Below are positions 1 to 64,000 of a stretch of 64,000 bases of DNA, piece after piece; positions within the stretch are counted from its first letter, which is position 1, and each line of letters starts with the position of its first letter. The notes beneath the pieces were generated by a model. It was not told the origin of the DNA. It saw nothing but the letters and a program-made list of their open reading frames with translations, and searched no databases. Origin of the DNA: Lophium mytilinum (Eukaryota); assembly GCA_010093605.1 (NCBI GenBank), contig MU004201.1, positions 439,106 to 503,105 on the forward strand. Reading direction: 5' to 3'. Position numbers and translations under genes: made by a program.

Positions 1-1138
1 TTTAATTAGAATACATTTTATATATAATATATATAGTACTAATTTAATTAGAATATCTGTTATTTAGTATCTAATTATATTTAGAACACGTTTTCTTTTT
101 AATGCATCTAGTACTAATCTGTTTAAATTATCTATTATTTCGCATGTAGTTAGATTTAGATTATAATTCACACATATCGGGCTCGGAACTAACCGATCGA
201 TTGATTTGGTACTTATCCCAGATGGCGAATCAATCAAACCAGTTTGCAAAAGCTTGGATGAAGTCGATCATCCTTTTAATGAGAATACTTGAATAATTCT
301 GAGCCCTGGCTTCTACCAAGCCTACGCCTTAATGATGTAAGAGGAGAGTGCACGATAGGAAGCTTGATAATACACTTAGTGATATTTATGTATTGTGAGA
401 CGAATCTGCGACTCTAAACCTGCATAGCCTCATTAAACAACTCCTGTAGCCCCGTGGGAAAAGAGAAGTAAGAAAAAAAGAGTACTATGGTGTTGGTTGT
501 TACTAACGGCACTCGCCAGCGGGTACATTTGAGCTTCAACTGCCAGTTGTTTAAAGCTAGCTTTATCGTGAACACGAGGTCTTATTGTGCAGGAAAAGCG
601 CAATGAAGCTTGTGCGACGCCGCTGCGACTCTATAGTGGCGGGTGGGAGTCGTAAAGGATGTAGTTATATCTTTCTTGCGCGGTTAGTACTAAAGCTTAA
701 GCATTATTGAGACACTGTGGCAGATCTTGTAAACGGCGTTTGAGGCTATCTGGTTTAGGTCCTTGCTTTCCCGATTGTTATGAGATAGTGAAGTTGAACC
801 ACGATAGGAAGAGACGCCAATGGGCTCGCCGTTGATTGAGGACTCTAGTGTGCATGAAATACTTAAGTTCTTGTAACCCGTAAAGATTTCAACGGGTAGT
901 CCGCTCCCTTTAAGCTCTAAACCCCACTCTCCGAAACGTTAGATGATAGTAAGTAACTCCCTGTCTTATTAGTGTATTCTACTGGCGTTAGTTTTATGCT
1001 TAAGAGGCCTCTTGGACATAGAGCTCCGTTGTCACCATACTGAGAGAGAACTCCTGCCGACACGTGATTAGATGAATCTGTTTCCACGATGCATAGTCTA
1101 TCGGGATCGAAATGAGCCAAGGCCGGCGTAGGAATGCA

Positions 1139-1671
1139 TAGCGTGGTTACTAAACCGGCGGCCGGCTCGACTAGGTAGCAGCTTGATTGGATTGTTATAT
1201 ATAGAATGAAGCTTGATTAACTGGATTAATTGGATCTTTAGATTGAACCATTTAAACCAGATTAGTACGATGGCGCTTAGCCTATACGAGTAAGACGTAA
1301 CATTAGCGCGCGCCCCAACAACACCCTAGGCATTACCAGCCTTATTTACCACGGCCCTAGCCCCCCTCTAGCACAACAGTATAACGAGACGAGCGGAAAT
1401 GGTTAACGAGAGTTAACTTCCACAAGTCGAGTCACGTCTCATGCGAATTTCTGGGTCTTCTAGGCCTTAGAAATGCGCCTTTAGATTCTTACTACTATGG
1501 TACTCTTACGTTGCATCCACTAATTCGTCCACTACTAATTAAACTAATTGGATTAATCTACGCTTGAAACTTTATTAGATATAGGATTGATCCGACTAGA
1601 CTAACTATAAGTAATATCAATAAACCGTGCGTCAATCCGATTGAGGATTGGCCAGTTTACTAACCACGCTG
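1139..1671. mobile_element. Non-autonomous hAT-type element (MITE), 533 bp, inserted in gypsy pol
   Basis: TIRs TAGCGTGGTTACTAAACCGGC (1139-1159) and GCCAGTTTACTAACCACGCTG (1651-1671). Degenerate 8-bp TSD GGAATGCA / GAAATGAA. Removing the element plus one TSD restores the pol frame ..KEAFISTPALAHFDPD.. Confidence 0.88.
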
Positions 1672-1834
1672 GAAATGAAGGCTTCCTTGGGAGTTTTGAA
1701 AACCGAGGGACAAGCCGAGTCCCAGACAAAAGCGATGTCCTTCTTAGCGAGGCGGTTAGGGGGGGCAGCGATGCGTAAGAAGTAGCTAGCTTATAGAAGT
1801 TTTACGTTTCGTGCGTTCTCCTATTGCTAAACAG

Positions 1835-2152
1835 CTTACTCTAAACCTATAGTATATACCTTGACCAACTCTCACCATAGATGAGCTCGCTGCCATTTAT
1901 GCGCCTAGCTTTATCCTTAACTCCAAACCTATAGCCTACACCTCAAGCAACTCTCACCACGGCGCGAGGAAGCCACCGCTTCCACTTTACGCGCCTAGCC
2001 TGAACCACTCTTCACTACGTGCGGTGTAGGCTGTAGGTTCGGAGTTGAGGACGCGATGAGAGTGCGGAACGTATCTGCTTTATCTGTTGCAGCGGTGGCT
2101 TATCCGTAGTGACCGTTGGTCGAGGTGTAGGCTGTGGGGTTAGGGTTAAGGA
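1835..2152. repeat. Internally repetitive foldback insert replacing the RT catalytic segment
   Basis: Two direct ~80-bp units (CTC[TC]AAACCTATAG..TACACCT..AACTCTCACCA) followed by inverted partial units (GGTGTAGGCTGT..GGAGTTGAGG). The same family recurs at ~29517-29655. Confidence 0.7.
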
Positions 2153-4148
2153 CGTGACGTTGAGGTAGTCCGCTAATGTAGAGTTGACGTACGATTGCAA
2201 GTAGAATGGCGCGTTAGCTAGTCCTAGAGCATGCTGAGGTATTTGAAAAGCCTATACCTACAGCAAAAAGCTGTCTTCCACTTGTCCTTTTCAGCGTTTT
2301 GCAGGCGGTTGAAGGGCGCAATTACGTAGTACTTCGCTTAATTGAGCCGCTCCAACGTCCCCTGAACTAAAATGGCATGGTGTACCAGTTCTTTGTTACG
2401 AAAGAGTCTAGTGAGCGAGAATATACACAGAATTGGAGCCCTCCGCTCGGCTTCCGGACAAACAGGACTAATGTAGCGTACGGCGAGGTCGACTATTGGA
2501 CGACACCCTTTTAGAGGTGATATTTGAGATATTTCTACAGCGTAGGAAGTTTGTCCTGTAATATGCTGTACAGTATCCCATGTATAGGCTTGCTTCCAGC
2601 CTACAGTTTAATCTTATGGTCTACACCTTCTCGTTGCGGTAGCAGCCTATCGGCTTCCTTTTTCAATGCGGCGGCATCTAGCTAAGAGCTGCCAGTACTC
2701 TGGTGGTATTTTAGTTCGTGGATTAATCTTGAACTTTGCTAATGGAGTTCGATCGAAACTACGTGATTAGGTGATGAAGATGTGATACTCTAGATCTTTA
2801 GCTGGCCGTTGGGCAGTATGAATACGAGGCCCGATTAATGGCCCGGAGGTCTAGGAGAGTTTGCTATGTTGTTCGTCGTAGGTGAGCTCTATAGATAGTC
2901 TCTCGGCGACTTCCAGGCGCGTGGTTTGTTTTGGTTTAAGCTGTCAACTGTGACGTTCTTCTCGTAATGATGAACATAATTCTTTTCGCACTCTTCTTCT
3001 CTTGCACTCCGTTTCCTTCCCTATCCACTCCCCTCTCCCATACCCTGGCTATGAAGCCGCCTTGATGTCTGAAGAACTAGGGCTGAGGAGTGCAGTGGCG
3101 GGTTAATTCCTCTCGACAACTACGTTTCGCGACACCGGGCGGAGTCGGTTGCCCTCCGCCTGATTGGAGTTCTTTATCCGATCTAAATTGTCTCGTGTAA
3201 TATGCTTTGAGGGTGTAGAGGTACGGAGGACAAAGGGGTCGTAGTTGGAAGAGGATCTGTACTCGAAGAATGTCAGTAATCGCGCATCAAATCGCTCGAA
3301 AGCAGCAGGCAGGGAAGAGAGAAAGGGGAGGGAGAGGTAGCTAGTGTATTGCCTTGTGAACCTCGGCTTCTTCTCCTACAACCCGCCACAGTATTGATGT
3401 TGATGATGTCGTCAAAGCATTTGTATCTGCCCGCGCAAGCAACGGCACGCCTCCAGCGCTCATTAATCTGTTGCCAGTTGTAACGGACGGCATATTGCAC
3501 GTCCCAAGCACGGCTAAGGATTATTAGTGATAAGCCAAGCTTTATGATGGATAGAGGTGGACTTTCAGTATGGTTTCCGAGGCGTAGTGTCGAGAGCACG
3601 TAATGAGTAAGGAAACCGAATTCAATTGGCCGCGCATTAGTGACTTCTAATTGCTGGGGTTGTTTCAACTTACAGGTTTTTAGGGTTACAAGGAGGCCAT
3701 TTCTGTGTCCACAAAGTCAGTATTAATGAAGCCAAGGGTGAAGGCGCCACCGTTTTAAAAGGACACAGTTAAGAATTGGCTCGCGAGAGCGACTGTTTGT
3801 TATTGTATAAGAGAGAAGAGTCCAGCTTCCTTCACTAAATGTAAGCCCAATTCTCTAGTCTCCCCTCCGTATATCCTGCATGTCGAGATCCGTACAACTT
3901 TATAGCGGCCAGTATCTGCATACCGTAGTCTCTTCACCGTTTTAATTGACCCTTATGAGTGTCTTCAATTAAACGTCGGGAGTCTCCCTAATATAACCTT
4001 ATAGCAAGTCCGCCATCGCATCCGGCGATCCTATCTCCAGCAGATTCGCGAAAGGGTTATATTCGCCCGCGTCGTCCTGGGCCAACATGGCGTTGGTTTA
4101 CTAGTAAGGCTGGAATGATTGTATATAGTTTGTGTAGACCGAATTGTC

Positions 4149-4850
4149 CTAGGCCAGTATAGCGTTGGTGGGCCAGCGTAGCTGGAGCAATTGTGGGTTG
4201 ATCGAATCGTTCGAGGCATTCTTGTTCGGGTGGGCCTGGGCCCATAAAAGGTGGAATTCGGCCATAAAAGGTGCGAGTGGCCCGTTGCCCAGCCTAAGTT
4301 GGCTGATGCGACGGAGGGCAGTAGCCTGTATATTGGCGTCGTGGTATACGTAAAGGAGGATGTCGATTAAGGCTTCGGAGTCAGCCAGGTTGACGCTGAT
4401 GAACGGCAAGATTAGCTGCTTTGCCTTACCCTCCAGCAGTGAGAAGCAGTAGAGAAGCCGAGCTTGCTTATTTGGAAAGATCTCCTGTTCACTAAAGAGC
4501 TTGAGGCGTATGGCGTGGACGAACTGTAGAATCGTAGAGCGCTCGCCAAAAAACCGCGATGGTTTCTGGCTCCAATCATAGTGCAGGGTAGTGGAAGGAG
4601 ATAGTACTGGTGGTGTATTCATGTCCTGGCCCTCCGCCTTAACCTCGTCTTCCTCCTTAACCTCGTCGGCCTCTTCCTTAACTCTCCATACCCCCTCCTC
4701 CAAAGCTACATTAGGGGCAAGTGTTTCGATAACAAACGTCGCCCACCGCTGTGGATTTGCGACGACTTGCTCAGCGAATGAAGCACAATCTTGCGCCGCG
4801 GCAAAGGCTTCCACTATTGTTACTGCGTTTGTGTTGGTGTTGGTAGCCAT
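4149..4850 (-). pseudogene. Retrotransposon gag (N-terminal 233 aa still open, then frameshifted)
   Basis: ORF track. Retrotransposon gag-domain-like sequence located upstream of the protease/RT of the same element. Confidence 0.85.
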
Positions 4851-5730
4851 CGCGGCGGTAAGGGTAGGGGTGTAAAAGAGAGGAGAGAGATAGTGGTTCC
4901 GATGAGCCTACGATTGATAGACTTCTTATAGAGAGACATTTAGACAGCAGCTTATGCCATTAGGGCACGGCCAGAATAAGAGATTGTAGGAAATGAGTCG
5001 AGGATGCTTACCCTTTGTTGTTGTTCCGGATAGCTGCATTAGACACGGGAACATCTGTGAGGAAGTTGGAACTGTGATAGAGCCATGACAGAGCCGTGAC
5101 AGAACCTTAACAGAACCTTGTTATAAGCAGAGAAGCGCGGAGACTATAAGGAGAGAGCGGAGGAGTTAAAGTCACCAGCTGGCTTTATTACAACACTGTG
5201 CTACACTAAGATGTCTATACCATTTTCTGCTGCAGGTTGTACGCTTTGACCAAAGCTTGCCCCATGTTAAAACTTGGTACAAGGTGCCAGGTTTCAAGGG
5301 GGCTAGAGAGTGTCCGAGCGCCTGCAACCGTTCAACGCGTGCGGGTGGCTGCGAGCGTAAACAACCTTTGCAGGGTTATAGAGCCTTTCGCGCCTTGGGA
5401 ATACACTACACACAATATATGATAAAGGTACGGAGGACTATTAGACTGTAACTACTAGTCGTCCGTATAAGGAGCTGTAGGATGCCGAAGGCCCGTATAT
5501 AGGCACGGCTGCACCTACAGCTAGTTTGCTATGCAATTAAACATATCACCCATGTTCACGTGACCAATTTCACCACATTAGCTGTAAGTCTGCCGCCATC
5601 CCCAAAGCCCCCTCATAAAAGCTAAAATCGAGTCTAAAGCGAGCAACTTAGACGAGCAGATCTTGCAAGCTTCGCTGTTATAGGCCAGGTACTCGCCCGC
5701 GACCTCTAAATTACTACCAAGTCAACCGCC

Positions 5731-7050
5731 ATGCCTTAATCCCCCTCTCAAGAGGCTACAGACGAGTCTGAAGCGAGCAGAGTGAACGAGGAGTTGTTGC
5801 GAGCCCCGTCGCCGCTATTAGTCTACATTACAACTAAAGACCAGACTGAACTGAGCAGGGTGAGCGAGGAATTCTTGCGAGCCCCATTAGTTGGCGCCTT
5901 TGCTGCAGGATCGTTGGGTGCTGTGCATAAAGAGGATTAAAGAGCCATACTAAAGCGCACAACCGCGTCCGCATTAAAAGGAGAAGAAGAGGAGCATGGC
6001 ATCATTGCGACCAGGCGCAAGCGTCAGCGCCAGACCTCCGCCTCTGGGAAAACCGCCATGGCGAGAGAAAGCCATGCGACGAAATTGTCCGGAAACCCAC
6101 AGCCACGTGTTGAGAATGGTAATCATCCCCTTATTTTACCTGCAACTCTTGCGGAAGCTGTAACTGACGACTCTTTAGACTAAACGGTGGACTCTTCGGA
6201 CGCCTCTGAAGACGCAAAGAAGGATAGTAGTAAGGAGGACAATAATAACCCTATAGACAACGACTACCGGCCTCCACAGTCTTACGTGGCCCACTACGCT
6301 TAAATTAACGCCGCCGCCGTTGCCGCCGCCGAACCCGTAGACGTTCCTGCCAACAAAATCGGTGTCTTAAAACCAGGCAACGACTCTAAATGGCTCACTA
6401 CGGTACATTACAACCCAGCCATTACTATTGGAGGCGCTGAATTGCTCCTGGAAAGCGTCTTGCCCACTATTGGCCCCCATGACGAGGAACCGGAAGCACT
6501 TAGGCTCGCTAGCATCCACACCCAGAAGGACGGAGTCCTTACCACTTCCGCTGGAAGCCCTTGCAAGGTTATTGAACCTTATAAGCTTTTGAAACTTAAA
6601 GGAGATGGCCCCTTCTATTATGGAGACGGAATCGCTGCCTATGGAGCCTTTATAAGAACCAACGGTGTTACGCGCTTCCACCTATTTAAGAAGAGGGCTG
6701 TGGAAGCTCGACTCCTCCTCTAGATCGCCTCTGATTTTATTATTAAGAACCTAGACACTCTCAACTTCATGATGAAGCTCTAGTTTGCACGCCTAAACTG
6801 AGCACCCGAATGTAAGCTAGCTTTTAGCACCCTAAAGTTCCACCAGGATACCGCTACCTCTAAGGTTGAGGTTTTGAAGTTGAAGCTGGCGCAGGCAGAG
6901 AAGGAGAAGTATGAGTTGGAGTGGAAGGATGCTAATCTTGACCCGAATGATTCTATTTGCTAGAAATTGAAGCTGGCACAGGCAGAGAAGGAGAAGTATG
7001 AGTTGGAGAAGAAGGGTGCTAACCTTCGCTCTTTTGATCTTCTTCGCTAA
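5731..7050 (+). pseudogene. RIP-mutated gene of unknown function with acidic N-terminal half and duplicated coiled-coil C-terminal repeat
   Basis: Long frame including ORF 6442-6723, broken by TAG/TAA. KLKLAQAEKEKYELE occurs twice (6878-7030). Confidence 0.55.
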
Positions 7051-7169
7051 AGAAAGGACTTGTACTTGGTGGAAATAGATAGATAATATTAGTTTGAATG
7101 GGATTTAGATTATGTCTCTTCTATTGCTAGAGTGGGAGTGTTGAAAATTGTGTAGTTCTATTGCATCCT

Positions 7170-7790
7170 AGCAGCCTGTCTTCGACGTGAATATCGCTGG
7201 CCAGGCCCAAACCCGTTCGATGCGACAGATGGTAAATACTACCCTATCTGGCGCAGTAAGGTCCTGCCCAAGATCCGTCACGCCTTTTCCCATGAGACGA
7301 CTAACGACAAGCTAAACTTTATCGAGACCTTCCTCTCCGGGGTACGTTGGAAGCGAGTACGAAGGCACCGCCGCCAGCAAGCCAGCTACAACGACGTCGA
7401 CGCTCTGCGCTCCTTGGATGAAGCCTGCGGTGAGCATAATATGGAGGCCAAGGCATTTATGCAGCTCGAAACCATCCAGATAGGCAACGACTTATTTACC
7501 ACTTTCCTTTATCGCTTCGTCTGAAGTACTAACAACCTTAACCGCAGCACCGCGGAAATTATCTATAAGTTCCGCAAGCGGCTTGCGCCGTACTTGCAGT
7601 TCAAGCTGGCGAGCGGACTTGTACTCAGTCGATTTGATGACTATGTGGGATACGCCCGTAGCGTGGTCGCAGAACTTGCCGCCCTTAAGGAAAATAAGAC
7701 GCTTGACTCCCAACCCCGACCACATACTACTCCTTTATCCATGGTGAAGGCCACCCAGCACACTTGCAATTGTGACCGCGGCCGTGGAGG
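7170..7790 (+). mobile_element. Second Ty3/gypsy gag remnant
   Basis: PNPFDATDGKYYPIWRSKVLPKI..LNFIETFLSG..EAKAFMQLETIQIG..FTTFLYRF resembles a retrotransposon gag domain. No pol follows. Confidence 0.65.
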
Positions 7791-9229
7791 ATGCTCACTT
7801 ACCCTTACGTCCGGGGCTGCTGCTATAATCACTGATGTAACGTCTTCGCCTGCAGCCCCACGGTTGCAACAGCTTCCCGAGGCCCGCAAGAGGGCGGGTG
7901 GGGCGAGGGGTAAGTTAGAGGCAGAGCGGTAGGGTGGGAAGAAGGAGAAGAATATAGATTGTCTAGGGGGTTGGCCCAACCGGGGAACCCACTTATCTTC
8001 CGACGTTCCTAGGAGCAGGTGGGGTGAAGCTATAGGAGGTCTGCCATACGTATATCGACCAATTTGTAGACGATGCTGTGCGGCGCAATAAGATGGCCGA
8101 TGTTAAGAAAGAGGCGGCTGTTCGCGGAGAAAAGTATCTTTGATTGCACGAGCTTGCCAAATTAATTGATAGCACGCTGTTTAAGGCATAGAACGTGCGT
8201 ACTTTCTAGTTAGGCCTAAGTATTAGTTTATGGATTAAATGATATTTGGTAGCAGTATTAGAGACTTTAATGTTGATTGGTGTTGGTGGACCGGTGCTAT
8301 TTAAAGTCTCTTCTTCCCTTGTCCGTCCCATTTTTGGGCGGATGGGTCAGTGGAAGGAGAGGATAGAACGGCTACAATTCGCGCGGTGGCAGCCTTTGGC
8401 ACTTACGACGAGTCACTTATTAAAGCCTCGGAGAAATTGGTACACCTGACGTGTGATAACAATAGCGAGACTGTTAGACTGTGATGCTGTTGTGTCAGGG
8501 GCTAAGCGGTCCACGCTGATTGGTGCGATATCGTTGAGCCGAACTTAGCAGGTTGAGTAATGGACACTACGCAAGGGGGTCTAAAAGCCCGAGCATTTCT
8601 ACTAGCCCTTGGATTACTTCTTGGATTTACTAGCTAGCTTATAAACTTTAAACTCACTTTATTTAAAGGTAGTCTGCGCGGGTTTAACCGCAAGGCTTGT
8701 CGGATCCCACCTCACTATCCGCAGTGCCGCTCTCTGCGGCGAGCATGTCAACCTTCGTGCCGCGGCTGGATTTATCGGGTCTCGCCGCCCTCGCCGCCCG
8801 GCAGAACTACATAGCTAAGGCTTCCTGAATTACCTCTCCATTCACACAGCGTGTCTACGACTGCTTTTCTTACTTTAAACTATACCGCATGCTCTAAGCT
8901 CATCATCTACGTTTATAATCCACGGCATTTACTTAAAATATTGAATAGGAAGTCATTAGGATTAGACTTTAGGAGGGCCTGAAATTCAGGCCGCCAGCGC
9001 AATATAATCGAGCCACACCCACTCTATGTCACGGGTCGCAAGAGACAGTGATTTACCAAATACTCTTGAATTCTACGCGCAAGAAAGAGGAAACCGAAAG
9101 TGCTCTAAGAAATGTAGGTTTTAAAAGCACGTTTATCCTTTATGCCGGCCTCCCATCTTCCACCAGCCTATTCGCCGAAAACTTAGAAAGAGAGCAACTT
9201 ACACCGCGCCTCCATATCCCCCCTTCTTC

Positions 9230-10640
9230 CCTATCTAGCCGATCTATTCCCCTCCCCTACTCTCTTTCTAGGCGCGTTCGTCCTAGTCCGTCTCCTCGCT
9301 TTCGTCTCTTCTACCGCGCGCGCAACACTTCTACGTCTCATGTAGCTATCTCATACTTAAAGCCGCTTCTGTTCCCTTATAAAGTACCCCTGTTGCAGTT
9401 TAGAAATGCTCCTCGACTCTTCTATAACCACGGCCGCCACCTCTGCGCCCTTTTACATTATGTAGCAGTAAGCCTCTACCGCCTCATCTATCTTTTTCTT
9501 GGCATGGGTTATTGTCTTATCCACCTCTCTTAGTATCACCTGACCCCACGCAACTTTCGCCATATGCTTCTTTATTTCCGCCATCGCTCCCACCGGCCGC
9601 CCATTAAAGATTCCAGCTTGCACCATCTTGTTGAGACGCGCCTGGATAGAGGCACGAGTATCCACGCTTAGATAAGCGCTTAGCTGAACCACGTGCGTAT
9701 TAGTCGGGATCTGGTTGCTTATTGCTGCTGGCTGTTAGATGCTGAAGTATGCAAATGGGAAAGTGACGAGGCCATACTGATTAAGTTTTGGAGACAGTGA
9801 ATAATAGAAGAGCAGCGGAGGTAGTAGGAAGACGAAATTAATGGTGGAGGTAGGTGAGGCGATTAGATTACTGCTGGCTGTCAGATGGTGAAGTATGCAA
9901 ATGGGAAACTGATGAGACTATACCGAACAAGTGTTGGAGACAGTGGCAACGATGGACGAGCAGCGGAGGTGGTATAGAAGACGAAGTCGGCGGCGGAGGT
10001 AGTTAAGGCGATTAGATTGCTGCTGGCTGTCAGATGGTGAAGTATGCAAGTAGGAAAATAACGTGGCTGTACCGTTCAAGTTTTGGAGACAGTGACAACA
10101 ACGGAAGAACAGCGGAGGTGGTAGGAAGACGAAATCGATGGTGGAGGTAGGTAAGGCGATTGAATTGCTGCTGGCTCGCGGTCTTATATCAGCTCTATCC
10201 GCTGGCACGAAGGTCCTTGAGAATTACCTAACGCGCACTCCCTAGGGGCATGAACTACTATCCTCGCCTCTAGTTGCCCCCCCAGCCGGCCAAATCATGC
10301 CATCGGCGAAAGCTACCGGCCCAGAAATACGCATGTAGCCGTCGTTAGCGCATCCGATAAACTGAGGCCAGAACGTAGCCGGCAGCGAGTATAGAGAAGC
10401 AATCGGGATAAGTAGATGGTGCAAGGATCATCTCGACGCTTATTTGGCCGTTCTAGCTGAAGCTAATTAGCCATAAGCACGAATTTTCCGTTACTGTTAG
10501 TAGCTGTTCCTTGCATTGTTATGCCCTTCAGCCGCTCTCTGACGTTAAGGGTCGCTTCAGGTATCTTATAGGACGCTGGTCCAGCGACGCCGGTGCTGCC
10601 TGCTATTGTGTGCTTTGGCGCGCCTTTAATTACATATGAA
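9230..10640 (-). pseudogene. RIP-mutated gene with three tandem ~150-bp C2H2-like zinc-finger repeats (9726-10175)
   Basis: Three copies of CTGCTGGCTGTCAGATGGTGAAGTATGCAA..GAGACAGTG. One unit reads FRCCHCLQNLNGTATLFSYLHT, and a sister unit retains HLHT. Confidence 0.5.
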
Positions 10641-10850
10641 ACGATCCGACGGGAGCTAAGTAAGTAATACGCACGGACCGGGTAGGTACAGTATAATCGA
10701 AATTTTAGGCTTTAGTACTCTTGCGCAGCTGTGCAACACAGCTCCTGTCGCTCATCTAGGAGTCGGCGATGCCCCGGATGTCGTGGAGGAGCTACACAGC
10801 AGTTCCTCACACCTTACCCTACGCTGCGTAGAAAGATTTAAATCCGTGTC

Positions 10851-12240
10851 GGTTACGTGCAGACCTCTTCTATAGTATATGTAGCCAATGCCCCTTGAGC
10901 CGGATATAAATAAGAATTCACTTCACCAGGTTAAGCCCGGAATCTTGAACTTGGCCCGTCTCTCCTGTAATACATGTAGGCAATGCCCCTCGAGTTGTAT
11001 AAGCAAGAACTTACCTCAACAGGTTGAGCCCGGAATCTTCGACTCAGGCCGCCCCTTCCAGTCCTTGAAGCCCTCCCGTTGAGGCCATTTTATGCTGCCA
11101 ACGACTAATCCTAATAAATACCTAGCATTTCTACACCTGGAGGAACTTATAGAAGCCATTAATAATGGATCTATTAGCGACGAGCCAACCACACCCACAA
11201 CACTCTAAACCAGAGGTGTGGTCTACTGGAAGCGAGAGGCCTCAAGTCGGTCATCCGCTGTTAGTGTATGAACGGGACCTGACTGCCCTTGGGCTTGTAG
11301 ATGGGCCTCCAGGAATGTTCTAAAATACCCTTGCCAGAATGCACGCCCGTAAGCTCCCCGCTGAGGAGTTTAAAGGGTACGCGGACCGCCTTTACCTAAT
11401 CCTTAAGCAATACCTTAACTGGAACGAGGTTCTTCCCTCTATCTATTCTTGCAAGGATAAATATAACGGTCTACCCCATTGCCCATGCTGCGGCAACTGG
11501 TACCGTGCGATGATTTGCAACTACGCCATCCGGAACTGCATTGAAGTGGGCCCGGAGGATGACCTCAACCCTAACAACCTTAATAACTACTAGAGAGAAG
11601 CCATTCCAGACGCCCTCATGGAGGAATACTATTTCAACGTCTTCCGTTATATTTTCCAAGAGCACGAGGCCGGAATAAAATGGCAAACTAGCAGCAAATG
11701 CCGCTGTAGTTGCACGCTCCCGGATGGCATTACCAGGACCAGGACTGCCTGGCGCTTGCACCTTGAGCAGAGCCTCTTCTGGGAGGAGAGAGATCTGAAA
11801 GATGTTATTAGACGACAAAGAGGCACTGACTACTTCCTGGAGGATATTGAGTAGTGGCTTAATTCACAAAGGGGGAAATATGAGCTCAGCGCGCTGTTTT
11901 GATTCTCAAGCCACCCACAATGTTCCGTCTTTTCTCTTACCTTTGTCTCTGGGTCTTTTTACTTTCCTATTGATTCTGGTTTCAACGCTAGCCTTTAATT
12001 ATAGATTGCGCAAGCTGATACAGCATCGGCCCATTTCTTCACACTATGCATGCACTTTGGTTGAGTGGAAGCTTAGCTACAGTAGGAGTTCCAACTACTA
12101 AGAGCTTTGATTGAGGTTTTGAATCTGACGCTCTTACGCACGTGGCTTCTAGATCTGCTGGTTACGTGCAAGCCTCTCTTGTAGTATATATAGGCAATGT
12201 CACTTAAGTTGAATATAATTAAGGGTTTACTTTAACAGGG
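10851..12240 (+). repeat. ~80-bp dispersed repeat (copies 10851-10930, 10955-11040, 12161-12240, 29662-29738)
   Basis: GTTACGTGCA..CCTCT..TRTAGTATAT.TAG.CAATG.C.CT.. is visible at each site. Confidence 0.8.
11000..11854 (+). pseudogene. Cys-rich orphan-family gene, copy A
   Basis: ORFs 11339-11593 and 11618-11854: NGLPHCPCCGNW..HEAGIKWQTSSKCRCSCTLPDG..LEDIE. Clear paralog at 48774-49385. Confidence 0.7.
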
Positions 12241-13049
12241 TAAAAGGACTCCTAGTCGCGATCCCGTCGTCTACTGACGCAAAATACCACGTGTCTCACC
12301 CTCTGAACTCGCTGCTTTAACTGAATTAGTAAGGAGGGTAGTAGTAGCCGTAGACTTGGTCCAGGTACCTACATGGAAGCGGATAATTAGCTGTCTTTAA
12401 GGATTTTAATTCGTCTTAGCAGCAGCACTACCGTCCACTACAACACTATTACAGCCCCTGTGCTTTTGCCCATATATAGAAGGTATCACTCTAGGGGTTA
12501 AATATTGTTTACTGTAATGGATTCTAAAGAGTATCACCTAGGTTCTCCTATTTAAACTAAAGTTTAGAGGTAAACGAGGATGGCATTCTTAGACTTCAAG
12601 GTTGAATTCTAAGAGGCGAAGCCGGCAGAGTTCAGAACTGCCGAGAAGGCCTCGCGTCAACATTGTTGAGCTTGGAAAAGCTTGAGGGCTTTGAGGACTA
12701 GAAATGACTCTCCAAATCCCGCCGACGAAGGCGAAGGTGTAATATGGGCCGCTGTCGATGGTGTCCAAGACTTTAACACCTATAGCCTTGCTAAAGCCCG
12801 TGCTGCAGCAGCCGGTTTAAACTAAGACTGGGAGCGGAGGCATATGCTGTTGCTACATTGGAAGGACGTCTGGTAATCCTTAGGTATGTACACCGCACGC
12901 TTCACACGTCCTTGTGAAAAGTATCCAAATTTGCGTTCTGCTTCCTGCTTGCTTACGATTGCATGAATGGGTACATGTTTGCCTTTTCGTCATCGTTGAA
13001 TATTTTAAATTGGAGTTGACGAGCTAATGAGTTACGCAGAAACGTCTAG

Positions 13050-14383
13050 TGCTCGGTGTCCCCGACCGTGCCCCGATGTCTCACCTCTATTTCAACGACG
13101 CATCGTCTTACACTGTGATGGCCTCATTATCTTCATCTTAGAATGCCTTGCAATTCTACCGTGGTTTCCTTGTGCGCGTCGAACTTGCGGCTTTTATAGA
13201 TGCATCCACCGCAGTAGATGCACTTTATGCTGGAAGCGCCGTAAGGCGCACGACTTGGACTTTGGCGCGTCTTCGCTGCGTAATGCGCATACTAAGGTCA
13301 CCTTTAGAGGCTCTTTCATCTTAGCTTTACTTCGATCTTCTCCCGGATAAAACGCACTTAAATATACTGAGATTAACATCTTGACTAAGAGACCGCGGGT
13401 ATTGGGGCTACGTCAGTCGTGCAATTAAAATACTCTAAGGCGTCCTTACCCATCATGCGCCGGCCGAAGGGGCAATCTACTTTTGCGCCCATTACTAGCT
13501 TCCTTACGTCGCAGCCCTCCTTAGGGTCAAGCCCTCGTCCACATCTGCGATACTGATACCGCCGTTGACTTCACCGCCCGCCGCCAGATCTGGGTCCATT
13601 AATGCCTGAACGCCCTCGATAAATCCCTAATGGGCTTAGGCAAACTCGTCAGCAGGGTTGTTGGATTGAAGGCATCCCTAATCACAACGACTAAAGTGGT
13701 AGATTTCCGTGTCTATGTTTAATTGCTTCCCCGGTAAGTATAAATATTGGCCCACCGCCTTTAGCAAGTATATACATGGGAGATTGATGAAACAGAGAAC
13801 TAGTCTAGATAAACTAATGCCTAAGCTCTGCAGACTTCCGTGTCTCCTTTCCGGTCTCGAGGTTTTGCATAAATCTATGTCCGGCTTTACTAGCAACCAA
13901 AGATGCTTGAGCATTACTAGCAAGCTCGCAAGCGATACGGGAAGTCGGAATTAAAGGTGAAAGGAAGAAGATCGAGATACATACATGAAGCGGGGCGCGA
14001 CGACCCTAGAAACCCTAAAGTATATGTAGTTGGAGCCGCTAGTCTTACGGCTGATGTAAAACTAGCCTCAATTAGTCGATTAAGTGTAAAGACCTTGAAA
14101 TTTCTGCTTCCCCAAGCCTTTATGCTCCATCAGGCAGCATGGCTATGCGATTAACACCTGACCCACGTCGGCATGCGTAAACGAAAAGATTTAGAGTATA
14201 TCTAACACGAATATTAAGCCCGATTCGGGCCCCCATCACTACGCCTTGTGTGGGGAACATTCCCAGCCAGTCGTGCAGGCGGAAACGGTGAGCTACTCGT
14301 GATCTTCGGCGCCTCGTGGCGATCGGGTTTACCTTAAGCTTGGCTTGGGTTTTGACTTGGGTCTTGACTTGGGCTTTTGGCAT
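13050..14383 (-). pseudogene. RIP-mutated gene of unknown function with C-terminal CxxC..H motif
   Basis: ORFs 14120-14383 and 13678-13923 continue through TAG/TAA to KCIYCGGCIYKSRKFDAH. Confidence 0.45.
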
Positions 14384-15289
14384 AAAGAAAGAGGTTATAG
14401 TGCCCTGCCAACCGCTCTCGAGGTCCTATTTAAGGGCTTCAGCCATTTAATCTTGCTTAGAATCAACCGCTTCGGGGATATTACTAGGCGGATGGGAGCG
14501 GTTTAAAAGGTATGCCATAGACAACATGATATACGAATTGCGTCCCGGCCTTGACCTGCCGTCGGGAGCTATTAACTTAGGAGCGTATGTGTTCTGTCTC
14601 GTATATTTGCATCCGGCTTTAGAACTTTGGCTTCTTGAACTTGTCATTAGGATCTCGACGCCCAGACTAAGCTACCGTTTCATCAGCAACTTCCTGCATC
14701 TTGGCTGGTGGAGTCTCCGTCTCTGTAAGGGGTCCACGGTGTTTCTACGGTGCCTAATCTACCTGGCCGCTCTCATTAATGTGGAAATCAACGATGTCTA
14801 AGAGTCTTTTGGTACCTTTGCCGCATAAAGCCGTCTTAAGCCTAACGTTAACCTTAAGTGCTCTATCCGTGAAGTTTATAGTAAGCCAGTCAGGCGCTTA
14901 ACGTCGGGATCTTCGGGATCATTCCCGCGGTTGCTATGCTCTTCCCCTTCCTCATCCTTATCTTATTCCTCTGGATTTAATGGTGGAGCTTAAGCTGGAT
15001 CTGTACGTGGTATTCTAGTTCCCGATGGAGTAGAAACTTGGTGCATCCGAGGGAGTTTGCGAGGAGCATTGTTGACTGTAGTTATGCTAGCAGCAACTAT
15101 GGACTGCTCGGATCCTTAATCTTCCGGATCGGAGCCTTTTCTAGTGACGTTGGCTGGCTTCTTTTGAGAGTACAACTTCAATTTCCCCTTCAAGCTGGCA
15201 CGGGCTGGTTCCCCCCCTTCATCATTATCTTCAAGAACCGCTGCCTTCTGCTGCTATTAATGCTTCTTTAAGCCATCTTTGAAGCGTTA

Positions 15290-15603
15290 AAGGCCCCTAG
15301 CCCTTAGTAGCTTCGGCTAGCGCACGCTGGATCTTGTTCATGCTGAGGATGCTCTAACTATTCCGCTGAGACTTTTGTTCCCTGGAGGAGTCTCGCTAAC
15401 CTGGGCTGGGCCTTAGCGGCTTCGGACAGTGCACGCTGGATGCTAGATCTTGTTTATGCTGAGGATGTTCTAACTATTCTTCTAAGACTTTTGTTTCCTG
15501 GAGGCGTCTGGCCGGCCTGGGGTATAGTTCCGATAGTCCACCGTTGTTTTAACACTCGACATTTATGACAGTTCTCGAGCCTGTAGTATCTTTAACTCTA
15601 GTG
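15290..15603 (-). repeat. Duplicated coding-like segment with internal ~112-bp tandem repeat; second copy ~29830-30137
   Basis: GCGCACGCTGG..TGCTGAGG..TTTTGTTTCCTGGAGG occurs twice at each locus, with collinear flanks. Confidence 0.8.
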
Positions 15604-15879
15604 TATTTTATCAACGATCTCCCTTCAGTAACGGCGATAACTTCTTATCTTAAGTGGCCGTTCCAATTTTCGTGTGGAGGGCGGGGGCGTTACGGGAGCA
15701 AGGATCTTGTTTACTAAGGGGGAGAGAGAGTGGAAGAGTATAACCTCAGTTAAACTATAGCAAAGAAGAGGCCGTAGCTGTAGTGCTACCTCGGGCACAC
15801 TTCGCAAGAAAAAGAGATAAGAGATGATGAAGGGCTGACCTCCGCAATTAAGAAGAGGCCTAATCGCTTATTACGCACC

Positions 15880-16230
15880 GCTTGTATACCTGCACCAATC
15901 TAACTCACCACAGTTAATGCTCTTGAGATAGATTCGTTGGCGCTTCTTGTCACGATAATTCTTAGGGCCGTCGAAATATTAGTCGGAGATGTTTAGCGAC
16001 GTTGAGAGTGTAGAAGATTCTGAATGTTTCGGCGGAGTTAGAACAGTGCCCGTAGCCGGCGTTCGCGGGACTGGTAGAAAGGTAAGGAGAGTTAACGGGG
16101 TGGTAGGCTACAGCGACGGCTGAGAGTCTGTTGACTCGGGTTGAGGCATCCGTCTAGAAGACGTTCTTGCCAATGACAGCATTTCTTGTGGCGACCGTAG
16201 CGTCCTTATTAATAAAAACGCTCCTAGCGA
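15880..16230 (-). pseudogene. RNase H-like domain remnant
   Basis: NVF*TDASTRVNRLSAVAVAY..SNSAETFRIFYTLNVA..LIF. The spacing fits the first acidic residues of the RNase H fold. Confidence 0.4.
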
Positions 16231-16559
16231 GTCCGTTTTCGAGAGTCTCAGAATTTTGAAGGCTGTGGCCATTTTCGACATCCCCCTCGCTAAGGAGAGA
16301 ATGCCAGAGCTCCTGGTTCGTGCGTTTGGGATGTCTCGGGTTAGCTAACCCATATTCTTGCAGTATTGCTTAATGGTAAACGGAATATTCTCCTTAGTGG
16401 TTAGATTGCGTGCAATCTCGACTGCAAGACTAGTAAGTAAGGATTAATAAAGTGCAGATCGCAAATTTTAGATGTACCTTTATGCCCGCACTTGTCTCTT
16501 CGCCACTGAGTAGTGAAATCCCATGCGTCTAACACCTCATTAAACCTATTAATGACGAA

Positions 16560-18125
16560 GGGTTGCCGCTAATAATAACGTGGAGAAGGGTAGCTTCTCG
16601 AGCTTCTTAATGCCTCGCTTAGCGATTATCTTGGATGAGATATGGTCGACGTATTAGATTTATCCGCATTATTAATAAAGATTTGCAGGTCGAATATGGG
16701 TGGAGTAGGCTTAAAAGAGGCCTTGGGCCGGGCGTCGTGGTGGGTGTTTTAGCGTAAACCTTAAGCGTGCAGATGGGATGGTCACCGTTAACGTATTGGA
16801 AGTTGTCCGCATTCTCAACAAAGGTTCGCAGGCCGAAGGCGGGTGGTGTAGGCTTGAAAGAAGCCTTGTGACTGTGAGCGGGCATTGTGATGGGTGTGTT
16901 GAGGGGCTTGCCGCCAATAATAACGTGGAGAAGGACTAGCTTCTTAAATATCTTAATACTTTACTTGACGATTATCTTGTATAAAACACGGTATTGGAAG
17001 TTATCCGCATTTTCAACAAAGGATCGCAGGTCGATGTTGGGTGGTATAGGCTCGAGAAAGGCCTTGCTCGAAAGAGGCCTTGGGCCTGCGAGCGAGCGTT
17101 GTAATAGATGTATTGGCGCAAACCTTAATCGTGCAGAGGGATAGTTACGCTTGTTGCTTGGCAGGTCGAAGTCGGGAAGTATAGGTTTGAAAGAGGCCTT
17201 AGGCCTGCGAGCGGGCATTGTGATGGGGGTGTTGGCGCAAACCTTAATTGTGCAGAGGGATGGTTACGCTTATTGCATGGCAGGTCGAAGTCGGGTAGTA
17301 TAGGTTCGAAAGAGGCCTTAGGCCTGCGAGCGGGCATCGTGATAAGGGTGTTGGCGTAAACCTTAGGCGTGCAGAGGGATTATAACAATTGTCGCATTGC
17401 GGTTAAGATCGGGTAGTATAGGTTTAAAAGAGGCCTTGGGCCTGCGAGCGGGCATTGTGATGAGGGTGTTGGCGTAAACCTCAGGCGTGCAGAGGGATTA
17501 TGACAATTGTCGCATCGCGGTCGAGATCGAGTGGTATGGGCTCGAAAGAGGCCTTGACCGCGAGAGGGCATCGTACTGGGTATTGGCGTAAACCTTAGGC
17601 GTGCAGAGGGATTATAACAATTGTCGCATCGCGGTCGAGATCGGGTGGTGTAGGCTCGAAAGAGGCCTTGACCGCGAGAGGGCATTGTACTAGGTGGTCG
17701 GCGCAAACCTTAAGCGTGCAGAGGGGATGGTTGCAGTTGTAGTCGAAGTCGGGTGGTATTGGCTCGAACGAGGCCTTGACCGCGAGAGGGCATCATACTG
17801 GGTGGTCGGCGCAAACCTTAAGCGTGCAGAGGGGATGGTTGCAGTTGTAGTCGAGGTTGGGTGGTATTGGCTCGAACGAGGCCTTGACCGCGAGAGGGCA
17901 TCATACTGGGTGGTCGGCGCAAACCTTAAGCGTGCAGAGGGGATGGTTGCAGTTGTAGTCGAGGTTGGGTGGTATTGGCTCGAACGAGGCCTTGACCGCG
18001 AGAGGGCATTATACTGGGTGGTCGGCGCAAACCTCAAGCTTGCAGAGGGCTTAGTCATAGTTATGGTCTACGAGCAGGTATTATGGTGGGTGTATCGACA
18101 TAAACCTCAAGCGTGCACAGAAATT
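16560..18125 (+). repeat. Tandem array of 108-119 bp units (about 11 copies), with longer composite units at its left end
   Basis: Core GGCGYAAACCTYAAGCGTGCAGAGG at 16751, 17115, 17234, 17353, 17471, 17585, 17700, 17808, 17916, 18024 and ~18098. Confidence 0.95.
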
Positions 18126-18459
18126 TACCTAGGCCGCCAATTTTGAGGTGGGTTGGTTCGTTTATGTGGCGGATGTCCGAAGGCGCACGCCTACGGTGGT
18201 CTATTAGCACCAAAAGTGCAACAATCCGATCTTAAAAATAGAAGTAATAGACCACCGTACACCCTACAGGCGCGTGGATTTTTAGCCGGCGGGAGCGGGG
18301 AATTTAGGCACGTGGGCGCCTAAATTCCTGCCCGGGGTTTCCAATACTCAACGAGTCAGTCCCACCTAAGTGTGTACTACGACATGAGCGCTAGAGGCAT
18401 GCCGTCGCTTGCGCAGGCAGACACTAGATGCTTCACGCCATGACGGCCTCGATGCGACA

Positions 18460-18750
18460 ACTGTGACTATCTCCGCCGCACGCTTAAGGGTTACGCCGAT
18501 AAACCCACACTACGATGCCCGCTCGCAGGCCCAAGCCTTCTTTCAAGCCTATACCACTTAACTTCGACCTGCGAACCTAAGACCTTCTCCATATTGTTAT
18601 TATTAAGACACCCGCTTGGAGGCCCAAGGCCTCCCTTAAGCCTACACCACCCGACTCCGACCTATGAACCTTTAGTGAGAACGCAAACAGCTTCACTACG
18701 TTGACCCTATCTTATACGAGATAACCGCTGAGCAGGGTATTGAGAAAATA
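18460..18750 (-). repeat. Inverted arm of the 16560-18125 array
   Basis: The reverse complement aligns to array units, and its outer end matches ~16605-16660. Confidence 0.85.
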
Positions 18751-19454
18751 GCGGTATAGAGGCAGCAGCAGGACATGGTGCCCGTCCTTTCTTCCCGTGC
18801 TGCTTTTAATTGTTTAGATGCGCCGTTGCTAACGTGCTTCGAGAGTGCAGGCCCTCTAAATACTACCCCTCTTTGTCCTTAACTACCCCTTTATTCTTTA
18901 TACCTCGATACACGTCCTCCGTGCCTCCATGCACCAGTCGACCCTCACGCCTTACCTCTCTAATCAGCGTAGTATCGCACAAGGGCAGGTGTCTTGAATC
19001 GCCGTTGGGGAGAGGTCCGTCCTCCGCTCCATCTCCGCAAAACCTCGCGGCGGCTTTATACCTGCGCCTAGCCTCAGCCAACCCTTCACTACGCTCTTTA
19101 CCGAGTCCTGCGATGCGACATCTGGAACCATCGGCTCTGTACGCTTAAGGTTTACGCCAACACACCCACTATAATGCCAGCTTGCAGGCCTAAGGCCTCT
19201 TTCGAGCCTATACCACCCATGGCGGGAAAGGGGGAGGGATGGGGTATTGCTAGTCTCGAGTCGAGCGCTGGCGGCATGCCGTCCCTCGGAAGCAGCGGGA
19301 AGGCTGAATACTTTTGGGGCGGAACGCTGGGCAGCTGGGCAAGAATAGCAGAGCTAGACGTGGGAGGCGACGGGGCCAACTAGCCCGTGCCGAGCCTAGT
19401 TAAAACATTACGCCGCGCTAAACAAGGCGGATCTGGAGTTCATCACGCCAGCCC

Positions 19455-20105
19455 GTTTCTGTTTCGGCGGTCGCCCTCCACTACGCTTTGCGGTTTACTT
19501 CACTGGCGTGAGACCTGAAGCGTGCAGAGAGAGTGTCCTAAGCGAAGGCTGTGAAGCCGATAGCGTTCAAAGAGAGTATCCTAAGTAAAGGCCTGCCAGC
19601 TTAAGCCGAGTTTAAGAAGAGCTAAACGTAAAAGCCCTTGTCTTCCCTATTCTCTTCATTTCTCTCTGCTTCAGCTGCGTTGTTGACTTGTGTGTTGGTT
19701 TAGAGCTGGGCATTTTTATATCTTGCCAGTCTTCTAGCAGATTCTATTCTTTGAGAAAGTCCTGGATGCCTTTTAGCATGCGTTGTGGGTGTTGCTATAC
19801 TCTTGATTGGATTACCTAGCCGGTGTTAAAGAAGCGGACGATACACCGGGCCATGGCACGTCCAGGTCGCTCTTCCTCTGTATACGCCGGTGACGACGCT
19901 ATGGAAGCCTGTTTATGTTTCGGTGGTCGCCCTTAACCACGGTTCACGATTTGGCTTACTGGTGTGAAACCTAAAGCGTTCAGGAAGGGTCTCTAAGCGA
20001 AGACCTGTTTCTATTTTAATGGTCGCCCTTAGTCACGCTTTGCGGTCTGGTTCGCTGGTGTGAAACCTGAAGCGTTCTGGGAAGGGCGTCCTAAGTAAAG
20101 GCCTA
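19455..20105 (+). repeat. Three ~95-bp related units (19455-19550, 19915-20005, 20005-20105) sharing the array core motif
   Basis: GGTCGCCCT..CTGG[CT]GTGA[AG]ACCT[AG]AAGCGT..CTAAG is repeated. Confidence 0.8.
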
Positions 20106-21103
20106 CTAACCTTTGCCTTTGGTGCAGGCGCAACGCCCGGTATTTCGCCACCACTGTCACTTTCCGAGGAGCCCGACAGCTGCACTCCCGCTGGTCCACT
20201 GGATTTACGGTTCCTATTCGTCGAGATTGGAGCAACTCTTTTAGCCCGGGTATTCGACTTCGGGGTGCTGCTTTATGGTTGTTGGGAAGCTGCCACGGAT
20301 ACAATCTTGATCTTCCGACCCGCCATTCCACGCCTTAAGCGCTGGCGGCGCGCCGTCGCTTGCGCAGGCGAACGAAAGCCTCCGATGGCAACGCGGTATC
20401 ACACTGAGGGTATCACCCCCAGGGCATGGGGAGGGGGTTAGCAGGTAGCTGCACGATTACGGTACCGTCGTCCAAATCATGGTGTTTCAAAGTGCATCGT
20501 GTTAAAAGTCTATCTTGTCAAACGTTCATCTCGTTAAAGTTCATTTCGTTGAAAATTTAATTTTATTAAACTACCACTTGAAACAAAATCCGCGAACGTT
20601 AAGAGTATCTCCGAGGAGCACGATAGCCCCATCGTGCGGATACAGCACCACTTCCTCTCCCCATCCCCTCCCTTGCCCAGCTGTGCCTGTCCCGCCGCCG
20701 CCCAGCGTCTTGTCCCGAAGGCATCCAGCCCGCCGCCGCTAATCGTGAACAACGGCATGCCCTTACCGTCGCTCAAGTTGAACCCGACAGGAATCCCATA
20801 CATAGAATACTGCTTGTGGTCCGCAAACATTAATCCACGATTCTCGTCGAGGATTGCCGATTCTCAGCGATTGGGGGCTAAATCTACTAATGTTAAGCAT
20901 TCAACGAAGCCTTTAGTAGCAGTGTTGATGCGTGGCAGTGTTAACATGTAGCAGTTAATGTTTGGAAATGTAAAGCTGGAGGGTGGGCGTTGAGCTGCTT
21001 TAGTGCGATGAAGGACTGTAAATGCTAGTTTCGCGACTTACTTGCACTCTTTCTACTTAACCTCCTCGGGCTCATTAAATATGATATTGATACCGAGTTC
21101 CAC

Positions 21104-21750
21104 TATGCTCGCCTGGATGCTATTAACGCTTTTAACGCGGATTCCACGGCCATGAAACGTCTCACTTCTTCCCTTGCTAAGTTGCCCGATCTGGAGCGAC
21201 TGATTTCCTTACTATGCTTGGGCCGTCTTGCATTAATCCTCTTTTTGCATTAGGATTCCCTGCCTCATCTTTGCAAGCAACTCCGTTCGCATCCTACGTC
21301 ACCGCTATCTTGTCCCCGTCTCTACGCCCAAGAATTCTCTCCAAAGCAACGCCAACATGCCCGAAGATGGAAGCTAGCCTGCGCGGCACTCGTCCATCTG
21401 CATCCGCAGCAACTTAGAGCAGCGCGGAGAGCACTTCCCCATATTGTTGTTTCAAAAGCGCTTATCTACGTCAACCCATGGCTAATAAACCCAACAATCG
21501 CGGCGGCCGCCAGCGGCGCGAGCCGATGCAAAGCTAAAGCCTTTTTGAAAGTCGTGGAAAAGACTTCGAACAAATTGAGTACACTATAACCCTTTCGAAC
21601 TCTTTTGCGGAAGGGGATGGCGTTACTAGCCGACTTATATCCTGAATGCCCAAGCTGACCGGCACACTTAGAAAGTGGAAGTCTGTCTTTAACCTAGAGA
21701 AGGCAAAGTCGGACGGCGTTCTAGTTCCGGAACCCGGCGTCGAACGTGAT
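21104..21750 (+). pseudogene. MSH6: MSH6 internal fragments (core/lever region), split by a ~310-bp unrelated insert at ~21209-21519
   Basis: ARLDAINAFNADSTAMKRLTSSLAKLPDLERLIS, then RCKAKAFLKVVE..FEQIEYTITLSNSFAEGDGVTSRLIS*MPKL..WKSVFNLEKAKSDGVLVPEPGVERD. Matches fungal MSH6 as I recall it. Confidence 0.85.
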
Positions 21751-22030
21751 ACCGCGAAGCTCCCTCATTAACTCGGATGCGCATGCGCTTCTCGCGGTCT
21801 TGGGACGCATCTTGAATTCTCTCGCAAGGCTGCGATAATGGATGGTTGAGAACCCGACGCAGCCAACGCGAGTAGTGACGTTGTGGAGGACGGCCTAGAC
21901 AACAGCGACACTATTGCAGGATAAGGTGCTGCAGCCGAGCTCGTCGACGATAAAAAGAGAGCGCGGAGTCGCTTCGGAGAGGATCTTTTGGATCTCTGCG
22001 AGTTCGATAAAGGAGGTTAACTAGGCAGTA
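21742..22030 (-). pseudogene. MSH6: MSH6 ATPase-domain fragment, inverted
   Basis: TSFIELAEIQKILSEATPRSLFIVDELGCSTLSCNSVAVV*AVLHNV..VGCVGFSTIHYRSLAREF corresponds to the MutS STFxVEL..DELGRGT..FATHY region. Confidence 0.92.
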
Positions 22031-22952
22031 CACCACCAACCTAAATAGCAGTTATACGTTAATATTGACGCTTGCATGTAAGGTTGTTAGTGCACCACGC
22101 TATTGAGGATGCGTCGCTAGTCTAAGAATTGAAGCGTGTTCCGCACGTCGGGTTCAATTCTAAGATAAAGATGCGTCTTAATTCCATCTCCTTCATCTCG
22201 CGTTTCTTCCTAGTGACTTGCTTTGCAGCACTTAGGAGTCTCTTAAGCTTATTCCCATAGCATAATGCAATTTGGGCGAGCTAAGTAACAGCAGAACGAT
22301 ACTTATATGGCTCACCGTTGCCAATCCTATTCCTATTTATACTAGCTACGGTCTGCTACCATATCTAAAACATCCCTAACTGCCCTCGCTCCTCGCTCCT
22401 CGTCACTCACTTCCGCTGGCATCCGCTAGCCTCCTCTTGTACCTTAAGCTGCCCTTATTTCTTATCGCCCACTTCCGCTGGCAGTTTGCCCTACTCCTCC
22501 CGCACCTCAATCTCTCTATAAGTCCCCTTCTTAATACCCCACAGGCTATAATATACCTTCTAGGTTACTGCGCAGTCTATAATAGTATTTCTTAGAAAGT
22601 GCAGCCATTTATGTACTCTAATCGCTCCTTATACAGGCTGTAACATAGTATATTCCCTGTACTCTTAACTCTCCATGTGCTATAAAGTGTCTTAGATTGC
22701 TATATACAATATAGTGTACATATAGTAGGGCTATAGTAGCCCTATATTAGTAGCAGGGCTGTGCTAGCCCCCTTATAGGCGTTTATTAGGGTTGTAATAG
22801 TTATGGGGGTAGAGCCCCCCCATTGGTGGGGGCAGACCCACCCTATTAGTGGGGGCGAATCTACCCCACCCTATAAAAGATTTTCTCTACAACCTCTGCA
22901 TGAAAATTCTGCGCTCTCACCTTCTACTATACATTGTTTACTTCTTGCTACC

Positions 22953-24330
22953 ATGGCTGAAGAAGATGATTCTCCTTGGCTCACTGCGTTTAAGCTTAGG
23001 GCCCTTAACTTCCTAAATACCCTATGTCTACGGTGCAAGACACAGCTCTAAGATCACTATAAGCACTTTAAAAATTGTCGTAAGATGCTAGATAGCGACG
23101 TGGTAACGCCTATAAAGTGCCGGTACTGCTACACATTAACTAAGGATGCTATATCACACTGGGACATCTGCGCCGTTTGGATAAGGCAAGTTATTTCTGC
23201 CACGAAAGATGACTGGACTAAGGCTATCCAGCAGAAGGTAGACTAGAAGCATCTCCTTCCCCTTAAAAACGCGGAATTGGAACATTGGAACGGTAAATTA
23301 CTACAGCTTATTCCATGGGAATAGTCTGCAGATGGCGAGATTATGGATTTGGCTCTTTATAATCTCTCTAACACCACCTAGGTCTACAAAGTAGGCACAC
23401 ACAACGTTTATGTAGGCAAAACCCACCATATCTAGAATAGCTTTTGTTATGCCGACGCACCTGTCTTCTATGCTATTAACATTAACATTGGGGAGGAGTA
23501 TTATGTTAGCATCCCAGCAGTTATTAAATCTATCCAACATCCTAACTTCTCCCGCTACTACTAAGGAATTAATATTACTCCTAAAGGAACCTTTGTGGAT
23601 CTCCATATTGGTTAGTATTACCTTTACTACTTACTTTAGATTAGGAACTAATGTCTACGCTTAGATTATAGGCAAGATGCGTACAGTGTTGGGCTCTAGG
23701 GATGTATTAAACTCTAGATTCTCTACCCTGCCACCTTCAGCAACCTTAAAGCCTTCTACGCTGTTAGCCTAGATGAGACCAACAAGCTACTTGCCCTTTG
23801 CAATGGCTAACTCAGCAACGGCGCCTATAAAGTAACTTTGCCATCTGAAGGAATCTATATACTACCTGGCTGTATCTATACAACCTACACTATTGCCTCG
23901 GGTATTATCTTTGGCAGCAACTGGACCTCTGCTGAGAGTTTAGATGTATGTGCTTTAGTCCTTATCCATAAAATTAAGAATGGTACTGCAGAGCTAGGTG
24001 CGCTATCCACCTTCAGTGCAAGCCTGGTAGGGAGCATCAAGCATAGAGGCAATTGGAAAGACACTCTTAGTAGGTTCTGTCCGCAACCTCCAGGCTAAGG
24101 GGGAAGAAGTTGAACGCAAAAGGAGGCTAGCAGTAACTCTAGGGCTAAAGGTTAGGTACAGGAGGCACTTTAAGCCCTAGGTGCTTTACTAAAGCAGGAT
24201 TAGACTTGCTCTAAGTGCAAGAAGCTATATACAGCGCACCTTGGGTTTACACTTAGGGTAAGTAGCTTTTATATAATCTAACACCTGCTCTATTTACTAA
24301 CTTATACGGTTAGGGCACGGAAAAGAAATA
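22953..24330 (+). pseudogene. JmjC/cupin 2OG-Fe(II) domain protein with N- and C-terminal CxxC motifs, RIP-inactivated
   Basis: TPKGTFVDLHI|D (HxD formed across the GT-AG intron 23611-23664), KL*ILYP, and GIYILPGCIYTTYT (distal His CAT->TAT). One frame with only TAA/TAG stops. Confidence 0.8.
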
Positions 24331-25784
24331 CACTATCTTTCTACCCTAGGGGTGGATGGATGAGCGATTTCATATAAATAGGGAGAGTAGTAGCTTTAAA
24401 TACGGTTTCCATACAGGTGGCTCCTTTTCAACTGCCCTAACTTGGCAGTAGAGCATAGTAAATGCACTATGGAGCAATTATTATCGCGTTTAGTGTAATA
24501 GACTGGAGGTTACTTCGAAAAACCCCGTATATATACACGGGTAACACGCATACATTACTTTGCTTTCGTGTGACCTAACTATTCGCATCTGACAAGTTTG
24601 TCTAATCCAACTGCTTAGTCCGAGGCTAAGAGCAACGCCAGGAGTACCTAATGATGAAAGAGTTATTTACTATACCTGCTCTACCCGAGTCGCCACGTTG
24701 AGCTGTCCATGCGACCGATACTGCCGTCCCGAGTCTAGACTCTATCCTAGAAGCATCGAGAAACACATTGAGAAACTCAACCACCCCTTGAAGGAGGAGA
24801 ACCATCAGTTCCAACGACCTAATCCTGGAGGCGTACGACAGTACTCAGCAGAAGATTGTTTCATGAGCCCTTGACTGTGTTTGACAGAGAGCACGTGCGA
24901 TTGCTCGCGACCGGCAACTCACAGTCGAAGTTAATAATGTTATTGGACTGAAGACTATTTGCACGGAAGCCGCATAGAGGCACCTAAAAAAGGCTTTAGA
25001 CTGGATCTATCTTCTACTTAGACCGCGAGGATCTAAGGTTATAGATGATCCTAGCAGCCTAGCGCTCTAGTGGCTGGATTTGATGTAGATATATAATGGG
25101 TTAAGGATAGTGTTTTAACGTTTGTAAGGTTTAGAAGTCTACAATTCTCGGCTTATACTCTCTTTACAATGCAAGATTACAAAATCTATACGGCGCATGA
25201 TGTATACGTTACTTACGCTTAGTTACATGCTTACTAGAGGTGCTCCTCGATTTGTCTTTTAGAAAGCTCACCCGCCCATAACCCAACATTCTCTTTGACG
25301 ATAGATGGGGGAGAGGAGGGATAATGAGAGTAGAGGGAGGGGAGGGTCCAAAACTTCTCGAACAACTCTTACATGGTAGTCCTGGTTTAAAATAGAAGCA
25401 CCTAAAATGGAATAGGAGGGGGGAGGAGAGTTAGACCCTCCGAGATTACGGTGTTATGGCACCGTGGCTTAAACCGAGCGCGAAAACAATATATGGGGAG
25501 TGGTGGAGTAGAGGAACAACGTAAGAAGGACTGCAAGGCCATGACACTGCATGAAGACGTGATGCTGAACTGCATCCTGCTCGTTACCGATACCCGTTAC
25601 CTTGTTACGATAGCAAACACAACCACCACTATAGCATACTGTTAGGAGATGGAATTTTAACTTATTCTTTCCGTTTTACTTGGCCTACAGCCGAGCTATT
25701 GGGGGCCGGCCATGAATTTTCACGCCCTTCATTAACCTTATCGCCATTCTTATTGCTATCCTTATCGCCGTCCCCATTGCCAGC

Positions 25785-26180
25785 ATGGCCAATCCTTATC
25801 CTCAACTCCCTGTCAACCTCCTGCTTAGTGCTCAACTACGCGCGGCACCTGTTACCTAGAATGTGATCCTCGCTCCAGGTTAATTAATCTAGATCGGGAT
25901 ATTAATGTTGATATTACTATATATCGCGTCGAGGTGACGGCGTATATACAGTGCTGTAAGAGGACCAGGGCTCCGTAGAATATAAAGCAGCGCACCATGT
26001 ATACATGGGACTAGGTGAGGACATTCGGCCTGCAGATAAAGAGTCTACCAATCAGCCAGACTTCTATTACTGCTACCTTTGCGAAACGCTGAAGCGAAAG
26101 CAAGATCTCCTCGTTGTTTCTAAAGGCATAACGATAGCTATGGACCATCTTAAGAGGGTGTACAAGATAGATAAGGAGAC
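25785..26180 (+). mobile_element. hAT transposase 5' remnant (BED-like zinc finger)
   Basis: GEDIRP..FYYCYLCETLKRKQDLLVVSKGITIAMDHLKRVYKIDKETG is typical of the N-terminus of fungal hAT transposases. Confidence 0.7.
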
Positions 26181-27079
26181 GGGCAAGCTGCACACGTTTA
26201 GGAGCTCATGCTTAGTAGATCGCGTGGATCTAAGGCCTTATCTAGCCTAGCCCAGTCCTATCACGTTACTGGATTCGGAATAGCAGACCGCGCATGTTAT
26301 AGACGTAGAGTTGTGGCCTCACAAATGCTGGGGGCGAATTGACTCGCTGTCACAACGGGGCGCTTTAAAGTGGTGTAAAGGAGTATATATTGCGTAGAGC
26401 GGTGTTAAAGAATAGGCCTTAAAGGCAGTAAAACTAAATAGCTTTACTTAGTCTTTCTGTCTGTTACCTTACCGTCATGCCGTGTCTAACACCGCAAAGC
26501 TTACTCCTGGATGCTTCTACATGTAGGTACGTACAAGGTAAACTATAGGCAATTGGATTCGTGACTGCGCAGCCACTCGTCCCTTCCCGTACCATCGTCC
26601 CGAGGAAAGTGAGAGTGCCTCTTGGTGTGGCCCAATTTGGTAATTAGCGGTGTGATATTCTCGAATCACGTAATGTAAGAATTTGGAGGACAATAGATGT
26701 CGATTCTATGTAGGAAAGCGTTCCTTTAGTAGATCTATACATCACGTGCACGACATCTAAATATTAACCGTATATCGAGAATTCCATACCGGTTGGGGCG
26801 TGGAGAAAATATTGCTGCCATCCGAATAAGGTATAGCGCTGATAGTTAATTTTGACTATTAGCGCTAAGCAAGCTACCTCGGCATCCAAACGCTTGGCAA
26901 ACCTCCCCCCCATCACCGTTGTAGGTAGGCCGTCAGGGCTGTCCGCCTAGCATCCACCTTAGTCCACATCCTCCACACCCCTCCCGGCCATCATCCGCCA
27001 ACGTCTCAAAATTACCCTCTTCTCCCCCCATCGCCCCACTCGCCGCTCCCCGTGCGCATTTCTATTTGTATAGAGGTTC

Positions 27080-28200
27080 GTCCAGTTTATACTATTGACG
27101 TCCTCTATGTTATCATTCTCCGTCTGTTTCTAAGCCCCCGTCACGGTATCGTATACCTCTGCATCCCCGAGGAATCCCGTTTCATACGCACTAGCTGCGT
27201 CCTCCCGCAGCTTATTCTCTTTATCTTCCTCGGCGGCCCCAGTTCCCGTATCGTTCTCTTCTGCTTCCCTGATTAAACTCCACGATTCCCTAGACTCTCT
27301 ACATCTTGACATCCAGCGAATCTAAGCAGTACTGAACCCCCGCCACAGCCTGTCCCTGTCCCGATTTACTTTCCGTGGCGAGATCGCGAAAATGATTTTT
27401 AAGGTTGATGGGGTGTTCAGAAATAGCGCTGGGGAAAGCTTTCCAGCTTCCGGTGTCCAAGTGTAGTTGTAGGCACCCATGGCGCTTTTTAGACAACCTT
27501 AATTCCTCTTTAATTGCCACACACGGACGTTCTAGATCCAACGCTGTGGAAATATTGGGGTTAAGTCGGAGAGATTAGTGCAGCTAAATCCCATGCGCTT
27601 CGAGGCGGAGGAGGACTCCGTCCCCGTGGCATCGCTCCTCTTGCGCTTCCTTAATGCCGCTGGCTTATCTTTCTTAATAAGTTTTGTAGTAAGTGGATCT
27701 TTACTTGTACAATTTTGCACTTCTTGCTTGAGAAGCCTGACTATAGATTCGCTTTCAACATGCATAGCTTTCTAGAAGAATATTTAAGCAGGGGTTAGCA
27801 ACTATTTAAACCGAATGTTAATAACCATACTATATTTAGAAACCTCAACGCTATTATTGAGTCGTACAAGACATTAGGCCATTGCACGCCCTTCTAAGAC
27901 CGTCGCAATTCTCTCCCTACGCCTGTCGAAGCCCTTAGACCTTTAAGTAAACCACCTAGATATTCTATTAACGCTCTTTATCTCTATTCCACCCCTATTA
28001 ACTCGTGTTTCCATTTATTATGGACACCCAAAGCACTCACTCGGATGATTCCGATCTCGTCGATAGAGATGTCTGAAGCTTGGTGACCGAGTAGGAGAGG
28101 GCGCGCATTTACGATTTAGAACAACGTTCTTACACTCTTAACTTGCTGCTTTAACTAGATTAGTAAGTTCAGCTAGCGCAAAGCAGTGACAAAATCGCTA
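27080..28200 (-). mobile_element. Probable hAT transposase 3' remnant
   Basis: Degenerate motifs in hAT order: ETRVN (cf. TRWNS), YSMVINIRFK (cf. LDPRFK), RDLA..FSTA (cf. dimerisation domain ERxFS), then an acidic tail. Confidence 0.45.
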
Positions 28201-28473
28201 GCCTAATCTGTGCTTAGGAATGTGATCTATAGATGTACTTCTACTTAAGATTATTAATCTTGTCCATCTGAGTAATGAGGTTGCGGTAGTAGAGGCAATT
28301 GATAGGAACTTGTTCCGAAATAAATTTGGCAATAACCTGTTGGATTATGATAATTACTTACAGCAATTAATGCTAGTAGCATACAGGGTCGCTCCATGTA
28401 CATAACGTAGCGTCCTAACTTAATATTAGACGCTACGGCCTGCAATCTACAGGTAATGAGCCCGGTTTCGTTT

Positions 28474-28975
28474 AACGTTGCCGCCTAAGCCTTAGGTTGT
28501 CCGCCCGTTCCCACTGCAGGGTGTTACTAGCAGATCCTTACGTCCACCATCATTAGCATGCTTCCCTCAATGCCTTCTTTAATGCACTTCCTAGATGCAT
28601 ATTAGCCATCGCGATATAGGATACCCGCTATTACTATAAGACGTTAGTTATTATTACAGGTTGTCAGCTATCATTAATACCGGACGATTAGAGAAGCGGC
28701 ATCTGGTGGTGAGGATGGATGAGAGAATTATTTGGTATCGATGATGGCTGACAAGCTGTGATGATGACTAACAGCTTGTGACAATGGCTGGTATCCTATA
28801 GCGATGGCGGTATCCTGTAATGATGGCTGATTGCATCTAGAGAGGGGATCTAGAAAGTGCATCTAGTAATGCATTGAAGAAGGCATTAGAGAAGCATACT
28901 CATGACGGACGTAAAAAGCTGCTTGTAACACCCTGCCGGAACGGGCGGACGACAGGAGGCTCAGGTAGCAGCGTT
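28474..28975. repeat. ~500-bp long inverted repeat (foldback/MITE-like) with ~50-bp loop
   Basis: 28474-28683 pairs with 28733-28975 (e.g. GTCCGCCCGTTCC..GCAGGGTGTTAC vs GTAACACCCTGC..GGAACGGGCGGAC). No TSD is evident. Confidence 0.88.
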
Positions 28976-30869
28976 TTGATTGCTGTGGGTGATTATTATA
29001 TTCCAACACATGGCAGGTAGAAGTGCGGCAGATGATGTTGTCCACCTTTATATTATTCTCTTCCTTGCCGAGGCCACCGTGGTCCATTGTGTTGAAGAAT
29101 TTGACGAAGATCGAGGGCTTCTTCATTATTAGCTGAAGATGTTAGCCACCGATGGCGATGATTCGCCTGATCAGGGATCCATTATGCGACCGAACGTCCA
29201 CTGCTACTTTTTCTATTAGCATGTTAATTGGCATGTTTGGCCTCTCACCCCCATTTCTAGCACGGTCCCCGCCTTTTTGAACGTCCATGTCAATGTCTGA
29301 CATTGCCTAGTTGACATTGTTTATTCCCTTTATCCGTTGCACTCTGTCTGGGTGCACCTCCGCCGTAGCTCCTCCACCAACTGGAAGGTTGCAATGGAAA
29401 GGGTTTCTTTAAGAGATCCGCTCTGTGACTGCGTAGTGACCCGCTCCGTAACCACGTGATTACTTATCTCTTTCCGTTGGTGGAAGTACTTAGGCACGTG
29501 ACTTTTGCAGCAACTATGGATAAGCCACCGCCGCCACTACATGTACCTAGCCTTATTCTTAACTCTAAACCTATAGCCTACATCTAAAGCAACTCTCACT
29601 ATAAGCAACTCTTACTATGAAAGAGCTGCCGCTGCTAGTTTATGCGCCTAGCTTTGTCTCCCGTTACGTGCAGGCCTCTTCTGTAGTATATATAGGCGAT
29701 GCGCCTCGAGTTAAATATTGTTAAGGATTCACCTCAACCTCCATCCCTTTCCATCATGCGGGGCAAATTAAAAATGCCCCTTGGGTTGCCTACTGCTCCT
29801 ATTAACGCTTCTCTTTCTTTTAAGCTTTGAAGACCCCTGGTCTCGGTAGCTTCGGACGGCGCACGCTGGATCGATTTTGTTTATGCTGAGGTTGTTTTGG
29901 CTGTTCTTCTAAGACTTCTGTTTCTTGGAGGAGTCTAGCCGACCTGGGCTGCCCTTATTAGCTTTAGGCAGCGCACGCTGGTTCGATCTTGTCCATGCTG
30001 AGGACGTTCTAACTTTTCTTTTGCAACTTTTGTTTCCTGGAGGTGTCTGACCGACTTAGGGTATAGTTCTGAAAGCTTACTATAGTACTCTTGACGTCTA
30101 TAATAGTTCTCCAGCCTGTACTACCTTTAACTTTAGTTGTTAGGCGGTATGTACTGCATTAAGCTGTGTTCTAAAGTGAGACCCAAGGAATTATCAACAC
30201 TATTTCCTGTGATCTTGAGCTTCTCGGTTGCCGTTCTGAATAGGATGACATCATCCGGGATTCCCTGAGCACGCCTCGCCTGCTGTGTTATTATTACTCT
30301 TGGTTCTCTCCGATGGAGGACCTAGCCGACATACTTACATGTAGGATTGAAACTAGTTACGATTTTTGGAAACAGTCTATCCGGTCGTACGCGTCCATAT
30401 GATGTTCCAGCTGACTCTTTAGCGTGTTGGATGTGTTTCTTGCGATAGAATGGGGGCATGAGTATACTATTACGCCCGCTCTTCTCATTAGACTCAGTTA
30501 TCTCCTCTAATGTCGTCTTAGGGTGGTGGCCTGATGTGGTAATAGGCCAGTCGGAGAAGTTAACTCCTCTGCTCTCTCCTCGTTATCGGCGCGCGCTGTT
30601 CGATTTTTCCAGTCCATATTATTGACATCCTCCATGTTATTTATTATTCTCTATCTATTTCTAAGTCCCGGCCCCCCCGGCCCCATTATGGTATTGTGTG
30701 CTTCTGCATTACTGGGAAATTTTATATCATCCGCACCGGCTGCGTTCTTGCAAGGGTCATTCTGTTTATCTTACTTGATTCTTTCCGTTCCATACATCTT
30801 AAGCCTGGCTTTTCTACATTATGTTTCGCTTTTAACCACCTTACCCCTCCTACCCTCTAGTCTTTACAT

Positions 30870-31720
30870 GGATACCTGCTCATAGAACCACGCTGGAAAT
30901 CCACTCCTCCTAGAATTTAGGCCCCTCTCTATCGCCACCAGCTCTAACCTGATGCCATATCCCAAGACCGCCCGAAACATTTGGGCAAGGCCCTTCCCCT
31001 CGTGGAATCCATCCACCAGATTTGGATGCCATGCTTCTCAGCTGTATAAACTACCTACTTAGTCTTGTTGTCCTTTTCCCCTCTCTAGCAAGCACTCATT
31101 AGAAAAGCGCACTATGCGCCGTGGGAATGCCCTTATGTCTCATATTTAATGGCCGCCTAGAAAATTCAAGTAAGGTTCTTTTGCTCTTAGAATCGTTATC
31201 TAGCTTCGGGTGCCATGCTTCTTTAGCTGTGCGAAATGTCTAGTTGGTTCCTTACCTCTTTCCGCTCTCTATTAAGGACTCACCAGAATAGCGCACTATG
31301 GGCCATGGGTATGCCTTTATTTCTCTCTAACTGCGGCCTGATGATGAGTCAGGTTAGCTTTACCTCCTTCTCGGCCCTTCTCTTGGGCACCCTGTTGCGC
31401 TTCAGCACTCGATAGAAAGTTGATCTTGACACCTTCTTGATGCGCTGAAGTATGGCGATAGCCTAGTCTGTTAGGTCAGCATTCTTGGTTTTGGGGAAAA
31501 CCTTCTTTTGTTTGCCCTTAAAAGCGAACAGTGGGCCCGTATATGGAAGAGACTTGATTATGCTATTAAAGTCCCATTGATGGACAATCTCGTGGATATT
31601 TAGCGGCAGACATCACGCAGCGTTTTGATATCTTTCTTAGGAACATCCTCTTCGACAGTAGTAAGAGAATACTGCTGCGCCGTGTCTTTAAGAGCTCTTG
31701 GCCTCTCTGTCTATTGCTAG
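30870..31720 (-). mobile_element. Tc1/mariner (impala-like) transposase remnant with internal tandem duplication
   Basis: KVSRSTFYRVLKRN..RAEKEVKLT, then VR[YF]S[GN]E..ERGK..EAWHP twice, then MFRAVLGYGIRLELVAIE..GF. Truncated before the later catalytic residues. Confidence 0.8.
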
Positions 31721-31999
31721 ACACATTGTGCCAAAGCGGTGCTTTATGGCTGTGTGGTGTAATAATGGAGGTGGAAACGGTGATTTAGCGCTGAACTGCG
31801 ATGGACGCAAATTAGTAACATTTTACTATACCTATATCTCTCACCTTTTATATATAAATAAACTTCAGTCTTTGCGTCTTAGTTCTTGTCTTATACGGTC
31901 CAGCGTTGTTATTTGGTCTAGTCGCGCCGCGCGCGGTGGCTGCTCTCATCTAGACTACTAAGCGTAATGTACTAATGTAGTGTGGGGACAGCGGATATA

Positions 32000-32800
32000 G
32001 GGAGGGTTAGGGGTGGTGTAAAAAGGGTTACAGAGATGGTGTAAAAGTGTATAGAAGGGGTGGAAAGGGCTTGGGCAATATATAAAGGTTTTAGATGCTA
32101 AATGGGGGATAGTAATCTCTAAGGACTTGAAGGGCGTTTAGGCGATGTAAGTTGGCGTGAATTAGCGTGTGTAGAGTTTAGGGTGGTATAGTAGAGATGC
32201 GGAGGTGGTGTAAACGTATCTAATAGCGGTGGATAGGTTTTAGGCGATGTATAAAGGTTTGCAGGCTAAATTAGGGGTGGTGATCTCTAGAGACTTGAAG
32301 GGCATTTGGGCGATGTGTGTAGGCGTGTGTCGGCGTGTGTAGGGTTAGGGGAGGTGGATTTAAGGTGTATTGAAATGTTGGGAAGGGTTTAATGAGACAT
32401 GGAACGATTTTAGGCGATGTATAAAAGGTGTTAAGGCTAAATAGGGCCTGGTAATCTCTAAGGACCTAAAGCGCTTTGGGTAATATGGTAGGTGTGTGTC
32501 GACGTGCGTGGGGCTGGGGGCGGTACTTTAAAGTAATATGGAAGTGATAGAGAGAGTGTAAAGAGATGTGGAAAAGGTTTAGGCGATATATAGAGATTTG
32601 TGGGCTAAATAGGGCTGTAGTGATTTCTAAGGTCTTAAAGGGCATTTAAGCGACGTAGATAGGCGTGAATCGGCGTGTATAGGGTTGGGTGACTTAGGGT
32701 AAAGGTACATAGAAGTGGGGGAAGGGGTTTAAAGAGATGTTGAACCGATTTAGGTAATATTTGGAGGTTTAGTGGCCAAATGGGGGGTGGTGACCTTAAC
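32000..32800 (+). repeat. G-rich tandem array, period ~170 bp, ~4.5 copies
   Basis: GG[CT][AG]AT[AG]T.T..AG..GCTAAAT.GGG anchors at 32074, 32243, 32413, 32582 and 32753. Confidence 0.88.
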
Positions 32801-32899
32801 GCACTAAAAGGGCCTGCTTCCTTAACAAGAAATCCAATCTATCTTAATACCTTATTAACTTATAATCTTAATAGTATCTAATACACCATACTATTAGAA

Positions 32900-33500
32900 A
32901 GTGTAGAAAGGTAATGTCCCAGACACTGAGTCTTGCTAAAGTTCAAGGGGCAAACCCGGAATCTGCTTTCCTACGTCTATTCCCCAACTACCGGTTGCAT
33001 ATAGGTAGAACACAAGGAGTAGCTAGATCTAGAAACTAACTAGGAGCTTCTAAGGCTTTAGGCGCTTTGCACTTGTGGTCGTGAAATGTAATGTAAAATG
33101 GGTGTTGAAATCGCCCCAGTTTAGGGGCAAGCCCGGCATCTCTATTTTTACATCCATTTTCCACCACATCTCACATCCACGAGTTAGAAATACTTAAAAC
33201 TCAAGGAGCCATTACATATAGGAAACAACTAGGAGCTGCTAAGGTTTTAAGCATTTCTAACTTGTAGTTGTAAAATTTGGTGGAAAATAGGCGTTGAAAT
33301 CCCCCCAGTCCAAGGGCAAAACCAGGATCCCGCTCTCTTACGCTTGTTTCTCAATCCACGGTCGCATATGCGTAATAATTTGTAAGCTGCTAGGCCTAGG
33401 TATTATCTTAGACGTTCTTAATATTTAGACAGTTTCAATCGGTGGTTACAAATTGCGAGTGTGAAAGTAAATCTCTAGTTTCAACACCCCTAGAACCTCC
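32900..33500 (+). repeat. Tandem array, period ~177-189 bp, ~3 copies
   Basis: GGGCAA..CC.G.ATC anchors at ~32947, 33124 and 33313; AACTAGGAGCT.CTAAGG is repeated. Confidence 0.75.
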
Positions 33501-33789
33501 CCACAACTTTAAGATACCTTAATATCCCCGCCTTAGAGTCTCGCCACTTAGAGACTCTATTAACACGCTAACAATTTCTTATTCTTAGAATCTTCACATC
33601 CACACTTACAGTAAAGAGGCAGAGTGAACGCAAGCAACTTGCCCCTCTACAAGACCCCTATACGCACAAATCGCTACCATAACACGCCCTCGCCGTATCC
33701 TAACCCTCCGCATCGCTCAGAGTCCATCTACCGCTGCACGCACGGAACCACAACATCGTAATGCATACGAACTAGCTGTAGTCAAGCAT

Positions 33790-34500
33790 ATAGCGCCCAC
33801 GACGGCCTACTTTCTAGCGTTATCGCCTCGCATAACTCGGAGTTTGGATGACTGGTTTGGCGCCGCATACGCGCGATGCGCTGATTGGGTACTTATACAC
33901 TAAGAAGATGCGTAATGGCAATAGTAGAGACTTTAGTACTGGGTTGGGTTTTAAAGGTCCTTTGAGACGGCTGAGAAATCTACCGCTTTCCAGCATTATC
34001 ACCTCGCATAACTCGGAGTTCTAATGCGAGTCTAGCGCCGCACACGCGTAATTCGCTAATGGGGAACTCAAGTACTGAGGAGATGTTTGTTGGAGAATGC
34101 GGAGGTGTCGATGATAAGTTTGGTTTTAAGGGTTCCTCGAGAAGGCTTAAAATCTACGGCTTTCCAGCATTATCGCCTTACATGACTTGGAGTTCTGTAG
34201 ACTAGTTTGGCGCCGCACACGCGTGATGTGCTGATAGGAAACTTACATACTAAGAAGATGCGTGATAGAAAATACAGAGGTGTCGATGATAAATTTAGTT
34301 CCGAGGGTTCCTTGAGACGGCTGAGAATCTACCGCTTTCCAGCATTATTGCCTCGCATTCCTTACTTTGGCGCCCCATACGCGTGATATGCTGATGGTAA
34401 CCTCGAGCACTAAGAAGGTGCATGATGGTGATAGTAGACGTATTGATAATAAGTCGGGATTCGGGGTCCTTTAAAACTGCGTGAGAGAGTTAATGGCGAG
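33790..34500 (+). repeat. Tandem array, period ~175 bp, 4 copies
   Basis: TTAT[CT][AG]CCT..CAT..GCGCC.CA.ACGCG anchors at 33820, 33996, 34170 and 34345. Confidence 0.9.
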
Positions 34501-35159
34501 GGCGGGTGTAGGTAGGATAGAACGCGGAGATAGGCTACTTGCGCACGATGTCTCCCCGCCTCTAATAAGCGAGCGGAGAGGTGCTTTAAGTGCGGAGATA
34601 GATGGTGGAGCAAAGGTCGCTAGATTATTGACGTTGGATGGAGCATGGGCGCATGAGGACTCTTCGCGATATTTGCCCCGAGCTTCTAAAGACCGATATT
34701 GAGCTGAAGGGGGTGGAGGTCTTACATCTTGATATCTCGTTTTAAGAAGCCTAGTAATGCTAATCTGAGTGGAACCACCATCGGTTTATGGTAGTGTAAG
34801 GGATGGTCTTCCTTCGTGACATCTTGCTTTGAGAATCCGGCGCGATCCTAATTAAATTGGAATTAACGCCGTTCATGGCAGGGCATGGGGTGGTCTTGCA
34901 TCGTGCTATCTCGCTTTAGGAACCTGGAGTAATACTGTTCTATCTGGGAATACTACTGTTTGGGCGGTGGCGGTCTTGCTGGCGACGGGAATAGTGCGAG
35001 GAGCGTTGAGCTTGACAAGTAAACGCTTACCTGGACAAAGCGAGTCGGCTGTTGAAAGAGCGGAGGCGCACTTACGCATAAGACAGCACTGTCGGCAGGA
35101 ATTCAGGTGCTGAGAGCGACACTGTTCTTGATGTAATACCAAATGCATTTCTATTTAGG

Positions 35160-35335
35160 TCTATCTGGGTTTGCTCCCTGGGAAAGAAGAAGAAGTAAGA
35201 AATAGAAACGCGAGGTATGCTCCCTGGGATGAAGCAGAAAGACAAACGCCAGGTATGCTCCCTGAAAATGCAGACGGAATGAAAAGAGAAACGCTAGGTA
35301 TGCTTCCTGAAAATGCAGATAGAATAAAAAAGGAG
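35160..35335 (+). repeat. Short tandem repeat of ~40-46 bp units
   Basis: AAACGC.AGGTATGCT.CCTG occurs three times. Confidence 0.8.
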
Positions 35336-35417
35336 ATGTGTGGCCGTGGTATAAAATAGGTCCTTCTTTAACACATCCAAGCCACCCAATAAGTCCCCCT
35401 CGAGTGCACACTAATGT

Positions 35418-36430
35418 TCACGGTACTACGGTTAAGTTGCACGTCCTACCGTTTAATTGAGACTGTATCTTTGACACTCGGTCTGTTAATATAACGATGA
35501 ACGCGTCCTTCATCCTGTCTGCTCGACGATTTGTCCACTCCACGATGGACAACCCTCGCTCGGCAGGGCGATATTGTAGATTTGAAAAGAACCTGGCATG
35601 CGCCGTAGCTATACGAGTCGGATAGACTACAACCGGAGCCCAGCGCAGCTTGAAAGTCGCTAAAGTAGAATGGCCGCCAATAAGGCTTGCCAGATACTTT
35701 ACACTGGTAGACGCTTTCCAGATCTTCTTGTAGGCGTGAGACAAGTTAATATACTCCGCCGGGGGGATACTATTGAATGTGGGGTTGGTACAGTAAAAGT
35801 TAAGCGAATGTTTAGTTAATACGGCCAAAAGATTAATTTCCATGGCAAGGTGCTTTAATCTCTGTAGTCCGTGGCAAAGAAACATCGTTAATCGCCTAAA
35901 GGTATAGACACGGTCTTTGTCCTTTCTTCTAGCATGAACAGGCTGTTGGAATGGAGCTGCAACCGTAATATCTAGACGTCTTAGCTGGTTCCTAAGCGGG
36001 GGTATACGGCGCAACTTGCGTACAACTGCGTGGACGTGTGCATGAGGTTCAACGCCCGGCATTATATCCGCAACTTGGAGATGGAGAACTATATCCCCAT
36101 TATCTACTAGTTCCGGGGCCGCTGTTGTTATACCGGCCAGGGCATCACCGATGATCTCAAGGGCTGCGGTTAACTTGCAACATTTAACTTCGGTCCGCAG
36201 TGGGGTCCCCAAGACTTCTTGCCATATAAGGCCCCGAATCTCGGGCGGGAATAATTCGGTAAATTCCAACACGGTCCGAACTAGGTAATGCCAAAGTTAA
36301 TACTATATTGCAAGTAGCGGGGCTTTACCAGCCTTAAAACGGAACACTTACCTAGACGCTTAATCCCCCTTCGTGGTTCCCTGGTGTTTGACTCTGGTGG
36401 ATGTGCGCTGCCGAGTTCGAGGCTAGACAT
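35418..36430 (-). CDS. Apparently intact two-exon gene, 313 aa, F-box-like motif protein
   Basis: ATG at 36430. Intron 36281-36351 (GTAAGT..TTAAC..TAG) splices in frame to the 284-aa ORF. FTELFPPEIRGLIWQEVL is an F-box-like LPxEIRxxIW motif. Confidence 0.7.
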
Positions 36431-37249
36431 GATTGGTGGAAGGTAGAGAGGCAGACTAATACTTCGTTGTGGTCTTTCGGCTGCGCAATATGGAATTCCG
36501 GATTCAGATGGCGGATCCGAGTTAGTGAGTGGATTCGATATATTTGCAGCTCAGCGTTCGATATACAAACTTCCTAGGGTTTGGTGCTGGTCTGCCTTAG
36601 TACGATGGAGTAATAATGTCTCCCTAGCTGCGGACTCTTTATAGGTTGAGGACTGATGTTTAAGAAAAGACGTAGCTAGCAGACAGGACGGAAGATATAT
36701 ACTATGTTAAATTAAAGGTTTTGCATCTAAGCTCTAGTTTAGCGGCGAGACAGGCAGCAGATTATCCGCACGAATCCGATTACCTGCCATGTATCGTTGC
36801 ACAGCAGTTAACATTTACCGCGTATAGCTCTTACACCTGTCATGTATTACTGCACAGCAGTCTTTCCAGCTCCCAGGTCTTTATCGCAGCCGTGTCTAGT
36901 TATCGTTACTCTACAACTTGGAGTCTGGTACGCTAATTTAGCGCGACCAGAGGGTGAGGCTGGTTGCAGGGTGCTAATAAAGGCTATAGATGTGCAATAT
37001 TCTTGGCGTAGCTGCCCGAGCTCGATAGGCAAGCACCCGGTGGAAGTGAGCTCTCACGTTGGCGGGGGCTGCACGCTAATCTTCCTAAAGGGCCTGCTTC
37101 TCTCGTGGATTTATTATACGGGCAGCACTTTGCGGAACTCGGTGGTTAGCCCCTTAGGCTCTAGTAAAATGATTTCCCGCTTAAGGTTACAATTGTGGCC
37201 ATTGTAGGTGTAGATGAGAGCAGAAAGATTGCTGAGGTTTAAACCGATG

Positions 37250-37950
37250 CTAGTACAAGCTTGTGCGCCTGATCGCAAAGCTTAAGCCTTGCAGCCTTGC
37301 AGCCTTGCAGGGCTTGCACGGCATGCCGAGCGAATGTCTCTTTTTGAAGTATTGCAGCACGCTACGGAGGGTGGAAGTCCGATCCGGGATACGATGAGAC
37401 GCGCAACAGCGGGGGAGCGGGTGAGATTCTAGGAGAGATGAGGTCTGCAACGAAAAGCGATGCAGAGCCTAAGGCTGCAGTTCGCCGAGGTGTGGTGGCA
37501 TAGGCTGTGCCTCCGCAAGTTTAGAGCCGTGACACACCTGCAGACTTCGGCCTCTACCTAGACGCTCTTAGCTTTTCACACCCAATAAGTATAATTCTTC
37601 CCAAGGTTGGTCCCTGGCGGACTTGGCCTAAAGCAATTCAAGCTGCACGCAATATTGGCCTAGACTTATGTAACTATTCGTCATCGTCGAGGCATTACAG
37701 ATGTGGCGGGCGCAGGCATCGGGGTATTGAGCTTGAAGTACCAGCGGGGAAAGCTAGACCCATAGCTTAATGGGTGTGGGCGTTGTGACAGCTCGGGATG
37801 CAGGAGAAGAGAATGTATTGTATTGATGTTCTTGTGAGGAAGCTATCCGGGCGACGCGGAGGAAAAGTATGCACGCAAGCTGCAGGGTAAGCGGCTGAAG
37901 CAGTGCGGCCAAGGATGGTGTATGGCGCTGTGATGGTGGCAATGAGGCGT
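37250..37950 (-). pseudogene. Decayed gene fragment, possibly DUF3505 (telomere-linked RecQ-associated) type
   Basis: Weak motif resemblance only (YTILGR..ACVHT; PDAC..YISLGQYC; QPW..GVKS*ER). Confidence 0.25.
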
Positions 37951-39499
37951 AATTCGTTATGCGATATCTAGATAAGTTTAGCCAATCAGCCGCTTAGATC
38001 CTAGCGCCGAAATGTCTTAGTAGGTTAGAGGGGCATGCCAGTTTGCATAAGAAAGTAGTGCTTAGATTAGAATATTGAAAGCGAGACTATTATGGGGATT
38101 TTCGAACATAAATTCATAAGACAAATAACCTTTCCGAAATAGAGCTCTCGCCAACCAACGTGTCTATATTACCGCACTGAGGATGTTAAAGGCCCCTTTA
38201 GTTTATTTTATTTTGAATTCATGTTCGAAATTGCCCATAATACTCTCGCTTTCGACCATCTAATTAATACTCTTGTTGCCATTCTCGATGTACAGGATGG
38301 CGAAATCCGACTCTACGCCTCTACGTGGTGCCACCTAGGAACCTTGCTCTACTCGCAGAAGGATTTCTTGAGCAGATTGGTCCTTATATTTAGGCTTGTC
38401 ACCCCCTAAGATTGGAGCCCTCCACGACAACATTACGGCTCGACCGCAGCTTGACTGTCCCCTCGAATTTGACTCGATTTAATGCATTAACGACATGCAC
38501 CACCTATCCTCTATAAAAGAGTTAGGGCTGTACCTGCAAAGCGCTTTCTACACTACAATCGACACATTAATAACGCCTTGGATGAGAACAAATTAATAAC
38601 ATATCCATAAGCCGGCTCACATATTATAACGTCTGATCCGCGTCGCCACCCACATCCATTACTATATTGGGGGTTGCGGTTAGGGCTTTAGGGCATGCTA
38701 AATTTCTGGTTCAACCCGTAGGGCATGCAGTATTTAGGAAGGATAAGTGTCTTCTTTGGTGGATCTACGTAATGGGTATGGACTAATATACTTAGTTCCG
38801 TTGCATGTGCCTATTTGCCGTCTCTAGTAAACTCTGGCCTCTCCTCATGTAAAATAGTTGATAAGAATTAATTCCTGAATACTCCTTCTGCTCCCGCTTC
38901 TTGCGTTCCGTATTCTCATTCTATTCGCGCTTCTTGCCTTCGGCATTCTCTTTCTGCTCGCTCTTCACGCGATTGGTTTCTGTTGAGCAAGGTCAAGATA
39001 TTAGACCGGCTATCGTTTAAATCTTTACTGTTATAGACGTCGTGCTGGCCCTTATAAATACTGGGGCGTATGAGACTTTAAAGGGGTGTAAACCAATGTA
39101 TTGAGTGAAATAGTGCTAGAGGATAGGCCTCCAGCACGGTGTAACTAGGTAGTTCTTGTTTACTGCTTCCTTCCTTTACCTACCGCTGTCTGCCGTGCTT
39201 GATATTCACACTATCTAAGTTTCTGATCCAATCTACAAGCCTTGCCATTGGCATGCCAATCTTGAGTCTAGATTATGCGGGCTAGCTCCCGTTTACACTT
39301 TCTAAGGCCGTGTAGGCCGAGTATTGGGCCGTTAGCTAATCTGAATTTCGCCCTGGGACTACATTGTCTCGCAATTCCCTGGCTCTACCTTTGCTGTATC
39401 CATGGCGAGGGCGGCCACCAGCGATCCATCTGCACTCGCGCAAGTTGTTAAGGGGCTAGATACGATGCCTCCCCCTCCAGCTGCTGCCACGCACACGCT

Positions 39500-39728
39500 C
39501 CCTTATCGTGTTGTGCTAGAGGGGTGCTATAGCCGTGGTTAATGAGGCTGGCGATTCCGCCGGTGGCGTAGGATCTACCGTCTTACTTATATAGGCTAAG
39601 CGTGACCGTACCAATCTAGTTTAAGCAGTTCAATCTAAAAATCTAATTAATTAAGCTTTATTCTATATATATCAACCCAATCAAGCTGCTACCTAGTTAA
39701 GCCGGCCGCCGGTTTAGTAACCACGCTG
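39500..39728 (-). mobile_element. Left end of a second member of the 1139-1671 hAT family
   Basis: GCCGGCCGCCGGTTTAGTAACCACGCTG ends at 39728, and its reverse complement aligns with 1139-~1385. Confidence 0.88.
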
Positions 39729-39882
39729 CCGTACGGTAAAGAGGACCTCGAAAGAATGCGCCTAATGACAGCATCCGGATTCCGCTTCTTATTCAACTTC
39801 TTTAACTCCCGTCTCCCCAGCTTCCACTTTCCACCTTACGTCTCTAATTCGCCCATGCAATTCGCCCATTATTACAGCAATC

Positions 39883-40147
39883 ACGGTCCGGGGCATTAAA
39901 GGCAACGAGATGTCAACCCCAAAACCTCCAAGCTCAAGAGAGCCGCCTCTGGCTCGCAGTCTGCCAATAACCAGAAGCCCGTCTTGGATTTCTCCCGGAA
40001 GAAGACGGATACTAGCTCCAGCTCTGCTCCGGCCTCTTTACTACTGGAACCCACTTCTATAAAGAAGGAGACACCATTAATTGGTAGCAGGAAGGACCCC
40101 TCAGTCCGCAGGACAGCCGCGGCGGCCTTGACACTGGCCCCGAGCAC
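39883..40147 (+). pseudogene. MSH6: Probable MSH6 N-terminal fragment with degenerate PCNA-binding PIP box
   Basis: ..STPK..SKLKRAASGSQSANNQKPVLDFSRKK..LTLAPS resembles the fungal MSH6 N-terminus (NQKSILGFFQK..LTPxPSSD). Low-complexity region, so weaker than the other fragments. Confidence 0.55.
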
Positions 40148-40259
40148 AACGCGACGTATGCCAGATGGCAGACTGGCGGTAGAAGGCTATGGGGGTAGAC
40201 TGCTCCACGTTATCCTCGTTTAAAACACTTTATCTTGATATTTTAGGGGAGCTAGCCGT

Positions 40260-40362
40260 TCCCCTCTGCATGCTTGAGGTTTGCGCCGACACACCCACCA
40301 CGATGCCCGCTTGTAGGCTATAACTGTAACCATCCTCTCTGCACGCTTAAGGGTTGCGTCGA
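40260..40362 (-). repeat. Two dispersed inverted partial units of the 108-119 bp array family
   Basis: CTCTGCATGCTTGAGGTTTGCGCC and CTCTGCACGCTTAAGGGTTGCGTC. Confidence 0.85.
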
Positions 40363-42129
40363 TGCATCCATCCCAGAACACGACGCTGGTGTGCGGAGAT
40401 GGGCGGTTAAAGTGGGACCAGTCGGTTAAGTCCTGAAGACGTAACGATAGCTGATTTTAGTTAGCGTAGGCTGCGCCAGGCCAGATAGAAGGTAATAGAG
40501 AAGCTAATATTTAGCAGTAAGAGTAAACTCTACAAGAAATCCGAGGGCGTCCCACCTAGAACCGCAGTATAAAGGCTTAGCCCGCTAACAGGCTTATAGA
40601 ACGCGTCTTATGCCCTGGACCTAATTATTCCTATCGTCTAATGCCAATCGAGTAGTGAGACTGTTTGCGCTACGACGGCCGCCGGTGCATTGGAGGTCGC
40701 CCCTGCAACGAACGCGGCGGTGGCGCGGATAGAGAAGAGCGCGCGGATAGCGACATCGCTGGCGAGGATGAGGAAGCATAGCAAGATGCTAATAACACAA
40801 GTTCAAGAGAAGTATTAGAACGGACGATGCTGATCCATATATCTGCTTCTAATAATACAAGGTCTAACAGCTATAGAAGAGGCGTGGCAGCAACGCATAA
40901 ACTATTAAGAAAATAAGGAACCTGAGAAGGGAACTAGAGAATGCGCGACATCTTAACTCAAGTAAGGCGTAGGAAAGGCATGAGCTAGGAAGTGTTGGCG
41001 ATTTTCAAATCCATAAGAGGAAAGTGGGTATCAATGAAAATGACGAAGACTTTATCTTGCTGAATGTTAGCGTGATTCCGGATAAAGTATAATGATGGTC
41101 TTACATGATTCTAATAGCGTGTTGCTAAAACATGTGCTGCGTTAATTTATAATGCTTCGCTAAGAAATTATATCCGCAGAATGCCATATTAAATGGGGTG
41201 TACTTAGGGGCTTTTAACAGCTGTTTAGTACTGTTTGAGGTGGCTTATATAGGCGTGAACATCGTGCCTATAATGTTAAATCCCTAAGATAATAAGAGCT
41301 CTTCCGTGACTAGTATAGTATTGAAGTAACAAGAAGAAAATCTGGGTTTACCGCTTTCGGCTTCGGTGCAACGCCTCAAGAAGTGGATGGGAATGCTGCC
41401 ACGCACACGAGCGCTGACGGCGTGCCGTTGCTCGCGCAGCCAGACGAAGCCCTCCAAACGGGAACGCGGTATTACACCCAAGGCATGAAGAGGGGGGTGG
41501 TGGGTTGGAAAGCTGCCAGGCTCCTTATAAGCGGCGGTGAGGGCGTGCCGTCGCTCGCGTGCTGGAGATGCTGGGAGGGACAGGCACGGCTGGACGAGGG
41601 CGGCGATGGGCATAAGGGCGGCGATGGGGGTCGGGGGTAGCATGTTAAGCATTGCTGCACACTAAATTAGACCTGTGGATGCTGCTCGTTGTGGAACTTT
41701 TACTATCGCGTGTGTGATGACTACTCATTCTCTTCTTAGCGGCATTGCTGCGCTGGGTTGTGTGCGAAAAGCAGTGGCATTAGAAGGCTAGAGATGAGGG
41801 TTTGGATCGGGCTGTGAGATGTCCGTTGACGGCGTTAAAGGGATTGTAGGAGGAGTGAGTGGCAGTAGAGACGATTATAGTTAAGCATGGTTGAGGAGAT
41901 CGACGGCGTTTATAACAACGAGGTCATCAGGACAGTGTAGTGGGTGGTACCTGTATGCTATTTTCTTTTTGGAAGAAACCGAGAGATTGTAAGTTATATA
42001 ACTAGAGCCCAACTCTATTCCGAAACCGACAATTGTGAATACTTACCCAAAGCTAATCTCTATCCGCTCCTGCCCGTTTTATCCGCTCTACATCGCAGTC
42101 TAAATTGTTCTAAAGTTAGGTACCTTTAC

Positions 42130-43650
42130 CTCCACGAGTTGTCCTCCAACTCCCTATTAGAAACCTCCTTAAATTTGAGATTGCACAGATGGTTGCGTTC
42201 CCAAGTCTTCGCACAATGCTAGCAGAAGTGGTGCTGGCAATTGAAACCTAGTTGTGTTATTAGCTATTGGCAAATTCTTATGAGTTGAGCAACGTACATT
42301 TTATGTGGTACTAGGGTCCTTCTAATGGCCGACCCTACACAATTGGGACCGTGCAATTGGGACATGGTTTTATTACCTTCCTCGCTTCCTCTATAGTATT
42401 TAGAGCGCTTATATACTAGTCCTTCCACCGCCCTTTAAACGTTTCGCAGGTGACGCCCGGGTGACTATATTCTTGGCAAGTGTTATAATACTATCCTTTA
42501 GGGTAACGGTCTTTATAAGTCTCATACCTATTATTGGTGGATTAGTAATGGAAGACGCGAGGTATTAGCAAAGGCAAGCATACTGACGTTGGGCCGTCTC
42601 TGACAGAAATTCGTAGAGGCCTTCCTTGTATTGGATCCTTGCAGGGCATAAAGGGTATGGACATTTCACGCCTCCCGCATACTAAACAACCGCAGGATTC
42701 TGGAACTGCGTCTCTATTATACTCTCCATATAGTCGTTGCACATAGATGGGTCATGTTTGCATTTTTTACCTAGTGCCGTAAAGTAGGTATGTAGCTTCC
42801 TTACCCCACATTCTAAACACTTCGGGTATCGTCCTGACGGCTGCCATTTCGGCGAGTTATGTGTCGGAGGCTGTGTCGGAGGCTGTGTCGGAGGTAGGGC
42901 AGGGCGGGGAATAGACTTTATTCTCTGCTAAAACTGTTAGCAAGCGGCCGATAATAGAAAAGAGAACGGCGAATAGAGAGGGGAACAGCGTGGAAAATCC
43001 ACGTGTCTGAGAGGGCGTGCTTACGGTCTTGGGGACGTAGTCCGTCTCATTATCCACTCGCTTTTTGCGAGGCGTTTTCTTCGATGAAGTCGTTCCTCAA
43101 CGCTTTGGGATCCTCGCTGGCGTTGCTGGCGATTCGCCCCGACGCTTTGGAATCGGGATGAGCACTTGTGGAGAAGCCGCCCTTAGCGGCGTCTGCGGCG
43201 CCGCTCTAGAGGGGGCCGGCGGTGGTGTCGTAAGACGGTTTCTTAAGCCCTCTAACGTGATGAGAGGACATGGTCTAATCTCTACCCGGTCCTCCTTCTT
43301 GTCGATTTCACAGTCTGAGTCACGGTCTTTGTCTTTTGGGCATCCGTAAGAATGGAATTCGCTAGTGAACCTTTTGTCTTAAAGGCGGAGATAAAACTAG
43401 TAAAGCTCGTTCTGGCATTTAGGACCTATGTGTGTTATTAGTCGTTGGCACCTTTTTCTTAGTCGACAAACGTACAAGTTCGAAAGGTTGAGCTACTGTG
43501 ATTGTCCGCAATTCGCCCACTACAGTAGGGGGAGGTACATGGCTTGGTAAGTGACACCCATTGCTGGGCTGCTCTAAATTTGATGCGCCTGTAGCATTTC
43601 GGTTCTGGACACATAACGCTATACCTATTTCAATCGCGAGTTTTATCATA
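42130..43650 (-). pseudogene. RBR-type (RING-IBR-RING, Ariadne-like) E3 ubiquitin ligase, RIP-mutated
   Basis: KCLECG..KCKH..MCNDY..VKCPYPLC; TCQEYSHPGVTCETF; KPCPNCTVPI..HIKC..CQHHFC*HC. Intron at 42934-43024. Confidence 0.8.
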
Positions 43651-46600
43651 ATCGAGGGGCTTCTTAAATTCGCTCTTTAGGAACAACTGCACACACCTGT
43701 TGCATGAGGACTTGTAAATGTATCTTTTAGTCAACCTTGAGAATTCGGCCGTTGGCTTGAGGTCATCACAGGTTAGACACCATCGGTTGTTAACGAACGG
43801 ATCCTTAAAGTAGGGAGCACAATAACGCCCCTGAAGCTGTTAGCAAGCGGCCGACAATAGAGAAAGGAATAGTAAATGGAGAGAGGAACGGCGTGGAAAT
43901 TCTACGTGTCTGAAGGGGCGTGCTTACGGTGGTGGGTCTTGAGTACGTTACTTCGTCCTCTAGCTCGGAAGTACACTTGCGTCCCATTGTGTTGAAGGTG
44001 TGTGGATTGATATAGTAGCTGGCGCGAAGATCTAACAAGAAGATGTTGAGATTAAGTATTTGTGAGGGGCTATAAAGACAGATCTTTTTGGAGAGGCAGG
44101 TAAGGTGTTATTTATCTTAGAGCTCTAGACTCGGGAGGGTGTTGCTATGGGACCTCAGCCATGGCGGAATCCTGCCCCGTGCCAGGTATCCCGCTGGTTG
44201 AGGTGCGGATACCCGCCTGTGCAACGCGGATTCATGGTTAGAGATAAGGATGTTGGCAGCGAGAGCGGTTGGTGAGAGGTTGGAGGATGGCTGAGTTCGC
44301 TGTCGCATTGAGGTGCAAACACCTGCTGTTGCGATACGAATTTATAAGCGTCGAGAGCGATATTGAGACCGCCCCGGTGCGGTACGGTTGAGAGGGTTTA
44401 GGGAGCAATTAGGCAGCCTCACTATTCCAAGAAATAAGAAGAGATGGCGCTTTATTCATGGCGCTCGCAAGCTTGGATGCGCGGCCGCACTGAGCCGTTC
44501 CGACGCAGTATATCACCTGCAGCTGTCCTCACCGATATTTGGGAACTAAGGTTTGGCCAGCGCAGGTGGAAGTGACGAAAAAGCTGTGACACCTCGGCTG
44601 GGTAGCAACCTTAGGCGCTGCATCTCCAAGCGGCTTTCTGATGGACCATGCAAGCCATTTAATATTGCCACGGGAATATGCTTTGCCTCCATTCTAGTAA
44701 GGAACTGATTGTCACTTTTAATTGAGGCGCAATCGATCGTATCTTCTAGCCCGTGATATTTTTCTGCCCCCGCTTTTCCACTTTTCTCAACGCCATGAAG
44801 TCTGGGTGGAGGTAGGCATGGCTTTGGTACCGGAGTGCCGTAACGGGCATTCCTCGGTAGAGGGTTTAAGGCACCTAAGATAAGTTTTCACCAGGTTGTA
44901 ACCTTTATCCGGTGATTACGTGGCTATAAACAGATTCCAGCACGCTAAGCCTAATGGGGCCCGGATTAGCTATTAGCCCGGGTTTTCGCTGCACCTGAAC
45001 ACCACACCTTTTCTGGCAGATTTGCCTGCATTTTATACTAGGCAACTTCTACAGTACTTCTATAGCATATAATATCTATAGGCAACTCCTATATAAACTA
45101 TTAGCGTAAGAAAACGCGTTGCAGGACTATAACACTAATGCACGCGTTCCAGCACGGGCCTGTGCCAATTACCTGACCGTTTAAAATATCAACTCCACGG
45201 CAACGCCTGGTGCTTGGTGTATAGGGTATAGTATAGTAAGGCCCTACTGTGCTACTTATAGGTATATACTATCGCAAGATTTATAATTTCTAGGTGGAAG
45301 GCACGTGATATTATTAGGGCCGGCCCCACCCAATACTGGGCGGATTAGTATTACATGACTAGAGAGAGTCGGCGTTATACGTGCTGTATTTAATGAAGAT
45401 ACTAAGAATAGAGAGCAAGTCTAGAGAACGACAAGGCTTTATGCACGTGCCTGCTCCTACTGTACCCCTGCTCCCTAGCAGTTATTGTCTAGGCAGCCTA
45501 CACCACGGTGGAAGCGTCCATCTCGATAGATAACGCGACGCTGTGGTTTAAACCAGAAGGGAAATGGTGCGCTCTAAATTTAGTATACTAAACTTGTCAC
45601 GAGTGTCCCAGATTGGGTTCATTGCAAATACGTGTAACCCGAAGTTTCCGAGATTTAATTCTCTATTGAGGGTATATCGTTCTAGAGAGGTAAAGAATAC
45701 TAGCAACGAAGCGCCTCCAATCTCTTACACGTTTCACCTCCTCTTACCTTTCCGTCACCACCTAAAGATCTTTCTCCTTATCTTCCTACATCGCCGCCCA
45801 TCACATTCCTCTTTTTACCAGAGGGATGTGTTGACAGCTTTTCTATCCTATTCTAGTTATCTTTAAGTCCTCCAACTATTGAGATTCAATTAACGAGCTT
45901 ACTGTCATCATGGCAGCCTACGGGTAAAAAGGCCCTATTTATGCTTCGTAGAATTCCTCTCAGTTTCATCTTTCTAATAATCTTTTTTAGCACAAGCCCT
46001 TACTGTTGCACCTTCAACATCGATGGAAACAGCTTCCATGAATTCCGACTATCCTATCTCGGAAACTCCTATTACACTTTGATCGTTGGAAATAATTTAG
46101 TAGTAGAGTTTGCAGCTATAAGTAGTATATATATTCTTTCTATTTAAAACTATTACTAATTCTTCTTAGCTAAATGCGATGGTGAGAGGCATGTCTTATT
46201 AGGACAACTGGCCCGTCTCCATATTTACCGTATATCACGATGGAGTCCCAATTTAAATGTTAACGGAGCGAGCAACTCTGGACTACGGAACGGTGAGAAT
46301 CTGCCAAATTGACCTAGGCAGGATGTTGGTCAGGATTGCGGGAAGATTACCGTAGGAAGGGAGGAAGGAGCTAAGGAACATGAGAGAATAGATGGCTCCG
46401 GAGTCTTACCCGTGGTTCCCTCCGAACCAGAGTCTAGAAACTCTCGAAACCCGGCATAAGAAACCGAGTTTAAGATCAGCTCATGAAACGTCACCATTAA
46501 TTCCCTATTAATCTTTCCCTACTAAGATCCTGTAGTCTTAGCTTAAACCTATCCGACAAGTTGCATCCTCTAAGCCCTCATACGTTTGTTCGCTACGGAC

Positions 46601-48773
46601 CCTCTCTCTATCGCCGCATCTCCATCGCCGCAGGAGTCAAAAGCCCGGACACTGCTGCCTCTCGGCCTCGTTAAAACCCCGATGTCGTTAATTCTCTCCC
46701 GAGCGATCCCTACAAGTGTATTATTAGCACACCGATCCAACAGCAAGTTCCTCTATTACTAGCCAGACACATTAAATTTTACCACCATAGCACGTACAAC
46801 GTGTACGTCTACTATTTCTATAATTACTACATTCCATGACAGTCTCCTAGCCTATACAGCACCTGACTTCTTCTCTTTTCTTTCCTTTTGTTTCAACGTG
46901 CAGCAGACCGGGACGCCTGCCATTCTTTAGGACGGCGATTATTAGGTAGTAGCGGTGAGGGCTACGGCAGGCCTTTATATGCAGCCTCACCTTCCCCTAG
47001 ACTTCTCTTCTCTCCTGCTTTATTATCTAATCTATTATGTATACGGCCTACAGCTCCTTAGTCTATAACATAGTATAAGTAACGTAGCATCTTACGGCGT
47101 ACAATTAATACATTCCAACAAAGCTAAGATTAAGTACGAATTCTCTGGAGTGCGCAGTGGAATGAGCTTTGCCGCAGATGATGGCAATAACTCTGATGGT
47201 TCGGGGCTCGATAATTTCCCCGATAACTGTAAGGACGTCCGCTAGGGTCCCCTTCTAAGGGAAGACTTTCTTTGCTCTCTCAGAATTAAAGAACAGGAAG
47301 TTCCTACTCTTTGCCGCCCTCCATAACCTCAAATTTAGCACCTGCTATTCCCGCAAACAGAAGCAGATCTCCAACTTTAGAAAACAGTACTAGAAAGGGA
47401 CAAGGAAGCGCATCTAGGAGCCGTGGTTACAATAGCTTGCATAACTCTTTCTTGCATAGCGATGCCTCTATAGTTCCACTGGAGACCTACGCTACCGCCT
47501 TACTTAAACTAACCACTAAGATGGGGCCATTCTATTTTTTGGGAACATCACTTGGGAGGCTTTCCTGTAAGTCCGTTTAATAGTAGTGCCGACCATCTTG
47601 GCAGCACTCTTAGGTCACTTGGACACTAGGGATAGCGTATAATAAGACGAGCTAGAGATACTATATCCACGGCGCAGAAAGGACGTTAACGTATCAAGTA
47701 GATTGAATACGTTAGTGCGTACTTTCCCCGCCGGTTTTCGTCAGCAAACTCGCCACCTAGGCCGAGGTGACGCTCAGCTGGGAGTAGGACATGACTGAAT
47801 TTCACGAAGTTTAAAGTCCTGGACGAATCTATCGAAACCCCTCTAAAGCATAGTTGGTCCATTAGCAAACGAGCTCTCTTCTGCGTCATCTAAAGTGAGT
47901 AGCCCCGAAATGACATAAGAACCGCATCTGATAGTTGTAGTGACGTTGGCTTAAAGGGCTTTCTAACACATGGTGATGCGTTGATGAGTTTACTGGAGTA
48001 ACTATAATACGGCTCTGCTCCAACAGTCGTTCATAAGAGAAGCGTCTAGAAGTTTAATTCTTAATAGATTTCCCTCCCTACCGACCCTGCGTAGCTCCAA
48101 CGCAGACGCCTTCTAAGCTGCTGCACGAGCACCGTAGAATTTCGCTGCGAAATCTGTACCGTCAAGCGAATAACCCAGTCTGAAGGCATGAAAGAGGAGG
48201 GTAGGGAGATAGCCTCTATCGCAGAGAATGGCAATAAATTCAATGGATATGTTTCCGGGCCTAGTGAATGTCTAGGCTGCTATAAGGATGCCTACTACTT
48301 TTACTGGTTCGTTGGTTATGTTAATCATGTGACAACGCCGCCTATCCATTCGGGCGTTAATTAACCTCTTAATGCATCCAGTAGTTGTTATTTGTAAAGT
48401 GAATGCTTAGTATTCTACTAAAGGGGCATCGCCTATATATGTATTACAGGAAAGGACCTGTATAAAATCGGTAGATCCAGAAGTTACGTTCTTAGGAGCG
48501 TTAGACTGACAGCCTTGAATACTCTACTCTAACAAAGCTTAGTAGGACTCCAGCTGCAGCAACCTTCCACACGAGCGAATTCAAGACACAAAGAGAGATG
48601 AGCCCGTGTTGTATCGGCTTGCGCAAGCTTAATTAAAGACCCAAGGCTGGTGTTGAAGCGGGAGTCCATAGGTGAAAAGACAAGAAAGTGGAGGAAAAGC
48701 TAGGATGGATACAGTTGGTAGCGTGAGAACTATAAAACAACGCAGCTAAGCTTATATTCCCCCTCTAGATTAA

Positions 48774-49385
48774 CTAAAACTTAATATCCTCCAATGAATA
48801 GGATGTATCCTTTTGAACTTTAATAATCTCCTCTAAATCTTTCTTTTAGCGCTCCCAGAAGTGAGTGTCTTTAAGGTACAATGCCCAGGCCTCTCTGGTG
48901 CCGGTGATTCCGTCCGGGAGTATGCAGGTGCAGGTGCAAGTGTTGCTGGTTTGCCAACGTAGGCCAGCTTCGTGGCCTACTTGGACCTTAAGATTAGGAT
49001 GGAGCCATTCCTCAATTTGAAGGTACCCCGGGATGAAGAAGTTTGCCTTTTCGTTGAGGTCTTTTATGTTGACTTGATCGTGAGGTTTGAGTGTAAGATA
49101 CCTCCGGATTGAATAGTAGCAGGTTATGGCCTGGCGCCATTCCCCGTAGTAGGGGCAAATAGGTAAGCCGTTGTGTTGATGGGCATAAGGATAATGAGCC
49201 TATTGGACTATGTCCCGTTGAGACTACCAGTGGCGAGCTTTACTATAGTGGTGTGCATAGTTAACCCATGCAGCTGTCTGCAGCTACTCGGCCTATGTAG
49301 CTATCTGCGCCCACTCGGCCCATGTAGTTGTCTGTGCAAATGTTAGAGATCCGTCTACTAGTCTCTGGCTAAAGTAGGGTTGCAT
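48774..49385 (-). pseudogene. Cys-rich orphan-family gene, copy B (204 codons, 5 TAG/TAA stops)
   Basis: NGLPICPYYGEW..HEAGLRWQTSNTCTCTCILPDGITGTREAW..FWE..LEDI aligns with 11339-11854. Confidence 0.75.
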
Positions 49386-50106
49386 TGTTTAGGTTTATAG
49401 CACTTACACGGTTCGACATAGGGCACTATCAGTTAGAGATAAGTAGCTAGACACGTTGGACTTATAGTCTCCGTTGGGCGTTTCTTGCGTTTTGTACGGA
49501 CTGAGAGAAGCGTAAGGGGTTATTTAATGGCCGTGAAGAGTTTATACAGGTGTGGGAGAGCTAGATATATCGCGATTGACTCGGGGATGGAGGAATGGCC
49601 CCGCTACTGCCATCCTGCGCCTAATATAGTATTTAATGCGGCCTTGCAAGAAACACTGCTCTAGACTAATAAGCCCGATCTCTCGGAGCTCTCATCCTGT
49701 ATTACCTAGGAAGCCACCCAATACAGCCTCTAGACACCGGAAGTGATGAGAGTGCAGATAGCGGCTAGGGTAAAGTATGGCACGGGAGGTTTTGTTGGCC
49801 GCAGCGGCCTTTATAAGGTTTAAACGCCTCTGTTACGCAGCATGAGACGCGCCAAAGACCACCCGTTATGTCGTGTCGCTGCAGCTTGTGTATTAATGAT
49901 CGGACGTGATCCTGACTCGAAGATAGTAAATAAACGTGTACCGGCTAATCGCATGCTCTGCCGTCACTCGTGCAGTCCTTGTCGCTGGTCAACCCTAGTG
50001 ACAATAGAAGCTGCCCCAGCTTAAAATAAGCCTGCGTGCCATGTCTCCTCTCTCGTCCATCTATAAAGAGAATCTATACCTCTATTTGGCGTCTTAATTA
50101 GCAACC

Positions 50107-51938
50107 ATGTCTATCCCATCTATCGATGGAATCCTTAATTCGATGTCCTTGGACACCCTTTTGCATTGTTTTTAACATGTCTTGAGTTACTCCCCTAAAG
50201 CCTGCAATCACCTAACAGTCTCGCTTATAACTGTTCTAAGTAAGCCCGACTCTAGCAAGCCCGACTACACCCGTAAACAAATTGAAGATGCTTTAGCCCG
50301 CGGAAAAACACCACCGATTTATAAAGAGTTAGTATGCAAAAATTGTGGGCAAACCTTTGTAATTACCGAAAATTTGTATTCTCGGTCTAAATCCGACACT
50401 TCACCCCGCTGCGATAGCTTCTATCATCCCGGTACAACCTTCTCTTCTTTCTTCTTGATTTTTAAGGGTATCTAGGCTGACGAGCGATTGTTACAGGCAC
50501 CATAGAGTTCAGCTTTGTGGATGGCCCTGCTGGTGACATTAAGCCCGACCGCTCTAGGGAGGAGAGTTGGGATAATGCCGACAAGTTTACCTCCAAGAAA
50601 AGCCTTATAGAGGACGCCATAGCCTTCTTAGAGCACGTTAAATACTCCTCTACTAAGTGTAGCAGCTTTCAAGATGTCCGCAAAGACTATGAGTCGGAGG
50701 ACTTGGAAGACAGGATTAGCTGCATCATTGCTACTAGCTAGGCCGCTGTTGATATCCTTGACTCCTCCACTGCTACTACATCCGATATCACCGCCGGAGC
50801 TTCTACTTCCGCTACCGAGGACCCCTCTCCCATGTCTATGGCACACGACCGCGTGAGGACGCGCGCGGCGGAGATAGAAAGTGAAGCCGCGCCGGTGGGG
50901 GCGCTGGACGTGTGGCCTAATTGAGGCGCGCGGTATGCCTATATAATCCAGGATGCTATACTGGATGTGCGTGCGGAGCTTGCGGACGAGGCTAAGGCTC
51001 TAGCTGCGGCTGCTACGGCGGCGACGCTTTCGGCGATAGGGTTCTACGATAGCTGGACAGACGCATAATAGGCTCCCGATGGCTACATGCCGAGTCATTA
51101 TTGGTGGTCTTGCTGCGGCAGGAGTGGGAAAGGCTGTAGTAGCCGCCCACATGTCGCAAGGGATCTCGATCCAACCTGGTGGATGGTTAACAACAAGAAC
51201 GAGGGCATGCAAGAGGAGGGAGAAGAGGGTAGAGAGGTTGAAGTCCTCGAGCCTGAAAACACCTGTCGGAAATGCAAGAAAAGCTTTCCGTCTAGAAGCG
51301 CCATGTTCCGACACCTTAGGAACGACTGTAAACGGACCTATCGTGTTTGCGGGGCGATCTTCCCGTGTAAAGACGACTTGTTCTAGTACCTGGAGCTTAA
51401 GTGCGGAAGAAGGTGTTGTATTTGCTCGACCCTCTTCCTATCTAGGGACGACTTGTCCTAACACCTGAAGAACGGCTGTATCCCTCCTTGCTAACTAAAA
51501 CGATAAAGCCCCCGGAAAGTAAAGGAGAATGTGGTTTCGCCTAATTGGATCTGTAATTGCGGAGACAGCGGATGGGGGAGAATCTAAGACTACTAAATTA
51601 TGGACTGCCCCCTTCGCCGACACCCGGAAGAGAATGGGAAAGCGGATAAGAAGGATGGGAAGGGGGGAGGGGAAGATGATAATGCGGACGAGGAGAGACC
51701 TGGATTGCACTGTAATCTATGCGGAGCTAAAATATGGCATGGAGGCATCCTTGGCCCACACAAGCATAGGTACTGCCGCTGTTGTAGCCGCAAAATACGA
51801 CGGAGGCCCGCGAAAAAGGTGATGAAAGCGAAAAGGAAGGGCGTGGTAAGGATGGCGGAGATAGGAAGGGAGGATGAAGAGGATGAGGAGGCCGAGAGAG
51901 GTGGGGAGGATGAGGAGGAGTTCGAGGAATGCAAGTAA
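50107..51938 (+). pseudogene. Multi-zinc-finger protein (CxxC..YHPG / WSCC..GC..H motif plus three C2HC fingers and acidic tail), RIP stops
   Basis: ORFs 50182, 50517, 51087 and 51600 join via intron 50432-50496 and read-through of stops. CRKCKKSFPSRSAMFRHLRNDC. Confidence 0.8.
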
Positions 51939-53402
51939 TGGGAGGCGATTCTTTGTACTTAGTAGAGCTCAAATTGCCGCTCATCCTTAAATTCTCTATA
52001 GTAAGCTAAGCTGCAGCTTTCGTTTACAAGATTGTAGTTATTACGCAGAAGCTGAACGCAAGTTAATGTTAATGAGCCACCTCGCTTAAGAATCCGGAGG
52101 ATTTTAAATGCCTACCACTGCGCACATGCTCCGTGACTCTTCGGCAGGTCGGTTGCAGGCTTAAGCTGGATGCTGCTACTGCCACTAGAGAGAACGAAGG
52201 CGTTTTGGGACATGCCCCGAAACCACCCGCCGCCAATACTGACGTTTGTCGCGTCGTGGTTGTTCTGGGAGTTCGGGGGAGCTGCTTATTATTATGTCCG
52301 CGATACGACCTTTACTGTAGTACATTCCTGTTACCTGGCTGCCATGTTATTATTACATGAATTCGCGTTGAGCCAGGTCAATGCTTGAGCGGTATAGTGT
52401 GGCGCCCTTTCCTACCTACTAGCATACTTACTACGATACCGTGAATCTATCTTTCTATGGTAGCTAGCTTCTTCCTTTATGCATAAATTAATGCAGTACT
52501 TAACCATCACCGCACTACTAATGAACCAACCTCATGACAGCCGGCGCTCTAATAAGAGGCAGCAGGTGCAGCATAGCTTAGGAATATGACGACAGCGACA
52601 TTTAGATAGATCCCGCTTCGCTGTCTAGGACGCAAGCGGTTATCGTTTGTCCAGGATGTTTAAAATGCCTACCGTTAGGAGCGTGCAGATGCGGTGGGAG
52701 TCTAGGGCTTTAACTATGAGCTATAAATCACCGGGCGGGACACTAAATAGCGGCATTAGATTGTTAGGGACGCATTGAAATATTATATTAGCTGGACTGG
52801 AATCCTTCTATAGTATACATAATCTCCTTACGAATACCCAGAAATTTAAGCCTTTACCGCCATTCCCATAAACACCTTCTACGACGGCACTTACATCTAC
52901 TCTTACAGCAGTCTTGAGAATAATAGCGGGGATCGCCTACAGCTTTATCTATGACAGCATTTAATTTTGGTTCTCCACAACAGACATTACATTCGCTTGA
53001 TGGAGAATATCCCTCTTAATGTAGCGTCCATACATCTATTACATACACAAATTCCATACTCGGGAGGAACGCACCTTAAGGTGGAAATGCAGGAAGAACA
53101 CACGCACTCGCATCCGTACCCTATTGCCCCTCAATTGAATTAGTAAGATAGTAGTAGTAATAAGAAGAGATAGTTAGCTGTCTTATTAAGTGGACGTGGG
53201 CGTAGGCTGAGGGCGAGGAGAAGAAACGAAGCTGTTGCGCTCCGAATGAGGCTTAGCGTAAAGCTAGAAGACTTTGAAATCTAGAATTGCATATATTTAA
53301 GAACGCAGCTCGCCCGACCTACCTAGATACCTCGGCTCACCTAGCTTAGCACGCAAGCCACAACCACCAGCCTTACTAATATCTCATCCGACCTAGGTAC
53401 CC

Positions 53403-53694
53403 CACGTAAGCATCTTCCACGTGAGTGTTAATAGATTACTAATATATTTTAGCTTAAATTTTTAGAAGGTTAGAAAAGGTATACAATGCGCCTGCCTACA
53501 CAGCACTATCTTAGGATAATACCGATATGAAAGTTTAATCACGTGATATAATTACTTACAAAACTGCTATATTCTATTATATAATTAGGCCTGGTGCCTT
53601 TTTATGTTATCTTCTATTAAGGATATAAGTTAATGTAAATACTTTTGCAAGGCCTTGGAATTCTATTAATACTCATGTGGAGAATGCTCACGTG
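53403..53694. mobile_element. ~290-bp AT-rich MITE-like element with ~35-bp inverted repeats
   Basis: CACGTAAGCATCTTCCACGTGAGTGTTAATAGA vs reverse complement CACGTGAGCATTCTCCACATGAGTATTAATAGA. Confidence 0.65.
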
Positions 53695-55204
53695 ACACCT
53701 CCGCTTATACACCCCCCCCGATAAGGCCTGGCGGCTCGTAAGCGAACGTTCGATGTGCGCTAAAGCTAGGGGGGCCTTATTACAACCCTACTTAACGCCT
53801 GGAGGTAGGGAGCTAATCTTTAGGAGGTTATATGCAGGTCTATAAGGCCTGTTTTTGTTTTAATTTAGATGCGTAACGCTAAGTGCCCGTAAGGGCCAAT
53901 GCATAGCGCTAAAGGGGCCCTCTAAGCCCTAGTTGTAAAGGCGTTCTGCATATACGGGCACGCGAGGCCTAAGCAGGTATAGAGGCTGCCAAATTAGGCC
54001 GGTGTAGAGGTGTAGTAAGCACTATACTAAGTATAGTGTTTAGTATATACTATACTATTTATAAAGAAGTTATGCAAGTCTCTTTAATTAGTGGCGTATA
54101 GGGGCCTTAGCCCTAACCTTTCCTCTTACGGGCGAGCTAGTCCGTGCGGGGCCGTGCGGGAGGTGTGGCAGCGGAGGTGTAGGAGGGAGAAAAACCGCTA
54201 TAATTCTAACAACAGCCTCGTTACTATGGGATAGATATAAGGGCCGTCGAAAAATGCCCTTGCCTAAACTTGTTGCAGACCGAGTTAGTCTTAACCTATA
54301 AATAAAAGTCCAGGAATCATTCCCAAGGTCTATCTAGTAGCGAAGTTCTTGTGATTTCTCTGGACTAGCCAAACTAGAAGCTTTCTGCTAGCAGTTTAGC
54401 ACCGGTTCGAAACTTACGCTCTAAACGAGAAGGTGGGTATGTTTAACCCTTTAAATTAAGTTCCCTCGTCGAAGTCGGGAACAGGTGGCTCTAGTGTCTA
54501 AGGTAGCGGAAGGCCAACGTATAAGCTGCGCGTTAATAAATTACTAGGCAATAAGAATGGCTCCACAGGGCGGTCCTCGATTTCGTCGAAGGTAGCCTAA
54601 TTAGCGCAGCGTTGGGCATCGTGGGGTGGATGGTTAGGGAGCCGCCGGCCCAGAGGGCAACTATACCACCAAGCTTGGGGACACGGGCAGCGCTCGGCCA
54701 GAAGCTGGCGGCGGTGTTGCGACGCTTTTTCTACCCCCCGCTCTTTCGATGCAAGCCCCCACTCCACGTCCTCGGGGCTGATGTGCCTGGGCGGAAAAAC
54801 GACGCGGCCTTATGGCCAAGTGAAGTGTGTGGGTACCTAGAAGAGGATGGTATAGCATTTTACATAATACAGTCTCTACAGCGGCTCGCGGACCGGCTAA
54901 TTTATTAACTCCCGCTTTTATCTCTTCCTCCGCAGAACCTTAGCATAGGAGTTAACTTGTTGGCAAGTTGGTTCTTACAGTACGCGAAGGTACGCAATAG
55001 CGATTATGCTCCTGGGAGGTGTATCCTACCCTACGCTGTTTCTAACTATCCGATCTAAACGCGATCCTACTAGAGGATGGCGCTTGCAAATTGGCAAGAT
55101 TAGCGGGTACGGTACTTAAATACTGTAAGGTCTTCCCTGTGGTTAGGGGAGTAGCTAATAGGGAAGATTTCTATTCAAAGATTAGCTTTCTTTTTCTTCA
55201 TACA

Positions 55205-55335
55205 TGATGAGAAATGTCGATTGACGAGAAATGTCAGTTGACAAAAATGGCGATTTATGGCAAAAATAGCGATTTATGAGAAAAAATGTCAATTCATGAT
55301 AAAAAATGGCGATTTATAAGAAATGTTAATTTTCT
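55205..55335 (+). repeat. Array of 17-20 bp A-tract units; related array on the opposite strand at 20495-20590
   Basis: GAGAAATGTC..TTGAC / AAAAATGGCGATTTAT is repeated about 7 times. Confidence 0.8.
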
Positions 55336-55437
55336 CCATGAAGCTTAAACACGAACATGACGTCATCTACGCGGTCTCGGACGGCCTCGAAACCTCCTCC
55401 TCCGCTGTTTCCCTCCTTAGCACCCCATGTCCCAACC

Positions 55438-55700
55438 ATGGCGTGCTCTCTCTCCCGCTCCAGCGTCGGCGCCAGCGACGACGGCGAGCGCCTCGAGCCG
55501 CGCCTTCTCCGCGCGATCGAAAACCACGACCTGTAATCCCTCGCCGCCGTAATCTACACCGCTAAAGAAACCCCTAAATTGCACAACAACTTCCTGCGCA
55601 TCGCGGTAATGCGCGCCGTTGAGAAGAACAAAATTGCCGCGCTCCAATTCTTACTAAAAGCCTGCGCATCACCTAACAGCGCGCCGGGGAAGTCCACCGG
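55438..55700 (+). pseudogene. 5' fragment of an ankyrin-repeat gene
   Basis: LLRAIENHDL*SLAAVI..LRIAVMRAVEKNKIAALQFLLKACASPN. Confidence 0.6.
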
Positions 55701-56372
55701 CCTCGACCCCATTTTGATAACCTCAATTCAGTGCAGACCTGTGAGGGGGAAGACATGCCGCGGAACTTCCAGCTGCGTATAAAGTAGTGCGGAAATAGTA
55801 TAGTAGTAGACTCGCCCGAAGTACTTAGCGTGTCTAAAATGTTGAATTACATGCCATGCTTATTATAGCGCTGCTAGCAAAGAATATAGACTTAGCAGAG
55901 CTATAGGCGCAGCACTCCTTAGACCGCATATGCCGCAACTAAGGCTTATCGGAAGCCATTACTAGCGACAGAGACCCTAAGTTCACAAGCGCCTTCTAGA
56001 CGGGGCAGGTTAAGCGATGTAAAGTGGACCTAAGGATGACGATGTTGCATTACCCATCTGTGGACAGACAAGAAAGGACAAAGCAGATAGTGGAAATAAT
56101 CTTTCGCTGCCTACTAATTAGGTAGTACCATGCCAATAGGAGACATAATAGCAGAACCTACCTCGCCCACGGTCTAGCGGCGGGCCATAAGAGCGCTCGC
56201 CGGGACTCTGGCCATCTCTATCCCTCTGCCGTGCCGAGTCGATATATATAGGGGTCTAAAGCCATGCTTAATGCCCGGAATTAAGGAGGCGAGGTTTGTC
56301 CTCATGGCTGTGAATCACCCCAATATAGCGGACGCCGCGTGCAGCAAGGAAATTGCGCCCCGCCGGCCTTTG

Positions 56373-56462
56373 AACCTCCCCTACACGCTTCTCTATAATC
56401 CTTCCGCCACGCTTATTAAGGCCGTCGGCCTATAGAAGGCACCTAAGGGCACTAAGCGCGGA
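56373..56462 (+). pseudogene. DOT5: 90-bp fragment of BCP/PrxQ peroxiredoxin (Dot5-like)
   Basis: NLPYTLLYNPSATLIKAVGL*KAPKGTKRG vs recalled fungal Dot5 LPYTLLCDPSATLIxAIGLKKAPKGTxRG. CD->YN is explained by G->A RIP changes. Confidence 0.75.
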
Positions 56463-58489
56463 ATGTAGGAAACACTGCCGCAGATTAATTGTGATCCGCC
56501 GGCTTAACTAAATCTTCCATGTTCATGAACACTTTTATTAAAGTCCGCCTCTTTGCGGTTGCGGTCTCGCAAGAAGCGCTGTGCGGTAATGGTTGACCCC
56601 TCGCGGATCTCTCCACGATTCTAATGTCTCCACGATTATTAAACTCGCCGCCCTCGCAGGATTAAATCTACTTCATAGGATGGTCTTCAAGCGCTTAACC
56701 ATAGACTGCGAGCGCAGGCCCTTAAAGCGGCCGGAAAAGTTCATTCTAGAAGACGTCTAAGCCAGCCTAAAGCTCTATAATAAGGAGGAGAAATCTGAGC
56801 CTGCTGTTCTATGGATAGCAATAGTATACTAAAGGACCTTAAACGGTGCGAAATAAACGTACACACGCATAGAATTAGGGCAGCGGCGGTGGCAGCATCT
56901 TATCCGGCAGCCTCTCTACCTTCTCCTTCACAACGGAACAATAGATCATGATTAACTTTCGTTTACTTATAACACACTTTCTGTGTCCCGCCATGGCCTA
57001 TTAGAGCACTTTTGACGGTTGACTTCGACGCCGCCGAACTCATCACCTAGCGTTAAGCCGTCAGCAACCGCATCCGCGCCTTAAAAACGACTGCAAAGAA
57101 GATTTACGGCCCGCCGCGATTAGCTCTACGATATCGATACGGACGCAATCAAAAGAAATTTCAAGTGATGAGAAATGCAGCAAAATACTGGAGAGCGATA
57201 TACGCCCTATAGGCTGCTTATATGCTAGCTTGGTACCCCTTAGGGTGCTGTCGTACGTTATGAGAGATCTAGGAAGGACATTGTTAACGAGGTCGAAAGC
57301 TTTGCGGGTCACCTTAGGCGATGTCAGACTGGCGGTCCGTAGGTAAAGGATGGCGAAATTAACCCCAGTGGAAAAGCGCCCGTGGTGCCCCTTCCTAGCT
57401 GTTAGCTCCCTCTCTTATCGATTAATACCTTTAAAACAAAGTAGACTTAAACGATGAGCAGGATACCCACATCGAGGAGGTACTGGCGGATGCGTGCGCT
57501 TCTTGCCAATCTACTTTTCCTGGGCTGAGCTTGATATAAACGTCTTGAGATGGCGCCTAAAGAGATAGAACTTAGCAGCTTCCCTACGCTCATTACGCCG
57601 TTCAACATCCTTTTTCTAGACAATCTCGCGCTCGATGTTGACATGGGCATAATTGAGTAGGCTATTCTGCACAGTCTCATCTATATGTTTAAGCATATTG
57701 GGTAGATCGTCGCCTCATGCTTCTAGGTTGACCGCAGCCGTCCTTTTGAGGGCTGTCGACGCCTCTTAAGAAACTAACCTGCTTATTAACTTGAAGAAGA
57801 GCCAGGCCGGCGACTTTGTTGTCTTGGTTATGGCGGGGCTTTATAGGACAAAATCTATGAGGATGTGCGGAGTCTAGCATAGAGTCCACGGAGGATAACT
57901 CTTTACTTATTCTAGCGCGCGGTGTTAGACGTTGATAAGGCGAATCTCGTAGAGCACACAGACGCGCACGCCCCACTTAACGCGGGTTTATAGTGGCCAC
58001 GCATACGTCTAGCACCACTCTAAGAGACTAAGCAGCCCCCCTTTTTTTACGACGCCAAAACCTTCTTAGACTCGAAGACCAGCTCCCTCCCTTCCTCCGA
58101 CGCCGCCGCCGCTATCCCTACCGCACAGTTGGCAGTGCGCTCCTGCGCAACTTCGCAGTCAAGTCGCACGAGGGTAAAGAACAGCTGCTGAGCTCGGAGG
58201 ACATTACATGGCGTGTGTGGCGGTTTAGAAAGCCCTTGTGGGGTATGAAGAAGAGGGAGCATGGGGAGATTGAGGCTGAGGAGGAGTGTAAAGAACCGCC
58301 AGCGGAAGTGAGCGATAAGCCGCTGTAGAAGTACTTCAAAGTGATTCCACTAGAGGACGGTACCTGTATCCGGGATAATTAATGTCGCCGGGCCCAGCAG
58401 ACTTATCTTCAAGTCGCTGCCGACCCTTCTGCCTCGCTCCCTAGCTCCCGCAATGGCGCTCTCCGCTGAACTAACTTCTCGACTCAGAT

Positions 58490-59650
58490 TTAAGCCACCA
58501 GACATTTGAAAGGTACTTTGGCGTGCTGCTGACACAGCACATTTACTACTGGCTCAATTCTCCGAGCGAGTAGCTCGACTGATGGTAGCATCATCAATGG
58601 GACAAAATGCGTGAACCGTCCGCAATTCTCCTCCCTCTTTCTTAGGAATAAATCGAGTATGAGCAAACCATGGAGAGTTACAAGTTGCTAGCATTCCTTA
58701 TTAAGGAGTGAAGGAGTGACGTTCTTTTAGTAGTCCCTACAATTAAGTCCGGCGACGTAGGTGCAAGACTTCTTAGATAACTAATGCATTTTGGCGATCT
58801 CGCCCCCACGTTGACGCTGGCGGTGACTTCCTAGAAGCGTAGTACTTACTTATCCTAGGCTTATAAATACTGAGATGCTTCTTTGTCTATCCCCCTTGAC
58901 TAGACTTAGACGTTTTTTGGATTATTGAGACATTGTTTCTAGTATGAGCTAAAAGGTTGGTAATCGCCTGTTGTACTTCGGGAGGAATTACTACCTTGGG
59001 CGCATGAAGGGTCTCCCCTAAGCTTTCGCGGGGTCTTAATTACTGTCCCATCTAACCCCAGCTTCACCTGGATCTTCCCAGTAACTTAATCTCTACCATT
59101 GAAGTTCTTCACTACTTAAGGGGACTTTCGGGATGCTGGGGGTTACGAGAGTACGGCTAGAATGCTTTGAGAATTAAGGGGGACCTCTTTAACCTCTTCA
59201 ACGCGCTTTAGAACAATGTGAAGCATAATACTACTTCTAAGGTCCTAGCTCCGTATATAGTTACAACTTCCGGCGCATATATAGAATGAGCGCCCCGAGC
59301 TATTAAGTAAACTCGGGATGCCGATGGTCCTATGAGCTTCAATCCGAAGATTATCGCTAAGGAGTTTATCCCTTTGCACTTAGTCTGGATTAAAACGCCC
59401 GTCATGTCTTGAATTATTCCCGCTATTCCGATATACCATATACCAGACAACAACCCCGACGCCGGAAGCCCGCGTATTTTACGTCCAGTGATCTCGCTCG
59501 GAAGTCTCTCTAACACAAGCCATAATATACCACGAGCCTATATACCTTGCTCCTATTAACACAGGATTGCCATTCTCAACATAAGCATCTCACCGGCCCG
59601 ATTTCTAGTCAATGGTGCCTAGGCCGTTGGATAGCAACATTTCTTCTCTT
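58490..59650 (-). mobile_element. Third Ty3/gypsy remnant (protease and RT N-terminus), different clade from the first
   Basis: GMLATCNSPWFAHTRFIPKKEGGELRTVHAFCPIDDATI..RRIEPV, with protease-like ORF 59208-59516 upstream. Confidence 0.8.
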
Positions 59651-61149
59651 GTCAATACACACGTGCCTCAAGTTAGAGATTATAATCATATAGCAGCTTC
59701 ACTATGTCCCCTATTACCACCTGCATTACTGGGACGAGCTAAACCTCCAATCAATGCGGAGGCCGGAGTATAAATAGTGTCTCCGCGACAAACCCAAATA
59801 AAAAACGCCACCAGGACCTACATCGCCGGGATAGACTACCTCCTCAAGTTCTGCCGATAGTAAAGTAAAGAGTTTTACTCCGCTATACACCTTCGCAGCA
59901 TATATGTCACTATCGACGTTACCAGCAGTCTCTAACGGTAATAGTTAATCCCGCACTAAGGAACATGCAGAAGATGAACCAGAGCCGTTTATTACTTAAG
60001 CGGGTTTGGCGCTTCCAATGATAGCCCTAGAGCTGCAGGAACGTTTGGACCAGGAGGAGAATGCGGATAATAAAGTTGCAGTGCCCGAAGCACAAATAGT
60101 AATAGTAACGGAGACTAATTACGATGTACTAGTTAAAGAGACCTTAGCACCCACAGCACGCGTGGATAGTTCAGAGCTAGCGGGGGTCTGCAGTCGCTCG
60201 TTTAAAGTGCTACTTCCCTAGTTCTATGTCTCTCCTTGCGCTTTCCCTCCACAACGTCTTACCACCAAAGCCCCTCGCCGCTCTAATAGTATCTGTAAGC
60301 CAACCCTTGCCCACAAAAGCTCGTGTCTTAACTGATCTGCTAGCTTGTCACCATAAACCGAGCATTGGGACAAGCGTCTAATATCGTTACCTCTACCGAC
60401 TCTTTGAAGACGAAGAAAGCGAATTGCGTTTACTCTGCGCCGCACTCGATCAGATTACGCATACGTCTTAAGTTCCTTCTTATATTTAGTTTTCTTTGTC
60501 CCTTCTTGCTTATGCCTCCATAGAAACGATGCTTGAGAAGGATGTATATTGAGTTGTTAGGCAAGGAACCCGTCTTTAGAATTGGAGATGTAATGTCGAC
60601 GCCTTATAGACATGGGCGGCTCTGTAAGCTCGACCCTAATTTTAAGCTGAAGCGATATTAATATGCGGCATCTTGAGCATCATCATCGCCGACATGGCGC
60701 TCAAGGTAGCGGGCAATTGAATAGTGGGTCTGTTCCAGCTAACTCTAATAAGGGGCGGGGAGGTTAGCACCACCGCATGCCGCTGTATTACCCATACCTA
60801 TCCCCTGCCATCTCTAAGTGTCCCGCATTCTCGCAGCCGGTTAAAAAGCAAAAGTTAACCTCCTTAGATTTCGAGAGCTGGCAAAGAGTGAGCTAGGATG
60901 GGCGGGTATAAACTGCGACCAAGGGTTTAGGATTTGAAAACTTAAGGAGACAAGATGTTCTCACAACCTCGCTTAGCAGCGGTTGGAAGATAAGAATTGA
61001 GTTTTGTTCTTCGTATATGGTAAGCTCTGCTATTCATGAACATATCTTCCCTAAGCTAATTGTGGCATCACGATCCTCCAAGGAAATTATAGGCAGGAGA
61101 TTCGCCAGGCACAATCCTCCCTGACAGCTTCAACTCTCTTAATTCCCTC

Positions 61150-61950
61150 CGCATCAAGTTCTCTACGTGTCGAACTCAGCTTAAGACGAGCTATATCCCT
61201 TGTAATACTATGCCTAAATCCCGTGCGTGGCTCCGCGCGCAAACTTTCCTCACACTTAGGATATGGGATGGTATACGGCCTAAATGTGTAGGAGTTTCCG
61301 TGAAACTAAGCTTCCTCTTCTAGTAAATATATTGCTGTGCCCGCAAAAGTCTCATCATCCTATCTTGTCCTTTGGTTGCGCGCCCTCAATTGACGCCTTG
61401 TCCGGTAGCAGCGCCGTCATCTTAGGACTGACTTTGGCGGGCAAAGTAAGACGCAGGGCTTTACAACCATCGGAAGGAAACGAACGCCGCCAGGATGAAG
61501 AGAACAGAAGCCTAGCAGAGGAGTTAGCTTATTGGCGAAGCTAACTTTCACACAGCGCAGTAGGAAGACTTCTCTCTCTCTCCCGGAATAGATAATACAT
61601 GGCGTCAAAGGGACCGCGCAAGAGCGGCGGAGCGGTTAACTCCTTTAATGCCTATACAGCGTCAGGTGCACGTTGCCCGATGTTGGCGGCGCTCACGGTC
61701 GAAGTGGCTGTCGTCCCTAGCAGGCTTGGTGGTTCCGCAGATATGGTGTCCTTGTTGATGACTAGCCGCTAACTTTACCTTAAGATACACCTGCACTGTT
61801 GTTCCTCAATATCCAGCTACGCCTAATATCGCTTAGCGCGAGCAGGGAAACGCACGTGCTTCGGATTGAACGAAGAATTTGGTCGGTTCTGCATTAGGTA
61901 TAGTATATCTCTAGCGTGCAGTAGCGTGTGTTGTAGCAAACAACTCGAAT
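61150..61950 (-). pseudogene. Possible C-terminal remnant of a DUF3435 (Starship captain-like) gene
   Basis: Frameshifted motifs in plausible order: DIEEQ; QR..AV*ALKEL; VLSIPGE; IFTRRGSLV..H; IPYPKCEESL..FRH. No catalytic tyrosine-recombinase motif was seen. Confidence 0.28.
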
Positions 61951-62054
61951 TCTTATCTGAGTCCACTTAGGTCACTTCTAACTGTTCTACTAGAGCTAAC
62001 TCCTAACTGCCCTACTGAATCTCCACAAACGTATACACGACCCTAAAGCTAAAG

Positions 62055-63668
62055 ATGAACTCGCTCACCTACATTATAGTAGTAGTGGCACCAGTCGCAA
62101 CTGCAATTATGGACAACCTCTCGGCCTCGGATGTAAGTGCCCTCCTGTATGCAACTGGGGTGCGGCTGTCGGAGGCCCAGTCGAAGAAGTACCTAGACGT
62201 GCTTAGGGAAATGCCTGAGTACGCTGACTGGATTATGGATAAGGTTAATTAAGGGTGGCCTATAGTCCTCGTGGGCAGCGACGTCTCCACGCTCATCGAG
62301 AGGGTTATGAACCCGCTGGCGTTCTGGCGTTGTGGTGGTATGAGCAGGAGACTCACAATCTGGTTGGCTGTTCTAGCCAGGCCCTTGTTCCCCGTAGATG
62401 ATCAGGAAGGCGAGTACGTTGGCATGGACTACAGCGGCAACGTGGTCGCCAACGTATACACCTATAGGAGCGGCCCCGGGTTGCCGAAAGGTCTAGCCGA
62501 CTCGATCTTCTCGCTACCACCTAGCGGCCTGGCCAACTACGAGAAGATGTAGGATAGCACTAGCTGGTTCCTGGGCAAGACCCCGAATATGAACGGCCTC
62601 GACATCTTCTTCTTCTTCGAGTCGGTACCCGTCTGTAATTGCTTCTTTGAGTCGCCCGCTTATAATACTACATACCCACACGGGCTTGTTTAAGAAGGGC
62701 TGGAGCACCCCCAGGTATGGCAGGGCGTGCTCTAGACGCCCCCTATAGCCACAAGGACACCGGCGCATATAATCGGGGATAAGATTACGACGTCGTTTAT
62801 GCAGCTAGGGCTGGCCAACAACGTGGTTAGGTCCGCGAGGGGCGTCACGGCAGTACAGGCAAGCAGTTTCTCCAAGACTAGCATCTTAATTAGCTTCGGC
62901 AAGCACACGCTTAGGACTGTAATAGATATTCCTCTTGTGCTCACGAACAATAAGATGCATGCCAGCAAGACTATAATCCGGCCCGGCCGCAGGTTGGGCG
63001 ACAAGCTGTCGATGCACTCTACAATCACGCACCTGTTCGCGACGCAGCTCAATAAGCGGGACTTTATTAACCTTATGAGAGGAATAGGTACTATGCATGC
63101 CAACAATATTATAGAGCTGTACACGAGTCCGTTGATGGACGTGTTTAGGGACTTGCACTGGACCTCGAGCATAAGAGAACGGGGGCACGAGCTCACGATC
63201 CTAAGCTGCGGGCTGTTCTTAGCAACGAAGACGGAGAGAATTGAAGGGGTAACCACGACCAGAGAGATTGGCCTGTCCGAGATCGCGAATCTGCATGGGC
63301 ATACAGTAATGAAGAAGACCGCCAATATGCCCTGGAACTTAAACGCGACTATAGACTACTAGCAGTATAAAGTTTCCGTCGCTAACGTGGTTATGAACTT
63401 AATTGTAAGTCTGTTAGGGCCTGTAAGCGGAGGCTCCTACAGTTAGGTGGCGGTGGACCCATCCGGGGAGCTGTTGCAGAGTGCGATACCCGAAGCACCG
63501 TCGGCAGTAAGGTTGTATAAGAGCAATGCCTCTGTCCCATGCAGGTGGAATATCTTGTTGGAGGAGAGGGACAACTTTGTGGCTGTAGGAGTAGTAAGGG
63601 AAGGCTAATTCGGGAGGAAGCAGAGAAGATCTTTAACAAACTTTAAGACCATCTACATCTCTAAGTGA
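62055..63668 (+). pseudogene. Long intronless gene of unknown function (~537 codons) broken only by TAA/TAG stops
   Basis: ORFs 62055, 62271 and 62799 share one frame with no frameshift, and the frame continues to a TGA at ~63668. N-terminal PVATAIMDNLSASDVSALL is loosely F-box-like. Confidence 0.75.
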
Positions 63669-64000
63669 CGACGTTCAGCACCAAGACTTACAGGACCGCT
63701 TACGGCCAGGAGCTGCGCTGTACAAGCACCTATTCCATGGATATTAGCAGGGCTCGGAGTTAATCAACTAAATCGACAGTTAATCGAATTAATTAAAGTC
63801 TTGACAATTTAATTCAGTAGCTTAGCCATCTAGATAAGGTTTAATGAATTGATTTTAAGAGGCCTAATCGATTAAAAATTAAACAGCAGTTCGATCGTGA
63901 CCACACGTGATGATATTTGTTTGGTATTAATGCTCTTGTCCCTTGGAGGTCCGCAATCCTTAGCCTCTAATTAGTCCACTACTAACTAAATAATCTCTAT

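Follow-up and report, generated by a model that had tools for sequence, protein, structure and literature searches.

Repeat-rich fungal DNA is known to contain duplicated (non-processed) pseudogene fragments, which are dead, partial copies of genes that remain intact and functional at another place in the genome. The MSH6 fragments that we analyzed in a 64-kb stretch of Lophium mytilinum DNA (the window) are alike in this respect, in their stops, frameshifts and lost catalytic residues, and in being set among old transposon relics and satellites. However, the pieces in the window are non-collinear, with one inverted and another 18 kb away, and the two blocks in which they lie have a set of short repeats to themselves. 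A second related process is transduplication by hAT elements in Dothideomycetes, reported for histone H3 in Pseudocercospora fijiensis and Pyrenophora tritici-repentis and for a DNA methyltransferase gene in Zymoseptoria tritici (PMC6710886; PMC3538342). As here, these are cases from the same fungal class in which the copy of a housekeeping gene lies dead in repeat DNA and the original is intact. In contrast, the captured genes reported there sit inside a definable hAT element and have been amplified tens to hundreds of times, many copies bearing RIP mutations, whereas in the window neither element ends nor a hAT domain were found, no further copy of at least 80% identity occurs among the matches listed, and the pieces carry no one-sided RIP signature in 40 listed differences.

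Gene-fragment capture by Pack-MULEs and Helitrons in plants and fungi is the subject of two further reports (PMC4289320, PMC6446971). The window resembles such captures in holding small, directly joined fragments of one gene in both orientations. Pack-MULEs have long terminal inverted repeats and 9-11-bp duplications, neither of which was found in the flanks of the window fragments. Helitrons are recognized by 5'-TC/3'-CTRR ends, a conserved hairpin and RepHel; the window showed neither such ends with the hairpin nor RepHel, and its patchwork of fragments is single-copy. In foldback-type elements, the inverted ends are built from tandem subrepeats, and in the window a (+) array at 16.6-18.1 kb likewise faces its own inverted units at 18.44-18.76, 19.07-19.22 and 40.26-40.37 kb, with a hairpin-rich spacer between array and inverted units. 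However, the arms differ greatly in length (1.5 kb vs 0.1-0.3 kb), and defined ends, signs of mobility or further copies were not found.

The region is gene-poor and repeat-rich. MSH6 sequences were searched for by tblastn, for which 11 full-length MSH6 proteins of fungi served as queries, and with an HMM made from 41 MSH6 proteins, which was run on the 3341 stop-to-stop ORFs of the window. Together, these searches gave six matches with E ≤ 8e-6, at 21101-21229(+), 21562-21642(+), 21646-21753(+), 22017-21901(-), 21894-21742(-) and 39912-40151(+), and tblastn added segments at 21518-21559(+) and 39886-39942(+). The resulting pieces at 21101-21229(+), 21518-21753(+), 21742-22026(-) and 39806-40170(+) cover approximately residues 668-784, 1114 back to 1020, and 1-95 of the 1207-residue MSH6, and these three parts of the protein account for about 307 of 1207 codons. 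The original prediction of MSH6 pieces in two blocks is therefore real in substance, although the pieces are smaller and have other limits; the block proposed to hold core and ATPase at 18.4-22.0 kb contains MSH6 at 21.10-22.03 kb, whereas neither the 11 proteins nor the HMM gave an MSH6 signal in 18.4-21.0 kb. Over the three parts, 211 of 326 aligned residues (65%) are identical to Msh6 of Lophium mytilinum (P0006).

The piece at 21101-21229(+) belongs to MutS domain III ('KLPDLERLIS', about residues 668-709; HMM E 4e-13) and shares 29 of 43 residues with P0006. It is followed by a 288-nt spacer (21230-21517, +), seen as a gap between tblastn segments at residues ~703 and ~707; a second copy was not found in the window, and the spacer may be an intron kept from the parent or else inserted sequence. 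The core then continues at 21518-21753(+) (about residues 707-784; tblastn 47/62 identical; HMM E 6e-10 and 8e-6) and carries a frameshift at 21559/21565 as well as one in-frame stop. The inverted piece at 21742-22026(-) runs from residue ~1114 back to ~1020 of ATPase domain V (tblastn 57/92 identical, E 4e-25), has one in-frame stop, and its Walker B motif reads 'DELGCSTL' in place of 'DELGRGTS'. When 103 ORFs were compared with Pfam, MutS_III (E 1.5e-4) and MutS_V (E 9.2e-6) were detected, both below curated cut-offs. At 21744/21745 the core and ATPase pieces meet head-to-head on opposite strands, the protein alignments overlapping by 12 nt.

The piece at 39806-40170(+) comprises 77 nt of parental 5' flank and residues 1 to ~95 (HMM E 2e-7). 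Alignment of 39883-40147 to MSH6, on which the original prediction had staked its case, was confirmed by tblastn (54/94 and 13/19 residues identical to P0006, joint E 3e-27) and at the DNA level, where 39806-40077 aligns with the contig of the parent gene. The start codon is ACG, and a 1-nt deletion near 39927, after which the parent contig has one extra C, shifts the frame. A homologue of the PIP box expected at this N-terminus is present in a degenerate form, QKPVLDFS as compared to QKSILGFF. In all, two in-frame stops, two frameshifts, the change from ATG to ACG and that from DELGRGTS to DELGCSTL disable the copy, and the MSH6 fragments are without function.

The parent MSH6 is intact, spliced and transcribed, and lies on a different contig of the same organism, with DNA about 80% identical to the pieces. 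In each of two DNA sets, all three pieces are collinear on one contig, of 21.8 kb (X1) or 46.8 kb (X2). Compared with the parent contig, 21560-21744 shows 36 differences in 185 nt, the ATPase piece, joined as 21744->22026 on opposite strands, 44 in 229 nt, and 39806-40077 36 differences plus 14 gap letters in 272. The same differences recur in an RNA-like contig (X3, 3838 nt) in which the distances between the parts are smaller by 63 and 300 nt, which identifies it as a spliced transcript of the parent. The single long ORF of the window (292 residues) matches, at 100% identity, a protein that Lophium mytilinum encodes on a 614-kb contig, whereas P0006 is encoded on a 2.85-Mb contig, which makes the MSH6 copy in the window ectopic. 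Divergence from the parent is similar for the three pieces (about 80-82% DNA identity), which fits one event. Among 40 listed differences, 16 transitions with T/A in the window stand against 16 with C/G, and 5 of 16 are in TpA context, so that a one-sided RIP signature was not found in this set.

Besides MSH6, the two blocks have three low-copy repeat families in common. A tandem array of 108-119-nt units occupies 16557-18109(+) (TRF periods 119/108/216, self-blastn, and 12 nhmmer hits of the unit profile at 16683-18109) and opens with two ~340-nt higher-order copies at 16557-16900 and 16901-17066. Between it and its inverted copies, the spacer at 18190-18335 forms two strong hairpin palindromes, with a predicted folding energy of -30.9 kcal/mol vs -18.3 on average for shuffled sequence (z -4.19; equalled by 0 of 200 shuffles). 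Inverted units follow at 18439-18760(-) (nhmmer 18439-18662; blastn; inverted pairs I1, I5 and I6, 73-80% complementary), which pair with 16604-16897 as an imperfect inverted repeat of ~300 nt, and at 19071-19219(-) (nhmmer E 4.1e-16; blastn 82-85% to array units). Two partial inverted units lie at 40260-40370(-), about 90 nt past the N-terminal MSH6 piece (blastn 82-94%; nhmmer E 4.3e-7). In the whole 64 kb, the nhmmer profile matched at 16683-18109(+), 18439-18662(-), 19071-19219(-) and 40275-40318(-), the last being widened to 40260-40370 by blastn, and once more at 52236 with an E of 8.6. The array core is common to both blocks, as had been proposed; the copy claimed at 19505, however, amounts to an 18-nt core-like stretch (19514-19531 vs 40352-40335, 17/18 identical, E 0.07) within three ~85-nt direct repeats at 19469-19549, 19904-19989 and 19999-20102 (+; self-blastn 78%).

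The second family, element E, occurs at 20338-20446(+) and 41405-41505(+), as found by alignment and blastn and, for the second copy, pattern search. This shared element, described as about 90 bp and here given ~100 nt, had been noted correctly: 20338-20413 and 41410-41486 are 76.6% identical over 77 nt, and the alignment extends to 20446 and 41505. Its score of 59.9 bits exceeds the maximum of 26.9 bits obtained from 40 Markov shuffles of the window. Each copy opens with a 29-nt motif, P, for which the window holds four matches with at most three mismatches as compared to 0 expected in 100 shuffles. A further P copy directly precedes the inverted array copies at 18388-18416(+) (two mismatches; blastn 18379-18422), weak copies lie after an inverted array unit at 19262-19288 (blastn 85% over 27 nt, E 0.002-0.003) and at 41534-41559(+) (88% over 26 nt, E 6e-4), and 4 of 6 P copies are no more than 2 kb away from MSH6 sequence. 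The copy at 3431-3459(-) (two mismatches; blastn 86-87% over 32-36 nt) is outside both blocks, so that the statement that these families occur nowhere else in the window was nearly right. The palindrome of P, which had been noted in the element, is intact only in the first E copy, and its predicted fold is not more stable than those of shuffled sequence (z -0.74). A 37-nt piece, X, lies at 20660-20696(+) and, inverted, at 41574-41610(-) (block-against-block blastn 84% over 37 nt, E 3.9e-6).

These three families, together with pieces of one gene at similar divergence, argue that the blocks share a history, and the occurrence of array units, E, P and X in both suggests that the blocks once were one composite locus or arose by local duplication of that locus. 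We consider it rather probable that the pieces derive from a single old duplicate of the organism's own MSH6 gene, which was ectopic, arose at the DNA level and was then broken up locally, and that they represent an ordinary rearranged pseudogene and not a new gene-capturing mobile element.

Against this reading, small, sharply bounded pieces from widely separated regions of the gene and in mixed orientation form a patchwork that transposon capture or template switching also makes. Old capture by a non-autonomous Pack-MULE-, hAT-, foldback- or Helitron-like DNA element, in which three MSH6 pieces would have been joined through template switching, inserted here, later separated by about 18 kb of inserted DNA and eroded past recognition, is possible though unlikely. 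Non-adjacent gene parts meeting at a direct junction, short repeat modules common to both blocks, and the inverted array copies (16.6-18.1 kb, + and 40.26-40.37 kb, -) bracketing all MSH6 pieces would suit it, and there are published reports of hAT capture and amplification of housekeeping genes in other Dothideomycetes (PMC6710886) and of Helitron gene capture in fungi (PMC4289320). However, the E copy, P and X at 41.4-41.6 kb fall beyond the bracketed span, and the palindrome is unconserved. Comparison of block and fragment edges gave no terminal inverted repeats, all inverted repeats within 16.0-22.6 kb belong to array units, and no usable target-site duplication was found. A transposase, helicase (RepHel included) or recombinase domain was absent from 287 scanned ORFs, as was any mobile-element protein domain from the blocks in the comparison of 103 ORFs with Pfam. 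The acquisition and shuffling of host exons that had been predicted is likewise not supported, since MSH6 is the one recognizable host gene and no fungal homologue was found for the ORFs adjoining its pieces. Among the matches listed in the DNA contig sets, the sole relative with at least 80% identity was the intact parent; this search covered 21501-41500, the array and block 1 upstream of 21.5 kb lying outside, and sister copies of an element this old would be expected below its threshold. The proposal that an element was later split or duplicated fares unevenly, as the shared history of the blocks fits a split, whereas their complementary, non-redundant MSH6 parts argue against a transposed element that is present twice.

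We regard as improbable a local tandem duplication of a pre-rearranged composite (N-terminus, repeats, core, inverted ATPase) followed by reciprocal deletions, which would have left repeats, core and ATPase in copy 1 and the N-terminus and repeats in copy 2. It would explain why an inverted array unit precedes E(+) in both blocks in the same orientation and at comparable spacing (19219->20338, 1119 nt; 40370->41405, about 1035 nt), and the N-terminal piece, downstream of the core and oriented like it, is where a second copy would start. However, the ~1.1 kb between array unit and E cannot be aligned across the blocks although the units and E are 77-82% identical, X is inverted between them, and downstream of 40.2 kb the only further MSH6 traces are two HMM hits at 62.9-63.6 kb that fall short of significance (E 0.6 and 0.95).

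A processed, retro-copied pseudogene that was fragmented later is very improbable. The three aligned pieces do lack any parent intron, and an LTR-retrotransposon pol fragment at 39503-39727(+) ends 80 nt upstream of the N-terminal piece; this fragment is 83.5% and 85.7% identical by blastn to 1140-1384, which overlaps an RT_RNaseH_2 ORF (920-1216, -; Pfam E 5.8e-10), and at 39602-39639 it matches extra multi-copy contigs. However, alignment of the N-terminal piece with the genomic parent includes 77 nt upstream of the start codon, the core is interrupted by the 288-nt non-coding spacer, and a poly(A) tract and a collinear cDNA-like body are absent. That the window is the ancestral MSH6 locus, decayed in place after the functional copy moved away, is scarcely credible for gene-poor repeat DNA when the functional gene sits on the 2.85-Mb contig.

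Under the favored reading of a locally broken-up duplicate, MSH6 DNA would have landed in or beside a satellite-bearing, repeat-rich region. An inversion-type event may then have set codon ~783 head-to-head with codon ~1114, deletions would have taken some three quarters of the coding sequence, the 5' piece would have become separated from the core and ATPase pieces by about 17.8 kb of other DNA, and array units, E, P and X were probably multiplied locally through inverted and tandem duplication, presumably without transposition. Weighing against this reading, the order of core, inverted ATPase and then N-terminus downstream, oriented as the core, cannot be reached from a collinear duplicate by insertions alone, which implies at least one further rearrangement or a tandem duplication. 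P0006 and the protein P0005 are identical at 308 of 326 residues aligned to the pieces, and where they differ the pieces match P0006 only at eight sites and P0005 only at four, which points to an origin that is old and inside this lineage. A recent report gives a bimodal age distribution, with old and younger bursts, for the transposable element copies of L. mytilinum (PMC12910237, 2026), which is consistent with old relics at about 20% divergence.

Homology to the mismatch repair protein MSH6 was located in the window by tblastn with MSH6 proteins and by an HMM of 41 matched proteins of at least 1180 aa run on 3341 window ORFs. The two methods agreed on amino acids ~668-709 at 21101-21229 (+), ~707-784 at 21518-21753 (+), ~1114 back to ~1023 at 21742-22017 (-), where the DNA homology extends to 22026, and 1 to ~95 at 39883-40170 (+). 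The first two stretches form the core piece and are separated by a 288-nt non-coding spacer at codons ~703/707, which could be a putative intron of the parent gene. Pfam analysis of 103 ORFs of at least 40 aa in 17.7-22.6 and 39.3-42.0 kb revealed MutS_III at 21029-21250 (+) with an E-value of 1.5e-4 and MutS_V at 21898-22020 (-) with an E-value of 9.2e-6, both below the curated cut-off. When the first fragment was used as a query, 107 proteins were obtained with E ≤ 0.01, nearly all of them MSH6 of Dothideomycetes and Lecanoromycetes, and the top full-length matches were the proteins of Mytilinidion resinicola (P0005) and of Lophium mytilinum itself (P0006). The original prediction of MSH6 core and ATPase sequence between 18.4 and 22.0 kb was correct as to the pieces, but they amount to ~1 kb rather than 3.6 kb, and neither tblastn nor the HMM gave an MSH6 signal in 18.4-21.0 kb. 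In the N-terminal alignment TVRGIKGNEMSTPKPP pairs with MVRGVEGNEMSTPKPP, and past a frameshift the match to P0006 continues with 54 identities in 94 residues (joint E 3e-27), so that the proposed alignment of 39883-40147 to MSH6 is a specific N-terminal match. A homologue of the N-terminal PIP box is there as well, in degenerate form (QKPVLDFS versus QKSILGFF). Disabling changes comprise two in-frame stops, two frameshifts and a start codon that reads ACG, and Walker B of the ATPase piece is mutated from DELGRGTS to DELGCSTL; with these changes, the MSH6 pieces are dead. Marginal HMM matches at 62889-63170 (E 0.95) and 63465-63590 (E 0.6), both on the (+) strand, were non-significant and non-collinear; 62735-63359 is open on both strands and the matches there are probably noise.

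Two DNA contig sets (X1 and X2, possibly from the source sample and so not independent) and an RNA-like contig set (X3) were compared with 21501-41500 at a likeness of at least 80%. One contig in each DNA set, record 2 of X1 (21.8 kb) and record 8 of X2 (46.8 kb), carries all three MSH6 parts in gene order, and differs from the window at 36 positions over 185 nt, 44 over 229 nt and 36 over 272 nt (the last with 14 gap letters besides), corresponding to ~80% DNA identity. Also, the 77 nt upstream of the ATG in the N-terminal piece align to the genomic parent. Compared with the window, the parent contig has its ATPase part on the other strand, which indicates that the parent is collinear and the window copy inverted. 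Record 13 of X3 (3838 nt) has the same differences from the window as the parent contig, yet its distances fall short of those in the parent DNA, by 63 nt from ATPase to core and by 300 nt from core to N-terminus. With spacings of 715 and 1963 nt it agrees exactly with the distances in the coding sequence, and the record is thus the spliced parent transcript. These contigs show that the organism has an intact, expressed working MSH6 gene, of which the window pieces are a duplicate. As P0006 is found on a 2.85-Mb contig and a 292-aa ORF of the window was matched on a 614-kb contig, the duplicate is ectopic. Apart from the parent and the contigs of the window itself, no contig covering the MSH6 pieces was found at 80% identity or above among the pieces shown for X1 and X2 (266 more exist); the copy search is limited to this identity and to 21501-41500. 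X3 covers the MSH6 pieces solely through the parent transcript, and the lack of X3 cover in 16 of 30 bins is no indication of silence.

The core piece (+) and the ATPase piece (-) are joined head-to-head, with protein alignments that overlap by 12 nt (21742-21753), and comparison with the parent contigs placed the joint at 21744/21745. An inversion spanning codons ~784-1114 would leave such a joint at one of its breakpoints, but a template switch is an equally possible origin. Past 22026, where the inverted ATPase segment ends, lies unrelated single-copy DNA. Insertions alone do not account for the order of core, inverted ATPase and N-terminus downstream, which needs more. Parent-gene homology and disabling mutations, two marks of a duplicated pseudogene, are both present, and the locus is an ordinary, though unusually scrambled, member of that class. 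Taken together, the MSH6 pieces are probably an ectopic duplicate that was rearranged with no active carrier involved.

The repeats of the two blocks were studied by profile, pattern and self-comparison searches. A tandem array of 108-119-nt units occupies 16557-18053 (+), as found by TRF and self-blastn. In the whole window, the nhmmer profile of its unit matched only 16683-18109 (+), 18439-18662 (-), 19071-19219 (-) and 40275-40318 (-), the last of which blastn extends to 40260-40370. As had been predicted, then, the array core is present in both blocks, with profile matches confined to 16683-19219 and 40275-40318. Around the array lies an imperfect inverted repeat of ~300 nt, formed by 16604-16897 and 18452-18746. 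Two near-perfect hairpins with stems of ~15 and ~11 bp are located at 18190-18335, in the spacer that separates the array from its inverted copies; the DNA fold of this stretch has a z-score of -4.19, none of 200 shuffles folds as well, and the stretch could represent a MITE or a small foldback centre.

The ~100-nt element E was likewise confirmed as common to both blocks: 20338-20413 and 41410-41486 are 76.6% identical over 77 nt, and the match scores 59.9 bits, whereas 40 shuffles reached 26.9 bits at most. Its 29-nt head, P, gave four matches with up to three mismatches in a pattern search of the window, where none was expected, and weak copies were seen by blastn at 19262-19288 and 41534-41559. 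The repeat families had been thought to occur nowhere else in the window; this held for the array, but one P copy lies outside the blocks at 3431-3459. Similarly, the palindrome ascribed to the shared element is present in the copy at 20339, but of the four pattern matches it is intact in this one only. Fold z-scores of the four P copies (-0.74, +1.67, +1.50 and +0.66) did not beat those of shuffles in any case, and this folding gave no sign of a functional hairpin in element E. A 37-nt piece, X, occurs at 20660-20696 and 41574-41610 (blastn), inverted relative to each other, and the ~1.1 kb between the (-) array copies and the (+) copies of element E could not be aligned between blocks. Element E was also considered as a diverged array unit, but this was discarded, given that the nhmmer unit profile misses it and the likeness by eye is weak. 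There was no sign of a tRNA or SINE origin for the repeats, with no Rfam match at gathering thresholds and no tRNA detected by ARAGORN in the window. A limited literature search found no earlier account of these repeats, nor any of an MSH6 pseudogene in L. mytilinum.

Private repeats occur in both blocks, as do parts of a single gene copy that are similar in age, so the blocks must once have belonged together; the MSH6 parts are complementary between the blocks, which fits one split composite locus rather than two transposed copies of one element. In this respect the predicted shared and split history stands, but its other half, an undescribed element that captures and shuffles host exons, is not supported, with no terminal inverted repeats at the edges compared and no carrier domain or second host gene in the ORFs searched. 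Old transposon-mediated capture of the MSH6 pieces is therefore unlikely, although such a patchwork is also the product expected of it; the remaining probability falls to variants. In a sensitive blastn comparison, the edges at 15.0-16.7, 21.9-23.5, 38.0-39.9 and 40.1-43.5 kb shared only matches of 13-21 nt with E-values of 0.2-0.7, and no element ends could be defined around the blocks. No mobile-element protein domain was detected in the blocks or in the 18-kb spacer: among 103 + 88 + 96 ORFs, Pfam detected no hAT, BED or dimerisation domain and no helicase or Rep domain, and the sole match among the 96 ORFs of 22.6-39.3 kb was zf-C2HC_2 at chance level (E 0.0077). These scans took in the 109 ORFs of at least 85 aa except for four array ORFs at 16.6-17.7 kb. 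DUF3435, the domain of the captain tyrosine recombinase expected at one end of a Starship, was absent from the Pfam matches of the scanned ORFs of this 64-kb window, in which decayed ORFs are hard to detect. The ORF at 20537-20863 (-) was considered as a second captured gene and rejected. A search of PDB sequences gave no match; among 1.84 billion representatives HMMER gave three (E 3e-8 to 2.8e-5), each of them a giant repetitive protein of 1996-6487 aa matched in multiple stretches, and we take these as similarity through repeats or low complexity rather than as evidence of a fungal gene. For the ORF at 20064-20438 (+), none of 833 candidates reached E ≤ 0.01. By these protein searches, the ORFs adjoining the MSH6 pieces hold no second host gene.

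In Pack-MULEs the captured fragments are flanked by long terminal inverted repeats and the element by a 9-11-bp target-site duplication, whereas at the edges compared here there are no such inverted repeats; hAT transduplication involves a hAT transposase or ends with an 8-bp duplication, whereas the scanned ORFs contain no hAT domain; and Helitrons are marked by a RepHel protein or by 5'-TC ... hairpin-CTRR-3' ends, whereas here there is no RepHel domain in the scanned ORFs and the palindrome of element E is not conserved. Capture and amplification of housekeeping genes by transposons is described for Dothideomycetes (PMC6710886), with histone H3 captured by hAT and a DNA methyltransferase in Zymoseptoria, and gene capture by Helitrons is described for fungi (PMC4289320). 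These captures involve defined elements in tens to hundreds of copies, neither of which was seen here (copy search at 80% or above). As capture has already been described in this class, even the predicted reading would be a variation on a known theme.

A narrower version of capture starts from the array and from k-mer depth, which refers to the contigs of 21501-41500 and does not equal copy number. Window-identical contigs have a depth of 80-89 in X1 and 65-87 in X2, as compared to 155.3 and 140.2 for the parent, while other related contigs have 155-169 in X1. A further half-depth contig (83.9 and 66.1) carries relatives of the 29.6 kb region and the P motif. The half-depth contigs could be a hemizygous or accessory compartment. 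The only inverted repeats found in 16.0-22.6 kb are array units, whose (+) and (-) copies bracket the whole span of 16.6-40.4 kb. The blocks might thus be the broken halves of one old non-autonomous foldback or Pack-type element, with inverted ends made of the 108-119-nt array (16.6-18.1 kb, +; 40.26-40.37 kb, -) and three MSH6 pieces captured by template switching, within a compartment of about half k-mer depth that could be hemizygous or like an accessory chromosome, assembled from decayed core genes and satellites. We consider this improbable. All array matches and five of the six P copies lie within ~7 kb, and such clustering of short modules is the pattern of local inverted or tandem duplication, not of dispersal by transposition.

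A reading of the two repeat blocks as LTRs was rejected, because the two direct repeats of an LTR retrotransposon can be aligned at full length and here the alignment of 19.07-20.70 with 40.26-41.61 kb is confined to patches of 37-110 nt, with piece X inverted. A processed pseudogene, expected to be collinear and intron-less and to have a poly(A) tail and a target-site duplication, is very unlikely since the pieces are non-collinear, the core contains the 288-nt non-coding spacer and no poly(A) tract was found with the MSH6 pieces.

Returning to the ectopic duplicate, the pieces are identical to P0006 at 211 of 326 residues (65%), whereas P0006 and P0005 share 308 of these 326. Where P0006 and P0005 differ, the pieces side with P0006 alone eight times and with P0005 alone four times, so the copy originated in this lineage, at roughly the time when the two genera separated; the ~20% DNA divergence likewise places it near that split. 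The 40 differences to the parent listed for the MSH6 pieces (there are 220 rows more) include 32 transitions, eight of each kind, and 23 of the 40 fall at third codon positions. Within this list, window T/A sites stand in TpA in 5 of 16 cases, and no one-sided RIP signature (C-to-T or G-to-A, CpA/TpG) was found. A RIP-inactivated duplicate was rejected on these grounds, transitions being without direction and few sites standing in TpA. By the usual RIP index thresholds, the TpA/ApT composition of the whole window is RIP-like but patchy; the TA/AT ratio is 0.91 in the 20-22 kb bin and at least 1.10 in 26 of the 32 2-kb bins of the window. The differences listed fit long neutral decay of the copy together with synonymous drift of the parent. 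A 2026 comparative paper reports a bimodal age distribution of L. mytilinum transposon copies (PMC12910237), and old relics such as the MSH6 pieces fit that distribution.

The window is gene-poor, with a GC content of 43-53%, 109 ORFs of at least 85 aa and a longest stop-to-stop ORF of 292 aa. This longest ORF, at 35421-36296 (-), matches an L. mytilinum hypothetical protein (313 aa) with 100% identity over 99% of the ORF. It has no Pfam family, and among proteins of 160-511 aa no second homologue reached E ≤ 0.001; its start, FPPEIRGLIW, presumably resembles fungal 2EXR/F-box-like proteins. The only transposon relic near the MSH6 pieces is an LTR-retrotransposon pol fragment at 39503-39727 (+). 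A second pol fragment is an ORF with RT_RNaseH_2 at 920-1216 (-; E 5.8e-10), and the copies are 83-86% identical (39503-39727 and 1140-1384). RNA-like contigs also match 27214-27649, ~30525-30605, 29009-29166, ~39308-39364 and 40579-40696; the six-frame translations of these stretches contain no recognisable protein, and they look like transposon or LTR-type transcripts. In related contigs, one joint (27649 to 30525) skips 2875 nt and another (30605 to 27214) goes back, and the ORF translations of 26929-27276 and 30564-30860 are similar by eye. This suggests that 26929-27649 and 30525-30860 are direct repeats around a multi-copy insert of ~2.9 kb, which could be a relic of LTR type and is matched by a 4855-nt RNA-like contig. 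Within 21501-41500, repetition is highest at 26170-26836 and 28171-30171, with a summed X1 depth of 400-839 as compared to ~80 in unique neighbouring bins, and no Pfam domain was found in them among the ORFs of 22.6-39.3 kb. Tandem arrays unrelated to the 108-119-nt array lie at 9721-10176 (149 nt x 3.1), 32033-32647 (168-169 nt x ~2-4) and 33810-34358 (175 nt x 3.1).

As the working MSH6 gene is intact and expressed, no mutator consequence is expected of the dead copy. The duplicate is a dated marker of modest value, and it shows how old duplicates are broken up in the repeat compartment of this fungus through inversion-type joints, deletion and insertion. If the array, element E and P modules recurrently flank pieces of host genes genome-wide, they would be a new carrier for the transduplication known from Dothideomycetes, and if the half-depth is true of the whole 614-kb scaffold, this scaffold may be an accessory chromosome.

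Follow-up and report, generated by a model that had tools for sequence, protein, structure and literature searches.

The window, a 64-kb stretch of DNA from Lophium mytilinum, is gene-poor, with only 22 stop-to-stop open reading frames (ORFs) of at least 120 aa. When the Msh6 protein of this fungus (P0003, 1207 aa) was compared with the window by tblastn, six tracts were matched with E-values of 3e-27 to 9e-11, far above chance in a 64-kb target.

21107-21226, plus strand: P0003 aa 670-709, 29/40 residues identical.
21518-21559, plus strand: P0003 aa 707-720, 11/14 identical.
21565-21750, plus strand: P0003 aa 722-783, 47/62 identical, E 4e-24, with the C-terminal end PEPGVERD.
22017-21742, minus strand: P0003 aa 1023-1114, 57/92 identical, E 4e-25, with the end LRGITF.
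39886-39942, plus strand: P0003 aa 2-20.
39918-40199, plus strand: P0003 aa 13-106, E 3e-27.

This search confirmed the sense and antisense MSH6 fragments that a preliminary description, made from the letters of the window, had placed at 21104..22030, and it added a patch 18 kb from this chimera, out of gene order, that the description had overlooked. When the antisense tract was translated through its TAG stop and used in a protein search, 108 of the 199 candidates were of MSH6 type, and the top named full-length matches were P0002 of Mytilinidion resinicola and P0003 itself (62-63% identity). The locus was divided into the following features.

21105..21208, plus strand: MSH6 piece A1, sense, codons ~670-703, MutS domain III region.
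21209..21517, no strand: 309-bp insert, absent from the native gene, edges uncertain by about 20 bp.
21518..21744, plus strand: MSH6 piece A2, sense, codons 707-781.
21742..21750: junction 9-mer GAACGTGAT, reading E-R-D on the plus strand and I-T-F on the minus strand.
21742..22026, minus strand: MSH6 piece B, antisense, codons 1020-1114, MutS domain V.
39806..40145, plus strand: MSH6 piece N, sense, 80 bp of 5′ flank and codons 1 to ~88.

The window holds only codons ~1-88, ~670-783, and ~1020-1114 of the 1207, out of order, and tblastn at E-values up to 10 detected no remnant of codons ~89-669, 784-1019, or 1115-1207 in it. These three or four tracts (one inverted, one interrupted by the insert, one 18 kb away) contain three stops and no fewer than four frameshifts in total, and each has a stop or a frameshift. 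Two extra nucleotides are present in piece A2 at about 21560-21564, and TGA stands at 21643-21645, where the native codon is TCA (Ser). In piece B, TAG stops at 21895-21897 and 22021-22023 occupy positions of native Gln, and a −1 and a +1 frameshift lie between about 21750 and 21800, which is why the segment KRMRIRVNEG is found in another frame. Piece N has lost 1 nt at 39927 (the native gene has an additional C after this position). The Walker B region in piece B reads DELGCSTL in place of the native DELGRGTS, and the Walker A region is absent from the window, as no tblastn match was obtained N-terminal of aa 1020 in the ATPase part. Pfam matches of piece A1 to MutS_III (E 1.5e-4) and of piece B to MutS_V (E 9.2e-6) both fell under the cut-off, and a smaller six-frame read-through Pfam scan of 38801-40400 returned no family. 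There is no continuous ORF with MutS domains I-V, and the ATPase motifs are not intact; the relic encodes nothing, and no function is indicated.

We then aligned contigs from three runs, X1 and X2 (both DNA, from one sample, each containing the stretch in full) and X3, to positions 20500-40400 at a likeness of at least 80%. A second contig, distinct from those of the window itself (21.8 kb in X1 and 46.8 kb in X2), matched all the MSH6 tracts collinearly and represents the native gene.

Window 39806-40077 (piece N): native contig 46280-46539, 36 differences and 14 gap letters.
Window 21105-21207 (piece A1): native contig 44068-44170, 12 differences over 103 positions.
Window 21560-21744 (piece A2): native contig 43833-44017, 36 differences over 185 positions.
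Window 21798-22026 (piece B): native contig 42827-43055, opposite strand to the other pieces, 44 differences over 229 positions.

Among the pieces, only piece B is inverted in the window relative to the native order, as had been proposed. The two junction sites lie on one strand of the native gene, 331 codons or about 1.06 kb of DNA apart, in agreement with the earlier estimate of hundreds of codons on the same strand. All 13 changed codons that could be read from the differences listed for 21591-21711 reverted to the P0003 residue in the native sequence. In X3, a contig of 3838 nt carried the MSH6 tracts in the same order as the native DNA and was shorter than it by 63 nt between pieces A and B and by about 300 nt between pieces N and A, indicating that it is spliced and that native MSH6 is transcribed. 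The corresponding native introns account for 63 nt of the interval from codon ~784 to codon ~1019 and for about 300 nt of that from codon ~88 to codon ~669. P0003 is a full-length Msh6 with five MutS domains, encoded on a 2.85-Mb contig, whereas the window ORF at 35421-36296 corresponds to L. mytilinum P0113, located on a 614-kb contig; the window and the intact MSH6 therefore belong to different scaffolds. An intact and expressed MSH6 thus resides on another scaffold, and the window locus is neither the native gene nor an assembly chimera. The parent gene is retained elsewhere, and the copy in the window is disabled by stops and frameshifts, as in a pseudogene.

The junction itself was recovered in two assemblies: contigs of 8717 nt in both X1 and X2 span 20500-26696 with no differences from the window, and the junction was accordingly present in the reads of that sample, which is probably the one behind the genome assembly, so that these contigs are not independent of it. 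The depths of the bins across 20500-22491 equal the sum of the window's own contig and the native MSH6 contig exactly (for example, 80.1 + 155.3 × 259/664 = 140.7), and across 20500-26475 the only coverage at a likeness of at least 80% came from the window's own contig and, where there are MSH6 tracts, from the native MSH6 contig. From this exact match, the chimera, like its flanks, is single copy at an identity of at least 80%; the copy count called for in the preliminary description thus came to no other genomic copy at that level, as judged by contig depth. X3 had no contig on 22492-26475, and its only contig touching 20500-22491 was that of native MSH6; likewise, no RNA run was listed as containing the chimera. 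Neither observation bears on expression.

Against native DNA the pieces show 80-88% identity, and all tracts have diverged by about 16-20%; with all aligned DNA combined, 128 of 789 positions differed, not counting gaps (about 84% identity), and the native residue was kept in 206 of 293 codons. Among 73 single-step replacements we counted 22 G>A, 15.3 C>T, 12 A>G, 10 T>C, and about 13.6 transversions, so that transitions make up 81% of the inferred replacement changes; these counts are approximate, because two blocks overlap by a few codons and a frameshifted stretch was read in one frame. The 38 differences listed for the MSH6 tracts comprised 30 transitions and 8 transversions (window versus native: C/T 10, T/C 7, A/G 7, and G/A 6). 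The bin 20001-22000 had a TpA/ApT ratio of 0.91 and a (CpA+TpG)/(ApC+GpT) ratio of 1.12, which we take to be no RIP profile by the usual thresholds. Since transitions occurred in both directions, the pattern is unlike the one-directional one expected from RIP of the copy. No clear RIP signature was therefore detected in the MSH6 pieces by context, direction, or local indices. RIP-mutated duplicates in Dothideomycetes (PMC12910237) are comparable in that the MSH6 mosaic, too, is duplicated sequence dominated by transitions, in an ascomycete with relatives that show RIP; the mosaic differs in that its changes are bidirectional, with only 14 of about 37 inferred GC-to-AT replacements (approximate) in CpA/TpG context.

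P0003 and P0002 differ at 14 positions covered by the pieces; of these, the relic agreed with P0003 at eight, with P0002 at three, and with neither at three. This agreement points to a copy made in the host lineage after its split from Mytilinidion, long ago, and bears out the earlier assignment of the pieces to the host's own MSH6.

The insert that splits the sense piece, put at ~310 bp in the preliminary description, measures 309 bp and replaces about three codons (aa 704-706) of MSH6. Between 21207 and 21560 the window has 352 bases, as compared with 50 in both the native DNA (X1 and X2) and the spliced contig (X3); since the same 50 letters are found in DNA and spliced transcript, the insert is not an intron. 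No terminal repeat or duplication was seen at its edges, and the depth arithmetic showed no other contig of the genome aligned to it at an identity of at least 80%.

Next, we examined the 9-bp microhomology on which the preliminary description had based its mechanism. The 9-mer is present as described, but the homology is not. Native site A, where the sense piece ends, reads PEPGVE-E-D in P0003, and the alignment of piece A2 to the native contig stops at GAA (21744). A regular expression located the site A motif in 82 of 95 full-length homologues (in 9 it matched nothing and in 4 it matched elsewhere), and the middle residue was E in 80 of the 82, G in one, D in one, and R in none. At site B, the corresponding site of the antisense piece, the 95 homologues had I-T-F in 91 cases, V-T-F in 2, and I-V-F in 1, with 1 not found. 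The middle codon of the window, CGT, is the reverse complement of ACG (the Thr of I-T-F), and its derivation from GAR would take three substitutions. In GAACGTGAT, GAA (21742-21744) is common to both parents and CGTGAT comes from the antisense piece (its T and I codons); the trailing GAT is merely similar to the native GAY, and no Leu codon, the residue next to I-T-F, has the preceding GTC (21739-21741, Val at site A) as its complement. Since E-E-D cannot be encoded by this 9-mer and the alignment ends at 21744, the shared stretch is at most 3 bp. The crossover thus lies within GAA, with 3 bp shared if the Phe codon is TTC and 2 bp if it is TTT, and what coincides at the 9-mer is two reading frames rather than two native 9-mers.

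A metagenome scan for MSH6 DNA of relatives gave 80 loci; the best reached no more than 86% identity to P0001, so that no contig of the Mytilinidiaceae was recovered. Of the 80, 17 had the site A motif, 22 that of site B, and 12 had both. At these 12 loci the native 9-mers of sites A and B agreed at 3-6 of 9 positions, and their first three bases were identical in 9 of the 12. Junction homology of at least 3 bp is expected in roughly 5% of random joins. An overlap of 3 bp could arise by ordinary end joining or by template switching alike.

Retroelement and satellite debris surrounds the MSH6 pieces.

16560..19220, no strand: minisatellite arrays of 108/119-bp units (self-blastn and TRF), 1.9 kb upstream of piece A1.
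39503..39727, minus strand: gypsy-like retroelement fragment immediately upstream of piece N, inverted relative to its counterpart at 1140-1384.
40260..40362, no strand: single 108/119-bp minisatellite unit, immediately downstream of piece N.

By self-blastn, the retroelement fragment matched 1140-1384 at 77% over 245 nt, in a bin of multi-copy depth, and the isolated satellite unit was 77-89% identical to units at 17.2-18.1 kb and 19135-19189. The common satellite suggests that the two MSH6 patches may once have been adjacent and were separated by a later rearrangement. The arrays upstream of piece A1 run in opposed orientations (16560-18120 and 18444-19220) and form an inverted structure of 2.6 kb. 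A decayed gypsy-like retroelement occupies the minus strand of window 1-5000, with RT_RNaseH_2 at 920-1216 (E 5.8e-10) and a gag-like DUF4939 at 4152-4907.

We also searched for a vehicle that could have carried the fragments. In 150 of the 165 ORFs of at least 75 aa, Pfam detected no transposase, Rep/helicase, or tyrosine-recombinase domain; only the RT_RNaseH_2 match passed the cut-off, the others being retroelement matches near 1-5 kb, apart from further weak matches that we took as chance. A search of 19300-24000 for short inverted pairs gave 18, of which a single 14-nt pair (21053-21066 / 22011-22024) encloses the chimera; it was rejected as a set of terminal repeats, as one arm is MSH6-derived and the pair is no better than others that evidently arose by chance. 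The flanking ORF at 20537-20863 (minus strand) had three matches at E ≤ 0.001 among 1.84 billion proteins; the two that were scanned were giant cadherin-repeat proteins, and we took the matches as motif-level chance and did not retain the ORF as a gene fragment. Rfam and tRNA scans of the window gave no matches.

The locus is very probably a dead mosaic of short segments of L. mytilinum MSH6, about 0.1-0.35 kb each, that were copied ectopically, rearranged, and left to decay. We propose that an ectopic DNA-level copy of MSH6, whole or partial, arose in the Lophium lineage once it had split from Mytilinidion, and that the copy was broken and rejoined, either during copying or later, by double-strand-break end joining or by replicative template switching. 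The end-joining route would comprise an inversion, deletions, and the insertion of filler. By either route, a tail-to-tail fusion (codon 781|1114) would have formed at GAA with at most 3 bp shared, the 309-bp filler would have been gained with the loss of about three codons, and the 5′ piece would have been separated; the relic would then have decayed neutrally. The 80 bp of 5′ flank that extend beyond the spliced contig are the one indication of an origin at the DNA level and a weak one, since RNA contigs can be truncated. Against the mosaic as a whole stands the scatter of its pieces over 19 kb, which could also reflect separate filler captures or the cargo of an element no longer recognizable. 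The locus is not a simple duplication, as the preliminary description had also held.

The mosaic can be compared with duplicated (non-processed) pseudogene fragments, or ‘gene relics’, in repeat-rich regions of fungal genomes. Like these, it is a partial copy of a host gene, probably made at the DNA level, has lost its coding capacity through stops and frameshifts, lies amid retroelement and satellite debris, and has a functional parent elsewhere. It differs in being unusually fragmented, with tracts of 0.1-0.35 kb of which one is inverted and one is 18 kb away, and in having a single-copy DNA-repair gene as its parent. A limited, word-based search of the literature, which was not exhaustive, found no MSH6 fragments of this kind in fungi.

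One form of this explanation, and the mechanism put forward in the preliminary description, is that the mosaic arose in a single event of template switching (FoSTeS/MMBIR-like), which we consider possible but doubtful. Synthesis would have followed the sense DNA of MSH6, passed to another template for 309 nt, and returned about 10 nt downstream; at GAA it would then have switched to the other strand at a point about 1.06 kb beyond, run in reverse for 285 nt, and exited. Consistent with such a path, the templated tracts are short (about 0.1-0.3 kb), the same template is re-entered about three codons from the exit, the inverted tract was drawn from nearby in the same gene, and 3 bp are common at the junction. 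In addition, no codons 784-1019 are found beyond 22026, whereas a simple inversion would leave a remnant there. However, roughly 5% of random joins would have homology of 3 bp or more, the 9 bp originally claimed are absent, no template for the insert was found at an identity of at least 80% in contigs of the same genome, and deletions during a long decay can mimic the pattern. The earlier interpretation is supported in part: the 9-bp basis is gone, and GAA, with at most 3 bp shared, is compatible with template switching and also with end joining. Described FoSTeS/MMBIR rearrangements share with the mosaic the short templated tracts from one locus, the strand change, and the few shared junction bases; here, by comparison, at most 3 bp are shared, and the event is so old that later deletions are inseparable from it. 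Template switching is mildly favored by the shortness of the tracts and by re-entry of the template about 10 nt from the exit. A single multi-switch replicative event and a stepwise series of inversion, deletion, and insertion cannot be separated.

A bolder version, which we regard as unlikely, holds that a single chromoanasynthesis-like event of multiple template switches joined MSH6 and other loci in a possibly hemizygous or accessory region. The latter element of this proposal comes from the k-mer depth of the window's own contigs, about half that of genic contigs. Were the proposal correct, such regions would be sinks that accumulate fragments of core genes.

Less probable still is that the pieces are the cargo of a decayed gene-fragment-capturing transposon (a Helitron, a Pack-MULE, or another Pack-TIR). 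Short pieces of one host gene in both orientations, beside retroelement and satellite debris, would suit such an element, and captures of this type are described for fungal Helitrons and Pack-TIRs (PMC4289320, PMC8277862). Like the mosaic, Pack-MULE, Pack-TIR, and Helitron captures are ectopic host gene fragments, at times several together and in either orientation; in contrast to them, no terminal inverted repeats, target-site duplication, Helitron or transposase protein, or second copy was found for the MSH6 mosaic. Its single-copy state at the 80% level, the lack of transposase, Rep, or helicase domains in the ORFs searched, the chance-level 14-nt pair as the only one of the 18 to frame the chimera, and the distance of 18 kb between pieces all argue against transposon cargo. 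The ‘capture’ of the preliminary description, in the sense of uptake by a mobile element, was accordingly not shown, in that the chimera is single copy, has no framing terminal repeats, and has no transposase nearby. We classify the locus as a duplicated, non-processed pseudogene mosaic, in which framing repeats and further copies, the Pack-TIR/Helitron features tested, were not found.

A processed pseudogene, that is, a retrocopy of MSH6 mRNA rearranged later, is very improbable. No retained piece contains an intron, as a retrocopy would predict, but the native introns fall between the pieces and no piece spans an exon junction, which leaves the missing introns without bearing. Moreover, no poly(A) tract was found beside the pieces, and piece N includes 80 bp upstream of the ATG that are absent from the near-full-length spliced contig, whose alignment to it starts only at 39885. 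An assembly chimera or a decayed native locus, the latter named in the preliminary description as the finding that would overturn it, can be dismissed with near certainty. Rearranged, repeat-flanked sequence may be misassembled, but separately assembled contigs of two runs reproduced 20500-26696 without a difference, and an intact, collinear MSH6 matching the spliced contig and full-length P0003 lies on another contig.

The locus matters little in itself, but it offers a clean, datable case in which a core single-copy repair gene has left dead, scrambled pieces of itself in a region of a fungal genome that is poor in genes. For annotation it counsels caution, as such relics give significant MutS matches and risk being miscalled as a second MSH6 or as a mobile-element capture. 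The junction, for its part, illustrates how microhomology can be overstated where reading frames seem to overlap. Of all the features, only the depth of the surrounding region, about half, might point to something new, namely hemizygosity or an accessory region in the sequenced isolate.

Several other observations were made in and around the locus. The window's own five contigs across 20500-40400 had k-mer depths of 80-89 in X1 and 65-87 in X2, and genic contigs were about twice as deep (native MSH6 155 and 140, another 164 and 128), where depth is not to be read as copy number. This could mean that the sequenced isolate is hemizygous here or that the region is accessory in it; alternatively, the genic contigs could each represent a collapsed pair. 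At 292 aa, the ORF at 35421-36296 (minus strand) is the longest in the window. It is 100% identical to the ‘hypothetical protein’ P0113 (313 aa), while 1665 candidates included no other homologue and no Pfam domain was detected; it is an orphan gene model located in decayed, single-copy DNA and perhaps not a real gene. A segment at ~39308-39400, possibly a piece of another host gene within this patchwork, aligned with three indels to a non-MSH6 contig of genic-level depth that was also present in X3; its translation gave nothing recognizable. Within 20500-40400, only 26476-30459 is strongly multi-copy (summed depth 400-650). This part, probably occupied by nested younger transposons, has rearrangement joints inside it and also matches in X3, the transcript-like run. 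Two more minisatellite arrays are present in single-copy DNA at 32003-32785 and 33810-34438, their units being 168/169 bp and 175 bp long.
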